Virus record (IMG/VR): IMGVR_UViG_3300014204_000122
Coordinates: 1-64,000 of that record
Strand: one strand, 5' to 3'
Source: a virus
Lineage: Duplodnaviria > Caudoviricetes
DNA length: 64,000 nucleotides
The position numbers and the translations under genes were made by a program. This document shows, piece by piece, positions 1-64,000 of this stretch (its first letter is position 1; each line of letters begins with the position of its first letter). Under the pieces are notes generated by a model, which was given only the letters and a program-made list of their open reading frames with translations, was not told the DNA's origin and made no database searches.

Positions 1-38
1 GGAAAAGAAAACGAAATTTTGAATTAAAAAATTAAAAA

Positions 39-287
39 ATGTATAGTGAAAAATTAATTAAAGAAGTAAAAGAATGCTATCCAAATTATGAAAAAATTCA
101 CCAATTGGTAGATGAAGGTAGTGTTTGGCTTGGTGAATATTTAAGTGGAACTTACGGTGGTATTCCGTTAGATACGGTATTAACTGCTTTAACACTTGAA
201 GAATTACAAAATTTAGCAAGACTAGAAAAAAGAAAAATAAATTGCTATAAAATGTGGTGTGATGAAGATCCTAGAAAAAATAAATAA
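39..287 (+). CDS. hypothetical protein
   Basis: 82 aa ORF with A-rich leader in a co-oriented small-gene block. Confidence 0.75.
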   Translation: MYSEKLIKEVKECYPNYEKIHQLVDEGSVWLGEYLSGTYGGIPLDTVLTALTLEELQNLARLEKRKINCYKMWCDEDPRKNK

Positions 288-304
288 TTTAAAAAACAAA
301 AACA

Positions 305-619
305 ATGAATTGGATAGAAAAAGAAAAATTATTTGCTGACTTTTTAAATATAAAAGTAAGTGAGTTTTCTTGGAAAGATAAAACCCATTTAATATATGGT
401 GATGGTGATAATAGTTTTAAAGATATAACTTTTTTTCAATTAAATTGGGATTTAGTAATATTTGCTGCTGAAAAATTTAGCAATTTAGATATTCAAAAAG
501 ATAAAGTTTATTATCAACATTTTTGTGATAATAATAAAGCCTCTATAACATCTTTTAACTTACAACAGGCTGTAAAAACAATTTCTGAAAGTATAGAGTG
601 GTATAACTCGTTTACATAA
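305..619 (+). CDS. hypothetical protein
   Basis: 104 aa ORF, tightly packed with neighbours. Confidence 0.75.
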   Translation: MNWIEKEKLFADFLNIKVSEFSWKDKTHLIYGDGDNSFKDITFFQLNWDLVIFAAEKFSNLDIQKDKVYYQHFCDNNKASITSFNLQQAVKTISESIEWYNSFT

Positions 620-715
620 ACTTATTTATTTCCTAGAATAAAAGCTAAATAACATAGTTTTTCTTAAGTTTAAGAAAAGATAATAGATTCAAATAATTTT
701 ATAAATATTGTAGAT

Positions 716-1378
716 ATGGAAAACGCACAAAACTTACCAGATAAATTATCAGGTTTTATTAATCATTCGGGTGGTGCAAAAGGTGGAGATATGTTTTGGG
801 ATAAAGAAGGTAGAAGATATGGAGTTATAAACCATAATCATTATACGGTAACTTATTATGACAAATTACCTGAAATAGAAAAAAATAATTTAAATACTCA
901 ATATGTTGAATCAGTTAATTTTTTAAAAAGAGGTGTTATAAATCCCTTATCATATGCAGGCAGATTAGTTAGAAGAGATATGATTCAAGCTAATAAAGGG
1001 GATGCTATATTTGGAATTACCGAATTAGTTAAATCAGGGATTGTAGGGAGAAAAGGATACGTAAATAAAAACAAATATTCTATTCCTGAAGGAGGTACGG
1101 GTTATGCAATAGCTAGGGGAATTTTATTAAACAAACCAACTTATGTTTTTAATCAATCTAATTTATATGGCAATGAAATAGGTTGGTATAAATGGGATTA
1201 CGAAATTAAAGATTTCATTTCTACTGATATTCCTGTTTTAACTATAAATTTTACTGGAATAGGAACTCAAGAAATAAACGAAATAGGTAAGCAAGCCATT
1301 AGAGATGTTTATAGTAAAACTAATGCGACAATAAACAAAATAAGTAAAATAGTTAACGATAAATTAAAAAATAAATGA
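716..1378 (+). CDS. SLOG/YspA-like nucleotide-binding protein (putative)
   Basis: HSGGAKGGD, RRDMIQA...DAIF and GGTGYAI motifs resemble the SLOG superfamily Rossmannoid fold. Confidence 0.55.
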   Translation: MENAQNLPDKLSGFINHSGGAKGGDMFWDKEGRRYGVINHNHYTVTYYDKLPEIEKNNLNTQYVESVNFLKRGVINPLSYAGRLVRRDMIQANKGDAIFGITELVKSGIVGRKGYVNKNKYSIPEGGTGYAIARGILLNKPTYVFNQSNLYGNEIGWYKWDYEIKDFISTDIPVLTINFTGIGTQEINEIGKQAIRDVYSKTNATINKISKIVNDKLKNK

Positions 1379-2379
1379 AAAAAATAATATGTTTATATCA
1401 TAGTGCTGATTTAGATGGCTGGATGAGTGCAGCAATTGTTAAACTATGGTATGAAAAAAATTATCCTAATGGAGTTTGCTATTCAAATCCTTATAAAGGA
1501 GATGGTTCTGTTATTGCTAATAAAGAAGATGAAGAATCTTTAACCTTTTTTGGATTTAACCATGGAGACGAAATACCAAGTGTAAAAACATATGATACAA
1601 TAATAATGTGTGATATAATTTTTAACCCTTTAGTTATGGTTGTGTATAATACAACTAAAAATTTTATATGGTGTGATCATCATATTTCTTCTATTGAAAA
1701 AATGGAAGGTATTGTTATTAAAGGTCTAAGAGATACTAACTTTGCCGCGTGTGAACTTACTTGGAAATATTTCTTTTCTAACGAACAAATGCCAGAAATA
1801 GTACGATTACTTGGCAGATATGATTGTTTTGGACATAAAGGAACTCATGAAGAAGAAAAAATTATTGAATTTCAATATGGAGCAAGACAATGTATTAGTA
1901 ATTATGAAGAAGCTTATAAATATTTAAAAAGAAATATTGATGAAATGTTTAGAAGTGATAAAAATGTTATTTTGGAAGTTTTATGTAAAGGAAAACCCAT
2001 TTATCAATATCTTTGTATCGAGGCTAAACAAAGTTATAAAAACGGCTTCGTTATAACTTTTGATAATCCAAATTATATTAAAAGAGGTATAGGAGGTTCT
2101 ATGATAATGGATTCTGATAATAAAAAAGTAAATTTTATATGTATAAATAAAGAACGATTTAACCCAATTAACTTTAATATAGATTATCATAATGATGGTT
2201 ATGATGGAGTAGCTGCATTTTATAATGATGGTAAAAACTGGAATTTTTCAATATACAGTGATGGTATTACAGTTGATTGTTCAAAAATTGCTGAAACCTT
2301 TAAAGGAGGAGGTCATAAAGGAGCATCAGGATTTATTATAAAAGATATTAATGAATTTTTCAAACAATACAAAAATTAA
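1375..2379 (+). CDS. DHH/DHHA1 family phosphoesterase
   Basis: YHSADLDG, WCDHH and C-terminal GGGHKGASG motifs. Confidence 0.9.
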   Translation: MKKIICLYHSADLDGWMSAAIVKLWYEKNYPNGVCYSNPYKGDGSVIANKEDEESLTFFGFNHGDEIPSVKTYDTIIMCDIIFNPLVMVVYNTTKNFIWCDHHISSIEKMEGIVIKGLRDTNFAACELTWKYFFSNEQMPEIVRLLGRYDCFGHKGTHEEEKIIEFQYGARQCISNYEEAYKYLKRNIDEMFRSDKNVILEVLCKGKPIYQYLCIEAKQSYKNGFVITFDNPNYIKRGIGGSMIMDSDNKKVNFICINKERFNPINFNIDYHNDGYDGVAAFYNDGKNWNFSIYSDGITVDCSKIAETFKGGGHKGASGFIIKDINEFFKQYKN

Positions 2380-2383
2380 AATT

Positions 2384-2710
2384 ATGGAACCTACTCTAAG
2401 TAATCTTTCATCAACTAAACCTGAAGAAATGACGGATTTTGAAAAACTATGTATTGCTAATGCATATATTAAACAATTACGTAGAGAAAAAGGTGAACTA
2501 TTAGCTGATATAGATGAATTAGAGTATAAACTAAAAGAAGCTCTTAATCTCATAAAAGAATTAAATAAATTATCTATAGAAGAAAGGGTGGAAATAAAAA
2601 AAGATAAATTTTATGAAGAATTAAAAGAACAACTTAAAAATTTAGAAAAGAAAAATAAACAACTAAATAGATCAGTAGAAGAGTTAATTATAAAAAATCT
2701 TAAAAAATAA
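2384..2710 (+). CDS. coiled-coil hypothetical protein
   Basis: ORF 2351..2710; the ATG at 2384 follows the upstream stop; heptad K/E/L pattern. Confidence 0.7.
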   Translation: MEPTLSNLSSTKPEEMTDFEKLCIANAYIKQLRREKGELLADIDELEYKLKEALNLIKELNKLSIEERVEIKKDKFYEELKEQLKNLEKKNKQLNRSVEELIIKNLKK

Positions 2711-2812
2711 TTAATTTTTCTTATTTTATTAAAAAGGTTTTAAATGGAAAGATTAAAAGAATTAGCAGAATTATAAGTACATATTTACAAACAAATATAA
2801 AAAAACAAACAA

Positions 2813-3094
2813 ATGGATGAAAAATTATCAAAAGAAGTTTTGTTAAACTTAGGTTTTGAAGAAAATTTTGTTTCTAAAGAAGAATCAGGGGATTTTGCCT
2901 ATGCTTATTATACTTTAAATTTAGAAGATAACTCACGTGGTGAGTGTTTAATAAGCGATTCAGATGATAAAGCTGTAGATGGTTTTTTTCAAGTTTCTTT
3001 ATTTAGTCATGAAACGTTGGGAATTTGTTATACAAAACAAGAGGTAAAAGATTTATATAAAACCTTAAAAAGAAAAGAATTAAAAGAAAAATAA
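2813..3094 (+). CDS. hypothetical protein
   Basis: 93 aa ORF; the LSKEVLLNLGF start is common in small phage proteins. Confidence 0.7.
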   Translation: MDEKLSKEVLLNLGFEENFVSKEESGDFAYAYYTLNLEDNSRGECLISDSDDKAVDGFFQVSLFSHETLGICYTKQEVKDLYKTLKRKELKEK

Positions 3095-3095
3095 A

Positions 3096-3383
3096 ATGAA
3101 AAGTGAAATTTTAATAAAAAAATGTTCTGATACTTCTATGTGGTATGCAGATAAAATAGGACAACGTGTACCGTATATTAAAACTTTATTTTCTGAAAAG
3201 TGTTTTTTATCAAGAGAGGATGCTGGGTTTGTTAATGTTGTAAAGTTTGATGATGCAGAATTAGTTGTAAATTTTGAAAAAGAAGATAATTATATTGATT
3301 TTACAGCTAATATAGGTGTAGGTTTTTGCCCAGATTGTTTAAATAGTTATCAAAGTGAAGAACATAAATTAAATTGCAAATAA
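3096..3383 (+). CDS. hypothetical protein
   Basis: 95 aa ORF with WYADKIG and CxxC. Confidence 0.7.
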   Translation: MKSEILIKKCSDTSMWYADKIGQRVPYIKTLFSEKCFLSREDAGFVNVVKFDDAELVVNFEKEDNYIDFTANIGVGFCPDCLNSYQSEEHKLNCK

Positions 3384-3384
3384 A

Positions 3385-3705
3385 ATGATTGAAATTACGG
3401 AATCAAATTTTAGTGAAATTATCGAAAAAAGCGATAAATTAGTAGTAATAGATTTATGGGCTGAATGGTGTGGTCCATGTAAAGTATTGGCACCTATTTT
3501 AGAAGAAGTTTCTATAGAATATAAAGATAAGGATATACTTATTTGTAAGTGTGATATTGATAATAATAACGAAATTGCAATTAAATATTCTATTAGAAAC
3601 ATCCCAACTATTCTTTTTATTAAAAATGGAGAGGTAATAGATAAAATGGTAGGTGTACAATCAAGAGAGCAAACAACATTAAAAATTGATAGTTTATTAA
3701 ATTAA
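3385..3705 (+). CDS. trxA: thioredoxin
   Basis: WAEWCGPCK active site, cis-Pro motif IPT, 106 aa. Confidence 0.95.
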   Translation: MIEITESNFSEIIEKSDKLVVIDLWAEWCGPCKVLAPILEEVSIEYKDKDILICKCDIDNNNEIAIKYSIRNIPTILFIKNGEVIDKMVGVQSREQTTLKIDSLLN

Positions 3706-4481
3706 TGAAAAAAATTACAATAATTGGAGATATACATGGAAGAAGCATTTGGAAAGAAATTCTTCAAAAAGAGTTATCTGAATCAGATCTTATAATTTTC
3801 ACGGGAGATTATCATGATCCTTATCAAAATGAATTTAGTTTAAACGAACATTTTGTTAAAAAAAATTCTATTGAAAATTTAAAAGAAATTGTTAGAATAA
3901 AACAATTATATCCTAATCAAATTATTCTTTTGTTGGGAAATCATGATACTCATTATTTATATTTAGATATTCTTGATGGTTGCTCTAGATTTGATTTTGA
4001 AAACAGATCTGTTTTACATTCTATTTTTTCTAAAAATAAAGAGTTATTCCAATATGCTTATCAAATAAATAATAATTTATTTATTCATGGTGGCTTAACT
4101 AATTTTTGGTTAAATCACTATAGAGAAGAATTAATTAAACTTGGTTTAAAAGATGATTATTCTAACTTAGCAGATATTATAAATATTTTTGGTCATATAA
4201 ATAAAAACGGAATAGAAACTGTTAATGATATTGGCAGAAGCAGAGGTGGGTGGGCCCCTTATGGTGGCCCAACATGGGCTGATACTAGTGATTTGTTTTC
4301 TTCTTTTTTGTTTGATATTGAATTAAATCAATATGTGGGGCATAATAGATTTTTAAAAATTCAAAAAGTGACTGGAAGTGATATTAATATTCCTGATTCA
4401 AAAGCTACTATAACCTTTTGTGACGTATTAGGTGAAAAAGATTTAAAATTAGAAGAAAAATATCTTAAAATACTTATTTAA
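3705..4481 (+). CDS. calcineurin-like metallophosphoesterase
   Basis: GDIHG, GDYHD, GNHD, HGG and VGH motifs. Confidence 0.9.
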   Translation: MKKITIIGDIHGRSIWKEILQKELSESDLIIFTGDYHDPYQNEFSLNEHFVKKNSIENLKEIVRIKQLYPNQIILLLGNHDTHYLYLDILDGCSRFDFENRSVLHSIFSKNKELFQYAYQINNNLFIHGGLTNFWLNHYREELIKLGLKDDYSNLADIINIFGHINKNGIETVNDIGRSRGGWAPYGGPTWADTSDLFSSFLFDIELNQYVGHNRFLKIQKVTGSDINIPDSKATITFCDVLGEKDLKLEEKYLKILI

Positions 4482-4486
4482 AAATA

Positions 4487-4870
4487 ATGACAATGAACGA
4501 TATTTATACGTACGACACACACTATAATACTAGCAATTTAACATTATTAGACAAAATTAACATATGTATTCTAACACAATCTAAATGTTATGATTGGAGA
4601 GTTGATTTATTAAAAAGTGGTAGTTTTGCAAGAGAAAAGGTTGAAATGGATTTTGTTGAAATTTTAAATAAATTAGGAGAAAAAGATCATTTTACTATTA
4701 TTCATAGAAAAGGATATAATAGTTGGAAAGATAATGATTTTTTTGATAATAAATGGTGTTTAGAAGTAGGATTTACCACTTTTGAATCACCTGCTTATTA
4801 TTTATGGATTTATTGTAAAGAATCTTTTGTAGATGAATTAGTTGAAAAATTTAAGTTAGAAAAAAAATAA
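4487..4870 (+). CDS. hypothetical protein
   Basis: 127 aa ORF in operon. Confidence 0.7.
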   Translation: MTMNDIYTYDTHYNTSNLTLLDKINICILTQSKCYDWRVDLLKSGSFAREKVEMDFVEILNKLGEKDHFTIIHRKGYNSWKDNDFFDNKWCLEVGFTTFESPAYYLWIYCKESFVDELVEKFKLEKK

Positions 4871-4871
4871 A

Positions 4872-5339
4872 ATGATAAAATTTGATGTAAAAAAATATAA
4901 TTATTTAGGGTGTGTTGGACTAACAGTACCTGAACCTTGGAAGCCTATTGTATATGAAGCAATTCAAAAAATTGATAAAATTGTTAAACCTGTTTGGATT
5001 CCTAGAGTTCTTGTAAATAAAATTTGGATGCTAGGAACAGGTGAATCAATAGTTAAAGTTAAAAGTAAATTTTGGTATTTTATTTATCGAAAAATAACAA
5101 AAAAAATACTTATTAAAGATATAAAAATCAAGTTTGCTGGTTTAAGAATATACGGCGATTTTAACGAAGAAATAAATAAAATAGTAAGTGAAGCAGTATC
5201 AAAATGTGATAAAACATGTGAATATTGTGGTTCTATAGATAAAGTGCGTCGAGTAGAAATTAACAGATGGGTACGTAATGTTTGTAAAAAGTGTGAATCT
5301 AAAGAAAGAGGAAAATTTAAAAATAAAAACAACAAATAA
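4872..5339 (+). CDS. conserved phage protein with C-terminal zinc finger
   Basis: IKIKFAGLRIY followed by CEYCG...CKKC. Confidence 0.7.
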   Translation: MIKFDVKKYNYLGCVGLTVPEPWKPIVYEAIQKIDKIVKPVWIPRVLVNKIWMLGTGESIVKVKSKFWYFIYRKITKKILIKDIKIKFAGLRIYGDFNEEINKIVSEAVSKCDKTCEYCGSIDKVRRVEINRWVRNVCKKCESKERGKFKNKNNK

Positions 5340-5340
5340 G

Positions 5341-5577
5341 ATGTTTAAAAATATTTTTAAATTTAACAAAAAAGCAAAAAAAGATCATGATATTAATATG
5401 TATTGTATGAAGTGTGGCATTCACATAACTAAGGATAACATTAAAGATGAATGTAGTCACATATATGGTGGTAAAGATAATATAGGAAAGTATGAAGAGT
5501 ATCGCGAAAAATATGTCAAAAATATGATGACTCGTGAACAACTTGATACAATCTTAAAAACAAGTAATTTAAAATAA
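5341..5577 (+). CDS. hypothetical protein
   Basis: ORF 5278..5577; likely start at 5341 after the upstream stop; CMKC motif. Confidence 0.6.
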   Translation: MFKNIFKFNKKAKKDHDINMYCMKCGIHITKDNIKDECSHIYGGKDNIGKYEEYREKYVKNMMTREQLDTILKTSNLK

Positions 5578-5579
5578 AC

Positions 5580-6194
5580 TTATTCCCACCCTAAACTTTC
5601 CAATTGTTCTTTAAGAAGTCCCATGTATTCATAACCTATTGCTGTAAAACTAGATTCTGGTAAAGCTTTCTTACTCAAAAAACAACTTATAAAATCACTA
5701 CCTTCTGAAGTAGGATCATAAAACATAAATAAACCATTTTTTTTTGCTACTTCTTCACAAATTTTAGCCATATCTTCAGAATAACTTTCATCTGCCAACA
5801 AACTTAAAGAGAGGTTTACTTTAAACTTACGAAAAGCTTTCTTTGCAGTTTTAATAAATTCGTTGGTATCTTTCCAATCAGCACCAAACCATTCTATATC
5901 TTTATCAATATCTATACCTTTTTCTTTAAGTTTATCTAGGGTTTTATCTTTTATTTTAAAACCAGGAAAGTTTTCTTCCACATAATTATTTAAAAAACTA
6001 CAAACGTCATAATTCCCCAAATCACCAAAAAAATAAACTATTTTATTTTCTTTATCTATTTCTATAATATTTTTTAACCTTTCATCTATTTTAATAGGTT
6101 TAAAATATTTAGATTTGTAAACTTCATTATCTTCTAATATTACTTTCTTATTAACAAGCTTCTCTAATTTTTCTATAAGTACAATAATGTTCAT
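5580..6194 (-). CDS. LIEKLEK-leader family protein (putative internal head protein)
   Basis: N-terminus MNIIVLIEKLEKLVNKKVILE and the next ~60 aa are shared with 18035..18748; lone minus-strand gene in a plus-strand block, preceded by ATATTTA. Confidence 0.6.
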   Translation of the reverse strand: MNIIVLIEKLEKLVNKKVILEDNEVYKSKYFKPIKIDERLKNIIEIDKENKIVYFFGDLGNYDVCSFLNNYVEENFPGFKIKDKTLDKLKEKGIDIDKDIEWFGADWKDTNEFIKTAKKAFRKFKVNLSLSLLADESYSEDMAKICEEVAKKNGLFMFYDPTSEGSDFISCFLSKKALPESSFTAIGYEYMGLLKEQLESLGWE

Positions 6195-6284
6195 TTTATT
6201 AAATTTCTTTTATTTAAATATAAGTTTTGCTAAAATTTTTCTTATTTTTATAATCCAAACACATTAAATTTAAAATAAAAACAT

Positions 6285-6995
6285 ATGGAAAAATTCGCTG
6301 TTAAACTACCTAATGGTATAAAAAGAGAAGAAAAACTTAAAGAAGTAGAAACAATTATAGGAGATAAATTAGACATAAACTCAGATAGAAAAAATATTAT
6401 TTTTTTTGAAGATGGATCTTATACTGATAATTTATCAATTTATGGTCTTGATAATTGTGATGTTTATTATTTAAGAGGGGATCGTACAATATCTAAAAAA
6501 GTAGAAAAATTGCTTAAACAATGGGCCGAAATGGAGGAACCTTGTTGTGAAAATTGGATAGAAGATGATGAATGCTGTTGCAACGATTGTAATTGCGAAA
6601 AAGATAGTAACAAAAACAAATGTTGTAACAATTGTAATTGTGAAAATCATAGTGATAATAGTGATGAAAAAATAGAAGAGTTTAATTTAAAAATAGAAAA
6701 ACTTTTAAATAGTTTATTTTGTAAAAGTTTTCCTAGTTTTTTTACAAATAAGACAGAAGAAAAAAAAAGATTTGCTGAAATAACTTTAAACAATGGAGAT
6801 AAAAAATTATTGTCTAATAGTGATTTGAAATTATTAAAAGATTGTTTTGAATTATCTTCAAAAGTAAAACAAACTCTTCCTTTAAATGAACTAGGTTCTT
6901 TATATTGTGATGACGTTAAGGGTGAAATAATTTTTAGTAATGTAAAAACACCAATTACTATTGATGATATAAATGTCGCAATAAACCTTATTTAA
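6285..6995 (+). CDS. hypothetical protein with Cys-rich insert
   Basis: 236 aa; CCENW...CCCNDCNC...CCNNCNC tract. Confidence 0.75.
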   Translation: MEKFAVKLPNGIKREEKLKEVETIIGDKLDINSDRKNIIFFEDGSYTDNLSIYGLDNCDVYYLRGDRTISKKVEKLLKQWAEMEEPCCENWIEDDECCCNDCNCEKDSNKNKCCNNCNCENHSDNSDEKIEEFNLKIEKLLNSLFCKSFPSFFTNKTEEKKRFAEITLNNGDKKLLSNSDLKLLKDCFELSSKVKQTLPLNELGSLYCDDVKGEIIFSNVKTPITIDDINVAINLI

Positions 6996-7001
6996 AAAAT
7001 A

Positions 7002-7409
7002 ATGACAAGAGTAGATATTATAGAGGTAGATAAAGAAAAGAAATATACTTATTATTTTGAAGAATTAAAAGAAGAATTAAAAAACCTTTCATATTCTTTT
7101 TACCATAATTATAAAGATGTTGAAGATAAAATTCAACGATTATGTTCTTATATCTTAGCTAAAGCATTATCAGAATTTAATTGTTCGGATGAAGAAAAAA
7201 AATATGCTAAATTAAATACTTGTTTTGCTAATCATAGTGTTAATGTTCAATGTGGTAATCTTTTTACGGCGTGTTTATTGTTCAATTATTACGTTCCTTT
7301 TGAAATTACCAAAACATATAGTAAATCAGAACCTTTAAAACTCAGAGATGGTAATGAAATATACTATGATTTTGATATTTGTGATTACAAGCTTAGGTTA
7401 AAACTTTAG
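7002..7409 (+). CDS. hypothetical protein
   Basis: 135 aa ORF. Confidence 0.7.
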   Translation: MTRVDIIEVDKEKKYTYYFEELKEELKNLSYSFYHNYKDVEDKIQRLCSYILAKALSEFNCSDEEKKYAKLNTCFANHSVNVQCGNLFTACLLFNYYVPFEITKTYSKSEPLKLRDGNEIYYDFDICDYKLRLKL

Positions 7410-7419
7410 TTATTTTTAA

Positions 7420-7451
7420 TTTGGTTGGTAGAATAATTATTCTTATTTTTA
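7420..7451 (+). promoter_or_regulatory. Bacteroidota-type -33/-7 promoter
   Basis: TTTG(7420)-N20-TATTTTTA(7444); the Bacteroidota consensus is TTTG-N19-21-TAnnTTTG. Confidence 0.6.
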
Positions 7452-7480
7452 GATTTTAAAAAACAAATTAAGTATAAAAG

Positions 7481-8077
7481 ATGAAAATTAAAAATCATAA
7501 GAAAAGAGAATGGTGGTTTTACCCTTGTGAAGGATCAAAACTAAATAAAGAAAGATGTTATATTTTTAAATACAAATCTGATTTAATAAAATTTTTAACA
7601 GCCAATTTAAGTGAATCTGTTAACGGAATGGTTATGTTAGAAGAAAAAAGTTTTAATCGTTCTGGTGCTTTAAGACAATGGAGTGTATGGTATAACGATA
7701 AAAAATATCAAAGTGGAGCTGATTTAAAGGCAGAATTAAGACAAGTAGATTTTAGAGGCAAAAAATACATATCAAAATCACATAAAATAAGTAAAGAAGA
7801 TAAAAAATATTTTGCTTATTCAGATAAAGTAATATCTTTAATGTGTCATATTCAAGATGAAAAAGGTAACGTTTTACCTAAAGATGCTAAAAGATTATAT
7901 AATCTATTTATAAAACGTGGATTTAAAGATTTTGAGCCGACAGATGATGATTTAAAATATATTAATGGACATATTTCTGACGGCATTGATTTTTTTCATT
8001 GGTCAGATAGATGCAACTGGTTAAGAACTAAAACTATTATTGAATATTTTAAAAGAAAAAACCTTTTAATTAGTTAA
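7481..8077 (+). CDS. hypothetical protein
   Basis: 198 aa ORF downstream of the promoter motif. Confidence 0.75.
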   Translation: MKIKNHKKREWWFYPCEGSKLNKERCYIFKYKSDLIKFLTANLSESVNGMVMLEEKSFNRSGALRQWSVWYNDKKYQSGADLKAELRQVDFRGKKYISKSHKISKEDKKYFAYSDKVISLMCHIQDEKGNVLPKDAKRLYNLFIKRGFKDFEPTDDDLKYINGHISDGIDFFHWSDRCNWLRTKTIIEYFKRKNLLIS

Positions 8078-8092
8078 AAAACATTTAAAGAA

Positions 8093-8362
8093 ATGAAACA
8101 AATAGATTCAAAGAAAATAAGACGTTCCATGAAAGCTTTTTTTATTAAAGAAGATTGGGGATACGAAAATACTATTACGAAAGTAGAAGTTTTTGAAAAA
8201 GAAAATGAATTAGAAGTACTTATTGAAACTCATTGTCCTGGTATTTTAATAGGTAGAATGGGGAGAACGATAGATGCTTTAAAAGAATGGTTAGAAAAAG
8301 AAGAGGAAAAGGTAATTAAAATAAATCTACAGGAAAATCTCATGTGGTGTGATCTTTATTAA
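8093..8362 (+). CDS. stand-alone type II KH domain protein resembling the N-terminal domain of ribosomal protein S3
   Basis: IETHCPGILIGRMGRTIDALKEWL parallels the uS3 pattern IhTarPGivIGkkG; no S3 C-terminal domain. Confidence 0.75.
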   Translation: MKQIDSKKIRRSMKAFFIKEDWGYENTITKVEVFEKENELEVLIETHCPGILIGRMGRTIDALKEWLEKEEEKVIKINLQENLMWCDLY

Positions 8363-8372
8363 AAAATAAGAA

Positions 8373-8786
8373 ATGAAATTAAATTATAGAGAAGTTAAAA
8401 AACTAACAGATATTGAAAAAGATGATATTATTACTATAACTGGAGATCGTTTAAAAGATAAATCTTTTAAAGTACAAATGGTAAAAACAACTAAAAAAGA
8501 CGGTGTAGAAATAATATTTAACTTAGGGCAAAATCTTTTTTTTAATTTAGGAATGTATCTTGAAGGGAAATCATGGGTTAAAGAATGTAAAGTTTGCGAT
8601 AGTAAAGAAAAAGTGTTAAGGAATACAATTCAGGACATTTATAAATATTTAGATGTAATTGAAATCTATTTAAAAGAAGAACATTATCATGAAACAGATA
8701 AAATACAGCAAAAAGAGGATTATTTTTTATATCAAGAAGCAAAAAAACTTAAATCTAGATTAAAAAAATTTAAAACAAAAAAATAA
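8373..8786 (+). CDS. hypothetical protein
   Basis: 137 aa ORF. Confidence 0.7.
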   Translation: MKLNYREVKKLTDIEKDDIITITGDRLKDKSFKVQMVKTTKKDGVEIIFNLGQNLFFNLGMYLEGKSWVKECKVCDSKEKVLRNTIQDIYKYLDVIEIYLKEEHYHETDKIQQKEDYFLYQEAKKLKSRLKKFKTKK

Positions 8787-8917
8787 TGATAGCAACAATA
8801 ACCTTAACAATTATTATAGTAGGATGTATATATTATAGACCTGCAATAGAAAAAACAAAAGAAGGAGATTTTTATCTTTTTTATGGAAATAAAAAAAGAA
8901 AATATATTAAGTTTTAA
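8786..8917 (+). CDS. small membrane protein (not in ORF track)
   Basis: 43 aa MIATITLTIIIVGCIYYRPAIEK...; TAATG overlap with the upstream stop; fills the gap. Confidence 0.6.
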   Translation: MIATITLTIIIVGCIYYRPAIEKTKEGDFYLFYGNKKRKYIKF

Positions 8918-8921
8918 AAAC

Positions 8922-9122
8922 ATGAATGTAATTTTTGTTTATTTTAAAAACAATAAAATAAAAATTCTTGATATGGATTGTTCAAAAGATGAACATATTC
9001 AAATGATAGAAGAAGGATGGAAACATACTGCTTCTTTGAATCCTTGTATTTTTATTGAAAACTTGTTTAATAATTCCAAAAACATAGAAAGTGATATAAA
9101 AGAATTATCTAAAAAACAATAG
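8922..9122 (+). CDS. hypothetical protein
   Basis: ORF 8883..9122; start moved to ATG 8922, after the small ORF. Confidence 0.6.
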   Translation: MNVIFVYFKNNKIKILDMDCSKDEHIQMIEEGWKHTASLNPCIFIENLFNNSKNIESDIKELSKKQ

Positions 9123-9123
9123 A

Positions 9124-9528
9124 ATGAATAGAGTAATTAAATTTAGAGGATATGACGATATAGCTGATACCTGGTGTTATGGTGTTGGAATTTTTATAGA
9201 TAAAAGAGGAAACTATATTTTACTTTTAGATAATTACTTTACAGTTATTATTAACGATCCTCAATCTATTGGACAATTTATAGGTATATATGATAAAAAC
9301 AATAATGAGATATACGAAGGTGATATAATTACTTTTACAAGATATACAGGCGATTGGCAATCTCCTAAGCCACGTAATTTGTTAACTACAACTCATACTG
9401 TAGTTTTTGATAAAGATTTATGTCGATTTGGGTTATCAAGCACAAGTAGTGATACTCAAAAATTAAGAAAACATTCGGGTTACATTTATGAAATTATAGG
9501 AAATACATTTGAAAATGGACAAAAATAA
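9124..9528 (+). CDS. YopX family protein
   Basis: IKFRG, GQFIGIYDKNNNEIYEGDI and EIIGNTFEN signature. Confidence 0.9.
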   Translation: MNRVIKFRGYDDIADTWCYGVGIFIDKRGNYILLLDNYFTVIINDPQSIGQFIGIYDKNNNEIYEGDIITFTRYTGDWQSPKPRNLLTTTHTVVFDKDLCRFGLSSTSSDTQKLRKHSGYIYEIIGNTFENGQK

Positions 9529-9802
9529 AGAAAATACATCTATACTTCTTTGTAGTTGTGGGTCTGCAGAGCATCAAATAATTATATACAAAGATGAAAA
9601 CTTTTCAGATAATTATAAAGAAGTTGTTTTGTGTCCTCATTTAATTACACATAAAAATATTTTTAAAAGAATATTAGTTGCTGTTAAATATATATTTGGA
9701 TATAAATGTAAATATGGTTCATGGGATAATCTTATAATAACAACCGAAAATTATCAACCTTTAAAAGAAGCAATTGAATTTCTTGAAAATAACAAAAATT
9801 AA
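9509..9802 (+). CDS. conserved phage hypothetical protein
   Basis: CSCGSAEH...FKRILVAVKYIFG. Confidence 0.7.
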   Translation: MKMDKNKENTSILLCSCGSAEHQIIIYKDENFSDNYKEVVLCPHLITHKNIFKRILVAVKYIFGYKCKYGSWDNLIITTENYQPLKEAIEFLENNKN

Positions 9803-9813
9803 AAAAATATAAA

Positions 9814-10125
9814 ATGGAAGAAGATTTAAAAGGATCACAAGATCAATTAATTGAAGTAAGTATGACACACGAATTTATCAATAAAATTTTAGAAAGAGAG
9901 GGTGAAATTCCTGTTATCTTAGATAACTGTGTGTTAAACATTAGATCCAAAAGAAGTACTATTTATTTACTTTGGGGTGATACAGATTTTAATCAAAGAG
10001 CAATTGAAATATGTTATGCAGATAATCATAGTGAAATTATATACGGAGGTAAAGTAAATTCGGAACAAGAATTAGAAAAAATAATTTTAGATAGCTTAAA
10101 AATACAAAATAATGACAATAATTAA
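9814..10125 (+). CDS. hypothetical protein
   Basis: 103 aa ORF. Confidence 0.7.
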   Translation: MEEDLKGSQDQLIEVSMTHEFINKILEREGEIPVILDNCVLNIRSKRSTIYLLWGDTDFNQRAIEICYADNHSEIIYGGKVNSEQELEKIILDSLKIQNNDNN

Positions 10126-10345
10126 TTTAGTTTCAAAAAAAGTACAAGAGATTTTTGATTTTAACTATAAAGATGATTTTTGCAAACCTACCTTTATGAT
10201 TTCAAAAATGCAAGGAAAAGGATATGTTTTTACATTAATTCACAACTCTAAAGAAGAAGCTTACGATTATAGACAATCTGAGTTTATTAATTTAGATACA
10301 GATCTAAACGAATTGATAGAAGAACTATATCATAGAACCATGTAA
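10112..10345 (+). CDS. hypothetical protein
   Basis: 77 aa ORF. Confidence 0.65.
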   Translation: MTIINLVSKKVQEIFDFNYKDDFCKPTFMISKMQGKGYVFTLIHNSKEEAYDYRQSEFINLDTDLNELIEELYHRTM

Positions 10346-10357
10346 AAATAAAACAAA

Positions 10358-10606
10358 ATGACAGTATTAAATGAATTAATAAAAGAGTTTGAGAATATTA
10401 AAAATACACAGTGTAAAACATTACAAGAAGTTGTGTTTTTTGATGGTATTTTATCAATTATAGAATATCAGTATTTAAATAGAGAAAAAGAACAAATCAT
10501 TAATGCTTTTCTTGCTGGTAAAAAATTTATAGATGGTTTAAACTATGCACCTAATGCATCTAGAGATATTGCTGAAGAATGGTTTAAAAATAATTTTTCA
10601 ATTTAA
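10358..10606 (+). CDS. hypothetical protein
   Basis: 82 aa; EKEQIINAF-type motif frequent in phage small proteins. Confidence 0.7.
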   Translation: MTVLNELIKEFENIKNTQCKTLQEVVFFDGILSIIEYQYLNREKEQIINAFLAGKKFIDGLNYAPNASRDIAEEWFKNNFSI

Positions 10607-10638
10607 TTTGTTTGGTAAGATAATTATTCTTATTTTTA
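10607..10638 (+). promoter_or_regulatory. Bacteroidota-type -33/-7 promoter
   Basis: TTTG(10607)-N20-TATTTTTA(10631). Confidence 0.6.
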
Positions 10639-10787
10639 AACATTAAAATTAAATTAAAATGGCTGAAATTTATATTGAACAACAATTTATAAAAAACATT
10701 ATTACAGATAATACCTTTAATGTTTTGCAAGAAAACTTTAGTTGACTTTAAATGACAGTGAAATTCAAACATTTTTAATTTCCTACA

Positions 10788-10822
10788 ATTAAAATTAGTG
10801 AGTTATAGTCTCACTTTTAATT
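10788..10822 (+). terminator. putative hairpin terminator
   Basis: AGTGAG/CTCACT stem flanked by aattaaaa/ttttaatt. Confidence 0.4.
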
Positions 10823-10832
10823 AAATCTCTTG

Positions 10833-10915
10833 TTTTTCTTTAATTTAAAAGAGTTATTTTGCTTTTCTATATATTTCCTTATTTTAAATAAATAATCTTT
10901 TAAATCAAAGAAAAA
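10833..10915. repeat. long imperfect inverted repeat (about 26 bp arms, 30 nt spacer)
   Basis: tttttctttaatttaaaagagttattt ... aaataatcttttaaatcaaagaaaaa. Confidence 0.75.
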
Positions 10916-10918
10916 TAA

Positions 10919-10950
10919 CTTGTTTGGTAATAAAATTATTTATATCTTTA
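10919..10950 (+). promoter_or_regulatory. Bacteroidota-type -33/-7 promoter
   Basis: CTTG(10919)-N20-TATCTTTA(10943), upstream of 10982. Confidence 0.55.
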
Positions 10951-10981
10951 AACTTTAAAAAAAAATAAATTATTAAATATT

Positions 10982-11401
10982 ATGAAAGCAATAGTTAAAC
11001 TTGCAATTGAAGAATATCAATGTTCTGGATGTGTAATTGGTGGTAATGTTCAATGTTATGAAAAAAACAGTTTAAGTGGTATTGGCTGTGGTAAACATTT
11101 TGCAGGAACCGAAAGTCCTGGAATAGGTAAATTCTTTTTAGGCATGCCAAAAGGTTTTAATAGGCTAGGGTTATATACTAACTTAAAACCAAATATTTAT
11201 GAAACTTACGAGAGTTCAGATTGGAAATATAATATGTGGAATATACCAGCTTGGAAACATCTATCAAAAGAAGGACACACTTTTGTTAGAGGAATTATTC
11301 CAAGAAAAAATGAACCTTTTATTCATGTTTTTTTAGAAAATTGTCTTGATAAAATTAATTGTCTTGAAATTACCCAAGAGAATGTTGATTTTATGAATTA
11401 A
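10982..11401 (+). CDS. hypothetical Cys-containing protein
   Basis: 139 aa ORF; CxxC...C...CxxH. Confidence 0.75.
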   Translation: MKAIVKLAIEEYQCSGCVIGGNVQCYEKNSLSGIGCGKHFAGTESPGIGKFFLGMPKGFNRLGLYTNLKPNIYETYESSDWKYNMWNIPAWKHLSKEGHTFVRGIIPRKNEPFIHVFLENCLDKINCLEITQENVDFMN

Positions 11402-11426
11402 TTAAATTAAACAATAAATAGTTAAA

Positions 11427-11642
11427 ATGGAAGATATTAAATTAGCTCAAATAATTGTTTGTAAATGTGGTGCAACAATTGCTGCGTGTATAGAACCTGA
11501 ATGTTATGTAGATAAGGATTGGCAAAAAGATGTTAGAAAATATACCAAAAAAGGTTATCTTATCAAAACTATTAATAAAAATGATGTGCAATTTGGTAGA
11601 TGTACTTGTAAAATTGAAAGTAGTCTTTTCCCTATTTTATAA
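11427..11642 (+). CDS. small zinc-binding hypothetical protein
   Basis: CKCG...CTC. Confidence 0.65.
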   Translation: MEDIKLAQIIVCKCGATIAACIEPECYVDKDWQKDVRKYTKKGYLIKTINKNDVQFGRCTCKIESSLFPIL

Positions 11643-11681
11643 AAATAATAGTAGAAATATATATGTTAAAATTTTAAAATC

Positions 11682-11858
11682 ATGAAAAAAAATTTAATCC
11701 TTTATATAGTTGTTGCAATAGTTGCCACACTTTGTTTTATATTTCAAGACTTATTCTCTAAAGAATTATGTTGTATTGTTTTCTACATTTTAGGAGCAAT
11801 TACTTGTTATTTTTCAATTAAAACTGTTGACAAAATATTTGAAAAGAAAGAAAAATAA
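11682..11858 (+). CDS. small two-TM membrane protein (not in ORF track)
   Basis: 58 aa MKKNLILYIVVAIVATLCFIFQ...; stop overlaps the next start (TAATG). Confidence 0.65.
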   Translation: MKKNLILYIVVAIVATLCFIFQDLFSKELCCIVFYILGAITCYFSIKTVDKIFEKKEK

Positions 11859-12211
11859 TGGATATTTATAAAGAAATTAAAAAACTAAGAGAACAAAATG
11901 TTTTTATAACATTTATTCCTGAATATTATGATGATGGCGTAAACTATAACTTTCAAATAAGATTTTTTGAAGATAAGTTTACAACCATGAGTTATGGAGA
12001 TAATCATGAATATGGAGAAGTGGAAGATGTAATAGTTGCTTCTATTAAATTTGCAAATTTTATGTTATCAAAACCAGAATATTTAAAATATTATTTTTTT
12101 AGATTTGATGATTCCAAATCAAGAGAAGAAAATACTAAAGAATATTTATATAGCAACAAAATTAAAGAAGAAATTCATAGTTTTATTTACACCAAATTAA
12201 TAAAAAAATAA
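11858..12211 (+). CDS. hypothetical protein
   Basis: 117 aa ORF. Confidence 0.7.
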   Translation: MDIYKEIKKLREQNVFITFIPEYYDDGVNYNFQIRFFEDKFTTMSYGDNHEYGEVEDVIVASIKFANFMLSKPEYLKYYFFRFDDSKSREENTKEYLYSNKIKEEIHSFIYTKLIKK

Positions 12212-13050
12212 TGATTTACAATATAATTATACAAACTTTAGTTTTTTTACTTGGAGTTTCAAGTATTTGGTTTATAGGAAGAAAAGAAAAATGGAGTAGA
12301 TGGGGTTATGTTTTTGGAATATTAGCTCAACCTTTATGGGTATATATTTCAATTATAGAAGAACAATGGGGTATTTTAGTTCTTTCTGTTTTTTATTTTT
12401 ATTCATGGGGACAAGGAATATATAATTATTGGATTAAAAAAGAAAATAAAAATATTACTTTAACGAAAAATCCTAATTGTGAAAACTATCTTTTTTTAGA
12501 TATAGATGGAGTTATTGCAACACCAGATACTTTAAATGGCGGAATGTGGGGTTTAACACCTGAAAAACAAGATTTATTAGCAATTATTTTAGAAAAAACA
12601 GATGCAAAAATAGTATTAAGTTCTTCATGGAGAAAACATACTTTGGAAGATACTATTAAATATATGGATAAAGAAGGGTTTAGATTTAGTGATAAAATTA
12701 TTGGAATTACTATTAGAGCTTATCATTATATTGAAAAAGGAGTTCACTTATCAATTCCTAGGGGTGTTGAAATTAAGCAATGGCTTGATACTCATGCAAC
12801 TTACCCTTGGTATGCTTATCCTGAGAGAAAAGAAGAATTTAAAATATATAATGAAAAAGGAGAATTTAAAATAATGAAATCTCAAATATTAGGAGTTGAT
12901 TATAATTATGTTATTTTAGATGATGATACTGATATGTTGTTAGAACACAAAGATCATTATGTTAATTGTAATTCAGAAGAAGGGTTAACTATGAAAAACG
13001 TTAATAAAGCAATTGAAATTCTTTTATTAAAAAAAACAAATAAAATATAA
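12211..13050 (+). CDS. PnuC-like membrane domain fused to a HAD phosphatase (Swiss-Army-Knife RNA-repair type)
   Basis: Three hydrophobic helices (RWGYVFGILAQPLWVY), then FLDIDGV, LSSSWR, RGVEI and YVILDDD. Confidence 0.75.
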   Translation: MIYNIIIQTLVFLLGVSSIWFIGRKEKWSRWGYVFGILAQPLWVYISIIEEQWGILVLSVFYFYSWGQGIYNYWIKKENKNITLTKNPNCENYLFLDIDGVIATPDTLNGGMWGLTPEKQDLLAIILEKTDAKIVLSSSWRKHTLEDTIKYMDKEGFRFSDKIIGITIRAYHYIEKGVHLSIPRGVEIKQWLDTHATYPWYAYPERKEEFKIYNEKGEFKIMKSQILGVDYNYVILDDDTDMLLEHKDHYVNCNSEEGLTMKNVNKAIEILLLKKTNKI

Positions 13051-13053
13051 GCG

Positions 13054-13335
13054 ATGAAAAAAATCATAATATTAATTTTAGGGTTAACTTTATGTTCTCT
13101 AAATGGTTTTTCACAGGAAAAATTAAAATTTAATTTAGAAAATAGTTATTTAGATACCAAAAATAGAATTTTATATACAGATAGTACTAAATATACAATT
13201 TTAATTCAAGAAAGACTTCACAATGGATATTTTAGAATGTTATTATTTAAAGATAACACTTATTATGATTGTATTTTTAGTAAAGGAAATATTAAAAATA
13301 GACCATTCTTATATATAGTTTTTTTAAATAAATAA
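13054..13335 (+). CDS. secreted hypothetical protein
   Basis: Signal peptide MKKIIILILGLTLCSLNGFS followed by Q. Confidence 0.65.
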   Translation: MKKIIILILGLTLCSLNGFSQEKLKFNLENSYLDTKNRILYTDSTKYTILIQERLHNGYFRMLLFKDNTYYDCIFSKGNIKNRPFLYIVFLNK

Positions 13336-13369
13336 AACAAAAAAGTTTTCTAAATTTTGCTAGTAAATT

Positions 13370-13441
13370 TTAACTCTAACAAGTTATTTTAATCTTCTTG
13401 TATATTGTTATAGTTGTTTTAAAATAACTTGTTAGAGTTAA
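13370..13441. repeat. perfect 23 bp inverted repeat with 26 nt spacer, between convergent genes
   Basis: ttaactctaacaagttattttaa / ttaaaataacttgttagagttaa. Confidence 0.9.
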
Positions 13442-13453
13442 GGGAAAAACTAT

Positions 13454-14704
13454 TTAAATTACAATTTTCATAATCAACTCACTGTTTTTCATTTTCATAG
13501 CTGATTTGGCATTATAAGCTTCTAATTCTTTTTGAATTGGATATCCTTCATAACCTTCTACATCTTGCAAATCTACTTTAATAGAATCTATTTCACCATT
13601 ATCGTATTGTATATGAATATTTTGACTAGCTCTGGAAGTTAACATTAATCCATTTTCTGAATAAGAATTACTACCTACTGTACTGCTACTTCTTGCATAC
13701 ATATCAGCAATTTGAGCTTCATGTATGTGCCCAAATATAATAAATCTAATATTAATTCCTTTATCTGAATATAACCTAACAAGTTTAGATACTGCTTGTG
13801 TTGTACTAGCTCCAAATCCTTGTTGGTGACCATGAATTAATAGCCAATGATATCCGCAAATATCTATTACTTTCATTAATTCGTCTCCTCCCCCAAAAGT
13901 AATTCCTTCCATACCATTCATGTGATATTCAAGAATTCTGTATATAGTTAAATCATAATTATCACTAGCCATTTGGTGTTGCCAAGCAACATCTTTACCT
14001 ACTCTTGATTCATTACCACAAACACTAACTATTGATACATTAAAATGTTTATTTAAATCAACAATAAGATTTTCCAGAATTTGAACTGCTAAAAACGTTG
14101 CTTTACTTCTATTTGTAGCATTTGATACTAATTCATCAAGTCTTCTATCACTATTGAGTAAATCGCCTGTTAGAGCTAAAACAACAGTAGTTACATTCTT
14201 ACTTAAAAAATATTCTTTAGATTTTAAAACTAACTTCTCCATTCTTTTAGAAGCTACCGTAAAATCATATTTATTATTAACTAATTCTACTAATTCGTTA
14301 AAGTGTGTATCAGATAATTGTAATACTCCTACTGCTTTTTGATTAACAAAATTATGTTTTGTCGTTTTTATTTGTAAAGGGTTTTCATCAAATATTTTAC
14401 ATAATTGTTCTACGTAAGAATCTACTGCATTTTCCACTCTTGCATATTCTCTGAACGATTTTCTTTCTATTCGATTAATATCTTGAAATTTTTGTGTTTG
14501 TTTTTTATTTCTTACAGAAGACTCTACTAATTCAACGTCTGTTTCAAACAAACCTTGTAATTCTTCTAAATTATTAACGATAGCTTTATATATTCTTGCT
14601 TCTTCGTCTGTTGTATCGTAATATTCTTGAATTTTTGCTCTTGATGACCTATAGGATTCTGGTCCTTGTAAAATTTCTTTTAGTAACTCTTTGTCTACTT
14701 TCAT
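13454..14704 (-). CDS. metallophosphoesterase with N-terminal helical extension
   Basis: LSDTHF, TGDLL, CGNE, IHGH and FGHIH motifs. Confidence 0.85.
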   Translation of the reverse strand: MKVDKELLKEILQGPESYRSSRAKIQEYYDTTDEEARIYKAIVNNLEELQGLFETDVELVESSVRNKKQTQKFQDINRIERKSFREYARVENAVDSYVEQLCKIFDENPLQIKTTKHNFVNQKAVGVLQLSDTHFNELVELVNNKYDFTVASKRMEKLVLKSKEYFLSKNVTTVVLALTGDLLNSDRRLDELVSNATNRSKATFLAVQILENLIVDLNKHFNVSIVSVCGNESRVGKDVAWQHQMASDNYDLTIYRILEYHMNGMEGITFGGGDELMKVIDICGYHWLLIHGHQQGFGASTTQAVSKLVRLYSDKGINIRFIIFGHIHEAQIADMYARSSSTVGSNSYSENGLMLTSRASQNIHIQYDNGEIDSIKVDLQDVEGYEGYPIQKELEAYNAKSAMKMKNSELIMKIVI

Positions 14705-14758
14705 TTTTTAAGTATTAGTTAATAACTAGTCTTTTAAATAAATACATTCATTTAAAAT

Positions 14759-14819
14759 ATATGTTTAAAATAAGAAAAAAAATATTAAAATTATTAGAAA
14801 TTTCTTATTTTAAACATAT
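14759..14819. promoter_or_regulatory. symmetric divergent promoter/operator (perfect 19 bp inverted repeat)
   Basis: atatgtttaaaataagaaa-N23-tttcttattttaaacatat between divergent genes. Confidence 0.6.
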
Positions 14820-15663
14820 GAAACAATTAATTAACAAAGCGGATTTGTATTACAAAGAAAATTTATCCCAAATTCTTAGTAATGGTTCTTTAGATAAGAA
14901 TCCACGCGCAAAATATAAAGATGGGACACCTGCACATAGTAAATTTATAACTAGCGTATTTGAAATCTATGATATAGCAAAGGGTGAGTTTCCTATACCT
15001 ACTTTAAGAAATACAGCTATCAAAACAGGAATTAAGGAAATATTTTGGATTTATCAAAAACAAAGTAATTCTTTGCAAGACGCTCACGATTTAGGAATTA
15101 ATTGGTGGGATGAATGGGATATTGGAGATGGAACTATTGGTAATAGATATGGATATGTTGTAAAAAAATATAATCTTATAGGAGAATTATTGTCAGGCTT
15201 AATATCTAATCCTTTTGGAAGAAGACATATTATTACTCTATATCAATACGAAGATTTAAGAAGTTCTAAAGGTCTAGATCCTTGTGCTTATGAAACTTTA
15301 TGGTCAGTTAGATCAGAAGGAAAAGAATTAATTTTAGATATGACTTTAATTCAAAGAAGTAATGACTACTTAGTTTCTGGATATATTAATAAAATACAAT
15401 ACGTAGCTTTACAAATGATGGTTGCCAGACATTGTTCAATGAAAGTAGGTAAATTTAATCATTATGTTAACAATTTACATATTTATGATAGACATTATGA
15501 TGCTGCAAACGAAGTATTATTAAGGGATTCGTTAGAGTTACAACCATCGATTAAATTAGATAATAAAAATAATTCTTTTTATAATTTTAATATAGAGAAT
15601 TTTTCTATTCATAATATAGAAAATATACAAAAAATAAAATCTCCTTTAGATTTAGCTATCTAA
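14818..15663 (+). CDS. thyA: thymidylate synthase ThyA
   Basis: GRRHII, PCAY, QRSND, N and HIYDRH catalytic motifs; start at ATG 14818 preferred over 14761. Confidence 0.93.
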   Translation: MKQLINKADLYYKENLSQILSNGSLDKNPRAKYKDGTPAHSKFITSVFEIYDIAKGEFPIPTLRNTAIKTGIKEIFWIYQKQSNSLQDAHDLGINWWDEWDIGDGTIGNRYGYVVKKYNLIGELLSGLISNPFGRRHIITLYQYEDLRSSKGLDPCAYETLWSVRSEGKELILDMTLIQRSNDYLVSGYINKIQYVALQMMVARHCSMKVGKFNHYVNNLHIYDRHYDAANEVLLRDSLELQPSIKLDNKNNSFYNFNIENFSIHNIENIQKIKSPLDLAI

Positions 15664-15959
15664 TGATTGTAACTATCTCTTCTTTAAAAGAATACAAATT
15701 TGATAATTGTAAAAATAAAAATCCTTTGCCCTTTGATTTTTATTTACCAGAACATAATATTTGTATAGAATTTGATGGAGAACAACATTTCAAATCCATT
15801 AGTTATTTTGGTGGAGAAAAAGGATTTAAAAATACTCAAAAAAACGATTTAATCAAAACTAGTTATTGTAAAGAAAATAACATTAAGTTGATTAGAATAA
15901 ATTATTTAGAGTTTAAAAAAATTGAAGAAATTTTAAATAAAAATCTTGTTAATGTGTAG
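15663..15959 (+). CDS. stand-alone PD-(D/E)XK/Vsr-like nuclease domain, duplicate of the next gene's C-terminus
   Basis: LPFDFYL...IEFDGEQH...D..K..YC...I.LIRI. Confidence 0.7.
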   Translation: MIVTISSLKEYKFDNCKNKNPLPFDFYLPEHNICIEFDGEQHFKSISYFGGEKGFKNTQKNDLIKTSYCKENNIKLIRINYLEFKKIEEILNKNLVNV

Positions 15960-16857
15960 AAAAATGACAAATTCTGAAGTAATTCAGAAAGCTAATCTTA
16001 TTCATAATAACTTTTATGACTATTCTTTGTTTGATTATCAAGGAATGAATATTAAAACTAAAATAATATGTCCTATACATGGGGTATTTGAACAAACACC
16101 AAATAATCACATTCACAATAAACAAGTATGTTTAAAATGTTGTAATTCTAAAAAAACTTTGACAAAAGAAAAATTTATAGAAAGATCAAACGTTATTTAT
16201 GATAATTTTTACGATTATTCTTTAGTTGTTTATAAAAATTGTTATACTAAAGTTAAGATAATATGTCCTATACATGGTATTTTTATGCAGACACCAAATG
16301 CTCATCTAGCAAAAAATAAATGTTTAAAGTGTAGTTATGAAGAAAAAAGACAAACATTACAAGAATTTATAAATAAAGCAAATATTATTCATGATAATTT
16401 TTATGATTATTCTTTAGTTAATAACCTTAAACCAAAATATAAAATTAAAATAATATGTCCCAATCATGAAGTTTTTAAACAATTGCCAAGTGCTCATCTA
16501 GCTGGAAATGGATGTCCTAAATGCAAATCTTCTAAAGGTGAAATTAAAATTAGAAATTTTTTAATAGATAATAATATAAATTTTAAAGAACAATATAAGT
16601 TTAAAAAATGTAGAAACCAAAGAGTTTTAATTTTTGATTTTTATTTAACAGATTTAAATATATGCATAGAATTTGATGGTATACAACATTTCAAATCCAT
16701 TAGTTATTTTAGTGGAGAAAAAGGATTTAAAAAAACCAAAATAAATGATTTAATTAAAACTAATTACTGTAAAGAAAATAATATTAAATTGATTAGAATA
16801 AATTATTTAGAATTCAATAATATTATAAATATTTTAAATAATGAACTAAATATTTAA
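15946..16857 (+). CDS. putative homing endonuclease (three DUF723-like Zn-ribbon repeats plus Vsr-like nuclease)
   Basis: Three YDYSL..KIICPxH.F.Q.P..H...C..C repeats; FDFYL/IEFDGIQH C-terminus. Confidence 0.8.
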   Translation: MLMCRKMTNSEVIQKANLIHNNFYDYSLFDYQGMNIKTKIICPIHGVFEQTPNNHIHNKQVCLKCCNSKKTLTKEKFIERSNVIYDNFYDYSLVVYKNCYTKVKIICPIHGIFMQTPNAHLAKNKCLKCSYEEKRQTLQEFINKANIIHDNFYDYSLVNNLKPKYKIKIICPNHEVFKQLPSAHLAGNGCPKCKSSKGEIKIRNFLIDNNINFKEQYKFKKCRNQRVLIFDFYLTDLNICIEFDGIQHFKSISYFSGEKGFKKTKINDLIKTNYCKENNIKLIRINYLEFNNIINILNNELNI

Positions 16858-16891
16858 AAAAAGGAAATTTAAATAAATAAATTTCCTTTTT
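16856..16891. terminator. bidirectional intrinsic terminator
   Basis: aaaaaggaaattt ... aaatttccttttt hairpin between convergent genes. Confidence 0.7.
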
Positions 16892-16901
16892 AAATTAATA
16901 G

Positions 16902-17078
16902 TTATTTTTTCTTTCCATATAATAACTTAAGATTTTCTTGTGTCATTTTTAACCAATCTCTTCTTTTTTTTATTGGCATTCTTAAAGCAGATTGATAATC
17001 TAATCTACCCCAAAATACTAAAAAGTTTATTGACTTGATTAAATACTCACTATAACTCTTTAAATTCAGGCCAAAAAA
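16902..17078 (-). CDS. frameshift-accessed extension of the tail assembly protein (gp51/GT-like)
   Basis: Open +1 frame FFGLNLKSYSEYLIKSINFLVFWGRLDYQSALRMPIKKRRDWLKMTQENLKLLYGKKK, starting at the T7 run. Confidence 0.7.
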   Translation of the reverse strand, partial: FFGLNLKSYSEYLIKSINFLVFWGRLDYQSALRMPIKKRRDWLKMTQENLKLLYGKKK

Positions 17079-17955
17079 AGTAAATACTCATTGGCATCCT
17101 CATATCCTCCTCTATATGAGCACAAACAGGACATTCAAAAGTTTTTCTAGTATCTGCAATTAATGAAATATCTTTTATTTTTTTAATTATATAACGAGAA
17201 TCTACAATAGGTAAAGGTTTCCCGTTATTTCCCTTATTTAACCAAACTAATAATTCATCTATACCTTTATATTCTTTTCCTTCATTATCATAAGCTACTT
17301 CAATAGAAGCAAGTAATCGACCTGTCATAATATAATCTGCAGACGATGCTTTTTTAGGATTTTTTGCTAAATTTTCTTTACGTTTTTTAAGAAACTTATT
17401 TACTTTATTTTCTTTACCAATAGTAGCAACTGTGATTTTACATTTTAATTGAGAAATAGGTAATAAAATTTCTACGTTTCCGTTAGCTCTAATTTCACCA
17501 GCATATTCTTCTGGGAGATCAGGCATTTCGAATTCAGCTAAATCCCAGGTTAAATTATACTTATGTTTACATTCTTTATCACTACAAACATGAGGAATTT
17601 GATATTCAGTCCCAAAAGCACCTATTCTTAACCACCATATGATAGTATCTCTATCAATAGGAACCAAATCTTCAGTTTGAAAACCATTTTCATCTACAAT
17701 AGTTTGTTTAAGCATTTCATCAAATAAAGTACCATTATCATAATATGATTTAGTTACTAAAAGATCCTCATCAGTCCAATTTAATTTTCTAACTTTTAAC
17801 TTATCAAGATCTTTATATTTACCTTTATAAAATACCCCTTGTGAAGGCAATGTTACATACTCTGCTTCATCATCAACACTACTGTTGCTATTAGTTGGAG
17901 TTATCCCTGGAGATGATCCTCCTTGTTCTGTCATTTTTAAAATTTCTTCTTCCAT
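17050..17955 (-). CDS. T4 gp26-like baseplate hub / tail assembly chaperone
   Basis: VTLPSQG.FY, DEDLL, LRIGAFG, two CxxC-type motifs and a C-terminal FFWP. Confidence 0.8.
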   Translation of the reverse strand: MEEEILKMTEQGGSSPGITPTNSNSSVDDEAEYVTLPSQGVFYKGKYKDLDKLKVRKLNWTDEDLLVTKSYYDNGTLFDEMLKQTIVDENGFQTEDLVPIDRDTIIWWLRIGAFGTEYQIPHVCSDKECKHKYNLTWDLAEFEMPDLPEEYAGEIRANGNVEILLPISQLKCKITVATIGKENKVNKFLKKRKENLAKNPKKASSADYIMTGRLLASIEVAYDNEGKEYKGIDELLVWLNKGNNGKPLPIVDSRYIIKKIKDISLIADTRKTFECPVCAHIEEDMRMPMSIYFFWPEFKEL

Positions 17956-18034
17956 TGTTTATTTGTTTTATTTTTAACTAAATATAATAAAATACATCTG
18001 TTTTTTATATTTATAATAAAATAAGAAATTTCAA

Positions 18035-18748
18035 ATGAATATTAACATATTAATAGAAAAATTAGAGAAGCTTACTAATAAAATAGTAATGTTGGAAGAG
18101 GATAACGAGGTTGTTTATTCAAAATATATTAAACCTATTAAAATAGATGAACGTATTAAAAAATTTATTATTAAGATAGATGATGATAAAAAAGAATTAG
18201 TTTACTTATATGATACTAAAAATGATATAGTTAATTATCTTAGAAAAACATATCCTGATTATAATTTAATAAAGCAAGAACATATTGATTATATACAGCA
18301 ATTCATTACTATTAATGGCAATGAATTAACTTTTAAAGGTGATGTTAGACCACTCGAATTAAAAACCTTTGAAACATATTATAAAAATCATATTATTAAT
18401 GTTGAGGGTAATGTTTTTTTTAACAATGAAAAATTAAAAGAAATACCTATACAATTTGGTTATGTAAAAGGTAATTTTCATTGCTATTATAACCAACTAA
18501 CATCATTAATTGGGTGTCCTGAATTAGTAGGCGATGATTTTAGTTGTGATAATAACCAACTAACATCATTAGAGGGTTGTTCTAAAAAAATAGGAGGTAA
18601 TTTTCATTGTGATAATAACCAACTAACATCATTAATTGGTTGTCCTAAAAAAATAGAAGGTAGTTTTTGGTGTAGAAATAATTCTAAACAATTTACAGAA
18701 GATGAAATAAGAGAATTATGTAAAATTGGTGGAAAAATTTATATTTAA
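18035..18748 (+). CDS. LIEKLEK-leader family protein with LRR-like repeats
   Basis: Leader plus three 22-aa repeats of the form NQLTSLxGCPxxxxGxFxC. Confidence 0.8.
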   Translation: MNINILIEKLEKLTNKIVMLEEDNEVVYSKYIKPIKIDERIKKFIIKIDDDKKELVYLYDTKNDIVNYLRKTYPDYNLIKQEHIDYIQQFITINGNELTFKGDVRPLELKTFETYYKNHIINVEGNVFFNNEKLKEIPIQFGYVKGNFHCYYNQLTSLIGCPELVGDDFSCDNNQLTSLEGCSKKIGGNFHCDNNQLTSLIGCPKKIEGSFWCRNNSKQFTEDEIRELCKIGGKIYI

Positions 18749-18750
18749 AA
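18691..18750 (+). repeat. 60 bp direct repeat, copy 1 (3' end of the LRR-like gene)
   Basis: 50/60 nt identical to 21481..21540. Confidence 0.8.
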
Positions 18751-18757
18751 TTAAAAA

Positions 18758-21481
18758 ATGAAGTTTGGAGAATTATTTGATCTGATGGGTCAAGGCTTTG
18801 CAACAATTGTTGATTCTAATACAGGAAAATCTCAAAATGTTTCTACTCCTAATATAGGAAAAGGGGATGCTGTACAATTTGATATATTAAGAGATTCTTT
18901 AAAAGGTATTCAAAAAAACGCTGATGACGCTGCAACCTCTATAATTAATACTGAAAAGGCAATTTCTGACTTATCCCGTAGTACTGATCCAGAATCTATT
19001 AAAAAATTAGCGCAAGAACAAGAAAAATTAAACAAAATAAGACAAGAAGCTTCGACAATAGATGAAAATTTACAAGAAAAACAAGAAGATTTAAGAAAAA
19101 TATCAGATAAACTTGGCTCTGCTTTTGACAATGTTCGTTCTAAGTTTGATAAAGTTGATACTATTAACGATTCGTTATTTTCTCTAACACAACAAATGTC
19201 TGAGTTACAAGATGCTTGGAATAAAGGTGTCGATATAAGTGGCGTAGAATATCAACAACAAATGGCATTTTTGGCACAAGAGAAAAAAGCTATAGAACAA
19301 ATAGGAGATTTTACAGGTGGGTTAAGAAATATGGAAAGTGCTTTAAAAGATAAAGCTTTAAATTATTTTAAAAACGAAATTATGGCGGCAGGTAGTGCCG
19401 CCGGATTAAGCATGAAACAATTAGCTATCTTATCAGTTGCTTTTGATGTTTTTATAGATATTTTAGAAATTGCATATGATCAAATTATAGCTGCTAATAA
19501 AGCTCTTGTAGAATTAACTAGAAACACAGGTGGTTTATTTAATGCGTCTATGGTGGGTGCTGATTCTACTGGTAATATGGTAGGCTCTATGCAGAGTTTA
19601 AATACTTCGTTATTAATGAGTAATCTTACTATGGATGATTTTTCTAAAGCCATTGGAGGTTTATTTACAGATGGGTTTGGACAAATAGCTGGTATGAAAA
19701 CTGATTTAAAAAACGCTAATGCAGAAATGTTATATTTTGGAACACAAGCTGCAAAATATAGTAAATTATGGGGAGCAGATTTTACAGGAGCTGTTAGAGA
19801 ATTAACCATGAATTATAATGTAGGGTTAAAAGAAAGTACAGATGCTTCAATAGAAGTAGCAGAAGCTGCAAGAAATGCTGGATTGAACATGGGAGCTGCT
19901 GTTAAAAATTTAGAACAAGCAGCAGCGTTAGCTGGAGAATATTATTTTTCAAGTGTGCAAAATATGCAAAATTTAGCCTTATATGCAACAAGTTTAGGAA
20001 CTGACATAAGCGCTATGATGAATTCTATTAAAGGGTTAGGCTCTATGACTGATTTGTTTCAAAAACAACAATCTTTTGCTGCAATGGAATTAGGAAATAC
20101 TGCAAATAATTTAGCTAAAATATATGCTCTTAAACAAACAGGGCAAGGTGATAAAGCAGCTTCGTTAATGGTTGGAAATTTAGCTAAGGATTTACTTAGT
20201 AAAGGTATGCTAGGTACAGAACAAGGTAGAGCCACATTGGAGGGAGCTGGGATGGATCAAAAAACTATTCAAGCAGTAATGCGTTTAGGAGAACAAGCTA
20301 AAGCTACAGGAATGGATTTACAAACCTTAACTGATGTAAAAGCTCAAACGCTAGCAGATAAACTTAGAATTAGAAGTGCAGAGCAAAGTAGTAGAACTAT
20401 AGGTGAATCTTTTGATATGATTAAAGGTGGACTTATGGCTATTCTAATTGATCCTCTTAAAAAAGTTTTAGGTCCAGTTATTAAAGCATTTGTTGATATT
20501 ACTACTTCTATAGTACAATTTATTCAAGCTGTTGTTGGTTTTGCTATGTCTACTTTGGCTCCTGCTTTTGATTTTGTTGCTGGAATATTTGAAGGAATAG
20601 CAACAACATTTAGTACTATATTTGGAGGTTTAGCATTATTATTTGAAAGTATAACTGATTTTATATCTCCTGTGATAACTTGGCTAAGTACAGTTTTTAA
20701 AGATTTAGGTAACGCAATAGGTATAGTTATAGGTGCATTTATGATACTTTTCTTACCAGCAATTATTGCTTCAGCAGCAGCTACTATAGCTAATACATAT
20801 GCTATAATTAGTTCTACTATTGCTAAATGGGCAGAGATTGGAGCTATTTGGACTACTATTTCAGCTAGAGTAACTGAAATAGCAACGATTATATGGAGTA
20901 CTCTTGTATTTGCAGCACAATCAATAGCAACAGGATTTATGACTATTATGACTTCTTTAGGGGCAATTGCAATGATGGCTTTTACTTGGCCTGTTCTATT
21001 AGTAGTTATAGGATTAGTAGCTTTAGCCGCTATTGTTTGGTATTTTTGGGATGCAGTAGTTGCAATTGCAGAAGTAGTGTGGGATCTTTTTATGAAATTT
21101 AATCCCCTTGTAATTGTAATTAATTGGCTTATAGATGCAGTAAAATCTTTAATTGATTGGCTGGGATGGTTTGATGAAGAACCAGAAGGACCACAAGCTG
21201 TAAAAGGAAGTACTTGGGATGAAATGTTTGGTGTAGGTGGTGAAACAGGTGGTGCTCAAAATGTCACACAACCAGCTACTAATGCAGGGGTAGGGGATTA
21301 TAAAATGGCTGCTAATACAATTGCTGATTTACCTCAATCTCGTACTGAAATAGAAAAAGCTCCTCCAACAGGAGCAACACCTAAAACTGGAACTGATTCT
21401 AAACAAGTAACAAACGTTACTGTTAATACAAATGTAGACCCTATGTTTGGAAGTAAACAATCTGCCAAAAGCACTACATAA
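18758..21481 (+). CDS. tape measure protein
   Basis: 907 aa, Ala/Gly/Leu-rich and helical, with amphipathic aromatic repeats and a hydrophobic C-terminal part; lies near the tail chaperone and baseplate genes. Confidence 0.8.
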   Translation: MKFGELFDLMGQGFATIVDSNTGKSQNVSTPNIGKGDAVQFDILRDSLKGIQKNADDAATSIINTEKAISDLSRSTDPESIKKLAQEQEKLNKIRQEASTIDENLQEKQEDLRKISDKLGSAFDNVRSKFDKVDTINDSLFSLTQQMSELQDAWNKGVDISGVEYQQQMAFLAQEKKAIEQIGDFTGGLRNMESALKDKALNYFKNEIMAAGSAAGLSMKQLAILSVAFDVFIDILEIAYDQIIAANKALVELTRNTGGLFNASMVGADSTGNMVGSMQSLNTSLLMSNLTMDDFSKAIGGLFTDGFGQIAGMKTDLKNANAEMLYFGTQAAKYSKLWGADFTGAVRELTMNYNVGLKESTDASIEVAEAARNAGLNMGAAVKNLEQAAALAGEYYFSSVQNMQNLALYATSLGTDISAMMNSIKGLGSMTDLFQKQQSFAAMELGNTANNLAKIYALKQTGQGDKAASLMVGNLAKDLLSKGMLGTEQGRATLEGAGMDQKTIQAVMRLGEQAKATGMDLQTLTDVKAQTLADKLRIRSAEQSSRTIGESFDMIKGGLMAILIDPLKKVLGPVIKAFVDITTSIVQFIQAVVGFAMSTLAPAFDFVAGIFEGIATTFSTIFGGLALLFESITDFISPVITWLSTVFKDLGNAIGIVIGAFMILFLPAIIASAAATIANTYAIISSTIAKWAEIGAIWTTISARVTEIATIIWSTLVFAAQSIATGFMTIMTSLGAIAMMAFTWPVLLVVIGLVALAAIVWYFWDAVVAIAEVVWDLFMKFNPLVIVINWLIDAVKSLIDWLGWFDEEPEGPQAVKGSTWDEMFGVGGETGGAQNVTQPATNAGVGDYKMAANTIADLPQSRTEIEKAPPTGATPKTGTDSKQVTNVTVNTNVDPMFGSKQSAKSTT

Positions 21482-21540
21482 TTTATAAAAGAAGAAGTAA
21501 GAGAATTATGTAATATAGATGAAGAAATTTATATTTAATA
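21481..21540 (+). repeat. 60 bp direct repeat, copy 2 (orphan 3' remnant of an LRR-like gene)
   Basis: Translates as FIKEEVRELCNIDEEIYI* versus FTEDEIRELCKIGGKIYI*. Confidence 0.8.
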
Positions 21541-21549
21541 AAAAATAAG

Positions 21550-24500
21550 ATGCCAATAGAAAATCAAAATATTGTTCAAAATTTAAAAGAATTAAAATTC
21601 TTACAGGATGCTTTATTGGGTAAAATAGATTCAATAAATAATTTAACTAAAGAAGAAATTAATGATTATTATAAATCTGTAGCTAATTTAGGATTATTAC
21701 ATTTACAAACGCAATTAATAAATCAAAAAGAAAACGATGATCGAATAGTTCAATATTATGAAAAGTTAAAAGAAAAAGAATTAAAATTAATTCCTCAAAC
21801 TGATTTTGGTAAATTTACTAAAGAATATTATCAAGAACTAGCTGTTTTAAGTGAAGAAAACCATGAATTCGGAAAAACAATAGCAAAAGAAGAAAATAAA
21901 GATACAATAGAATATTATCAAAGTGTAACTAATTTAAGTGATAGAAATCATTTATTTGGTTTTACAATAGCAGAGGAAGAAAATCAAGATACTACTGAGT
22001 ACTATCAAGAAAAGGTTAAAACTTTAAGTGATAGAAACCACTTGTTAGGATCAGTTATAGCCGAAGAGGAAAATCAAGATACAATAGAATATTATCAAAA
22101 TGTAACTAACTTAAGTGATAGAAATCATTTATTAGGTTCAGTAGTGGCTGAAGAAGAAAACCAAGATACAAGAGAATATTATAATGATGTAACTGATTTA
22201 AGTAATAGAAATCATTTATTGGGTTCAATAGTTGCAGAAAAAGAAAGTCAAGATACAAGAGAATATTATAATGATGTAACTAACTTAAGCAATAGAAATC
22301 ACTTATTAGGTTCAGTAGTAGCAGAAGAAGAAAGTCAAGATACTACCGAATATTATCAAAATGTAACTAACTTAAGTGATAGAAATCATTTATTGGGTTC
22401 AGTGGTTGCTAACGAAGAAAACCAAGACACTACTGAATATTATCAAAGTGTAACTAATTTAAGTGATAGAAATCATTTGCTGGGATCTATTATAGCAAAT
22501 AGAGAAAGTCAAGATACAAGAGAATATTATAATGATATAAATGAATTAAGTAGTCAAAAAGCATTAAGAGAAAAACAACAAGTTGCAAATTTACATCAAG
22601 ATACTACTGATTATTATAAAAAAGTTGCAAAACACGCTGTTAAACAAAAAATGCCATTTAAAGCTGCTTTAGATAGGTTTAAAGATCCTAAATTTCATGC
22701 AGATTGGGGTTTTCACATGGATCCTAGTACATTTAGTTTTGGTGGTGGTGTAGGAATTGAATACAGAGGATTTCAACTTGACTTAAGTATACAAAAATAT
22801 TATGGGGATTTAGATGCTAGATCAAAAGCATGGGCTAGAAGAAATAAAATCAAACAAAGATATACGTTAGATGATTTAACTGATTTAGGTAAAAAAGCAT
22901 CTAGTCAAGTTACTCCTAATGGTCAAATGACAGATGCTCAAAGAAGTGAATACGAATTAGGATTTATAAAACCAGAGGCAAAAGAAATAGAAAAATATTT
23001 TGGTACTGAATCTTCTAAACCTGTGTTAGCATCACCTTATAAAACTAGTATTTTAGGAGCTGATATGAATACAGGTGTTAAGTATTCAGAAAAAATAGAT
23101 CATGTAAGAGAAGTACAATTAAATGAGAAAACTCCGTTATCTAACTATGTTACAGAAACAGGAGCTTCTAAAGTTGATGTTTTTGATGATTCTATTATTG
23201 ATTCTAATAAAACTTTAGAAGAAAAAACTAAACATGTTAGAGATAAACTTATACAATCTACTGTTGCTCCTATTTCTTTAGAATCTAAAATATTACCGAC
23301 AGGAGCAATTAGTGATAAAATTGTTCCTGTAACAAATACTAGTACAAAATCAGCAGAAGAAATAAATCAAGAAAGAAGCGAGAAGGTAAATAAATTATTT
23401 AGTAAATATCACGCTGATAATTCTTCTAAAACCTCTATGGCTAATTCAGGATTACTTTCTGATTCTATGACATTTCCTAAACCGGGAGAAGAAATATCTA
23501 CTCAAAATACTCTTAATGGAAAATCTTTAGCAAGTAGATCATCATATACTTTTTCAGGGGGAGTTATTCATAAAGGATTTTCTGGACTAGATGGATTAAA
23601 AGCTAGTACTTTTGGAACACCTGATAATCCTACTTCTAAAAAATTAGAAGCAATGCTTGCAGAATATAAAGCAACTGCTCCTGGATCTTATAAATTTTTT
23701 ATAGAAAAGCTACATGGACGTCATACTAATGGTAATTATTATGTTAAAAATCCTATTAAGTCTGGTTTATTACGCTCTGATATACCTAACAGAATGCTTT
23801 TCCCTGCTTATATTGAAAATTATAACGATAGCTATGATGTAAATTGGAATTCTGAAAATTTATACGGTAGAAGTGAAGCTGTACATATTTATCAAAATAC
23901 TGGAAGAAAATTATCAATTAGTTTTTTTATGGTATCCGATTTTTCAACAGAAATGTTATTAGCTGGAGTAAAAGCAGCAAGAGACCTTATGAGAAAAGAA
24001 GCAATTTCCAAAGACCCTACTTTAAGCAAACTATATAAAAAAAATCCTAAATCCGCAATGAATCAATATGGGGATAGTTTATCTGATGAAGAAAGATTAG
24101 AAGAGTTAAGAAAAACTTTACCAGATTGGGGTTCAGGTTCTATGATGTATCCAACTATAAGTAACGGAAAATTTGTTGGTTTTGCTCCTGGAAAAATGTC
24201 GGGAACACCTGAAATGTTATGGAGTAAATTAACTTTTTTAGCACAATGTTGTTATCCTTGGTATAGAAATGATGGTAAAATGAAAGAACAACCTTTTATT
24301 AGAATAAGAATTGGTGATTTTATAGATGCTATAGGAAAAATAACAGCTTTCAATATAGATAATTACGAATCTTTTGCCTTAGATTTAAATCCTTCTAAAG
24401 TAGGAGCTATGCCTATGGGTGTAACAGTTACTCTTAGTATGGATATAGTTCATGAAGATGAACCTTCTTCTGAATATTATAAATTTTATCATAGAAAAGA

Positions 24501-24918
24501 TTTTGATATCGAAGGTATATATTATATTCCTGATTGTTTAAAAACCGATAGTCAAACATGTGATTCTGCTTTAGATCCAAATGCTGAAGACGAGGCTTTA
24601 ATGTATGCTACTGTTGAAGAGCTTAAAACAGATGTTGATGGACTTGCAAAACAAAGTGGTAGTTTAAATCAAGCAGGTGCATCTCAAGCTGTAAAAAAAG
24701 CATTAACTTCATCACAAAATGTACAAAAAATAGCAGCACAACAAGAAATTTTAGATGGGGGAACAGAATCAATTAAATATGAAAAATCAGCTGTACCGGA
24801 TATTCCAGCTATGCCAATTGCTTCTTATCAATCAATACAAGATAATACAAACGTTAAGCTTAAAAAATATGGACCTACCGAAAAACAATTTACAGGTAGT
24901 GCTTCAGGTGGACAATAG
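21550..24918 (+). CDS. tail tube initiator/baseplate-type structural protein with N-terminal 29-aa repeats
   Basis: C-terminal FPAYIENYNDSY..NW.....YGRSE....YQNTGRKLSISF and PFIRIRIGD resemble tube-fold baseplate proteins; follows the tape measure gene. Confidence 0.65.
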   Translation: MPIENQNIVQNLKELKFLQDALLGKIDSINNLTKEEINDYYKSVANLGLLHLQTQLINQKENDDRIVQYYEKLKEKELKLIPQTDFGKFTKEYYQELAVLSEENHEFGKTIAKEENKDTIEYYQSVTNLSDRNHLFGFTIAEEENQDTTEYYQEKVKTLSDRNHLLGSVIAEEENQDTIEYYQNVTNLSDRNHLLGSVVAEEENQDTREYYNDVTDLSNRNHLLGSIVAEKESQDTREYYNDVTNLSNRNHLLGSVVAEEESQDTTEYYQNVTNLSDRNHLLGSVVANEENQDTTEYYQSVTNLSDRNHLLGSIIANRESQDTREYYNDINELSSQKALREKQQVANLHQDTTDYYKKVAKHAVKQKMPFKAALDRFKDPKFHADWGFHMDPSTFSFGGGVGIEYRGFQLDLSIQKYYGDLDARSKAWARRNKIKQRYTLDDLTDLGKKASSQVTPNGQMTDAQRSEYELGFIKPEAKEIEKYFGTESSKPVLASPYKTSILGADMNTGVKYSEKIDHVREVQLNEKTPLSNYVTETGASKVDVFDDSIIDSNKTLEEKTKHVRDKLIQSTVAPISLESKILPTGAISDKIVPVTNTSTKSAEEINQERSEKVNKLFSKYHADNSSKTSMANSGLLSDSMTFPKPGEEISTQNTLNGKSLASRSSYTFSGGVIHKGFSGLDGLKASTFGTPDNPTSKKLEAMLAEYKATAPGSYKFFIEKLHGRHTNGNYYVKNPIKSGLLRSDIPNRMLFPAYIENYNDSYDVNWNSENLYGRSEAVHIYQNTGRKLSISFFMVSDFSTEMLLAGVKAARDLMRKEAISKDPTLSKLYKKNPKSAMNQYGDSLSDEERLEELRKTLPDWGSGSMMYPTISNGKFVGFAPGKMSGTPEMLWSKLTFLAQCCYPWYRNDGKMKEQPFIRIRIGDFIDAIGKITAFNIDNYESFALDLNPSKVGAMPMGVTVTLSMDIVHEDEPSSEYYKFYHRKDFDIEGIYYIPDCLKTDSQTCDSALDPNAEDEALMYATVEELKTDVDGLAKQSGSLNQAGASQAVKKALTSSQNVQKIAAQQEILDGGTESIKYEKSAVPDIPAMPIASYQSIQDNTNVKLKKYGPTEKQFTGSASGGQ
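21823..22608 (+). repeat. coding tandem repeat, nine units of 87 bp (29 aa; one unit 30 aa)
   Basis: Consensus EYYQxVTNLSDRNHLLGSxxAEEENQDTx. Confidence 0.92.
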
Positions 24919-24943
24919 TTAATTTTAAATTTAATTAATCTAA

Positions 24944-24975
24944 TTTGGTTGTTATTGATTTATTTCTTATTTTTA
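24944..24975 (+). promoter_or_regulatory. Bacteroidota-type -33/-7 promoter
   Basis: TTTG(24944)-N20-TATTTTTA(24968), upstream of the PolA-like gene. Confidence 0.6.
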
Positions 24976-25000
24976 TAGAATAAGGATTTAAATTAAAAAA

Positions 25001-26530
25001 ATGTATTTAGGTTATATAGTAGGAGATGAACACCCTTTATTACAGACTATTAGTATGTATTCAATTGAAGAACATACTGATAAACCTATTGTAATAGTAG
25101 GTATGAATATAGCTACTAGTTTATATCCTGAATTAGATGTTACAGAGAAAAAAATTAAAAATAATATTTATTATATATTTTCTCAATCAGAATCAGATAA
25201 ACATGAAGAATCTTTAAATACATTTTTATATTATTGTTATAAAGAACTTACACAAAAGTTTGTTGTTGTAAAAAATTATTTAGCTTTTAGTGATATAGTT
25301 TTATTAAAAACTGCCTTTATATATGAAACTAAATTATTTATAACAATTACATCAGGGGAGTATATATATTATCTTGATAAAAAAATATATAAATATTTTA
25401 CAGAGAAAAATATAAACTCTCAAAGGTTTATAAAAAAATTAAAAGAACTATATCCTCTTTGTAGTTTTTATTCGTGGAATACTGATTTTTATTTTCAATC
25501 TTATTTAAAGACAATAAACTATTATATATCTTTAAAAGATTTTAAAACATTACATTTTTTTGATTCTAATATTGACTTATATATTGGTGCAGTATGTTTA
25601 GAATGGTTAAAAATACTAAAAACAGCAAACTATCCTGAGGAAACTTTACAGTTATGGAATAGGGCGTATGATGTTGAAAATTATTTATCTGCTACAAAAA
25701 TAAGAATTGATAGAGATAAACTTAATAGTTTAGAAGAAAAAATGTCGTTTAAAAATTTAACTGATGATGAACATATTCGGCAAATTTGCAATGGAACTGA
25801 TAAGATAACAGGAAGAATTTATTCAAGTTCTAACGGACTTAGTCTTCAAACCTTGCCAGAGATTCATAGAGATATTGTTATTGCCGAACCTAAAAGTGTA
25901 TTGGTAGGGTTTGATTATAATTATTTTGAATATTCTTTATTATATCAAATATGTAATATGGAATGTGAAGATGATCCTCATTTAAAACTTGCAGAGGTGC
26001 TTTTTAAAGACAAAGAATACAGAGATATAGCTAAAGGTATTAATTATAGTATTTTATTTGGACAATCTATTGAAAATACTATTAAAGATATTAAAAACAA
26101 ATATCCAAATTTAAAAATAAATAGTGATTGGTTATATAGTGAATTAGTAAAAATAACTAAACCTTTTTCTAAACTAAAAGAAAAATTAGAAGAAGAACTT
26201 AAACAAACAAACGTAATATATAATTATTATGGTAGAAATATATATCCTCAAAAAGATTATGCGTGCTTAAACAACTATATACAATCTACTGCAGCTGATT
26301 TAGTTATTATTAAAATAGATAAGTTAAAAAAATATTTATCTCAATATCCAACCATAAATAGAATATTATTACAACAATATGATTCAATTTTATTTAACTT
26401 TAGTATAGATATTGTTGAAAACACTGATCTTTTAGATGATATTATTGAAATTTTAGAATCTCCTGAAAAGGGCTTAAAAGGAAAAACTACAATGCAATAC
26501 GGGAAAAACTGGAAAAAGTTAAAAAATTAA
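25001..26530 (+). CDS. divergent family A DNA polymerase-like protein
   Basis: TGRI, motif A FDYNYFE, motif B R..AK.INY.ILFG, NNYIQSTAAD, motif C QYDS. Confidence 0.8.
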   Translation: MYLGYIVGDEHPLLQTISMYSIEEHTDKPIVIVGMNIATSLYPELDVTEKKIKNNIYYIFSQSESDKHEESLNTFLYYCYKELTQKFVVVKNYLAFSDIVLLKTAFIYETKLFITITSGEYIYYLDKKIYKYFTEKNINSQRFIKKLKELYPLCSFYSWNTDFYFQSYLKTINYYISLKDFKTLHFFDSNIDLYIGAVCLEWLKILKTANYPEETLQLWNRAYDVENYLSATKIRIDRDKLNSLEEKMSFKNLTDDEHIRQICNGTDKITGRIYSSSNGLSLQTLPEIHRDIVIAEPKSVLVGFDYNYFEYSLLYQICNMECEDDPHLKLAEVLFKDKEYRDIAKGINYSILFGQSIENTIKDIKNKYPNLKINSDWLYSELVKITKPFSKLKEKLEEELKQTNVIYNYYGRNIYPQKDYACLNNYIQSTAADLVIIKIDKLKKYLSQYPTINRILLQQYDSILFNFSIDIVENTDLLDDIIEILESPEKGLKGKTTMQYGKNWKKLKN

Positions 26531-26573
26531 GTAATTTATAGTTAAAAAATAATATTTAAAAGAAATACTTACA

Positions 26574-26813
26574 ATGATTTTACTGGAATATTCTTTAAAA
26601 GAAAAAACAATATTAACTCAATTAATTAATTATTTAGAACCTTTAGTTCCTAGAGAAGAGTTTGAAAAAATATTAGATTTTTATAGTTATTTTGACGCTA
26701 GTTATTTTGACTTAGAAAATGCGGCTGTGTATCAAGAATTTATAAACGCTCTTAAAGAATTAGCATCAAAAAACAATATAATACTACCAGAAGAATTAAG
26801 TTTACCTGAATAA
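26574..26813 (+). CDS. hypothetical protein (MILLE start, putative late/head protein)
   Basis: 79 aa ORF preceded by ATATTTA at 26552. Confidence 0.6.
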   Translation: MILLEYSLKEKTILTQLINYLEPLVPREEFEKILDFYSYFDASYFDLENAAVYQEFINALKELASKNNIILPEELSLPE

Positions 26814-26818
26814 ACTTT

Positions 26819-26989
26819 TTAACTATCTGAAGTATCTATACCGATTATAATATAACTAAAACCCGATGTTCCCATTTGTGATATTTTATCTATATAAAAG
26901 TTTGTAGCTATTTTTTCATCTAAAAATTCTTTTAACTTATCTTCATTTATAAAAGATTCAATCCATATTATTTGTTTTTTTGCTGCCAT
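26819..26989 (-). CDS. small hypothetical protein (not in ORF track)
   Basis: 56 aa MAAKKQIIWIESFINEDKLKEFLDEK..., starting just after the stop at 26993. Confidence 0.6.
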   Translation of the reverse strand: MAAKKQIIWIESFINEDKLKEFLDEKIATNFYIDKISQMGTSGFSYIIIGIDTSDS

Positions 26990-26992
26990 TTT

Positions 26993-27706
26993 TTAATTTA
27001 TTTTTTGTAAATTACTTATTTGAGTTTTAATCATATTTGCTAATTCATAATCCTCCATTTCAGAAGCAAGATTCATAACTATGTTTAACTCTTTAACGTT
27101 TAAATCTATTAATGCAATACCTAAAACTTCTAATTCTCTTAAGGTAATTTCTAAATTTTCACCTTCAAGGTCTTCAAACTCAGATTGGTGAGATTGTTTT
27201 TCATGTTGTGGTGATTGTAGCAATTTAGTATTTCCATAAGGAATAAATTTTTCTGTTTTACTTATTATTTTCTGATATTCAGACATTAAATCTTCAAACT
27301 TTTTTCCTTTAGTTTCTTCTAAAAAATTAATCATACTATCACGTTGATTTCTTGTTTTATAAGAAAAATTTGTATTAACTTCTTTTATATCAAAAATAAC
27401 AGATAACCCGTTATTAAAAACTGCCTCACAATTATTTAAATCCCATTTACTTAATGTTGCAAACAAAACTCCTGATACTGGATGAGAATTTTGACTTATA
27501 AAATCACTATTGAATTTTTCAGGAGAAATATATAAAAGATCCCCTATTTCCCAACTTGTAATTTCGTCTATAAAACATTGTTCTTGAAGTTCTTTCTCTT
27601 TTTTTAGTTTCTTTTTATTGGATATTTTTTTTATAGTTTTTTGGATTATAGCTATTATAAGCAATACTAAAAAACCTTGTCCAATGTAATAAAACAAATC
27701 GTGCAT
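26993..27706 (-). CDS. membrane-anchored protein with C-terminal UVR-like motif
   Basis: N-terminal TM helix; C-terminal ASEMEDYELANMIK. Confidence 0.65.
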   Translation of the reverse strand: MHDLFYYIGQGFLVLLIIAIIQKTIKKISNKKKLKKEKELQEQCFIDEITSWEIGDLLYISPEKFNSDFISQNSHPVSGVLFATLSKWDLNNCEAVFNNGLSVIFDIKEVNTNFSYKTRNQRDSMINFLEETKGKKFEDLMSEYQKIISKTEKFIPYGNTKLLQSPQHEKQSHQSEFEDLEGENLEITLRELEVLGIALIDLNVKELNIVMNLASEMEDYELANMIKTQISNLQKIN

Positions 27707-27801
27707 TCTTTTTAATTTATTAGGTTTAACGATATTAAAATAAGAAAAAATTTGAATATTTTATTTATTTTAAATATAAAAGAATAAATGATTTTAATGC
27801 G

Positions 27802-27864
27802 ATTTAAACAATTATTTTATTTATATATATAAAGTTATTAACTTAACAAAATAATTGTTTAAAT
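27802..27864. repeat. perfect 17 bp inverted repeat with 29 nt spacer
   Basis: atttaaacaattatttt / aaaataattgtttaaat. Confidence 0.85.
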
Positions 27865-27879
27865 TAAAGATAAGATAGG

Positions 27880-28503
27880 TTAATTTTTAATTTTGATGTT
27901 ATTTATAATAACAGTTGAATTAGGTCTAGTCATTATGCCGTTAGAAATATAAACAAAAGGTCTTTTTTTAACAATATTTATTAATTTAAATTTTCCATAT
28001 TTTTTCTTTTCTATAACTATATCTATAGTATCAATTGTTTTTAAACTAAAGTTAACAGAATCATTAATTAATGTTAATTTTAAATCAGTCCATTGATCTT
28101 TATAGTTTCCTACTTTATATTTAAGTATAGTATCGTTTTTAATAACAGTATCGTGTAAAATAATTTTTCCAGATGTATTTGTTTGAGTTAAAGCAGTAAG
28201 AATTTGATCTACTTTTTTCTTTTTTATATCTAAATCTTTAACAATATTTAACAATCTGTCTATTTCTTTATTTTTTAACATTTCCAATTCAGACATTTTT
28301 AAAACTAAAGAACTTTTTTGTGATACTAATTTTTGGCTTTTAGATTTGTAAAAACTAACAGTATCAAAAGAAGAAGAAACATTAACAGATAACCTATCTA
28401 TTTCTTTTTTTTGATTACAAGAATGCATAGTTAATACTACTATTGATCCAATTAAAATAATGTATATTACTATTTTAATAATTAATTTATAAAAAATTGC
28501 CAT
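27880..28503 (-). CDS. putative spanin (Rz-like)
   Basis: N-terminal TM, coiled coil, then a beta-rich HDT/DTI region like Bacteroidota phage spanin-type proteins. Confidence 0.55.
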   Translation of the reverse strand: MAIFYKLIIKIVIYIILIGSIVVLTMHSCNQKKEIDRLSVNVSSSFDTVSFYKSKSQKLVSQKSSLVLKMSELEMLKNKEIDRLLNIVKDLDIKKKKVDQILTALTQTNTSGKIILHDTVIKNDTILKYKVGNYKDQWTDLKLTLINDSVNFSLKTIDTIDIVIEKKKYGKFKLINIVKKRPFVYISNGIMTRPNSTVIINNIKIKN

Positions 28504-28507
28504 AATT

Positions 28508-28939
28508 TTATTTTTTTAATTTTTCTAACAATACAAAAATATATTCAAATACAATACTAAATATAGTAAAGTAAACAAAAGTATCTACAGCTCTTGCTAA
28601 AATGTCATTATTTATAATAAGTAAAGAAAACGGGATATAGTTTGAATAAAAAGTTAAAATAGCTATTGAAAAATTTGTTTTAAGTAAGTCAAATAAATGC
28701 CACCCATCTCCAATAAAAGCAAACCACCTTGATGAACCCAAAAATTTCTCGCCTAAAGGTTTATAATTTTCCTTATACATATTCATCCAAGCTATATCAG
28801 GGTTTAACCAATTATATAATTTAGATTTATTACTAAGTTTATTAAACACTGATGAATACCAGTGAAACTTAATAGTATCAGCAATAGCTTTCATTAATCC
28901 AGCTAAACAAAGAAATATTATAGATATAAGGTAACTCAT
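28508..28939 (-). CDS. membrane protein
   Basis: Hydrophobic helices; DGWHLF motif. Confidence 0.7.
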   Translation of the reverse strand: MSYLISIIFLCLAGLMKAIADTIKFHWYSSVFNKLSNKSKLYNWLNPDIAWMNMYKENYKPLGEKFLGSSRWFAFIGDGWHLFDLLKTNFSIAILTFYSNYIPFSLLIINNDILARAVDTFVYFTIFSIVFEYIFVLLEKLKK

Positions 28940-29166
28940 TGTTTTTTATTCATTTCTTTGTTCAACTTAAAATAATTATATATACCTAAGATGAATAAAC
29001 CAAACGTATATATACCTGTTATAATAAATAATACTATAGTAATGTCATATATAACGTCACTATCTTGACTAAAAGTTCCTCCTAAAAACAACAATGTTGC
29101 AAGGGTAAATAAAATTTTTACAGGTTTTTTAAAAAAATCCTTAAACCAATTTTTTATAATTTTCAT
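28936..29166 (-). CDS. small two-TM membrane protein
   Basis: Two hydrophobic segments with basic ends. Confidence 0.65.
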   Translation of the reverse strand: MKIIKNWFKDFFKKPVKILFTLATLLFLGGTFSQDSDVIYDITIVLFIITGIYTFGLFILGIYNYFKLNKEMNKKQ

Positions 29167-29170
29167 TATT

Positions 29171-29380
29171 TTATTTTAAATATGCTTTATAATTTATTAT
29201 ATCTACATCTTGATTAATTTGTAGTGTCGTCACCAAAGGCATTAAAATGGTTTGCGTCTGTACTCCTATTATCCTTTGGGTCTTAGGGCTATTAGAGTCT
29301 AATGGAGTAATAGAACTGCTTCCAACTATCTCACTATACCCATTTATTAAATTATCTATGTGTGGTTTCTGTATTTTCAT
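29171..29380 (-). CDS. hypothetical protein
   Basis: 69 aa ORF in operon. Confidence 0.55.
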   Translation of the reverse strand: MKIQKPHIDNLINGYSEIVGSSSITPLDSNSPKTQRIIGVQTQTILMPLVTTLQINQDVDIINYKAYLK

Positions 29381-29385
29381 TTTAT

Positions 29386-30252
29386 TTAATGATTAAATGA
29401 TGCTAACATATTTCCCAATATTGGTGCTACTGCATCTTGTATGGCTGCTTTAGTTAAAATTGCTTCCCCCACTGTATCATCAACGGGAACTCCTTTAAGT
29501 ACCGATTCTTTTGGCGGAACGCCTAGAGTTCCAGTAAGTTCACTCGCTGTTCCATACACAACTCCACTTCTAACATTTGCAACTATAGGATAACCTATAC
29601 CAGATATTGCTGTTGAGAATTGCCTTTCTGAGTTATTAACAGACTGTGTAACCATTGTTTGAATCGCTATATTGTCTATCTCAAAATTTGTTCCGAAAAA
29701 TGGGAACTTCTTATTCGCACAAACTATATTTCCTCTAAGTCTATTCACACTTGTTGCCCCTATTGAGTAAACAGCCATTGAGCCATTCGCAACAATATTT
29801 CCAGAAACGTCAATCGTACCGTTTGTTGTAGAATAAATACCAGCTACTGCATTTCCCCCAGAACCTCCTGTTATTGCTCCGGTTACATTAACTGTTGCTG
29901 TCGCAGAATTTCTTATTCCATAACAGTTAATCCCTCCAACACTGCCAACTACATTTCCTATAAATTGCGGATTTGCAGGGGCTACTGCTGTCACATTTAT
30001 ACATTGTGTGTTTAACACTGTCCCTGAATAAATCACCGCCGTTATAGTGTAGGTGCTTCCAACAGTAAACCCTCCACCATTTGTTCCACCACTTCTTAAG
30101 GTATTCCGCAATGATAACACAATAACATTTTGGTCTATTGTTACTATTTTACCATCCGCATATACGTCGTCTGCTGCTTGTGGCAGTGTTCCACCATCCC
30201 ATGTTGATGTCTCTGACCAAAATCCGGTTTGTACTGCGTATCTTGTTGCCAT
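29386..30252 (-). CDS. beta-helix-like virion/tail-associated protein
   Basis: WS..STWDGG.LP...DDV start; Gly/Thr/Val-rich repeats; VRSGVVYG motif. Confidence 0.6.
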   Translation of the reverse strand: MATRYAVQTGFWSETSTWDGGTLPQAADDVYADGKIVTIDQNVIVLSLRNTLRSGGTNGGGFTVGSTYTITAVIYSGTVLNTQCINVTAVAPANPQFIGNVVGSVGGINCYGIRNSATATVNVTGAITGGSGGNAVAGIYSTTNGTIDVSGNIVANGSMAVYSIGATSVNRLRGNIVCANKKFPFFGTNFEIDNIAIQTMVTQSVNNSERQFSTAISGIGYPIVANVRSGVVYGTASELTGTLGVPPKESVLKGVPVDDTVGEAILTKAAIQDAVAPILGNMLASFNH

Positions 30253-30255
30253 AAC

Positions 30256-30552
30256 TTATATATTTTTAGCTAAAACGTACTCTTCTAGTGCCGCATTTAT
30301 CTTACCTATGCAAGTAAGAACGTCAGTGTCTGTACTGTTAAAAACATCACTCATTAATGCTACTGTGTTATCCAACTCCACAGGAATCTTATTCCCGTCA
30401 ATTACTGCAAATGGTTGCAGCTTTAGATTGGCGTTTACTAAGATTCTACCCTCTTTAGTTATCGCTGAACTAACTGCCATAGATGCTGCGTAATTTTCTA
30501 CTGTATATTCAACCTTGTTGATTACGACTGTTCGTTTATTATTTGTTTTCAT
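30256..30552 (-). CDS. hypothetical protein
   Basis: 98 aa ORF in operon. Confidence 0.65.
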   Translation of the reverse strand: MKTNNKRTVVINKVEYTVENYAASMAVSSAITKEGRILVNANLKLQPFAVIDGNKIPVELDNTVALMSDVFNSTDTDVLTCIGKINAALEEYVLAKNI

Positions 30553-30564
30553 ATCTGATTCTTT

Positions 30565-31494
30565 TTATGTGTAAATTGTTGTTAATCTGTCATCCCATGC
30601 TACATCATAAGCATGTGTTACCGTATTTGTTCCATTAGTGTTTATTTGTATTCGAGATATTGTCCAAACCTCATTTTCTTCTAGACTACCTGTAGTAGCA
30701 ATACCGCAATAATTATAAGGAACAACATAGTCATATCTGTTTATTATATTATTTTCTACAATTAAAGAGTCTCCTGCAATATATAAAATTGTTCCAGTTT
30801 CAGAAGAATCAAAAGTTACTGTAAAAACATTTTTTGAATTATGTTTAACAATGAAAGGTATAAATTGTTCTCCTAAATTATCTAATACTTGAATGATAGG
30901 AAACATACCTTTATTATGAGTTACAACAACAGAGATTGCTTCAATAAAAGGAACTTCATAAACAATACCTTTTAAACTTTGTAACCATTCTTGTTTAATA
31001 CCAACAAATCCTTCTTCTATTGCAATCTCATAAGCACTTAACCCTTGATCTCCTTGAATACCTTTTTCACCTTTATCTCCCTTAAGTCCTTGGGAACCAG
31101 TTAAGCCTTGTATTCCCTGGTCTCCTTTGAGTCCCTGAATACCTTGATCACCTTTAAGCCCTTGAGGGCCTGTAATTTCTAATATAGAGATTAAATTTAT
31201 CCAATCTATATCTTCTATATATTTCCATTGTATAAAATCATTGGTTATTCTTAGTTCAATAGGCTCTCCTGGATCTCCTTGGGGACCAATTAAAGAATTT
31301 AACCATTCATCAAGAGTACCTTCAAATCCTTCTTGTACAGCTAATTGGTAATTGCTAAACCCTCTAGGGCCTATTCCTATACCATTTTGCACAGCACCTA
31401 AGACAATAGGTTTTTCTACTTCTATTTGTAAACTAATAGGTTTTTCTACTTCTGTTTGTAAACTAATAGGGGTTTGTATATCTAGATTTGACAC
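30565..31494 (-). CDS. collagen-repeat tail fibre-associated protein
   Basis: Gly-X-Y run (GPQGLKGDQGIQ...); SAYEIA..GF.G...EWL.SL motifs; GTG start. Confidence 0.8.
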   Translation of the reverse strand: MSNLDIQTPISLQTEVEKPISLQIEVEKPIVLGAVQNGIGIGPRGFSNYQLAVQEGFEGTLDEWLNSLIGPQGDPGEPIELRITNDFIQWKYIEDIDWINLISILEITGPQGLKGDQGIQGLKGDQGIQGLTGSQGLKGDKGEKGIQGDQGLSAYEIAIEEGFVGIKQEWLQSLKGIVYEVPFIEAISVVVTHNKGMFPIIQVLDNLGEQFIPFIVKHNSKNVFTVTFDSSETGTILYIAGDSLIVENNIINRYDYVVPYNYCGIATTGSLEENEVWTISRIQINTNGTNTVTHAYDVAWDDRLTTIYT

Positions 31495-31505
31495 TATATT
31501 AAATT

Positions 31506-31904
31506 TTAAGTTATTATTTCCCCTATGATTTCAAAACTTCCTCTTCCTGTTGTAACTATGCCATAACTTCCTACTGTATTATCTGTAAGTTGTAACTCCC
31601 ATTTTCCAATACACCCTTTATGCCCCTTAGTATCAGTAGGTAATAAATATACAGTTATTTGTTGTTTGATAATTATTTCTTCATCTCCTTCATCATTAAT
31701 TATAGTTTCTTCTGGATAAGAAATAACCATACTTCCATCAGCAGTTGTTTTAGATATAATAGTTTGATTGAATCTGTCTCTAACTTGAAAAATTGCAGAC
31801 GCAAACAGTAAAGATAAAGTATCTGGAATTATAAATACTATATCTCCATTATCTCCTTCTTGTCTAGTAATTTTTATTTCTTTACTAATTAAATATGAAG
31901 CCAT
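31506..31904 (-). CDS. BppU-like Ig-fold virion protein
   Basis: QGD..., ITVYLLPTDT, WELQL and G.F.I...IT pattern. Confidence 0.55.
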   Translation of the reverse strand: MASYLISKEIKITRQEGDNGDIVFIIPDTLSLLFASAIFQVRDRFNQTIISKTTADGSMVISYPEETIINDEGDEEIIIKQQITVYLLPTDTKGHKGCIGKWELQLTDNTVGSYGIVTTGRGSFEIIGEIIT

Positions 31905-32995
31905 TAATTTTTAATTTTAAAAAATAAGTTAAAGTTAACTGTTGTCATTTTATAAAAAATAGTTTGTCCAACTACATTAACAAAATCTTCTACATAGTTT
32001 TTCATATAAGCTACTGATTTATTCATATGAAAATCTGTACCATATAATATTTTATGACAAAGTGTATCGTGTTTAAAGAGGGCTTTAATTAATAATTGAA
32101 ACTCTTCTGTATAACATGAAAAAGATGTATCTGTAAATAAGTTTGGTAAAGTAATACAAGCTTTTAATATTTGATAAGTCCATGAATATTCACTAATAGG
32201 CTTGGTTTCTAAAATTGGATTAAATAAAATATTAATTTCGTTATCGTCAATAAATTTTTTAATTTCATCAACACCTCCCATATGAGCTATGTCAAAATTA
32301 ACATTCGGGTTTTTTCTCGCAACTTCTATTAGTCCAAGAGGATTATTAAAATTAGAAGATTTATCCCTTTTATTATTTTTAGTTTTAAATAAAGAATAAT
32401 GAGAAGCTCTTAGTCTTTTATCAATATCTTTACCTCTATAAAAATTTATATTTCCTCTACTACAGTGAAAAATAATAGGTTTATTTTTTTTAGCAGCATA
32501 ATGATACATAGGTTCATAATTTATATCATAAGGAAATGTCCCCATATAATTATAAACTTTAAATCCTGAAATTTTATTACCATATCTATTTATCAAATCT
32601 ATATATTGGGGTCTTCTGCAATCAATATGTAAAAACATTTTGATTTTTTCATCATATTTAATTAAATTAACAACTTCTTGTATTTGATCCTCAAAAGGAG
32701 TAATAAGTTCTCCTGCTCCCATATAGGTTTGATCAATCGTTAAAATATTAAACTCAGTACCTATAGGATAATAAGATTTTAATTCTTTAAAATTTTCTTC
32801 TTGCGTTTTTCCTAAGTTTATTATAAAGTTAGCTATTCTATCAAGATCATCTTTGTGTGTACAAGGATTAAGGGTACGTAATATTTTAATTATAACTTTT
32901 CTTGGCAAGTCTTTTAAAATTATACGAGATAATATAGGTATTACGTTTTTTCCTAAATTTTCAGCTGTTATTATATGTTCATGTCCTACTATCAT
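31904..32995 (-). CDS. amidohydrolase superfamily metal-dependent hydrolase
   Basis: N-terminal HEH, GFKVY, FHC, AHMG and YGTDF motifs. Confidence 0.85.
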   Translation of the reverse strand: MIVGHEHIITAENLGKNVIPILSRIILKDLPRKVIIKILRTLNPCTHKDDLDRIANFIINLGKTQEENFKELKSYYPIGTEFNILTIDQTYMGAGELITPFEDQIQEVVNLIKYDEKIKMFLHIDCRRPQYIDLINRYGNKISGFKVYNYMGTFPYDINYEPMYHYAAKKNKPIIFHCSRGNINFYRGKDIDKRLRASHYSLFKTKNNKRDKSSNFNNPLGLIEVARKNPNVNFDIAHMGGVDEIKKFIDDNEINILFNPILETKPISEYSWTYQILKACITLPNLFTDTSFSCYTEEFQLLIKALFKHDTLCHKILYGTDFHMNKSVAYMKNYVEDFVNVVGQTIFYKMTTVNFNLFFKIKN

Positions 32996-32997
32996 AT

Positions 32998-33300
32998 TTA
33001 AATCTTTTCATTTTCTTTTTTACAAAAATCTAAAAATAATTGTAAATTTTTATTTTCTTCTTCTTCTATTTTTTTTACATCTTTTATCATATTATTTATT
33101 TTATAAACATTATGAAGTAAATCAAATTCTACTTTTTCAATTTTATTATTTTTATAAAAATCAAAAAATGTATATTCTTCTATAAAATTTGAAAAATATA
33201 TTATAAAAGAGTCTTGATTGAGTCTTGTAAAGACCATATGTTCTTTTTTTAAATTACATATTATCGATTTTAACACTTCTTCATTTGATATATTTTTCAT
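32998..33300 (-). CDS. hypothetical protein
   Basis: 100 aa ORF. Confidence 0.6.
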   Translation of the reverse strand: MKNISNEEVLKSIICNLKKEHMVFTRLNQDSFIIYFSNFIEEYTFFDFYKNNKIEKVEFDLLHNVYKINNMIKDVKKIEEEENKNLQLFLDFCKKENEKI

Positions 33301-33613
33301 TTTTATTTTTTATAGTTTTTATTATTTGTGATATTATTTTAATTTCTTGCAAAACGAATTTTCCGTCTTCACTTTGCCCTAGTTTTCTCACTAACTGTCC
33401 TAACCCTGCCGAAATAGCGCCTATTAAAGCTAATTTATAGTCTAATTCAAAAGATCCTGTTGTTTCTATCATATTATATAAAGAAACTGTCAAATCTGTT
33501 AATGAGCCTACAAAGCCTCCTAAAAATGCCATTAAAAGAGCTTGTAACCAATCTCTAGATAACAAAGTACCTCTCTTAGAGGTAATTTTTTTTACTTTTT
33601 TTTTCGCTTTCAT
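33281..33613 (-). CDS. putative holin
   Basis: Two TM helices with basic N- and C-termini, near the spanin-like gene. Confidence 0.5.
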   Translation of the reverse strand: MKAKKKVKKITSKRGTLLSRDWLQALLMAFLGGFVGSLTDLTVSLYNMIETTGSFELDYKLALIGAISAGLGQLVRKLGQSEDGKFVLQEIKIISQIIKTIKNKNEKYIK

Positions 33614-33687
33614 TATATTAACTGTTTAGTTTATTTTAAATATTAAAAATATATGCAAATTTTAGATTATTTGTTTAAATTTTAAAA

Positions 33688-33730
33688 ATAAAAACCCTTG
33701 AAATAATTTTTATATTTCAAGGGTTTTTAT
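33688..33730 (-). terminator. intrinsic terminator
   Basis: 18 bp perfect stem ataaaaacccttgaaata/tatttcaagggtttttat with 7 nt loop. Confidence 0.8.
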
Positions 33731-33763
33731 CTATCTTATTAAATATTATTTCATCATTGTTAT

Positions 33764-35749
33764 TTAGAATGTTGTACCAACGCACTTAATCCAAGTTGCT
33801 GCACCGTCGGACCCTCCTACTAAGCAAATATAGATACCAGTAGCTGTAAATCTCACTTCACCAGTAATACCTTCTGAAGTAGCTGATATTGGAGCTATAT
33901 TATTATCAGGAACTATCACTCGTTTACCTAATAGAGTCACTCCAGTGTAGTTATCATAGGTCTTATCGGATATATTGATAAATGCACTATTCAGGCTACT
34001 CGTTAGTCTGTTATTATATCCTAATAAGAAAGAAGAATTAGATCCACTTAGATCATTATCATTTCCAAAAACTATGGCTCCGGAACTAGTGATTATAGTA
34101 TCATTATAACCTTGACAAAATGACCCATTAGAAGCATCGATAAGATTAGTATGTCCTATAGAATACGTATAATCTGATTGACTTATCTTTGAGTTATCAC
34201 CTAAGGCTATAGAATATTGTGAACCGTAATCTAAGGTACTTGCTACTGATATACCATTTGATGAATTTTTTATTGAACCTCCATTAAATATAATCCCATC
34301 TGAACCACTAAGGATTGAACCTCCATTAAAGGCTATACCTTTAGAGCTACCTCGAATAATTCCACCTACAAAGCCATAACCAGTCGATGCATTGGTTATT
34401 TGACTAGATTGGACTGCAATCCCGAATGAAGTTGTATCTATTGTTGACCCATATAATGATACTCCATAACTATTACCTTTTAAACTTGCATTACCTATAG
34501 CTATACCATTACTACCATTTGAGAGCTCACCAGAACTACCCACTAACCCAAAAGAGCTCACGGAAATTATACTACCTGCATCAGCCACTAAACCTTTTGA
34601 GCCACCTGATAAAACTCCACCAGATACTAATCCGAAAGATCCACCGATTAATTGACCTCCATTAGTAGCATATCCATTAGAGTTATTTATCAAACCAACT
34701 TGAGTAGCCATACCAAAACTATTATTTTTAATAGTACTACCTCCAAAAGCTATACCAGTAGAGGAACTATCTATCAAACCACCTTGAGTAGCCATACCAA
34801 AACTATTATTCTTAATATTACCTCCAGCTCTTGCTAATCCCATTGAACCATCAATTATACTTCCTTCAGTAGCAAAACCATATCCACTTGTAATAGTTGA
34901 TCCATTATAAGCAAACCCATGAGAGACATTAGTTAATGTAGCTCCTCCACCAGAGGCAATACCATCGGAAGCACTGGTTATGATACCTCCATCTCGAGCT
35001 ATACCTAATGATCCGTTGTTAATTAAAGAATTATTACCTCTAGCTATACCTACACCACCTGTAGTACCGTCAACTACACCTCCTTCTAAATAAATCATAC
35101 CTTTGTTAATATAACCTTTATCCACTAAGCTTCTATCCGTATAATTCATAGAGTAATCTCCACCATACTCGATGCCACCAAATGTAGGTATATCATAAGA
35201 ATATACCGATACCTTAGTTGTATCGATATTTAAAGTAACGGATTTATCGCTCCCGCTCAATGCAGTCCAACTTTGTAACTCTACATAATTTATGTTACTA
35301 ACTATATGAGTCCCTAAAGTAGATTCATAATTACTGGTATTAGAATTAAATTCGTAGTTATTAATATCTAATTCAGAATAAGCAGAATCCGTAGGGTTAA
35401 TAGATCTAGCCATAAAAGTTAATAAAGTATCAAATATTACTCCCTTAGTAGATTTATCTCCTAATAAATAAATTGATTCTAATAAATTTCCTGAATAAGG
35501 TATATTTAACCCTCCATTAGATATAGTATTAGGATTAACTTTAGTAACTTGACTTAAAGATTGATTAGCATTTGCTTTTTGTGTTAAAACCCATAAGTTT
35601 TTAGTTTGTTGATCTAATATTATTTGTTTGTGTGCTGGTACAGTAATTCCAAAAGGAGTTAAACTATCTATAACCGGTAAAATTGGAGTTTGTCCAAATA
35701 GTAATATACTACTTAATATTAAACTTAATGTAATTATTATTTTTTTCAT
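33764..35749 (-). CDS. signal-peptide protein with 14-aa Gly-rich beta-solenoid repeats and tail-fibre-like motifs
   Basis: MKKIIITLSLILSSILLFG followed by Q; GIAxxGGxIxxxSx repeats; C-terminal GEVRF...IYIC...TW. Confidence 0.7.
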   Translation of the reverse strand: MKKIIITLSLILSSILLFGQTPILPVIDSLTPFGITVPAHKQIILDQQTKNLWVLTQKANANQSLSQVTKVNPNTISNGGLNIPYSGNLLESIYLLGDKSTKGVIFDTLLTFMARSINPTDSAYSELDINNYEFNSNTSNYESTLGTHIVSNINYVELQSWTALSGSDKSVTLNIDTTKVSVYSYDIPTFGGIEYGGDYSMNYTDRSLVDKGYINKGMIYLEGGVVDGTTGGVGIARGNNSLINNGSLGIARDGGIITSASDGIASGGGATLTNVSHGFAYNGSTITSGYGFATEGSIIDGSMGLARAGGNIKNNSFGMATQGGLIDSSSTGIAFGGSTIKNNSFGMATQVGLINNSNGYATNGGQLIGGSFGLVSGGVLSGGSKGLVADAGSIISVSSFGLVGSSGELSNGSNGIAIGNASLKGNSYGVSLYGSTIDTTSFGIAVQSSQITNASTGYGFVGGIIRGSSKGIAFNGGSILSGSDGIIFNGGSIKNSSNGISVASTLDYGSQYSIALGDNSKISQSDYTYSIGHTNLIDASNGSFCQGYNDTIITSSGAIVFGNDNDLSGSNSSFLLGYNNRLTSSLNSAFINISDKTYDNYTGVTLLGKRVIVPDNNIAPISATSEGITGEVRFTATGIYICLVGGSDGAATWIKCVGTTF

Positions 35750-35775
35750 TATTTTTATTGTTTTTATTATTTATT

Positions 35776-36147
35776 TTAAATTGTTAAATAAGATATTGCT
35801 ATATTTTCTCCTTCTGATAAATTAGAAATAGAGATATATCCCGGATTAGGCGAATTAATTATATATAAAGAAGAATCTATTAAAATTCCATTTCTAGCTA
35901 TTCCAACATTTTTTACACCAGATGTATTTACTATGACATAACCATTATTAACATCAGTTAATGAAATGGATATAAACTTAACTTTAGGATCAACATATGA
36001 TACTACAGTTTCTGCTGTTTCTTCATATGTTAAATATTTTAAATTTCCATTTTCATCATAACTAATAATAGTATTTGGTTGATTAGTTTCTAACCCACCT
36101 ATAATACTAGTTTCTGTTGTTTGTTTTTCTCTTTTTTCTATACCCAT
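35776..36147 (-). CDS. virion-associated hypothetical protein, paralog of 36152..36538
   Basis: Shared PNTI..YDENGNLKY...RNGILID.SLY.IN.P. Confidence 0.75.
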   Translation of the reverse strand: MGIEKREKQTTETSIIGGLETNQPNTIISYDENGNLKYLTYEETAETVVSYVDPKVKFISISLTDVNNGYVIVNTSGVKNVGIARNGILIDSSLYIINSPNPGYISISNLSEGENIAISYLTI

Positions 36148-36151
36148 TATT

Positions 36152-36538
36152 TTAAATAGTTAAATATTTCACAAATATAGACTCACCATCTGACAAATCG
36201 GCAAGTGTTATTTTTCCAATAGTAGGGAAATTAATAGTATATAAAGAAGGATCAATTAAAATTCCATTCCTAGATAGGATAACATTTGTAATGCTATTAG
36301 TATTTACAGTTATATAACCATTATTTTCTTCAATAGAAGTAATAGGTATAGTAATTGTTTTAGGTTCTACATAAGGTTTAATAACAATTGCTACCTCTTC
36401 GTGAGAAAAATATTTTAAGTTTCCATTTTCATCATAACCAGCAATAGTGTTTGGATGAGTTATGGGTAAATTTTCAACAATAAAAGTTTCTATTATTGTT
36501 TCAATTTCGTAAGGTTTTCTTTTTTTTTCTAAGCTCAT
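36152..36538 (-). CDS. virion-associated hypothetical protein, paralog of 35776..36147
   Basis: Tandem paralog of the adjacent gene. Confidence 0.75.
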   Translation of the reverse strand: MSLEKKRKPYEIETIIETFIVENLPITHPNTIAGYDENGNLKYFSHEEVAIVIKPYVEPKTITIPITSIEENNGYITVNTNSITNVILSRNGILIDPSLYTINFPTIGKITLADLSDGESIFVKYLTI

Positions 36539-36577
36539 TAATTTTATTTTATTAAAACTTTTAGAATATATTTAAAT

Positions 36578-37585
36578 TTAAATTCTATGTATATAAACAT
36601 TTGCTGATTCTATTGTTATATTGTGGGCACCATCAAAATTCTTCACAGATAACCATAAATATTGTCCTGCATTTAAAGATACTAATCCACCTGCTCCAAC
36701 ATTTCTGTAAGTTGGAGATGTAGTGAAAATATTTCTTATACCTATGTTATCTAACTCAGTCACATCTTTATTTAATTCAAATCTAAAATTTTCATTATTT
36801 GTAGCACATATTGCAGTTATGTTAAATGAAGCCTGAAATATCCCACTATAAATTGACCTGAGTGTGGCTGGTCTTCTAACCGAACCTGTAGCATCATTTG
36901 TAACGTATGCCTTGGTTATATAGAAATTAGTAGCATCTATTACTTTTACCAAATATTTTCCATTATAGTTAGTTGTAGCTGTAATCGTTATAGGTTGACC
37001 TGTCGATAAATCATGAATTGCCGATGTTGTCACTTTTGTAGTCCCTGCAACTGTTCCTGAATAATCTGCAAACGCTGTTATTGTTCTTCCTAAGCCACCA
37101 AAATAGACAAATGAAGAATCAGTATTTGGTGCTAGAACTCCATCGTTATTTCCGAATGTATTATACACTGCATGATATATATTAGCTGTATCAATTACAC
37201 AAACAACAGCATTATTATACATGTACATTTCCCCATAATGTCTATCCCTGAACTTCACTATACTCCAACTTGATACACCTGTTCCTGTAAGAGCAACACA
37301 CTTGAATAAAACTCTCGTGGCTGGATAAACTACACTCACTGTATTCAAACCGTTTGATTTAACTGTAATAATTCCTAGAGAATCATTTATAATCTCAAAA
37401 TCTAAACCTAACACCAATGTAGCTACATCAGGAAGAACCACATCATTGTTTAATGTACCAATGAATCGTTGAGTGTGTTCACTACCTACTGTTAATGTAG
37501 TGGTTCCAGTTGATGTTACTTGACCATAATATCCCGATATAAAATTAGGAGACTTCAGTATATTATTTTCTGTTATATTAGTCAT
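36578..37585 (-). CDS. tail fibre-associated protein
   Basis: Thr/Gly-rich; HDLSTGQPITI...YNG motif; C1q-like C-terminus. Confidence 0.6.
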   Translation of the reverse strand: MTNITENNILKSPNFISGYYGQVTSTGTTTLTVGSEHTQRFIGTLNNDVVLPDVATLVLGLDFEIINDSLGIITVKSNGLNTVSVVYPATRVLFKCVALTGTGVSSWSIVKFRDRHYGEMYMYNNAVVCVIDTANIYHAVYNTFGNNDGVLAPNTDSSFVYFGGLGRTITAFADYSGTVAGTTKVTTSAIHDLSTGQPITITATTNYNGKYLVKVIDATNFYITKAYVTNDATGSVRRPATLRSIYSGIFQASFNITAICATNNENFRFELNKDVTELDNIGIRNIFTTSPTYRNVGAGGLVSLNAGQYLWLSVKNFDGAHNITIESANVYIHRI

Positions 37586-37590
37586 TACTT

Positions 37591-37992
37591 CTAATTTATA
37601 GTTGTATTAATATAGATTGTACATATAGTTGCAAATTCATCTATTGTTTGTTTTTCAGCAACATGAGTTTCGCCCCATATTAATAAATCTCCTGTATTGA
37701 CAGATTCTTTTGAATTATTTTGAACTGTAATAGTATTCTTATCATTGCCGAATTCTTCACTCCTATCTTTATAAAACGAATAAAGAATACTTGTATCTTC
37801 TTTCCCTGCATTTGCAAGAATTTGTGAATATATTATTCTTACTTGCTCTGCTTTATCTTGTACTGACTGAGGTTGTTCTGCAAGTTGCATTAAAACTCCT
37901 TGAAGTTCATTTCCTTGTTCATCTTTTGGTACAATAACTACTGTATCTAATTCTTCGTTATTTGTATATGCTAATAGTTTTATTGTTTTCAT
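37591..37992 (-). CDS. hypothetical protein (possible fibre accessory)
   Basis: 133 aa, directly downstream of the long fibre gene. Confidence 0.6.
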   Translation of the reverse strand: MKTIKLLAYTNNEELDTVVIVPKDEQGNELQGVLMQLAEQPQSVQDKAEQVRIIYSQILANAGKEDTSILYSFYKDRSEEFGNDKNTITVQNNSKESVNTGDLLIWGETHVAEKQTIDEFATICTIYINTTIN

Positions 37993-37994
37993 AA

Positions 37995-40900
37995 TTATCC
38001 GAGATTATAAGTTACATCTTCATTTAATTGATTTTCAATAATTGGATTAGGATTATAATTTAATGGCACGGTTACCACAGTTGTTGCATTTACTAAACTA
38101 CTAGCAAGTATATCACCTTCACCTATTCCACTAACTGTTATTACATTATTTACTACCATTGCAGTTCGTGTAAGCATTGGTGTAATTGCATTTATTAATG
38201 CAGTTATTTCGGTTGCTATTTCATTTTTGGTTTTTCCAAGTCCTAAACCATCATAAGATATGGCGGTTGTATTAGTGCCGTCAAAGAAATTAAATGATGT
38301 AAGTAAGTTATCTGCGGTTACTGTTATAGTAATTATTTTTCCAAATGCTAATTTTAAACCATGTGTTATTTTATCACAATTTGTCGTACAACCAAGTACG
38401 TATATATCTTTACTTGCTGATGTATTTGCCGTACATAAAATTGGTGATTTACCATTTGTCTTTAAATAAGAATTTAAAAAAATTAAAGTTCCTCCCGATT
38501 TAGTTATTAACCAACCACTTGTATTTACAAATGGCATATTTCCAATTCTAACGATTCCTCCTGATTGAATAATTGAAGGAACTGTTGCTGACTCTCTTGT
38601 TATCTTACCCAAGAAGTTTAATTCGCCACTTGATATATTCACAAGTGGTACAGAATAATGACCAGGACCAGCATCACTTCTATAATTAATAATACCACCA
38701 GTTTGAGTTATTTGTGATACTACCGAAATTGGACAATTTATTTCAAGAACACCACCAGTTATATTAGATCCTTGTAAAACACTAATAACAGTTGTAGAGT
38801 TGAAATTAAGTCTTCCTGCCATGTTTACAAATCTTCCCGCAAATGTTCCATTAACAGTACACTCACTATTACTATCTATATTCAAAGCAGAAGGTGAATC
38901 ACATGAACTCCAACCATTTAAGTAAAAATATCCATATATCAAATTTATACTTCCAGTTGTTCTTGCATTACAAATAGTTTTTCCGCCTGTTCCGCTGATA
39001 TATATATCTCCTTGTACTCTACCGTTTAATATATTATAAGCATTATTAATACTATAAGCATAAGCTGGAGATGGTGTTTCAATATCAACATTACAAATAG
39101 CATTACCTACACTATATAGACTAACCCCTTGTAATAATCCATAAATTTTTGCTTCTAAATTTAAATACTTAGCATCAGAAAAAGCAATTGCTCTACCTAA
39201 CATATTTCTGATTATTCCTTTTATATCATAAAAACCATATTGTGTACTAGACTGTGTACCAATTTGTATCAACCATGTCGTTGATGTACTTGAATAAATT
39301 TCACAATCCTGATAATATTTAAAATTGGCATTTTGACCAACACAATTGATAAATCTACTATTTGCATGTGTTCCAATAAATAAACCACCTTCAAGTATAT
39401 AATCAGAATGCCAAGTATCTGAAATGTTAAATAAAGTTAAATCTCCCCAACTAATCTGAGAACCTTTAAAAACCCATCTCATACCTTCTTTAGCTAAATT
39501 AGTTGTAGGAACAAAATTACCTTTGCAATACACAGTATAATGTCGTATCCAAACAGGCATAAACCCTCCAGTACTCTGTGTCTGTGAGGTAGTTACTGAT
39601 TTTGCATTTTCTAATCCACCATCTTTGGTAATTATTCGAGTATTATAAACTAAACCTGAACCATAGGCGAATGAATCACCGACTTCCATTAAATTATAAT
39701 CAACATCAGATATATTAGTTATAACCCTACTTCCTGAGGTTTTTGTTGCTATCTGTGTCCCACTCCACTTATTTGTTAATGTAGATATTTTATCAAGTGT
39801 TTTATATTTAAACAATATTGTTCCGTCCCCTGATATATCATCTCCAAATACTGAATCAACAAATAATGAATGAGATAAATTAACAATAGTACTATCTTTC
39901 CAATCTACATCTCCGCCATTATTTTTATACAAAACTTGTCCTATTTCCGCACTACTTACCCCTGTCACATTATTCAGAGCTGTTTGTTGAGAAGATACAT
40001 CGGATAAATTATTAGATGGTTTTAAGGGTATATACCCTATCCCAACATTTGATATACTCCAATTAGCATCTACTTCATCATCAGGACTGTCTATTAATGC
40101 TCTAACTGTATATCCAATCAATACAGGAATTCCATTTATATTTCCATCAGCAGATATGGTCCATATATCACCTTTCATTATCACTCCTGCCGTTCCACTT
40201 CCACCTGTTATAGGATATTTGCTTGTAATAGTTGGGTTATAGCTTCCTCTGTCATCAAATAATCCTAAAGTGGCATTTGTAAGTTGACCTTTTGTTACAA
40301 ATTCATCATCATTTACTGCATCACTTCCTTTTACTGTTCCATCTCCTCGTACGGCAAATTTCCCTACTCCTAATTTATTCCATACCTCTAAAATATTATC
40401 AATATCTGCCATGTCATCGCCTGTCTGATATGATATGGCTCCTTTTGTCTGCAACAGTTTTATTTTAGGTATTGCACTAACCTCATAAGATTGTTGCATT
40501 GTAGTAGTTGCACCAATTGAAGAACCTAGATTTGGATTTCCAAACCTATCTAATTCCATGAATCTAGCCTTTGTCTCATTATTCAATTCTGTACATCCAG
40601 ATTCAACTACTAATGCACATCTAAATAAGAAGTTTTGATTAAGATTTTGTTCAGGAATAAATTGTTCAGTAGATATTGCTTGAAGAGCTTCAGAAATGCT
40701 ATCATATAAAAATTGACCTATTTGAACTCTTAATTTATTGGATACTGGGATGGCTAATCTATGAATTGTAAATTTTCCTACGGGTATTAATTCTTTCACA
40801 CCATTATTGTCCCAATGTTCTGTATCTATTGTATCTCCCGTTTCATATATATATTCTTGAAGATTTCTTAACCTATGTCGTATATCTGCATCTGGAGACC

Positions 40901-43691
40901 CAATTAATTCACCTAAAGTAACAGCATTTGGTCTTTTATATCTTAAAACACCTGCTGAATTATATCCAGAACCACGTTTACATAAATTCCCTAATGTTTT
41001 GTTTACTTTTTTATTTGAACCATTAGGACTGAATAAATTACCATTTATATTAAATGCCCCAAGATAGTCTAAGGTATCATGTAATTGTGACTCTAGCTTA
41101 ATAGCAACATCTGGTAAATTGTTAGTTGCATTAACATTTATGTTATTACTATGTACTGCATTACCAAGAGGAATATAATCCCATCTTTCATTTTCTTCGA
41201 ATGGAGCATTTTTGTGTATTAATATATTATTTATTGGATCATATGCAAAATATGTTGACGTTATTCCAACTATTGTAAGATATTCTGGTATTACACCAAC
41301 AAAACCTTCACATGTACTTCTAACTAATCGAGGATTATTAAAATCTGTTAAATCGATAAATATATATTCAAATTCAGCAATATTAATCTTTGTATTATCA
41401 ACATTTATTGTTATTCCGCTCCACTCTCCTATTAGTCCATTACTTCCCGATAAAGATATATCATTTATTGTAAGATTTGATGGCATTTTTAACCATCCAT
41501 TATTTGATTTAATAACTAAATCTCCAACTCTCCAATTTGTAATACCATCAAGCTCTGTTGATCCTGCTACTGATACTTTCCAAGCATAACCGGGAATTAA
41601 AGTTCCATCTATAGGAGGAGTATTTGTATCAGCATCCCAATCACCCTCCATTCTAATTATATTCCCTAAAATATTTTCAACTGCTTCATCTATATAATCA
41701 GACGTTGCTAATTTATCATTATTTCCCGTTGAACCTTCTGCTAATGCTGTTGGTAATATATTTTCAGTAGTAATTATTTTAAAATTATCATCAAGAACTA
41801 AATTACTATTATTTATTATTAAATTATTATATTCTAAAGAAATATATCTAGTATCTCCGTGATCGGCGGTATTTAATACATAATTATTATCAACAACAAA
41901 ATCACTTGCAGTTATAACATATTTATATATTTTATTATTTTCTCTACAAAAAACCAAAGGATAATCTAAAGTTTCTATATCAGTTTTTAAATCAAAACCA
42001 TAAATATGTGTATTAAAATATTCTTTATTTTCTGTACCAATTAAAATAAAATTATTTAAAGAAACATTTGTTAATTTTGTTAACTCATCTGCTGTAGATT
42101 TAAATCCTACTATATTGGCAAAAGAGACTTTAATATTTTTAGAGTTAGTTAAATCTATAAAATCAGTATTTATATTTAAATCTGTATATAGAACTGTTCC
42201 CGCTATTTGGTTATCTGTTATAAAAATATTTGTTATAGTTAAATTACTTTTAACTAAATTATTTCCTAATAAAGTACAATTAGAATTAATTACATAATTT
42301 AAATTTCCTGTAGTTTTATAAAAGATAGTACTTTCTATTATATTATCTTTAAAATCAGTTAAAACAGCATTTAAATCAGTTAAAACAGTGTTTTTAATAG
42401 CTAACTTTCCTTTTTCAAAAAAAGTAACTTCTAACAATAAAGATTTATCAACTATTAAGTTAATTTTATTATTAAAAGTAATAGTTTTATTAAAAAAACA
42501 AGTATTAAAAGAAAGAGTTTGATTATTTCCAAAATAACTAATAGTATCTAAATCAAAATCAAAATTTATATTAATAAATTCTAATATACCAGTATTAATT
42601 TTTTGTTCTAATGTTCCAAACGGATTTCTTAAACTACTTGTTATTGTTGTAGTTAATTCATAAATGGAAACTGGGTTTATATCACTTGTAGTATAAACAA
42701 ACTTATCTCCACTTGATGCAATTGGATAAAACAAATAATCTATAGAGTTTTGAATAAAATAACCTTTATAAAAATCTGTTGTTGTATTAAATGAAGTAGA
42801 AGTTATATTATATTTAAAGGGAATTAAAGCATCAGGCACTGAACCATCTAAAGAAAGACTTTCTGTTAAATTATTTCCTTGTATTCTTACCCTACTATTA
42901 CCTATAAAAGTAATTGTAGATAAATAATCTATTATTTGTTGGTTTATTTCAAAACTACTATCATCTAGAATAATTGTTACTATTATATCATTTAAAATAG
43001 TAGTATATGATAAATCTTTAAAAGCTCTTTGTAAGGTTTGATAAGGTGTAGAAACTTCTCCTGTACCTGATAAATCATTTCCTATAGCAGATATATAAAT
43101 ATCAAAACTAGTTGAAATAAAAGAAGTTAAACTATTGTTGAATTCTATTTTTTCAATATTATCACCGTTTACGTTTGCTTTTGTTTCTCCTATATTAAGA
43201 AAAGTTTCTCCAATATACATGTATAATTCAGCAGTTCCTGGAATAGGGGAGCTGGTTAATTCTTGATAATATATACCTGATTCATATTGAAAAACCCAAT
43301 TTCTAGAATCATCTATTGGAATTCTTAATCCTGAATTTTCTTCATATATTTTTACTTCATATTTATATCCAAAAGTAGGAGAGACAACGTTATTTACTCG
43401 AGTACCAGCTACTATACCATATTCAGGAATATTAATAGAGTGTGTTGCAAAATAAGCATGATTGTTTGAAGTTTCATCAATACTTAAATTTACCGTAAGT
43501 TTTAATACAACATTAGCTGCTTCTGCAACAACAGGATCAGGATCAATTGTTTCTGCAAAAATTGCACTAGAAGGTAAGTTAAAAAAATAACTTTCTTTTT
43601 CGTTTCCCAACTCTTTAGAGTTATCCGTATGGGATTTTCCTAATAAGTTTTTAAAAGCAATATTTGTTTTTGTTGTATTTTCTAAAGACAT
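37995..43691 (-). CDS. large mosaic tail fibre/tailspike protein
   Basis: 1898 aa; two GND..G.G...PY.T modules, GDWDA.TNTP repeats, beta-helix-like segments. Confidence 0.75.
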   Translation of the reverse strand: MSLENTTKTNIAFKNLLGKSHTDNSKELGNEKESYFFNLPSSAIFAETIDPDPVVAEAANVVLKLTVNLSIDETSNNHAYFATHSINIPEYGIVAGTRVNNVVSPTFGYKYEVKIYEENSGLRIPIDDSRNWVFQYESGIYYQELTSSPIPGTAELYMYIGETFLNIGETKANVNGDNIEKIEFNNSLTSFISTSFDIYISAIGNDLSGTGEVSTPYQTLQRAFKDLSYTTILNDIIVTIILDDSSFEINQQIIDYLSTITFIGNSRVRIQGNNLTESLSLDGSVPDALIPFKYNITSTSFNTTTDFYKGYFIQNSIDYLFYPIASSGDKFVYTTSDINPVSIYELTTTITSSLRNPFGTLEQKINTGILEFININFDFDLDTISYFGNNQTLSFNTCFFNKTITFNNKINLIVDKSLLLEVTFFEKGKLAIKNTVLTDLNAVLTDFKDNIIESTIFYKTTGNLNYVINSNCTLLGNNLVKSNLTITNIFITDNQIAGTVLYTDLNINTDFIDLTNSKNIKVSFANIVGFKSTADELTKLTNVSLNNFILIGTENKEYFNTHIYGFDLKTDIETLDYPLVFCRENNKIYKYVITASDFVVDNNYVLNTADHGDTRYISLEYNNLIINNSNLVLDDNFKIITTENILPTALAEGSTGNNDKLATSDYIDEAVENILGNIIRMEGDWDADTNTPPIDGTLIPGYAWKVSVAGSTELDGITNWRVGDLVIKSNNGWLKMPSNLTINDISLSGSNGLIGEWSGITINVDNTKINIAEFEYIFIDLTDFNNPRLVRSTCEGFVGVIPEYLTIVGITSTYFAYDPINNILIHKNAPFEENERWDYIPLGNAVHSNNINVNATNNLPDVAIKLESQLHDTLDYLGAFNINGNLFSPNGSNKKVNKTLGNLCKRGSGYNSAGVLRYKRPNAVTLGELIGSPDADIRHRLRNLQEYIYETGDTIDTEHWDNNGVKELIPVGKFTIHRLAIPVSNKLRVQIGQFLYDSISEALQAISTEQFIPEQNLNQNFLFRCALVVESGCTELNNETKARFMELDRFGNPNLGSSIGATTTMQQSYEVSAIPKIKLLQTKGAISYQTGDDMADIDNILEVWNKLGVGKFAVRGDGTVKGSDAVNDDEFVTKGQLTNATLGLFDDRGSYNPTITSKYPITGGSGTAGVIMKGDIWTISADGNINGIPVLIGYTVRALIDSPDDEVDANWSISNVGIGYIPLKPSNNLSDVSSQQTALNNVTGVSSAEIGQVLYKNNGGDVDWKDSTIVNLSHSLFVDSVFGDDISGDGTILFKYKTLDKISTLTNKWSGTQIATKTSGSRVITNISDVDYNLMEVGDSFAYGSGLVYNTRIITKDGGLENAKSVTTSQTQSTGGFMPVWIRHYTVYCKGNFVPTTNLAKEGMRWVFKGSQISWGDLTLFNISDTWHSDYILEGGLFIGTHANSRFINCVGQNANFKYYQDCEIYSSTSTTWLIQIGTQSSTQYGFYDIKGIIRNMLGRAIAFSDAKYLNLEAKIYGLLQGVSLYSVGNAICNVDIETPSPAYAYSINNAYNILNGRVQGDIYISGTGGKTICNARTTGSINLIYGYFYLNGWSSCDSPSALNIDSNSECTVNGTFAGRFVNMAGRLNFNSTTVISVLQGSNITGGVLEINCPISVVSQITQTGGIINYRSDAGPGHYSVPLVNISSGELNFLGKITRESATVPSIIQSGGIVRIGNMPFVNTSGWLITKSGGTLIFLNSYLKTNGKSPILCTANTSASKDIYVLGCTTNCDKITHGLKLAFGKIITITVTADNLLTSFNFFDGTNTTAISYDGLGLGKTKNEIATEITALINAITPMLTRTAMVVNNVITVSGIGEGDILASSLVNATTVVTVPLNYNPNPIIENQLNEDVTYNLG

Positions 43692-43702
43692 TTTTATTAT
43701 TT

Positions 43703-44188
43703 TTATTTGTTGAAAAATAAACTATACATAATTGCAATTGCAGATAATATTATTATAACATTACTTATAAGTTTGCCTAATTCGTTATATTTAGCCATTT
43801 CAGGATGTTTTTGATCAATTCTTACAACCTCTGTTTCTTTTTTTAAAACTTCTATCTGTCCCGATAAACAATTAATAGTTGATAATAAATTATTAACTTC
43901 TTTTATATTGTTTTCTTTAACATTTAATAATTTTTTATCAAGTTCTTCTATTTGATTTTTTAAAACATTAATTTCAGCTAACTTTTCTTGAATTTTTTCA
44001 ATTTTTTCGTTATGAGTATTTACTTTTTCGTTTATAGATTTAGATTCTGTATGAATCCTATCTAATTTTTCCATAAACAAATCTTGAATATGTTTAAGTT
44101 GTTCATGCAATACGTCATTAGATGATCTTACTTCAGCTATTAAAAGTGAAAGTTTAATGTTTTTTTCTTCTTCTTGATCTATTGTCAT
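43703..44188 (-). CDS. coiled-coil protein with C-terminal TM (holin/XhlA-like)
   Basis: Long heptads ending in a hydrophobic helix. Confidence 0.55.
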   Translation of the reverse strand: MTIDQEEEKNIKLSLLIAEVRSSNDVLHEQLKHIQDLFMEKLDRIHTESKSINEKVNTHNEKIEKIQEKLAEINVLKNQIEELDKKLLNVKENNIKEVNNLLSTINCLSGQIEVLKKETEVVRIDQKHPEMAKYNELGKLISNVIIILSAIAIMYSLFFNK

Positions 44189-44298
44189 TATTTATTTAAT
44201 ATAGGTATTATATAATATTTATATTTAAATATTAAAAAAAACAATAAAGTTTGAAAAAAATAAAGATAAACTTGTTTGGGGTAGTTAATTTTATTTTT

Positions 44299-46839
44299 TT
44301 AAATAAATTGTAAGACAATATCATAAATATTACCTGCCATTTGTTGTCCCATCGTAATTTTTATGACTATATATCCCCCTGTATTAGCTGTATTTTTTGT
44401 ACCTATTGTTAAACCCCAATTTGTATTTAAAGCACGACCTGTACCTAATAAAGAACTTCTGCAACCATCTCCATCTGAAAACATTTCAGTATCAAAATCA
44501 TTATAACAATCTAACCACCCTGTTTGACTTGAAGCTTTAATTTCTACTTTACAATTATTTCCAGTTAAAGTTTCTGTTATTGGTACAAAGTTAATAGAAT
44601 TACCTAAAATTTTTAATATAAAATTACTAGTAGTTGGAGCTGTTTGTTTAAAATAACGATAAAAAGTTCTATTGCCAGTTAATCCAGTATAATTCCTTGC
44701 AGGACCCTTTGTTGTACCATCATTCCAAATTGGAGCATTGGGCAAAACTGTAGTTCTAAAATCATTTGGATAAAAAAGACTCCATCCTGGATATATTAAA
44801 AGACCATCTATTACTTGTAATCCATCACCATAACCCGGGTTTATAGAATTTTTAATAGACATTTGACTATCCCACATATTAGAAGGAAAATTTACGAAAT
44901 TATCAAAATCTATATTTGACGGCAATCGATAACCTTCACTTGTAAAGGTTTCTTGATAATTAGTATTTGTATCTACTAGATTATCTAATAAAATACCTGA
45001 AATTGTAGATGTTAGACTGTTACTTATTGATTGTACTGTTCTTTTAACTATTGTTTCTATTGTAGGATTTACGTTTACAAGAGCTATGTTGGAATTTAAA
45101 GTTACAGCTTTATTAGTAATTATTATTTGTTCATCAACCCCAGTTGTATTTGCCGGAATTTCTAAAGGACTAGTAGTTCCATAATTACAACTAAAAGAAA
45201 TAGCATCTGTATCTTTATTATATGTATTTTTATATGCATTAGAAATTTTTACACTATAGAAAAAAGTACCTGATGTATAATATCCAATTCCAGATAAATA
45301 TTTAATTCCAGATAATGAATTTACAACAAAAGACATATCTGAATACGCTGTTGCTGTTACATCATCATCTATTAAAATATCAAACACAGTTAAAGTTCTA
45401 ACATCTCCCAATGCAATCACATGTTCTACTTTTATAGTATTATATCCATTATTTAAATCACTTTTTATTACCATCCAACCACCTGTTCTATGTTGTATAG
45501 AACTTAACTCTGAACCGTTAGCAAAATGTGCTGGAGATTGTGCAGATACATATATTCCTGTTGTTGTTCCTCCTGTTGTACCATCTATAGAGTTAACAGA
45601 ACTAGTAAGATCTAAATTTGCTATTTCAATATCATTAATATATAAAATTAAATTACCCGTATCTGCTTTACTAAAAGATTGAGCTATATAAGAAGGTGTT
45701 GGTAACATCGTATCTTGCGGTACATCATAGTTAAAAATACCTGATAAAACATCTCCTGCTCTTGATGATATACCTAATCTATATCCTGATGTTAAAAAAG
45801 TATCATTAAGAGAAACAGGATCAACAACACCTATTCCGTCTGCTGGTGTATAACCAACTAAAGGTAAAGATGTATCAAAACTTAATTTTCCTGAAACTTG
45901 AGGAGTTAAAGTAAGTTCATTCCATGAAATTAATTCAGGGGCTGAAGTGGGAGTTAAAGCTTTTGCTATTTTATTTAATTCACATATAGCATCAACAGTA
46001 GTAGTAGATTCAAAATCGAACAAACCATTAGTCCAAGTACCTTCTGTAGGTAATCCTAATGGGTGAGTTAAAAAAGGTTGAATTATCCATAATCCTGAAG
46101 GATAAGTTCCGTTATATTGATATAAAACAGTATCTATATTTTTTATTTTAATAGTATAACTATTTGTTGGAACTATATATTCCCATGTACTATTATTATA
46201 ATAAGCTATTTCATTTGCATGTGTAATAAACTCATCTATGGGTGTTGATGAAATTAAATATTTATCTCCCTGGGTTGGAGTTAATCCTATAGGAGTATTA
46301 ACAATAGATATAACACTATCTTGCCATGTATCTGTTGCCATAGGAATAAGACTAATTACTCCCTCTATTTCTCCTTTAATAAGAGATTTTAAAGAAATAA
46401 TAGTATCAGATGGTAATTGGTGTAAAAAATATCTATAAGGAATTTTTAAAGAAACATCAGTATCTATATCAAATAAATAAGGAGTCTCAACACCTGCTAT
46501 TGTCAAATAATAAAAAGTAATAGTATAAGGTCCTCCTTCTGTACAACTTAACTTTCCGTAAACTTCTGATCTATCAGAATAAATTTTTCTATTATTAATA
46601 GTTAAATTTATTAAAACAATATTATGAGGACTAGCGCTAATTACACCATTTTCTGTTTCATCAGCTGAAATTCTTATATCTATAGGTTTACCTTTATAAC
46701 CAGCTGTTAAAATAGTTGTTTCTAATGTAGAATAAATATTTACACTAGAGCTATTAATAGGTATAGTAAATGTTGAAATGTTTATATAGCCTCCAACTAT
46801 TCTGCTTATTTGTTTTGCTTGTATGTGTTCTTGTTGCAT
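44299..46839 (-). CDS. virion structural protein with DUF2793-like module
   Basis: WQDSV...P..GDKYLI....AYYN..W....P motif; Ser/Thr-rich. Confidence 0.7.
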   Translation of the reverse strand: MQQEHIQAKQISRIVGGYINISTFTIPINSSSVNIYSTLETTILTAGYKGKPIDIRISADETENGVISASPHNIVLINLTINNRKIYSDRSEVYGKLSCTEGGPYTITFYYLTIAGVETPYLFDIDTDVSLKIPYRYFLHQLPSDTIISLKSLIKGEIEGVISLIPMATDTWQDSVISIVNTPIGLTPTQGDKYLISSTPIDEFITHANEIAYYNNSTWEYIVPTNSYTIKIKNIDTVLYQYNGTYPSGLWIIQPFLTHPLGLPTEGTWTNGLFDFESTTTVDAICELNKIAKALTPTSAPELISWNELTLTPQVSGKLSFDTSLPLVGYTPADGIGVVDPVSLNDTFLTSGYRLGISSRAGDVLSGIFNYDVPQDTMLPTPSYIAQSFSKADTGNLILYINDIEIANLDLTSSVNSIDGTTGGTTTGIYVSAQSPAHFANGSELSSIQHRTGGWMVIKSDLNNGYNTIKVEHVIALGDVRTLTVFDILIDDDVTATAYSDMSFVVNSLSGIKYLSGIGYYTSGTFFYSVKISNAYKNTYNKDTDAISFSCNYGTTSPLEIPANTTGVDEQIIITNKAVTLNSNIALVNVNPTIETIVKRTVQSISNSLTSTISGILLDNLVDTNTNYQETFTSEGYRLPSNIDFDNFVNFPSNMWDSQMSIKNSINPGYGDGLQVIDGLLIYPGWSLFYPNDFRTTVLPNAPIWNDGTTKGPARNYTGLTGNRTFYRYFKQTAPTTSNFILKILGNSINFVPITETLTGNNCKVEIKASSQTGWLDCYNDFDTEMFSDGDGCRSSLLGTGRALNTNWGLTIGTKNTANTGGYIVIKITMGQQMAGNIYDIVLQFI

Positions 46840-48344
46840 TACCAGTAATATATTTCTAGTTTATCTGTAGTTTCTAAATTAAATTTATTATTTGTCCATA
46901 TTAAATTTGCATTAACTATGGAATAATCTGTTGTATAAGTATATTTTATACCATTTATAAAAAGCTTTGAAAGATTAGGTGATGTAGGAATAAAATCTAA
47001 TGAAAACATAGTTTGATCATCAGCTGCTACTGTTAATATTAATAAATTTTCTATACTAGATGAAGTATTGTAAATATAAAACTTATGTGAGGTTTTATCA
47101 TAATCAAATTCAACTAATTTTCCAATTTGACCTTTATCAATTATTAATAAATCTCCATCAACAAAATCTCTTATTGTAATAGTATATGAACCTAAATCAA
47201 GACTAGAATCAATTGCAAAAATAAATTTAGCATTAGATGTGACTGCATAGTTTTTTAAAGTAATAACTATATTTTCGGTTAGAGTACCAGTAATTAATTG
47301 AGTAACACTATCTATATATGCGAGTAAATCAGAAGTAGTTAAGTTTAAAACAGATCTTCCTCTTTTTCCTATTGTAGATGATGAATCAATATGTACGTCT
47401 GATAAAACCAAACCTGAAAACACACCTGTTATATTACTAAACGTACAATTTGTACAATTATCTGATATAATAGAAGAATTAAAAATTTTAATATTAGAGG
47501 AGTTAGATAAAAGTATAGTTGAATTAGTTGAATATATACCTTCACAATTATCAATTGTTCCTACAGAATTTATTAACAATGTTTTTGATGATGATGTGAT
47601 TGCGACTTTTGAATTAAGCAATTGTGAATTTGATTCATTAACATCATCAATGTTTGCTATACTATTATTTATAGTATCTAATGTTATTTTATAATTATAT
47701 TTAGTTGAACCTATTATTGTTCCTGATGGTGTAAAATCATTTATAGTTAAAGCAAGTACTCTAAAAACCTGTCCTATCCCTTCTCCTATTTGATCTGTTG
47801 TATCCGTAATATCATACCACTGTAATGCAATAAGATTATCAGTGTTTGCCAAATCATAATAAGCGGAAAGTGTAATAGATATAGGATCAGAGGTTATTGT
47901 AATTAAAGTATATACGACACCAGTCCATTTATAATATTTTCCTGATGTTAAATCAACATAATATTTATTTAATACTGGTGTAATTAAAATAGAATACCCA
48001 GCATCTTCATAAAACAAACCATCTATATTATTATAATATCCTTCTACAGCATCTGGTGGAATAGGTCCACTACCTCCACTTACATTTATGTAATTATTAT
48101 ATAAAATATTAGCAGCTTCATGTAAATTAATAGCAGCTAATTTAGCCTCAGCCTTTGATTGAAAAGTAAGAGATATAGTTTCATTACTTTCAAGTAATAT
48201 TAATAAAATATTTTCTTCTGTATTATTACTTAAATATCTTCCTATGTTTATATTATATAAAATTATTCCTGATGTATTTTGAAGAGATAAAATTATATCA
48301 GATGATTGATAAGGAACAATAAATGTATTTGGATTAAGTGCCAT
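46839..48344 (-). CDS. virion structural/tail fibre protein
   Basis: GYY..DG.FYED...YYVD..SGKYYKW.G..Y; C-terminal LFING.KY....DY. Confidence 0.65.
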   Translation of the reverse strand: MALNPNTFIVPYQSSDIILSLQNTSGIILYNINIGRYLSNNTEENILLILLESNETISLTFQSKAEAKLAAINLHEAANILYNNYINVSGGSGPIPPDAVEGYYNNIDGLFYEDAGYSILITPVLNKYYVDLTSGKYYKWTGVVYTLITITSDPISITLSAYYDLANTDNLIALQWYDITDTTDQIGEGIGQVFRVLALTINDFTPSGTIIGSTKYNYKITLDTINNSIANIDDVNESNSQLLNSKVAITSSSKTLLINSVGTIDNCEGIYSTNSTILLSNSSNIKIFNSSIISDNCTNCTFSNITGVFSGLVLSDVHIDSSSTIGKRGRSVLNLTTSDLLAYIDSVTQLITGTLTENIVITLKNYAVTSNAKFIFAIDSSLDLGSYTITIRDFVDGDLLIIDKGQIGKLVEFDYDKTSHKFYIYNTSSSIENLLILTVAADDQTMFSLDFIPTSPNLSKLFINGIKYTYTTDYSIVNANLIWTNNKFNLETTDKLEIYYW

Positions 48345-48362
48345 TTTTTTTATTTATAAAAT

Positions 48363-48686
48363 TTATAATAGTATTGCTCCATTCATAATTTGTTTAAACC
48401 TAAGTTCAGCTGTTGCAGCTTCATTTGAATTTATAAATGTTAATTCCGTTGGTTGATAATTGTTTACCTCCTTGATGACCAACGTTTGTCCTTGTTTGTA
48501 AAAAATAAGAACATTTCTTAAAATAATTTGATGTATAGTTTGACCGTCAATAGGGTGTTTGATTACAGCTGTTTGTCTTTGAATTTCCGTTTTAACATTT
48601 AAAGCAACAAGATTACCTGATGTTAATGGATTAACTACTGGTACTGTTGGAGTTACTGTTTTTTTCTTTTTATCTATAAAATCCAT
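48363..48686 (-). CDS. hypothetical virion protein
   Basis: 107 aa; LTF.NS.EA..A resembles the N-terminus of 46839..48344. Confidence 0.6.
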   Translation of the reverse strand: MDFIDKKKKTVTPTVPVVNPLTSGNLVALNVKTEIQRQTAVIKHPIDGQTIHQIILRNVLIFYKQGQTLVIKEVNNYQPTELTFINSNEAATAELRFKQIMNGAILL

Positions 48687-49081
48687 TATTTATATTGTAT
48701 TTTAATTCTTGTTCTATCATTTGGTGTTGGCAATGTAAAACTTTCTTGATTATTTGCAAAAGTAAAATAACCATAATAAGTTCCTGATTTTTTTATAAAT
48801 AAAGGATCAATGGTTGTTAAAATTTCTGAATTTTCCATATTATTTATATTAGCTGTACTGTTTGTTATTAAATTACCATAAACATCGTATAGTTTAAAAA
48901 TAATACTATATCCTGATAATAAAAAAGGTGTTTTATCTCCAAACAAATTAGTTCTTTCATAAAGGTGAACTAATATTTTTAACTCACCTCCTAAATTACA
49001 GTTATATATATCTTTTTGTAAAACTATAAAAGGATATGTATTGTAAGCTCTTTTATCAAATATTTCACAAGTATCCGCCAT
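48686..49081 (-). CDS. BppU-like Ig-fold virion protein
   Basis: LSGYSIIFKL...SGTYYGYF.......TLP. Confidence 0.55.
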   Translation of the reverse strand: MADTCEIFDKRAYNTYPFIVLQKDIYNCNLGGELKILVHLYERTNLFGDKTPFLLSGYSIIFKLYDVYGNLITNSTANINNMENSEILTTIDPLFIKKSGTYYGYFTFANNQESFTLPTPNDRTRIKIQYK

Positions 49082-49144
49082 TTTTTTATTTTAAATATAG
49101 TTTTTGGAATAACTTTTTAAAATAAACAAGTAAAAGTTTAATTG

Positions 49145-49627
49145 TTAAATTTTTAAACTTAACTTATAAGCATTTCTTATATTTTTATTTAAATAATTTC
49201 TTAAAATATTAGTATTTTTTCCCATAGGATATTTACTAAAATCCTCTAGTGATGTTTTAGAAGGAGAAATGTTTGAGTTTTTAGATTCAGCATCTACAAT
49301 TGTTGGTAAATCTGATTTAGTTTCAATAGCGTTTTCTTTTTCTTTTTTAAGTTTTTCGTCTTGTGCTTTTTTTATTTCTTCTTTATTTGGAATTTTTATT
49401 TCTTGTTTTTTAAACTGAATAATATCTGCTAATATTCCAAAATTATAATGTAAATTTAAACCCCAAATTCTATTATTTTTAACTTCTAATATCCAAACTA
49501 AAGGTCTTTTGTCATGTATATCTTCAGCATTATATTCAAAATAATATAACATTCCCGGTTTTAAACTATTAGGATGAGCTCTTTGAAGATTAAAAAATTG
49601 GCTTATATTATTAATCGTTAACTTCAT
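49145..49627 (-). CDS. T4 gp2-like DNA end protector protein (putative)
   Basis: PGMLYYFEY...DKRPLV...WGLNLHY. Confidence 0.6.
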   Translation of the reverse strand: MKLTINNISQFFNLQRAHPNSLKPGMLYYFEYNAEDIHDKRPLVWILEVKNNRIWGLNLHYNFGILADIIQFKKQEIKIPNKEEIKKAQDEKLKKEKENAIETKSDLPTIVDAESKNSNISPSKTSLEDFSKYPMGKNTNILRNYLNKNIRNAYKLSLKI

Positions 49628-49629
49628 TT

Positions 49630-51192
49630 TTATTTTTTCGATTTTAATAAAGATTTAATAAAATCACCTTCAGATTTAAATACAATTTCGTCAATATCAT
49701 CTATTGCTGCGTTTATATATTCTATTTTTTGTTTAATGCCTTCAAAAATATCTTCTTCTATTGTATCTTTATAAAAAGGAAAATATATTTGTACTTTTTG
49801 TTTTTGACCTATTCTATGTATACGTTTTTCCCCTTGTAAAACCAAATGTGGTGAAAAAGGCAAATCGTTCATTATCATCATTGTGGCTGATGTTAAGGTT
49901 ACACCTTCTGATCCAACTATATAATTACAAATACAAACATCAATAGAACTATTAGATTGAAAGTTTTCAATATTTAATTGTCTTTGTTTTTCTTTAATTC
50001 TTCCATCTAAAGTAACACATTTTTTGCCATAAATTTCTTTTACATAATCTACAATAGCGGTAAAGTTTGTAAAGACAACAACTTTGTGTCCTTGTTCTAT
50101 GCAACTATCCAACATTTCTTTTAAAGATCCATCTTTTATTTTTTCTAAAGCACAAAACATTCTTTTGGCAGCAAGTTTAACAAAACCTTCTCCCGAAAAT
50201 AAATTTTTTTGATAATGTTCTGATTCTGGATTGTTAATATTATCATAAATTTCTTGAAATTTATCATTTACTGCTTTTTCATACGCTTGAAACTGCCTTG
50301 ATGAAAACTCTAAATAATAAGGAATCCTTAATTTACTAGGTAAATCAATAGCCTCGCTTGTCATCCTTCTGAGCATAACATCCTGTGTTCTGTAATGTAA
50401 ATCTTTTAAGTTTGATGCACCACTATAATCCCAGCCAAAATCTGTTTTTTTACCGCCACAATATCTTCTACCAAAATCTGTTTTGTTTTTTCCTAAAGTA
50501 TGTTTACAAATTTTTAATAAATTAAAAAAATCCATTGGTCTATTAGCCATGGGGGTACCTGTTAATAACCAAGTAGTTTTTGTTTTATTTGCAATTTTAC
50601 TAAAAAACTTACTTCTTCGAGATTTAGAATTTTTTACATAATGTGCTTCATCTGCAACACCTAGTTTAAATTTTGCTTTTACAATTTCATTAATGTATTT
50701 ATGAATTTTATCATAATTTATAATAATAACCTTATTATCAACCCATTTGTTATTGATTATGGAAATATTTTTTTCATCCATAAATATAGATAATTCTATT
50801 TTCCAGTTTAATCGAAGTGTTTTAGGGCAAATAATTATTGTTTTTTCATTCTTTTCTACAATAGCCATTACTGTTGATTGTGTCTTCCCAAGCCCACAAT
50901 CGTCAGCTAAAATTCCCTTTAATTTATTTAATAACCAATTAGTTCCAACTTTTTGATGAATATAGGGTGGGCGAATTTTATATTTTCCCCAATCAATTTC
51001 AAAATCTTTTATTTCATCAATTGGTAATAAGGTTTTATTTTTTTGGATAGCTGCGACAGAAACAAGCATTTTTTCTGCCATAGAATTTTGAGTTAGAGTT
51101 AATTCTTCCCCTTCTTCTAATTTTTTTTTTAAAATTTTAAGATATGGATGAGGTCCTTGGTATTTTAAAATTAACTCTGAAATCTTTGACAT
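49630..51192 (-). CDS. SNF2-family DEAH helicase/annealing ATPase
   Basis: LADDCGLGKT, DEAH, LTGTP, EGVTL and Q.EKRIHRIGQ motifs. Confidence 0.92.
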   Translation of the reverse strand: MSKISELILKYQGPHPYLKILKKKLEEGEELTLTQNSMAEKMLVSVAAIQKNKTLLPIDEIKDFEIDWGKYKIRPPYIHQKVGTNWLLNKLKGILADDCGLGKTQSTVMAIVEKNEKTIIICPKTLRLNWKIELSIFMDEKNISIINNKWVDNKVIIINYDKIHKYINEIVKAKFKLGVADEAHYVKNSKSRRSKFFSKIANKTKTTWLLTGTPMANRPMDFFNLLKICKHTLGKNKTDFGRRYCGGKKTDFGWDYSGASNLKDLHYRTQDVMLRRMTSEAIDLPSKLRIPYYLEFSSRQFQAYEKAVNDKFQEIYDNINNPESEHYQKNLFSGEGFVKLAAKRMFCALEKIKDGSLKEMLDSCIEQGHKVVVFTNFTAIVDYVKEIYGKKCVTLDGRIKEKQRQLNIENFQSNSSIDVCICNYIVGSEGVTLTSATMMIMNDLPFSPHLVLQGEKRIHRIGQKQKVQIYFPFYKDTIEEDIFEGIKQKIEYINAAIDDIDEIVFKSEGDFIKSLLKSKK

Positions 51193-51775
51193 ATTCTTTT
51201 ATTTTCTTTAAAAAACTATTGTTTTTCTTATTAAATATGTATAAATATTTTTTTCTCTCTTCTTCTGAGTTAAAAACAATGGTTATAGTGTGAAAATCTT
51301 TAAATTCACTACAAATATAACTTAAATATAGTTCTATATCTTTATCAGTTACTTCTCCATATATTTTACCTGATAATGGTAGGAAAGTAAGATGTAATAT
51401 TTTATAATTAGTAGATTCAAAGTATTTAATTGTTTCTTTTATACTAAATAAAGTTTTGGTTAATAAATTTTGTTTTTTTATTTTATCTGTTATTATTCTT
51501 GAATTAGGTAAAACACTATGAATAATTTTATCTATTTTTAAAATTCCTGAATTTGTTACAACATTATCTCCAAATTTAAAGTTTTCTAACTTATAATCAT
51601 ATTTAATATTATAAATTTCTTTTTTTACCGAAGAACCGGCTTCTTTGTGTACATTAATAAAAGTTTCGTCTCCTGCTAACAGGCTACTTGAGGTCCATAA
51701 AATTAAAATATCTGTTTTGAAATTATTAAAACAGATATCTTGAGTAACAAATTTAAAAGTAGGAGATGATAACAT
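51137..51775 (-). CDS. divergent macrodomain protein
   Basis: QDI...KTD, INVHKEAG, G..VVT.SG.L....IIHSVLP, P.LSG.IYG. Confidence 0.65.
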   Translation of the reverse strand: MLSSPTFKFVTQDICFNNFKTDILILWTSSSLLAGDETFINVHKEAGSSVKKEIYNIKYDYKLENFKFGDNVVTNSGILKIDKIIHSVLPNSRIITDKIKKQNLLTKTLFSIKETIKYFESTNYKILHLTFLPLSGKIYGEVTDKDIELYLSYICSEFKDFHTITIVFNSEEERKKYLYIFNKKNNSFLKKIKEYVKDFRVNFKIPRTSSIS

Positions 51776-51810
51776 TTTTTAATAATAAAATAAGAAAAAA
51801 AAATAAAAAC

Positions 51811-52773
51811 ATGGAACTTGAATCTTTAAAAACATTAAAAAAAACTTGTGAAGAGTGTGGTGAAGTTTTTTATGTTAAAAAATACTTTCCCAATGCAAGA
51901 TATTGTAGTAATGAATGTAGACTAAAACATTTAGGTAAAACTAAAAGAACTATTACTTTAATAACTTTAACATGTGCTCATTGTAATAAAGAGTTTACAG
52001 TAAACTCTGCTAGAAAAAAACAAAAATATTGTTGTAACAATTGTAGATTTTTAGCCAAAAAAATTTATGTAGAGAAAATAAAAAAAATATGTATTGGTTG
52101 TGGTAAAGAATTTGAGGTGCATCCTATTAGAGGAAAACAAAAATATTGTGGAGATAAGTGTAGAATAAAATATCTTAATATTTATCACAAGCGCGAAAAT
52201 AAAGCTTATGTTAAAAATTGTGTTATTTGTGGGAAAACTTTTACTTCATATAATATAAACGCAAAATATTGTTGTTATGGTTGTTTTAAAGATTATTATA
52301 GACCTATTCTTATAGCTAAAGATAAGGCTCGTACTAAACCAAAACCTATTATAACTTGTCAGTGTTGTGGTAAAGAATTTGAAGTTTTAAATTGTAATGC
52401 TAAAAAAACTAAATACTGCAGCAACGAGTGTAGAGTAATTTCTATGAGAAAAAATGCTATTAAAAAGAAAAAACTTAATAGTATATATCATTGCTTAAAT
52501 TGTGGAAAACTTTTTAGTAGTCCTTATCCTAAAAAATATTGCAGTTCTAGGTGTAATCTTAAGGTTAATACTTATAATTTAAAACCATCAAATAAAATTA
52601 AAAAAATTTGCAAAAATGAATTTTGTAAAAAAGAATTTTATGTAAAAGGTCACGATATAAAAAGAAAATTTTGTTGTTATGAATGTCATACTTATTTTAT
52701 GTCAAAAAAATATAAAGAAGATTTATTAAAATTGGACAATAAACAAAGTATTCTTAAAATTTGGAGTTTATAA
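51811..52773 (+). CDS. multi-zinc-finger repeat protein (CxxCGKxF...YCSxxC, about seven units)
   Basis: Repeated treble-clef-like units; no HNH seen; start at 51811 preferred. Confidence 0.75.
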   Translation: MELESLKTLKKTCEECGEVFYVKKYFPNARYCSNECRLKHLGKTKRTITLITLTCAHCNKEFTVNSARKKQKYCCNNCRFLAKKIYVEKIKKICIGCGKEFEVHPIRGKQKYCGDKCRIKYLNIYHKRENKAYVKNCVICGKTFTSYNINAKYCCYGCFKDYYRPILIAKDKARTKPKPIITCQCCGKEFEVLNCNAKKTKYCSNECRVISMRKNAIKKKKLNSIYHCLNCGKLFSSPYPKKYCSSRCNLKVNTYNLKPSNKIKKICKNEFCKKEFYVKGHDIKRKFCCYECHTYFMSKKYKEDLLKLDNKQSILKIWSL

Positions 52774-52804
52774 TTAAAAATTTATATTTAAAAAAAATAT
52801 TTAA

Positions 52805-53245
52805 ATGAAATTAATTTTACTAGAAACTTATAGTTTTAGAAATAATATTGTAAAATATATTTTATCAAAGGATAGAAACTATTTTATATATAAGAAAGCT
52901 TTAAGTTTAGCTAAAAGTAGAGGAGTTGACATTTTCAAAAATAAAGAATTAGCTTATTATATACTGGAAGATGAAGAAGTTATAGCTGGTTTATTTATAT
53001 CTGATAATTTAACAGATTTCGGATTTGATATAGTTGTAGATAAGGAATATGAAAACCAGGGTATTGGAAAAGAATTAACAAAAAAAGCTTTAGAAATTTA
53101 TAAAAATTTAAAATTAATATATGGTGATGATTATTTTTTAGATGTTGAAGTTATTAGTCCTAAATATAAAGATATTTTAACTAAAAATTTTAATTTAAAA
53201 ATTAAACAGGATTTAAAAGATTCAAAATGGATTATGACGGAGTAA
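52805..53245 (+). CDS. GNAT acetyltransferase
   Basis: DIVVDKEYENQGIGKEL acetyl-CoA-binding motif; MKLILLE start. Confidence 0.8.
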   Translation: MKLILLETYSFRNNIVKYILSKDRNYFIYKKALSLAKSRGVDIFKNKELAYYILEDEEVIAGLFISDNLTDFGFDIVVDKEYENQGIGKELTKKALEIYKNLKLIYGDDYFLDVEVISPKYKDILTKNFNLKIKQDLKDSKWIMTE

Positions 53246-53311
53246 TAGTATTAATCAAAAATAATGCTTTAAATCAAAGAAAAATGCACAAAAACATTAA
53301 ATAAATACGTA

Positions 53312-53740
53312 ATGAAGATCGGAATAAAAACATTAATTGAAAAATTACAAAAACTATCGGGTAAAAAAGTTATACTAGAAAGATTTTCTGATGAAGAAAT
53401 TGGTCATTTTATTGATCAAACAATAACAATCAAGGGCGACAAAATAACTTATAAAGGTAATCTTACTTATAAAACATTTGAAATTTTAGCAAATAAATAT
53501 AGTAATTATACTCTTGATGTAATTGGAAATGTTTATATATTTAATAGAGGATACAAAGAAATGCCTATACAGTTTGGCGAAGTAACTGGAGATTTTAAAT
53601 GTTATAATAATAAACTAACCTCATTGAAAAATTTTCCTATAGAAGTGGGTGGAAAAATTGATTGTTCTGGAAATTTAAAAAAATTTTCTGAAAAGGATAT
53701 TAAAAAAATATGTAATGTTAAAGGAGAAATATGGAATTAA
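53312..53740 (+). CDS. LIEKLEK-leader family protein with LRR-like repeat
   Basis: TLIEKLQKLSGKKVILE leader; NNKLTSLKNFP.EVGG..DCS. Confidence 0.8.
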   Translation: MKIGIKTLIEKLQKLSGKKVILERFSDEEIGHFIDQTITIKGDKITYKGNLTYKTFEILANKYSNYTLDVIGNVYIFNRGYKEMPIQFGEVTGDFKCYNNKLTSLKNFPIEVGGKIDCSGNLKKFSEKDIKKICNVKGEIWN

Positions 53741-55809
53741 CCATATATCTTACCAATAATATCTGATTCTAAATACTTAACTTCAAAAATTCCATTTGGA
53801 TATCCCTTAATTATATTATTAGTAGATACCATTTCATATTTATTTCTATGTCCCTTTATAGGTGTTGGAATTATGTCAGGATATAATCCAATTTCAATAG
53901 GTTGATAAACTCTTCTTGTCGCAGGGTCTGTATTATCTTCACCTAGACCTATAATATTATAAATTTTTAATTCTGCTACATTTATTACTCCACTTACTTC
54001 TTGTAAAACAGTTGTTATATTAGACAAATATATAGGTTGATTCATTTGCCAATTTTTAACATCGAAATATTCTTGTAATCTTTTTAAACAATCTATCAGT
54101 ATTTGTTGTTGATTGTTAGAATCCGCAAAAATAGTAAACTCAACTTGTATGTTATATATATCTCCATCAACAATATCTATCCAATCTCCAATAACTCTTT
54201 TATCTATTAAATAATTTTTAATATTTTCTTTTAATAATTGATTTGGAGAAACCCATATTCCATTTGCGTTTTTTTGTTTAGTAGTTAAATAACCATCTTC
54301 ATTTCTACTTAAAATATATAATATTCCCTTTTCTCCTAACCATAAGTTTGGATCAAGAGTTAAAATATCAGTTGTTGTTTGATCTATTTGATAGTTTCTA
54401 AAATAGCTTTCTATTTGATTTGCAATTATTAATCTATTTGCTTGTGTTGTTGCATTTACAAGTTGATTTGTTAATTCTAATACAGTATTTTCGACATCTT
54501 TCATGTTTGCTACCTTAGGCCCAAACAAATCATAAGATACTCTAAAAGGTTGTCCATATTTAGGAGGCATCATTTGTATCATGGCTTTGATATCTTCAGG
54601 TGTAACCCCTCTATCTTGCGCTGCAAAAGTTTGACCTGATATTTCTCTGATTTCCTCAATAGAAGGAATATCTCTACCTCCAGTGGCTGCTGTTAAATTA
54701 TTAACTTTAAAAGATCCTCTAACTTTAGAAAGTTTTGTTAAATCAAGAGAAGAATCTGGTAAACTAAACTCTTTTGAGGTTATCAAAGTTATAGTTTCTT
54801 CTGATACGTTTGTACTTAGACCTCCTCCAACTCTATATTTAATAAAAACAGTACTGTTGATTGGAGGTAAAAAACCTAAATTAACATCATCGTGAACATT
54901 ATTAAAATATTCATCAGCTGTTACAGGTGAATAAATTGCCTCAGGAATATCTTCTGTAGATTGATTTCCAAAAGTTATTGTAACTATATTATTTACATCT
55001 CTTCTTACTATAAATCTTTTAGGTATATCTACCCACTCTCCTTGTTTTATAGTTGAAGAATTTACATTTGTTTCAAAAAAAGCTTTAGATTGAGTTAAAG
55101 CTCTCACTTGATAATATGCATTATTATAATCTATAAAATCATAATCAGCTGGGGCTACTGTTTGATTTCCAGGAACAACAACTATTCCTACAATTTCTGT
55201 AATATCTCTATCATCTAAAACAAAAGATAAAAAAGGTTTATGAAGATTTTCACTAACATAAAAATTTTGTATTTTTGTTTCTCCTGATTTGGCAAAAACC
55301 TCTTTAGTTACAGTATAATCTATAACTTGATTATTTCCATCTAAGTTAGGTAAAACAACTCTATCTTGTTCTGAAGTAAAATTAATAACATCGGGTACTT
55401 CGAAAAAAACACCTGAATTAGATTTTAGTCTTGCACCTGCATTAATTATTGGTAAGTATTTATAATCAGGTGTAATTATTCCATCTGTCGAAACATAAGG
55501 TATACGAACACTTATATTAACATATACAGAAGAACTAACAGTCCCAGTGTTATAAAAACCTAAATTGTTTGCTATTCTAACAAGAGATTCTGCAGCTTGT
55601 GCTGTAGTTCTAAAATTTTCATTAAAAGATTTATCAATATAATAAGATAGCATATCTCCTACATATGCACACATTTCAAGATACATTATATCTGGATTTG
55701 CATCATTAAAGAAAATTATTTTATCAGAGTGATATGTTTTAGCCCAATTTACAAGGTCGCTTTTTAAACTTGTAAAATCTCTGTTTAAGTAATTAATAGC
55801 TGGTTGCAT
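53737..55809 (-). CDS. baseplate wedge protein (T4 gp6/baseplate J-like)
   Basis: YLNRDFTSLK...AYVGDMLSYYID, YRVGGG, ATGGRD, FAAQDRGVT.ED. Confidence 0.9.
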   Translation of the reverse strand: MQPAINYLNRDFTSLKSDLVNWAKTYHSDKIIFFNDANPDIMYLEMCAYVGDMLSYYIDKSFNENFRTTAQAAESLVRIANNLGFYNTGTVSSSVYVNISVRIPYVSTDGIITPDYKYLPIINAGARLKSNSGVFFEVPDVINFTSEQDRVVLPNLDGNNQVIDYTVTKEVFAKSGETKIQNFYVSENLHKPFLSFVLDDRDITEIVGIVVVPGNQTVAPADYDFIDYNNAYYQVRALTQSKAFFETNVNSSTIKQGEWVDIPKRFIVRRDVNNIVTITFGNQSTEDIPEAIYSPVTADEYFNNVHDDVNLGFLPPINSTVFIKYRVGGGLSTNVSEETITLITSKEFSLPDSSLDLTKLSKVRGSFKVNNLTAATGGRDIPSIEEIREISGQTFAAQDRGVTPEDIKAMIQMMPPKYGQPFRVSYDLFGPKVANMKDVENTVLELTNQLVNATTQANRLIIANQIESYFRNYQIDQTTTDILTLDPNLWLGEKGILYILSRNEDGYLTTKQKNANGIWVSPNQLLKENIKNYLIDKRVIGDWIDIVDGDIYNIQVEFTIFADSNNQQQILIDCLKRLQEYFDVKNWQMNQPIYLSNITTVLQEVSGVINVAELKIYNIIGLGEDNTDPATRRVYQPIEIGLYPDIIPTPIKGHRNKYEMVSTNNIIKGYPNGIFEVKYLESDIIGKIYG

Positions 55810-55814
55810 TTTAT

Positions 55815-57539
55815 TTATCCTTCTTTTGTTATTATTTTGTTGCCCACTTTACATATTTTTTTAATTTCTTCTTCTTTAAATTGTACATTATTGCTATAAC
55901 ATATTAAACTTCCTTCAACTTCTTTAGGAAATTCTTTTAAAGATGCTAATTTATTATTAGAACAATCAAAGTTACCTCTAATAATTTTAGGACAGTTTTC
56001 TAAAGATATTAATTGATTATTAGAACAATCAAAATTATCTCTAATATAAACAAAATTTAAAGGTATTTTTGTTAATCCTGCTTTGGAAATATTTACATTA
56101 CCTTCAACACTAAATTCAAAATCACTATATTCTTTTGTTAATATTTTTAAACTTTTTATATCTATATCAGATTCATACATTATTTTAGATTTATCTAAAA
56201 AAGTAATATAGGTATCTAATATTGTTTTTTTATGCTGACTTTTCTGTTGATTAGATCCTTGCGTCCAACCTAGAGGTTTAAATGCAATATTTCTATCTAG
56301 TATATTTAATAATATAAAATTTATATTATCCATTATAGATTTTTTAGTTGCTTGATTAGTATTACCACTTCCTAATAAATCTGCTAATTTTTTTTGAAAA
56401 TATACATTATTATAAGTTTGGTGAGCTTCTCCTGGTTTTAAAGTACGAAAAATTACTTCTTCCTTAAAAGATTTTCTTAATAAATTAACACTATCAACAA
56501 TTTTTTGAATTTTTGCCAAAGGCATTTTATTTCGATACAAACTAGTTAAATCTAAATTATAAATAGGAGAACTTTTTCTCATATCATCTGTAAAATTTCG
56601 AATAGTTAAATTATCTAATTGATCATCATCAACTATACCACTTTTCATTTCTTTTACAACTGTTTCATAATCAGGTAAATGTGCTGATTGCCAAGCTCTT
56701 TCAAAATCTTGAAGAAATTTAGGTGTATAAAAAATACCAGCTCTTTGGTGTTGCTTAATAAAAGTTATAAGTCTAAGGTAAGTATCTTCTCTGATTTTTC
56801 TTTTTACGTTTTTACTATTTCTTAAATAATTTAAAACCTGTATTGTTGTTTTCGCAGCTTTTCTTATATCTGCAGTTTCTGTTGTTGAGCTTCCAGAAGA
56901 ATAAGATAAATTTCCTAATATTTCTTGTAAATAAGCTTTTAATAATAGGTTATATTCTTTATTCTTTCTTTGTTTTTTCTTTGATCCTGTTGCGGCATCT
57001 AAATAGATCATCCATTCACCATTAGAAGCTTGAAATCTATATTGTGCAAAAAATACTCTTGCATTTTTATATCTAATAAATTTTTCTTTTTGTGCACCCG
57101 TTTCACTAAAATCTTTTTTAAATTTAATTACAACACCTACTTTATCATTATCTCTTTTTTCAAAACCCATAAAACTAACTACATATTCGTTAGTTTTTAT
57201 ATCTTTAAAAAAAAACTCTGGTTGTTCTAAAACCCAACGTTGTAAATCTGGTGTGCTTTTAGCAGCTATTTGATCCATTTTTTTTAATTGTAGTGAATCA
57301 AGACTGTCATAAGGGTCTGTAGCTTCTAATATAATTTTTTTATTTACTTTGTTTTCTAATAAAGTAATTAAATTTTTAAGATTAATACTTTCTTCAATAA
57401 AATCTTTTAATTGTTCAATAGACATTTTTTCAGCAGTATTTTTTATATTATCATCTACTTCAGAACTAGAAATTTTACCTAATTTATATCCGTATACTAA
57501 TTTCATAAAAGCTAATTGCTTTTCACTTACACTAGGCAT
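55815..57539 (-). CDS. LIEKLEK-leader family protein: DUF3008-like N-terminus, unique core, LRR-like C-terminus
   Basis: MPSVSEKQLAFM...MS.EQLKDF; LITLLENKVNKKIILE; C-terminal NNQLISLENCP repeats. Confidence 0.75.
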   Translation of the reverse strand: MPSVSEKQLAFMKLVYGYKLGKISSSEVDDNIKNTAEKMSIEQLKDFIEESINLKNLITLLENKVNKKIILEATDPYDSLDSLQLKKMDQIAAKSTPDLQRWVLEQPEFFFKDIKTNEYVVSFMGFEKRDNDKVGVVIKFKKDFSETGAQKEKFIRYKNARVFFAQYRFQASNGEWMIYLDAATGSKKKQRKNKEYNLLLKAYLQEILGNLSYSSGSSTTETADIRKAAKTTIQVLNYLRNSKNVKRKIREDTYLRLITFIKQHQRAGIFYTPKFLQDFERAWQSAHLPDYETVVKEMKSGIVDDDQLDNLTIRNFTDDMRKSSPIYNLDLTSLYRNKMPLAKIQKIVDSVNLLRKSFKEEVIFRTLKPGEAHQTYNNVYFQKKLADLLGSGNTNQATKKSIMDNINFILLNILDRNIAFKPLGWTQGSNQQKSQHKKTILDTYITFLDKSKIMYESDIDIKSLKILTKEYSDFEFSVEGNVNISKAGLTKIPLNFVYIRDNFDCSNNQLISLENCPKIIRGNFDCSNNKLASLKEFPKEVEGSLICYSNNVQFKEEEIKKICKVGNKIITKEG

Positions 57540-58140
57540 TATCTAAATCCTCCTCTTTTATTAAAGTAAAAGAAAATTTATTACCCCAAATTTCTTTAGA
57601 GTTTTTACATATTGTCATGAATTCTTTAAAATTAACAGAACTTGCAATAACCATACAACCAGCAGACCATTTTCCAACTACTGTACTTTCTCCTTTTTCG
57701 TTTGCTCTATGTATATCAGTATATCCTATTTCTGTAACAATAGAATTAATATCAAAATCAAATTGATTATCTTTATCTCTATCTCTATAATAATCCATAG
57801 CTTTACATTGACGAAGTGCTTCATATTCTTTATGAAGTCCTATTTCGTAACATTTTTTATATTGATTAGGTACCATAATTGCTGTACCTTTGACATTCAT
57901 AGGGTTTTGTAAATAATATAATCCAGGATCGGTTGTTGCATTATAAAGTTTTAAGTTCCAAACTCCTTTGTATTTCCAAATTAAACAAATAAGATCGTTA
58001 AATGTATTAGGTTTTAAATCACTACTTCTAATACCTATTATATTTAAATTATAATCCTTTTCATCTTTTTCAAAAAAATCATATTTTTTTTTTAAAAATA
58101 CATTTTTTATTTTTTCTATAGTAACTTTATTTTTATTCAT
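57532..58140 (-). CDS. putative peptidoglycan-active enzyme (L,D-transpeptidase/YkuD-like endolysin)
   Basis: LNIIGIR, ATTDPG, and IHRA...WSAGC His/Cys arrangement. Confidence 0.65.
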   Translation of the reverse strand: MNKNKVTIEKIKNVFLKKKYDFFEKDEKDYNLNIIGIRSSDLKPNTFNDLICLIWKYKGVWNLKLYNATTDPGLYYLQNPMNVKGTAIMVPNQYKKCYEIGLHKEYEALRQCKAMDYYRDRDKDNQFDFDINSIVTEIGYTDIHRANEKGESTVVGKWSAGCMVIASSVNFKEFMTICKNSKEIWGNKFSFTLIKEEDLDNA

Positions 58141-58395
58141 TTATTCACTTTCATTAGAAGTTATAAATTTAGAAAATTCTTCATATAAAAAATTAATATC
58201 TTGATTATTAAAATTTTTGTCTTTATATTTTATAACAAAATCACCTTTTTTATTTTTTTTAACGTTATTTAAATAATATTCATATATAGATTGAAAGCTT
58301 TGAAATTCTTTAGTTGATAAAGGTAAAATTTTATTGTCAGCTACAGCCATAAGACCTGTATTAGTCTCTTCATTTATTTTCTTTATTTCTTTCAT
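58141..58395 (-). CDS. hypothetical protein
   Basis: 84 aa ORF preceded by ATATTTA. Confidence 0.6.
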   Translation of the reverse strand: MKEIKKINEETNTGLMAVADNKILPLSTKEFQSFQSIYEYYLNNVKKNKKGDFVIKYKDKNFNNQDINFLYEEFSKFITSNESE

Positions 58396-58437
58396 TACAA
58401 TATTTTTATCTTTAAATATAACTTTTTAGACTGTTTT

Positions 58438-58827
58438 TTAAACAATAAGAGATAAAGATTCTAATTCCTTTCCTGGAAGGGCAAAACTAATTTCTATATA
58501 AAGTGTAGGTACTTTTAAATCTTCATCTATTTTTTGAGTTATTTCTATAGTAGGAAATGAAATACCACTAAAATATTCATTTAATTCTTGCTTAACCTCA
58601 TCTTGGATTATATATAAAGCTTCTTTTTGTATAAGAGTATGTTTGAAATCTGCTACAACACTACCTATTGTATTTCCTCTTCTTTGGTATTTTTTTGTAA
58701 GAAGAAAGGCACGAATTGCAGATTTTACTGTATCGTTTACATTTTCAGTTCTTTTTAAATAAACTTGATTTTCTTCCTCAGATTCATCAAAAGGAAACAA
58801 AACTGAACCATATTGTTTTTTAGCCAT
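58438..58827 (-). CDS. baseplate wedge protein, gp25-like
   Basis: G..FPF, VKSAI..FLLT.K..R.....GS. Confidence 0.8.
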   Translation of the reverse strand: MAKKQYGSVLFPFDESEEENQVYLKRTENVNDTVKSAIRAFLLTKKYQRRGNTIGSVVADFKHTLIQKEALYIIQDEVKQELNEYFSGISFPTIEITQKIDEDLKVPTLYIEISFALPGKELESLSLIV

Positions 58828-58859
58828 TATTTTAACTTAAATATATTTTTTCAAATAAA

Positions 58860-59780
58860 TTAATTAATTTTAATATACATACTTTTTCCTGAACCTGGGA
58901 TTTTTAATTTAGTTAAACTTATAGCTGTTTGAGCAACTGCAGCTGTTAATGCAACAACAGATGGATTAGGTGCTATATCATATCCAGGAATAGGTAAAAC
59001 AATTTTGCCAGGAAGAGATAATATAGTTGCTATCTGACTTAATAAATTTTGAATTTGTGTTAAATGATCAAATAAAGGATCTGCAAAAACAGGTCTATGT
59101 TCTTTTGTAGAATTTGATGATAAAATATCAATATTTTTTCCTTTTAACTCTATTAGTTTTGAAAGAATTAATTTAGCTTCATCTAATTTACCTTCATCTT
59201 GAATTAAGATAGTAGATTTTTCTTCAAATAATAATTTATTGTTTGATTTTCCTTTAACTCCTACCAGAAAATTAATAGTTGATTTTTTATTAACAATTTT
59301 ATTTCCTTTTCTATTAGGATAATGTTCTCTTATAATTTCAAAATTTTCTTCAATTAATTTCCAAGCTTTTTCACCCTCTTCTTCTGGTTTTAATTCCGAA
59401 AATATATTTTTTTTATAAATTTGTTTTATAGGAGTAAACCATATTCTTCCTCCAAAAGGAGTAGAAGAATCAAGTAAAGCAACTAAAACTACACTATTAA
59501 CTTCTGGAGTTTCTATAAACCTACCTAAGGCGGGAATACACCACGGTAGTTTATCATCACCTTGTTTTTCATCTAATTGTGCATTTTTATTATAATATAA
59601 ACTATCATCAAGCAATGGTATTCTTACTTGAATTCTATTAGCGTTTTTATTATCTGTAACATTACGAACTTGTCCTAAATAAAAAGTTCCAAGCGGTGTT
59701 GTATTTCTTTCTACACGATTATCTACAATAGCACTTGCGATTAATTCTCTAGGGTTAGCTATCCGTATTCTGTCTTTCAT
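58860..59780 (-). CDS. baseplate spike protein (gp5/VgrG N-terminal OB fold)
   Basis: GQV..V.D.....RIQVRIP...LPWCIP...PEV.S.VLV; next to the gp25-like gene. Confidence 0.75.
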   Translation of the reverse strand: MKDRIRIANPRELIASAIVDNRVERNTTPLGTFYLGQVRNVTDNKNANRIQVRIPLLDDSLYYNKNAQLDEKQGDDKLPWCIPALGRFIETPEVNSVVLVALLDSSTPFGGRIWFTPIKQIYKKNIFSELKPEEEGEKAWKLIEENFEIIREHYPNRKGNKIVNKKSTINFLVGVKGKSNNKLLFEEKSTILIQDEGKLDEAKLILSKLIELKGKNIDILSSNSTKEHRPVFADPLFDHLTQIQNLLSQIATILSLPGKIVLPIPGYDIAPNPSVVALTAAVAQTAISLTKLKIPGSGKSMYIKIN

Positions 59781-59949
59781 TAACCAATTCTGTTATTTCT
59801 AAAATTTCTATATATATATTTTCTAATTCTTTTATTTTTTTTTCTAATTCCTTTTTAACTAAAATTGATTTATTATTTAAAAAAACTAGCTTATTATTTA
59901 ACTCATTTGTTGTTAAATTTTCGTATTTTTTATGTAATAATTCATCCAT
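59755..59949 (-). CDS. small coiled-coil protein
   Basis: 64 aa ORF in operon. Confidence 0.6.
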   Translation of the reverse strand: MDELLHKKYENLTTNELNNKLVFLNNKSILVKKELEKKIKELENIYIEILEITELVNERQNTDS

Positions 59950-59950
59950 T

Positions 59951-60295
59951 TTATTTTTGAGTCTTTTGCATTTCTACAACTTGATTAGCTATGCTTGATA
60001 TGAAAGTATTATCATATTGTGCTCCAGCATCTTTTTTATCATTAGTTACTCTATCTTTAATCATTGCTGCAATTTTAATCACTTTATCTCTTATAGAACC
60101 TTTTACTTTTAAAGAATCATTATATAAATTACCATAAGCATCAAAAGATACTTCATCTGTTGACATTTTGATTTTATAACTATTAATGTTTTCCTGAGCT
60201 TCTGTTAAATCTTCATTTAAATCGCTTAAAATATTTTGAATTAAAGTTTTTAAACCAGTATCATTAATTTCTATCTTTTCTTTATGTATATCCAT
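59951..60295 (-). CDS. hypothetical helical protein
   Basis: 114 aa ORF in operon. Confidence 0.65.
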   Translation of the reverse strand: MDIHKEKIEINDTGLKTLIQNILSDLNEDLTEAQENINSYKIKMSTDEVSFDAYGNLYNDSLKVKGSIRDKVIKIAAMIKDRVTNDKKDAGAQYDNTFISSIANQVVEMQKTQK

Positions 60296-60296
60296 T

Positions 60297-60971
60297 TTAT
60301 TTAGAATTTTCTTCTTTTTCTTTTAAATATATTTTTATCTTCTTTAATGAAGCTATAACTGTATTATTTTTCAAACCAGTGTAATTTAATAATAATCTAT
60401 TAAATTCATTTTTACTACCAAATTCAAGCTTATCCCAGTTGTTTAACATATAAATCAAACAATTACAAACTAATAAATCATTTTTTGTAGTATTTTTTAT
60501 TAAACTAAACATTTTTAATTTAGTAATAACATCTTCTCTTTTTTCATTAAATATTAATATACTACCGCCTTTATCTTCAATCACATTACTAAAATCATCA
60601 ACATCTAAAACGCCACCGTGTCTAGCTATTTTTTTATCATTTTGGATTTTGGCATATAAAATATAGTTTTTTGCAGCAGTTCCAAAATAAGAAAAGGCTT
60701 TAACTGGTTTCCCATCTTTCCCAAGAGTAGAAGGATTAAATTTTTCCATACCTGAAATAATATGATGATATGTATCTTCAAACAAATCTTCACGAGAAAC
60801 TCCTATTATTTTTTGAAACATAGGCATTTGTAAAACGCCATCAACTAAACTTTTAAAAGCCGGATCTATTAAATCTTTGAATAAAGTATTTTTTTCTCTT
60901 TGATTTTCTGAAAGAAGAAACAACCTTATAGCCACTTCTTCTTTTTCTCCAAAATAATTTTTATTTTCCAT
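60297..60971 (-). CDS. phage late sigma factor (T4 gp55-like)
   Basis: N-terminal YF, KFNP...KAFSYFGTAAKNY region-2-like motif; no obvious region 4. Confidence 0.7.
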   Translation of the reverse strand: MENKNYFGEKEEVAIRLFLLSENQREKNTLFKDLIDPAFKSLVDGVLQMPMFQKIIGVSREDLFEDTYHHIISGMEKFNPSTLGKDGKPVKAFSYFGTAAKNYILYAKIQNDKKIARHGGVLDVDDFSNVIEDKGGSILIFNEKREDVITKLKMFSLIKNTTKNDLLVCNCLIYMLNNWDKLEFGSKNEFNRLLLNYTGLKNNTVIASLKKIKIYLKEKEENSK

Positions 60972-61582
60972 TATACTTCTTTAGGTTGATAATCTTTTCT
61001 TGCATTTTCAAATAATTTGATTTTTTCTTCTTTGTCTATTTTTTCTAACGAATAATCAAAACTAACAGATGCTAAAATTTTAGGAACTCCTATAACGTTT
61101 ACTTTTTTAGAAAGAATTTTATTAAGAAATTCAAACTGATAAAAAATGTTTAAATCTTTTTTAAAATTATATTTTTGTAAAATTTTTATTGGAATTAAAC
61201 CTCCATATATAGTAGTATCTAGCTGCATTAGAGCGCCTTGTTTATCTAAAACTCCAGGATCTTGAACTAAACTAGGCCACCATATAGAACTATTAAGAAT
61301 TCCTTTAAAAACATTAGAATTGTCAGATAAGCTAATTAAGGGCAAATATAAACTTTGATCATTATCATAATATTCTTGTATAATAGATAAATAATTATCA
61401 TATAAATAATTATTATTAGGTAATATTATTATATGAGTATATTGGCTATCAATTTCTTTAATAATTTTATTAATAATAGTTGCTTCGTCTTGTTTATCTA
61501 TTGTTTTAACTATTTGAAAATCTATTTCTGGAATATCACTTGGCGTAGTTTCGCCATTTATTATTAATGCTAATATTTTCAT
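60971..61582 (-). CDS. degenerate GT-A (family 2-like) glycosyltransferase
   Basis: IN..IKE......IIIL (DxD position reads PNNN), GGLI...L....F, EFL. Confidence 0.5.
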   Translation of the reverse strand: MKILALIINGETTPSDIPEIDFQIVKTIDKQDEATIINKIIKEIDSQYTHIIILPNNNYLYDNYLSIIQEYYDNDQSLYLPLISLSDNSNVFKGILNSSIWWPSLVQDPGVLDKQGALMQLDTTIYGGLIPIKILQKYNFKKDLNIFYQFEFLNKILSKKVNVIGVPKILASVSFDYSLEKIDKEEKIKLFENARKDYQPKEV

Positions 61583-61583
61583 C

Positions 61584-62201
61584 TTATTTATCTGAATTAG
61601 TTTTAATTATTTGAGCAATCTTTGTTCTTGAAGTTTTCGTTTTAGGAATAACATTTTCATATAATTGTTTTGCTTCAACAAAAGAACATTTACTTAATCT
61701 CATTATTTTTTGAATTTCTGTTTTAAAATCTTGTAGATCTGATAAGGAATTCAAAGAATCAATTGATCTTTTTTGTTCTTGTTGTAATTTTTGAGCAGGC
61801 GTTAGTTTAGTTGAATATCTTTTAATTTGAACATTAGGTTGTGATAATATTTCATTAATTTTTTCATTTTCATCTTTTTCAACAATAGTATTATCTTCTT
61901 CTATATCGCCGTCGTCTTCATTTTGATCTTCAAAATTAATTTCATAATATTGTCTTAATTCTTCGTTAGACGGCATTCCTGATAAATCTATCAACGATTC
62001 TTTTTCTTCTACCAAACCTTCCTCTTTTAAAACGATTGATTCTCCAGTTAAAAGTTTATTATTGATTTCATCAATTGTATCCAATTCTTTTTTCAAATTA
62101 TCTTTTGGCGTAGTGATATCTATAACTTTACTTTTGTTATTTTCTACATGTTCTTTTAAAGCATTTTTTTTTGCTCCAAATACTGATTTTATTTTTGTCA
62201 T
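61584..62201 (-). CDS. acidic hypothetical protein
   Basis: 205 aa, rich in E/D/K. Confidence 0.65.
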   Translation of the reverse strand: MTKIKSVFGAKKNALKEHVENNKSKVIDITTPKDNLKKELDTIDEINNKLLTGESIVLKEEGLVEEKESLIDLSGMPSNEELRQYYEINFEDQNEDDGDIEEDNTIVEKDENEKINEILSQPNVQIKRYSTKLTPAQKLQQEQKRSIDSLNSLSDLQDFKTEIQKIMRLSKCSFVEAKQLYENVIPKTKTSRTKIAQIIKTNSDK

Positions 62202-62212
62202 TGCTTTACTAA

Positions 62213-63397
62213 TTAATTATTTTTATCTATTTTTCCCTCATCTATTAATTTTTCAATAGCCGTAAAGGTTTTTATTTTTTCTTCTTGTAAATTGTTTAAA
62301 ATTTCTATTAAAGATAGTTTAACATTTTCTTCTTTAAAATTATTTAAAACTTTTTCTATTTCTATATTAGAGTGTTTAAAAACAGAAGATGGATTACTAC
62401 TCCAAAGATCACAAAAATTTGCTAGACAATCTGTAATTTCAAATTCATCCATTGTTTCTGTTACATAAAAAGTATCTACTCCTTGGAACGAATTTAAAAA
62501 ACTATTTTTATGTGTTATTACTGGTACTTGTGTTGCTAAAGCTTCTACTAAAGGTGCTGGAATCGCGCTTTTATCATCAGCAAAAATAACTACTGCACAT
62601 TTACTTAATTCATCACAATATTGAGAAATTGATAATTTTTTTAATACTTTAAATTGAAAATAATTAAAATATTTATATTTGTTTGTAAATATATTTACAA
62701 TTTTAGATGCTAATTCCCTATCTCTTATCATTAAACCTATAGTAGGTTTAATTTTTTTAGATTCTAGTGGTGTTAATTTATCAAAATCAACAACATAACT
62801 TGAAACATAATAATTTAGATTTGGAAATAAAGATTGGTAATTATTTTTTATATCTTCTGATATACATATTACATCTTTAAATCCTATAGCTTCCCATGTA
62901 TAACCTGGTTCCATTGAAGCTAATCCATTATATCCTATAGCCAAAACAACTTTATGCAATGGATTAATTTGATAAAAACCTTTCATTATTGTAAAAAAAC
63001 CATCAGGGATTATAATAGTATCAGAAGGTGCAAATTTGTATTCAGCCGCTCCTCCTTCTTTAGAGCTAACATAATCTTTTTTAATATCTTTAGCCCAGTC
63101 AAAATCAAACCATTTAGGAATAAAACCTTTAACTTCGTGTAAAACAATTGTTTTATACCCTAGTTCTTGTGTTATTTTAGCATATTCGTATATAATTTTA
63201 ACTAAAGAACAGCCAAAAGGAATGTCTGGACAATAAAAAATATATCTATTTTCTTTACTTGCTAATTCATCAAAAATATAATCTACTTTTTTATATCTAT
63301 TTTCCTGTCTTTCTTCAAAAGGTAATTGTTTATCTTCTTGAATCTTTCTTGCATTCTCAAGTTCTTTAGCAAATGGTGATTTTTCTTTTTTTTTCAT
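62213..63397 (-). CDS. GT-B (family 4-like) glycosyltransferase, divergent
   Basis: IYEYA...GY....LHE, DTIIIPD, SAIPAPLVEALA..VPVI. Confidence 0.65.
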   Translation of the reverse strand: MKKKEKSPFAKELENARKIQEDKQLPFEERQENRYKKVDYIFDELASKENRYIFYCPDIPFGCSLVKIIYEYAKITQELGYKTIVLHEVKGFIPKWFDFDWAKDIKKDYVSSKEGGAAEYKFAPSDTIIIPDGFFTIMKGFYQINPLHKVVLAIGYNGLASMEPGYTWEAIGFKDVICISEDIKNNYQSLFPNLNYYVSSYVVDFDKLTPLESKKIKPTIGLMIRDRELASKIVNIFTNKYKYFNYFQFKVLKKLSISQYCDELSKCAVVIFADDKSAIPAPLVEALATQVPVITHKNSFLNSFQGVDTFYVTETMDEFEITDCLANFCDLWSSNPSSVFKHSNIEIEKVLNNFKEENVKLSLIEILNNLQEEKIKTFTAIEKLIDEGKIDKNN

Positions 63398-63399
63398 TT

Positions 63400-63996
63400 T
63401 TATTTTTTATTAGGTCTAACTTTAACTTTATTTTTTTTTGATTTGTTTCTTTTTGGTTTATTTTCTTTTTCTTTTTCTATAACCAATCCTTTTTCTACCC
63501 CTTCCAACCAATCGAGAAATTTATTATTTTGTAAAGTATAATCAATTTTTTCATTTTTAAATTGTTCTAAAGGATCAAATATATCAAAAAATTCTGGTCT
63601 TCTTCTAACGAGTTCGTCTGATGATCCTATATATATTAATTCTTTAAAAATTACTCTTGATTTACTTAAAAAAGCTAAAGTATTTGGGATTTTTCTTCCA
63701 AAAGCTCCTTTATCTATTAAAACTACATCGCATAATTTACTTTGACAAATATTAATAAACTCTGTATTAATTTTCTTTAAAGTTTCTGCAGGTGAATAAA
63801 GATTAAAAACCCAAGCTTCTAAAAAATTTGTTAAATCAGTAAGACTAAAAAAATAAGATCTAAAAGTATAATCAAAATTTGGACCATATACAGGAGTGGG
63901 CGTTTTAATATAAAAATCATAAGCTTCTCTACTATTTTGACTTAACTCTTTAAAATAAGTAGAATTTGTATTTTTATTTTCAGTTTCTTTTGCCAT
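63400..63996 (-). CDS. hypothetical protein, possibly 5'-partial
   Basis: The frame stays open at the window edge; IPNTLAFLSK weakly suggests a HAD 5'-nucleotidase-like protein. Confidence 0.5.
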   Translation of the reverse strand: MAKETENKNTNSTYFKELSQNSREAYDFYIKTPTPVYGPNFDYTFRSYFFSLTDLTNFLEAWVFNLYSPAETLKKINTEFINICQSKLCDVVLIDKGAFGRKIPNTLAFLSKSRVIFKELIYIGSSDELVRRRPEFFDIFDPLEQFKNEKIDYTLQNNKFLDWLEGVEKGLVIEKEKENKPKRNKSKKNKVKVRPNKK

Positions 63997-64000
63997 CTCT

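Follow-up and report, generated by a model that had tools for sequence, protein, structure and literature searches.

A candidate capsid-targeting tag shared by otherwise unrelated proteins of a distant T4-like phage

Here we analysed a 64,000-nt stretch of DNA (the window) from a viral genome of 136.6 kb and determined that a leader carried by scattered genes in it is the short form (21 aa) of a tag of about 30 residues, MKSEKEKQLEIQLLTEKIQRISGKKVVLKE. Otherwise unrelated proteins share this tag at the N-terminus, with the similarity confined to the first 21–30 residues and ending exactly at a Glu. The tag probably serves to bring proteins into the phage head and would afterwards be removed, which would make it an enlarged natural form of the T4 capsid-targeting sequence in a distant T4-like phage. 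A preliminary description of the window had proposed capsid targeting for the leader, and the computation supports this reading through a Peptidase_S77 prohead protease, a cleavage-type site at the end of the tag, a corresponding motif in the capsid protein, and the presence of tags in head-core proteins.

The preliminary description had placed the leader on four genes of the window, P0001 to P0004 (Table 1). In the translations, the leader segments are LIEKLEKLVNKKVILE for 5580-6194(-), LIEKLEKLTNKIVMLE for 18035-18748(+), LIEKLQKLSGKKVILE for 53312-53740(+), and LITLLENKVNKKIILE for 55815-57539(-). When an independent profile, built from 72 long-form tags of other genomes only, was run on the six-frame translation of the window, P0001, P0002, and P0003 were matched with E-values of 1.3e-6, 1e-7, and 9.9e-8, respectively, and for these three genes the leader stands. 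The segment of P0004 is marginal, with an E-value of 1.3 against the independent profile and 0.045 against a short-form profile built without P0004, and this copy is not a leader because it occupies residues 52–72 of 574. Several members had also been described as antisense to their neighbours, which is clear for P0001 only. Searches of the four window proteins against Pfam and PHROGs returned nothing over threshold, and an atlas search with the P0004 core as the query gave leads that were all below 0.9. A DUF3008-like start of P0004 was considered but not confirmed, as it has no Pfam match and reached an E-value of 0.42 in a BLASTP comparison with the DUF3008 region of P0064.

Table 1 Features of the window, in nucleotide positions of the 64,000-nt stretch.
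Feature	Position	Strand	Description
P0001	5580..6194	-	204 aa; short-form tag, domain A, unique core; antisense to + strand neighbours
P0001 tag	6132..6194	-	aa 1-21, ends KKVILE; predicted cut after Glu21
TATATTTA box of P0001	6215..6222	-	28 nt before start
TATATTTA box of P0002	18006..18013	+	29 nt before start
P0002	18035..18748	+	237 aa; short-form tag 18035-18097, domain A ~18098-18289, domain B ~18290-18475, LRR repeats and cap ~18476-18748
79-aa ORF	26574..26813	+	starts MILLE
TATATTTA box of GNAT gene	52783-52790	+	upstream of 52805
GNAT acetyltransferase	52805..53245	+	starts MKLILLE; PF00583, 29.1 bits vs cut-off 20.7
P0003	53312..53740	+	142 aa; tag 53312-53380 ending KKVILE, domain B and LRR module ~53408-53737
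Baseplate-wedge-like protein	53737..55809	-	690 aa; phrog_219, E 2.2e-11; directly downstream of P0004
P0004	55815..57539	-	574 aa; N-terminal 51 aa, followed by a weak tag-like stretch inside the protein, a unique core of ~360 aa, and domain B with the LRR module ~55827-56246
P0004 internal tag-like segment	57324..57386	-	aa 52-72, ends KKIILE

A scan of the leader profile over the genome and its relatives, as the preliminary description had suggested, bore out a wider family. The tag was found on 24 ORFs of the 136.6-kb genome and, at E ≤ 1e-3, on 103 clusters among 1.84 billion protein representatives, about 85 of which are not from this genome. In the metagenome clusters it covers residues 1–30 nearly always and the sequences beyond it are unrelated, while some ORFs carry it internally or at the C-terminus. 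Paralogue pairs typically have 80–100% identity over residues 1–30 and none that is recognisable afterwards by BLASTP. In a scan of 102 tagged proteins, the tag fell outside every Pfam and PHROGs family, and each of the PHROGs families that did appear was matched by a single member. The GenBank phage collection gave no DNA match and no protein match for a tagged protein, P0064 was not found in IMG/VR, and the tag is not described in the literature that we found. A contig of 192,988 bp has the same proteins.

The DNA encoding the tag could be read differently. The tagged genes may be a family of paralogues in which recombination, gene conversion, or a role of this mRNA region as a translational operator keeps the 5′ ends similar, with the peptide having no targeting role. 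Some 12 copies of the 90-bp tag-coding region are near identical, and several of these stand in tandem arrays. Within the window, the combination of short tag, domain A, and LRR module acts as one paralogue family. However, variation falls mostly at the third codon position: pairwise differences at positions 1, 2, and 3 are 0.12, 0.05, and 0.27, with position 2 almost invariant, compared to 0.54–0.65 in the flanking DNA, and differing codons are synonymous in 426 cases vs 294 non-synonymous. Selection acts on the tag peptide, not on the DNA, and the codon-position pattern led us to reject an mRNA-level explanation. The upstream DNA is not conserved, copies of the tag are internal and C-terminal as well, the protein-level conservation extends to phages with a capsid protein only about 60% identical, and the clusters that carry the tag beyond this genome are unrelated to each other. 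We consider a family of this kind, lacking a targeting role, to be quite unlikely.

The tag is helical, with the hydrophobic spacing of an amphipathic helix, as indicated by the consensus and by AF2 helices at residues 3–14 of P0002 and 260–295 of a 302-aa head protein. As the tag is also short, N-terminal, and removable-looking, it might serve in export, membrane targeting, or degradation, in the manner of a secretion leader or a protease degron. Its composition is charged, however, and it has neither a hydrophobic core nor a lipobox; C-terminal and internal tags exist, and the tag is linked to the head module. A signal of this type is highly improbable.

The end of the tag and the head module also point to head loading. 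An [LIVMF]-x-E site ends 4–6 residues past the KK in 97% of 95 tags vs 13% of controls, and the residues past the tag Glu show no conservation. Some tags are without the Glu site, for example KKAFLVK in a 272-aa protein and VVLSIDILKE in a 230-aa protein. A gp21-family prohead protease is encoded at genome positions 113257-114027, outside the window (Peptidase_S77, 76.9 bits vs a cut-off of 27; phrog_207, E 7.9e-34). The head module is T4-ordered, with genes for the portal, the protease, an acidic protein, and a gp23-like capsid protein. The major capsid protein has KKQILQE|NN at the position of LTE|AE in T4 gp23, a correspondence of motif only, and this is kept as QIL(Q/A/R)E|NNT in five relatives with 60–83% capsid-protein identity. 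L-x-E sites are also kept at the N and C termini of the protease, as in T4. The two proteins following the protease begin MKTEKKIFKE and MDKTKIKKLLTE, and T4 IPII and IPIII begin MKTYQEFIAE; MKTEKKIFKE and MNTEKKLLKE share 4/10 and 3/10 residues with the T4 sequence, which is too short for statistics.

Tags are also found within the head module itself. Relatives have a double-tagged protein between the portal and the protease, and P0053, with two tandem tags, is a homologue (E 3e-14) of the acidic protein located between the protease and the capsid gene. Cargo genes vary between relatives at syntenic places. The 302-aa head protein carries its tag at the C-terminus, where its AF2 model (pLDDT 67) has a free helix preceded by a disordered acidic linker, with no docking of the tag on the body of the same protein. 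A fold search with the core of this protein gave nothing convincing, with Z no higher than 7.4, and a word-indexed homologue search returned only the self-match.

Elsewhere in the genome, the tagged proteins include a 2H-phosphoesterase (ART-like) polyprotein and a 488-aa homologue of encapsulated ferritin. The latter contains an EncFtn domain that matches 5n5e over 76 residues (E 6e-18), and the EncFtn metal ligands (Glu, Glu-x-x-His) are present, with IIAE and EEKTH aligning with IIAE and EEKAH of 5n5e. Its PDB relatives at E ≤ 1e-3 are 5n5e, followed by 2e0z, EncC, and EncB, each of which either is a shell fusion or is carried as cargo in an encapsulin shell of the HK97 fold. The Pfam EncFtn-like score is 25.1 for the 488-aa protein, below the threshold of 27, and 29.1 in the relative P0067, above it. 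Three other viral contigs bear EncFtn without the tag, and the EncFtn domain has no protein match in the GenBank phage collection. As a cargo family known only from inside HK97-fold shells, EncFtn points to a shell interior as the putative location of the tagged protein.

The modules that follow the tag in the window were compared by BLASTP, and the sharing of both domains reported in the preliminary description was confirmed. Domain A is common to P0001 and P0002 (49% over 95 aa), and it is found outside the window at 82897-83466, within 74496-76457, and in an ORF truncated where the contig stops. Domain B and the repeats are common to P0002, P0003, and P0004, with 47% over 92 aa between P0002 and P0003 (E 3e-19) and 37% over 143 aa between P0002 and P0004 (E 1e-25); more copies lie at 76462-76899 and from 136096 onward. 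The window repeats are true LRRs. Pfam LRR_4 (PF12799) is found on many P0002 homologues and matched one of the 102 scanned tagged proteins at E 2.9e-5, with P0002 itself under the Pfam threshold for LRR. The AF2 model of P0002 (pLDDT 93) has short strands about 20 residues apart over residues 120–215, and its best Foldseek matches are LRR proteins, though weak (E ≥ 0.15). In the same model the end of the short tag forms a strand, residues 19–22, that pairs with domain A, and therefore the segment may be partly structural in P0002. ILE also stands before domain A in places without the helix. In the short form, the tag and domain A seem to be conserved together as a single paralogous unit, unlike a leader that is shuffled freely.

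This pairing in the P0002 model also bears on whether the segment is instead a shared helix by which proteins dock or oligomerise in a different assembly, for instance the baseplate, the tail, or a cytoplasmic complex, with the Glu marking a domain linker and with neither packing nor cutting. An amphipathic helix would suit such a role, the LRR modules could be adhesins, and P0004 is part of a baseplate operon, directly 5′ of the baseplate-wedge-like gene. However, P0004 is the weakest member, and in several relatives it is head-module proteins, in the portal-protease-capsid region, that have the tag. The tag end also matches the maturation site of the capsid protein, and the EncFtn cargo points to the interior of a shell. 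Assembly outside the head is an unlikely role for the tag.

The TATATTTA box is located 18–38 nt ahead of 20 genes, compared to 4 genes when the reverse complement is counted over that interval. The ATATTTA sequence that had been noted upstream of several members is real, but it belongs to a general promoter-like box. Genes with this box include P0001, P0002, the protease, the acidic head protein, and a baseplate-hub-like gene, and this common promoter class favours head loading. The divergent neighbour of P0001 at 6285 has another box type, TTCTTATTTT, and early-looking neighbours use another box. Since the TATATTTA box resembles the general Bacteroidota-type -7 element, late timing of the tagged genes is something we only infer.

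Two further genes had been put forward as carrying shorter ILLE forms of the leader, the 79-aa ORF at 26574 and the GNAT gene, which lies on the same strand as P0003 and ends 66 nt 5′ of its start. These did not hold up. The tag profile reached the 79-aa ORF only at E 36, and the GNAT ORF was absent from the match list. N-terminal [LIVM][LIVM]LE starts were observed twice vs 0.6 expected by chance, and the MKLILLE start of the GNAT protein is compatible with chance. Short [LIVMF]xE starts were rejected as evidence in general, with 45 of 152 proteins having one within the first 12 residues.

Under the head-loading reading, the leader would be the short form of a propeptide of about 30 residues made up of an amphipathic helix and then K-K-V-(V/I)-(L/F)-x-E. 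The tag helix would dock its protein on the scaffolding core during prohead assembly, a step suggested by head-core proteins of relatives, in which this module occurs in tandem. The gp21-type prohead protease would then cut past the terminal Glu, and the mature cargo would be kept in the head until the next infection, when it would exit together with the DNA. The predicted cargo in the window consists of the LRR proteins P0002 and P0003 along with P0001, and elsewhere in the genome it would include the EncFtn homologue and the 2H-phosphoesterase polyprotein. Anti-defence roles for the cargo are likewise only inferred. We also put forward, tentatively, a broader proposal in which an uncultured clade of distant T4-like phages has taken a portable 30-residue module from its own scaffolding-core repeats and uses it as a general address label to load dozens of interchangeable proteins, among them LRR binders, a 2H phosphoesterase/ART-like polyprotein, an EncFtn homologue, and many unknowns. 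The head could then hold DNA and at the same time carry cargo in the manner of an encapsulin, and the tagged EncFtn protein would be a living link that connects encapsulin cargo with the internal proteins of phages.

If head loading is correct, the tag would provide a sequence-readable catalogue of phage-injected proteins, with about 24 per genome and about 85 more clusters. Injected proteins are hard to find without virion proteomics, and anti-defence functions are expected among them. The tag would also be a long, highly conserved natural loading signal and a testable delivery handle for phages of Bacteroidota-type hosts, and the tandem tags in scaffold-position proteins of relatives would suggest that the signal originated by copying a piece of the core. 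A 2026 paper raised the question of whether viruses encode cargo-like proteins that co-assemble in procapsids (PMC13669383), and the tagged EncFtn homologue would bear on it.

Based on sequence comparison, we rate the tag as a putative system of the T4 capsid-targeting or internal-protein type in a previously undescribed form. In T4, N-terminal propeptides of 10–19 residues bring internal proteins to the core and gp21 cleaves them off, and C-terminal propeptides exist as well (PMC9026906, PMC3012670). An Asp in place of the Glu at the T4 site prevents processing but still allows targeting (PMC9026906). Like the T4 capsid-targeting sequence of IPI, IPII, IPIII, and Alt, the tag is a short common N-terminal propeptide, here predicted, on unrelated proteins, with a hydrophobic-x-Glu end, and it occurs alongside a gp21-family protease, a T4-ordered head module, and variable cargo genes at syntenic places. 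MKTEKKIFKE and MNTEKKLLKE resemble MKTYQEFIAE in length, in the MKT or M-T start, in hydrophobic residues at positions 7–8, and in Glu 10. The long tag, in contrast, has no detectable sequence similarity to MKTYQEFIAE, and its length is 30 residues, or 21 in the window form, against 10 for the T4 sequence. It is also found in tandem, internally, at C-termini, and in scaffold-position proteins of relatives, and there are about 24 tagged proteins per genome, for which packaging and cleavage are predicted, compared to 3–5 in T4.

The N-terminal 30 residues of P1 DarB suffice for capsid targeting (PMC9024508). Like the tag, the DarB signal is N-terminal and of about 30 residues, and it carries its protein, or even a reporter, into a myovirus head for the next host (PMC9024508). 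Unlike the tag, it is known on one protein, needs other Dar proteins, and shares no protease-site logic, and there is no sequence similarity between the two.

The phages phiKZ, 201phi2-1, and SPN3US, with their many processed head-internal proteins, redundant or tandem cleavage sites, and paralogous families, resemble what is predicted for the phage studied here. Their propeptides, however, do not have one conserved portable sequence, and these phages are not close relatives. The cleavage motif of the phiKZ group is (S/A/G)-x-E. Their inner-body or ejection proteins are processed, with propeptides cut after Glu by a gp21-related protease (PMC9026906, PMC5694885).

As predicted for the tag, encapsulin cargo loading uses a short peptide to bring diverse cargo into a shell of the HK97 fold, and one of the tagged proteins is an EncFtn homologue. 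As a rule, the targeting peptides of encapsulins lie at the C-terminus, attach to the shell protein, and remain uncleaved. The tag differs from them in being N-terminal, in ending in a protease-type site, and in belonging to a DNA-packaging virus.

The viral record comprises 136,569 bp at 26% G+C (63% complete by CheckV), and the window is its first 64 kb. A leader shared by scattered window genes had been proposed to target proteins to the capsid, and an iterated profile of this leader matched 24 ORFs in a six-frame translation of the whole genome. Most carry a longer form of 30 residues, MKSEKEKQLEIQLLTEKIQRISGKKVVLKE, here called the tag, which is N-terminal in 19 ORFs, internal in three, and C-terminal in two. 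Several tagged genes follow one another in tandem arrays, one of which holds seven genes at 78.8-83.5 kb. In most tagged pairs, residues 1-30 are 80-100% identical by BLASTP and identity is nil thereafter; among the copies compared within the genome, no conservation was found in the DNA upstream of the tags. Differences per site at codon positions 1, 2, and 3 of the tag DNA are 0.12, 0.05, and 0.27, with 0.54-0.65 in the flanks. Since the differences fall mostly at third positions, this comparison indicates that selection is acting on the tag peptide. One long tag, at ~88 kb, is interrupted, and the locus is either a pseudogene or a later-starting gene.

All four window ORFs named in the preliminary description are present as described, and the core L-I-E-K-L-E-K-L-x-N-K-K-V-I-L-E occurs in each translation. 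These 16 residues begin at or before residue 8 in the proteins P0001, P0002, and P0003. In P0004 they occupy residues 57-72 and are therefore not a leader, so the proposed leader position holds for three of the four. In the window the tag has a short form, without the first 9-12 residues of the long one. A profile of 72 long tags, all taken from other genomes, recovers P0001 (E 1.3e-6), P0002 (1e-7), and P0003 (1e-7) and fails on P0004 (E 1.3), for which a short-form profile built without it gives E 0.045. P0004 lies inside a baseplate operon, adjoining a wedge-like gene; it may be no more than a structural paralogue whose tag copy has decayed. The starts MILLE (79-aa ORF) and MKLILLE (GNAT gene) had also been counted as members, but no profile finds them, and two such starts against 0.6 expected are compatible with chance.

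The proposed modules were borne out by BLASTP against all ORFs of the genome. Domain A is common to P0001 and P0002 (49% over 95 residues), and domain B with Cys-containing repeats of 21-22 residues is common to P0002, P0003, and P0004 (E 3e-19 and 1e-25). The repeats, described earlier as LRR-like, are real leucine-rich repeats, with Pfam LRR_4 on many of >1000 database homologues. The AlphaFold2 model of P0002 has a pLDDT of 93, and its top PDB rows in Foldseek are LRR proteins, though weak (E 0.15 or above). In this model the short tag ends in a strand that pairs with domain A, and in a 653-residue protein outside the window ILE stands in front of an internal domain A without the helix. The short form may thus have a partly buried cut site, or serve in part as a structural segment. 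Because one close relative again joins the short form to LRR proteins, the window combination of short tag, domain A, and LRR module appears, from these sequences, to be partly one paralogous family.

Other loci carry related or repeated segments. The last 39 nt of the P0002 gene occur a second time in the gap ahead of gene 21550, where they are not joined to an LRR gene; chance alone predicts 0 matches. The stretch codes for ..RELCKIGGKIYI plus stop and includes the TATATTTAA box that the next gene uses; the second copy codes for ..RELCNIDEEIYI plus stop and looks like a promoter-bearing relic of an LRR gene end. A protein with domains A and B and LRR repeats is truncated by the end of the record; proteins of this phage are also recorded on another contig, of 192,988 bp, which means that the phage has been assembled at greater length. 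A domain of ~75 residues is repeated in three ORFs (BLASTP) and is unrelated to the tag.

Coordinates of tagged genes, promoter-like boxes, and other loci in the window and the rest of the genome.
Feature	Position (strand)	Details
P0001 gene	5580-6194(-)	204 aa
P0002 gene	18035-18748(+)	237 aa
P0003 gene	53312-53740(+)	142 aa
P0004 gene	55815-57539(-)	574 aa
GNAT gene	52805-53245(+)	
79-aa ORF	26574-26813(+)	
TATATTTA boxes	6215-6222(-); 18006-18013(+); 52783-52790(+)	
TTCTTATTTT-class upstream regions	before 6285, 7481, 25001	contrasting class
Facing boxes	6194-6285	both classes in a 90-nt gap
39-nt repeat	18710-18748(+); 21500-21538(+)	
~75-residue domain	15663-15959; 15952-16857; genome 132529-133062	up to four copies in 15952-16857
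653-aa protein	genome 74496-76457(-)	internal tag; PF13563 24 bits, cut-off 27; internal domain A behind ILE
145-aa LRR protein	genome 76462-76899(-)	C-terminal tag; stop 5 nt before 653-aa protein
Interrupted tag	genome ~88022-88879(+)	in-frame TAA after seven codons (MKSELEK, stop, LEIQLL..)
MKTEKKIFKE protein	genome 114029-114706(+)	
488-residue protein	genome 121097-122563(+)	
MNTEKKLLKE protein	genome 133134-133373(+)	10-residue compressed tag at start
Domain A + domain B + LRR protein	genome 136096-136569(-)	truncated by record end where tag would be; first readable residues LEDGEYQSKYFKPIKIDER

The head module at 110-118 kb is T4-ordered: portal, a 302-residue protein, a Peptidase_S77 (gp21-family) protease, a 225-residue protein, an acidic 490-residue protein, and a gp23-like capsid protein, the T4 counterpart order being 20-67-68-21-22-23. 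T4 gp21 cleaves behind Glu in sites of the [LIVMF]-x-E type (PMC9026906). Across 95 tags scored, G-K-K is followed by V, V/I, L/F, K/E, and E with no conservation beyond, and an [LIVMF]-x-E ending lies 4-6 residues past K-K in 97%, compared with 13% of control segments; the Glu site is absent from a few tags. When the capsid protein is aligned with T4 gp23, KKQILQE|NN stands opposite the LTE|AE maturation site, and QIL-x-E|NNT is kept in five relatives. The protease has L-x-E near both termini, the C-terminal one being the counterpart of T4 ITE|SQ. The two proteins after the protease start MKTEKKIFKE and MDKTKIKKLLTE, which we read as compressed tags; T4 IPII and IPIII start MKTYQEFIAE, and MKTEKKIFKE and MNTEKKLLKE resemble this T4 capsid-targeting sequence (CTS) in length and pattern, sharing 4 and 3 of its 10 residues, a stretch too short for statistics.

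Tags also occur on proteins at head-core positions. Relatives have a double-tagged protein family between portal and protease, and one of their proteins, P0053, bears two tandem tags and is homologous (E 3e-14) to the acidic protein encoded between the protease and capsid genes. In the present genome, a tag ends the 302-residue protein beside the protease, and the predicted fold of this protein gave no docking of the tag on the protein's own body. In T4, too, gp21 and Alt have C-terminal propeptides (PMC9026906).

A 488-residue protein encoded about 3 kb downstream from the capsid gene begins with the long tag (residues 1-30) and includes an encapsulated-ferritin (EncFtn) domain at ~219-300. 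The PDB entries it matches at E<=1e-3 are the Pyrococcus EncFtn domain 5n5e (E 6e-18), the Pyrococcus encapsulin fusion 2e0z, and Myxococcus EncC and EncB, all of which work inside HK97-fold shells as encapsulin cargo or shell fusion. The tag immediately precedes the EncFtn domain in two relatives, and three IMG/VR contigs have EncFtn without the tag. No EncFtn match was found among 50,697 GenBank phage records.

A TATATTTA box lies 22-29 nt upstream of the starts of P0001, P0002, and the GNAT gene. The genes of the protease and of the acidic head protein have it too, as does a baseplate-hub-like gene; genome-wide it stands 18-38 nt ahead of 20 starts, among them those of head, baseplate, and tagged genes. 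A second promoter-like class, the TTCTTATTTT box, takes its place at neighboring early-looking genes, at a polymerase-like gene, and at the portal gene. The common TATATTTA box suggests that these window genes may be co-expressed with morphogenesis genes.

Against 1.84 billion cluster representatives, the tag profile matched 103 clusters at E<=1e-3. Own-genome proteins make up 14 of the 101 newly fetched clusters, plus P0001 and P0003, and the remainder come from elsewhere. The tag is at residues 1-30 in nearly all of them, on proteins of 31-631 residues with unrelated downstream parts. Relatives located by capsid protein (60-83% identity), and one by DNA pattern, have several tagged genes each, and at syntenic sites the cargo after the tag differs from phage to phage.

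Based on the head module, the cleavage-type ending, the same site in head proteins, the compressed and head-core tags, the EncFtn homologue, and the promoter class, the best reading of these sequences is that the tag is a head-loading propeptide removed by the protease. Its amphipathic helix would bind the scaffolding core, perhaps by contacts between like helices, as tandem tag copies occur in core proteins of relatives. The protease would then cleave behind the terminal Glu, with the freed peptides lost or retained as small peptides, and the mature proteins would stay in the head and be delivered along with the DNA. Predicted mature proteins start at residue 22 (P0001), 22 or 23 (P0002), and 24 (P0003), and at residue 73 for P0004, should it prove to be a member. 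Judging by the LRR modules, cargo that has them may bind a host protein, and the tagged 653-residue protein has a sub-threshold 2H-phosphoesterase match.

Scans of the tagged proteins against Pfam and PHROGs gave no family for the tag, and it was not found in the literature searched. Among known systems, the T4 CTS with its internal proteins comes closest (PMC3012670, PMC9026906), although the long tag has no detectable homology to the T4 CTS. P1 DarB, with its 30-residue signal (PMC9024508), is a further analogue, as are the inner-body proteins that undergo processing in phiKZ-like phages. Unlike these systems, the tag described here stands out in its length and conservation, in the number and variety of proteins bearing it, in its tandem, internal, and C-terminal use, and in its occurrence in scaffold-position proteins, with an EncFtn homologue as candidate cargo.
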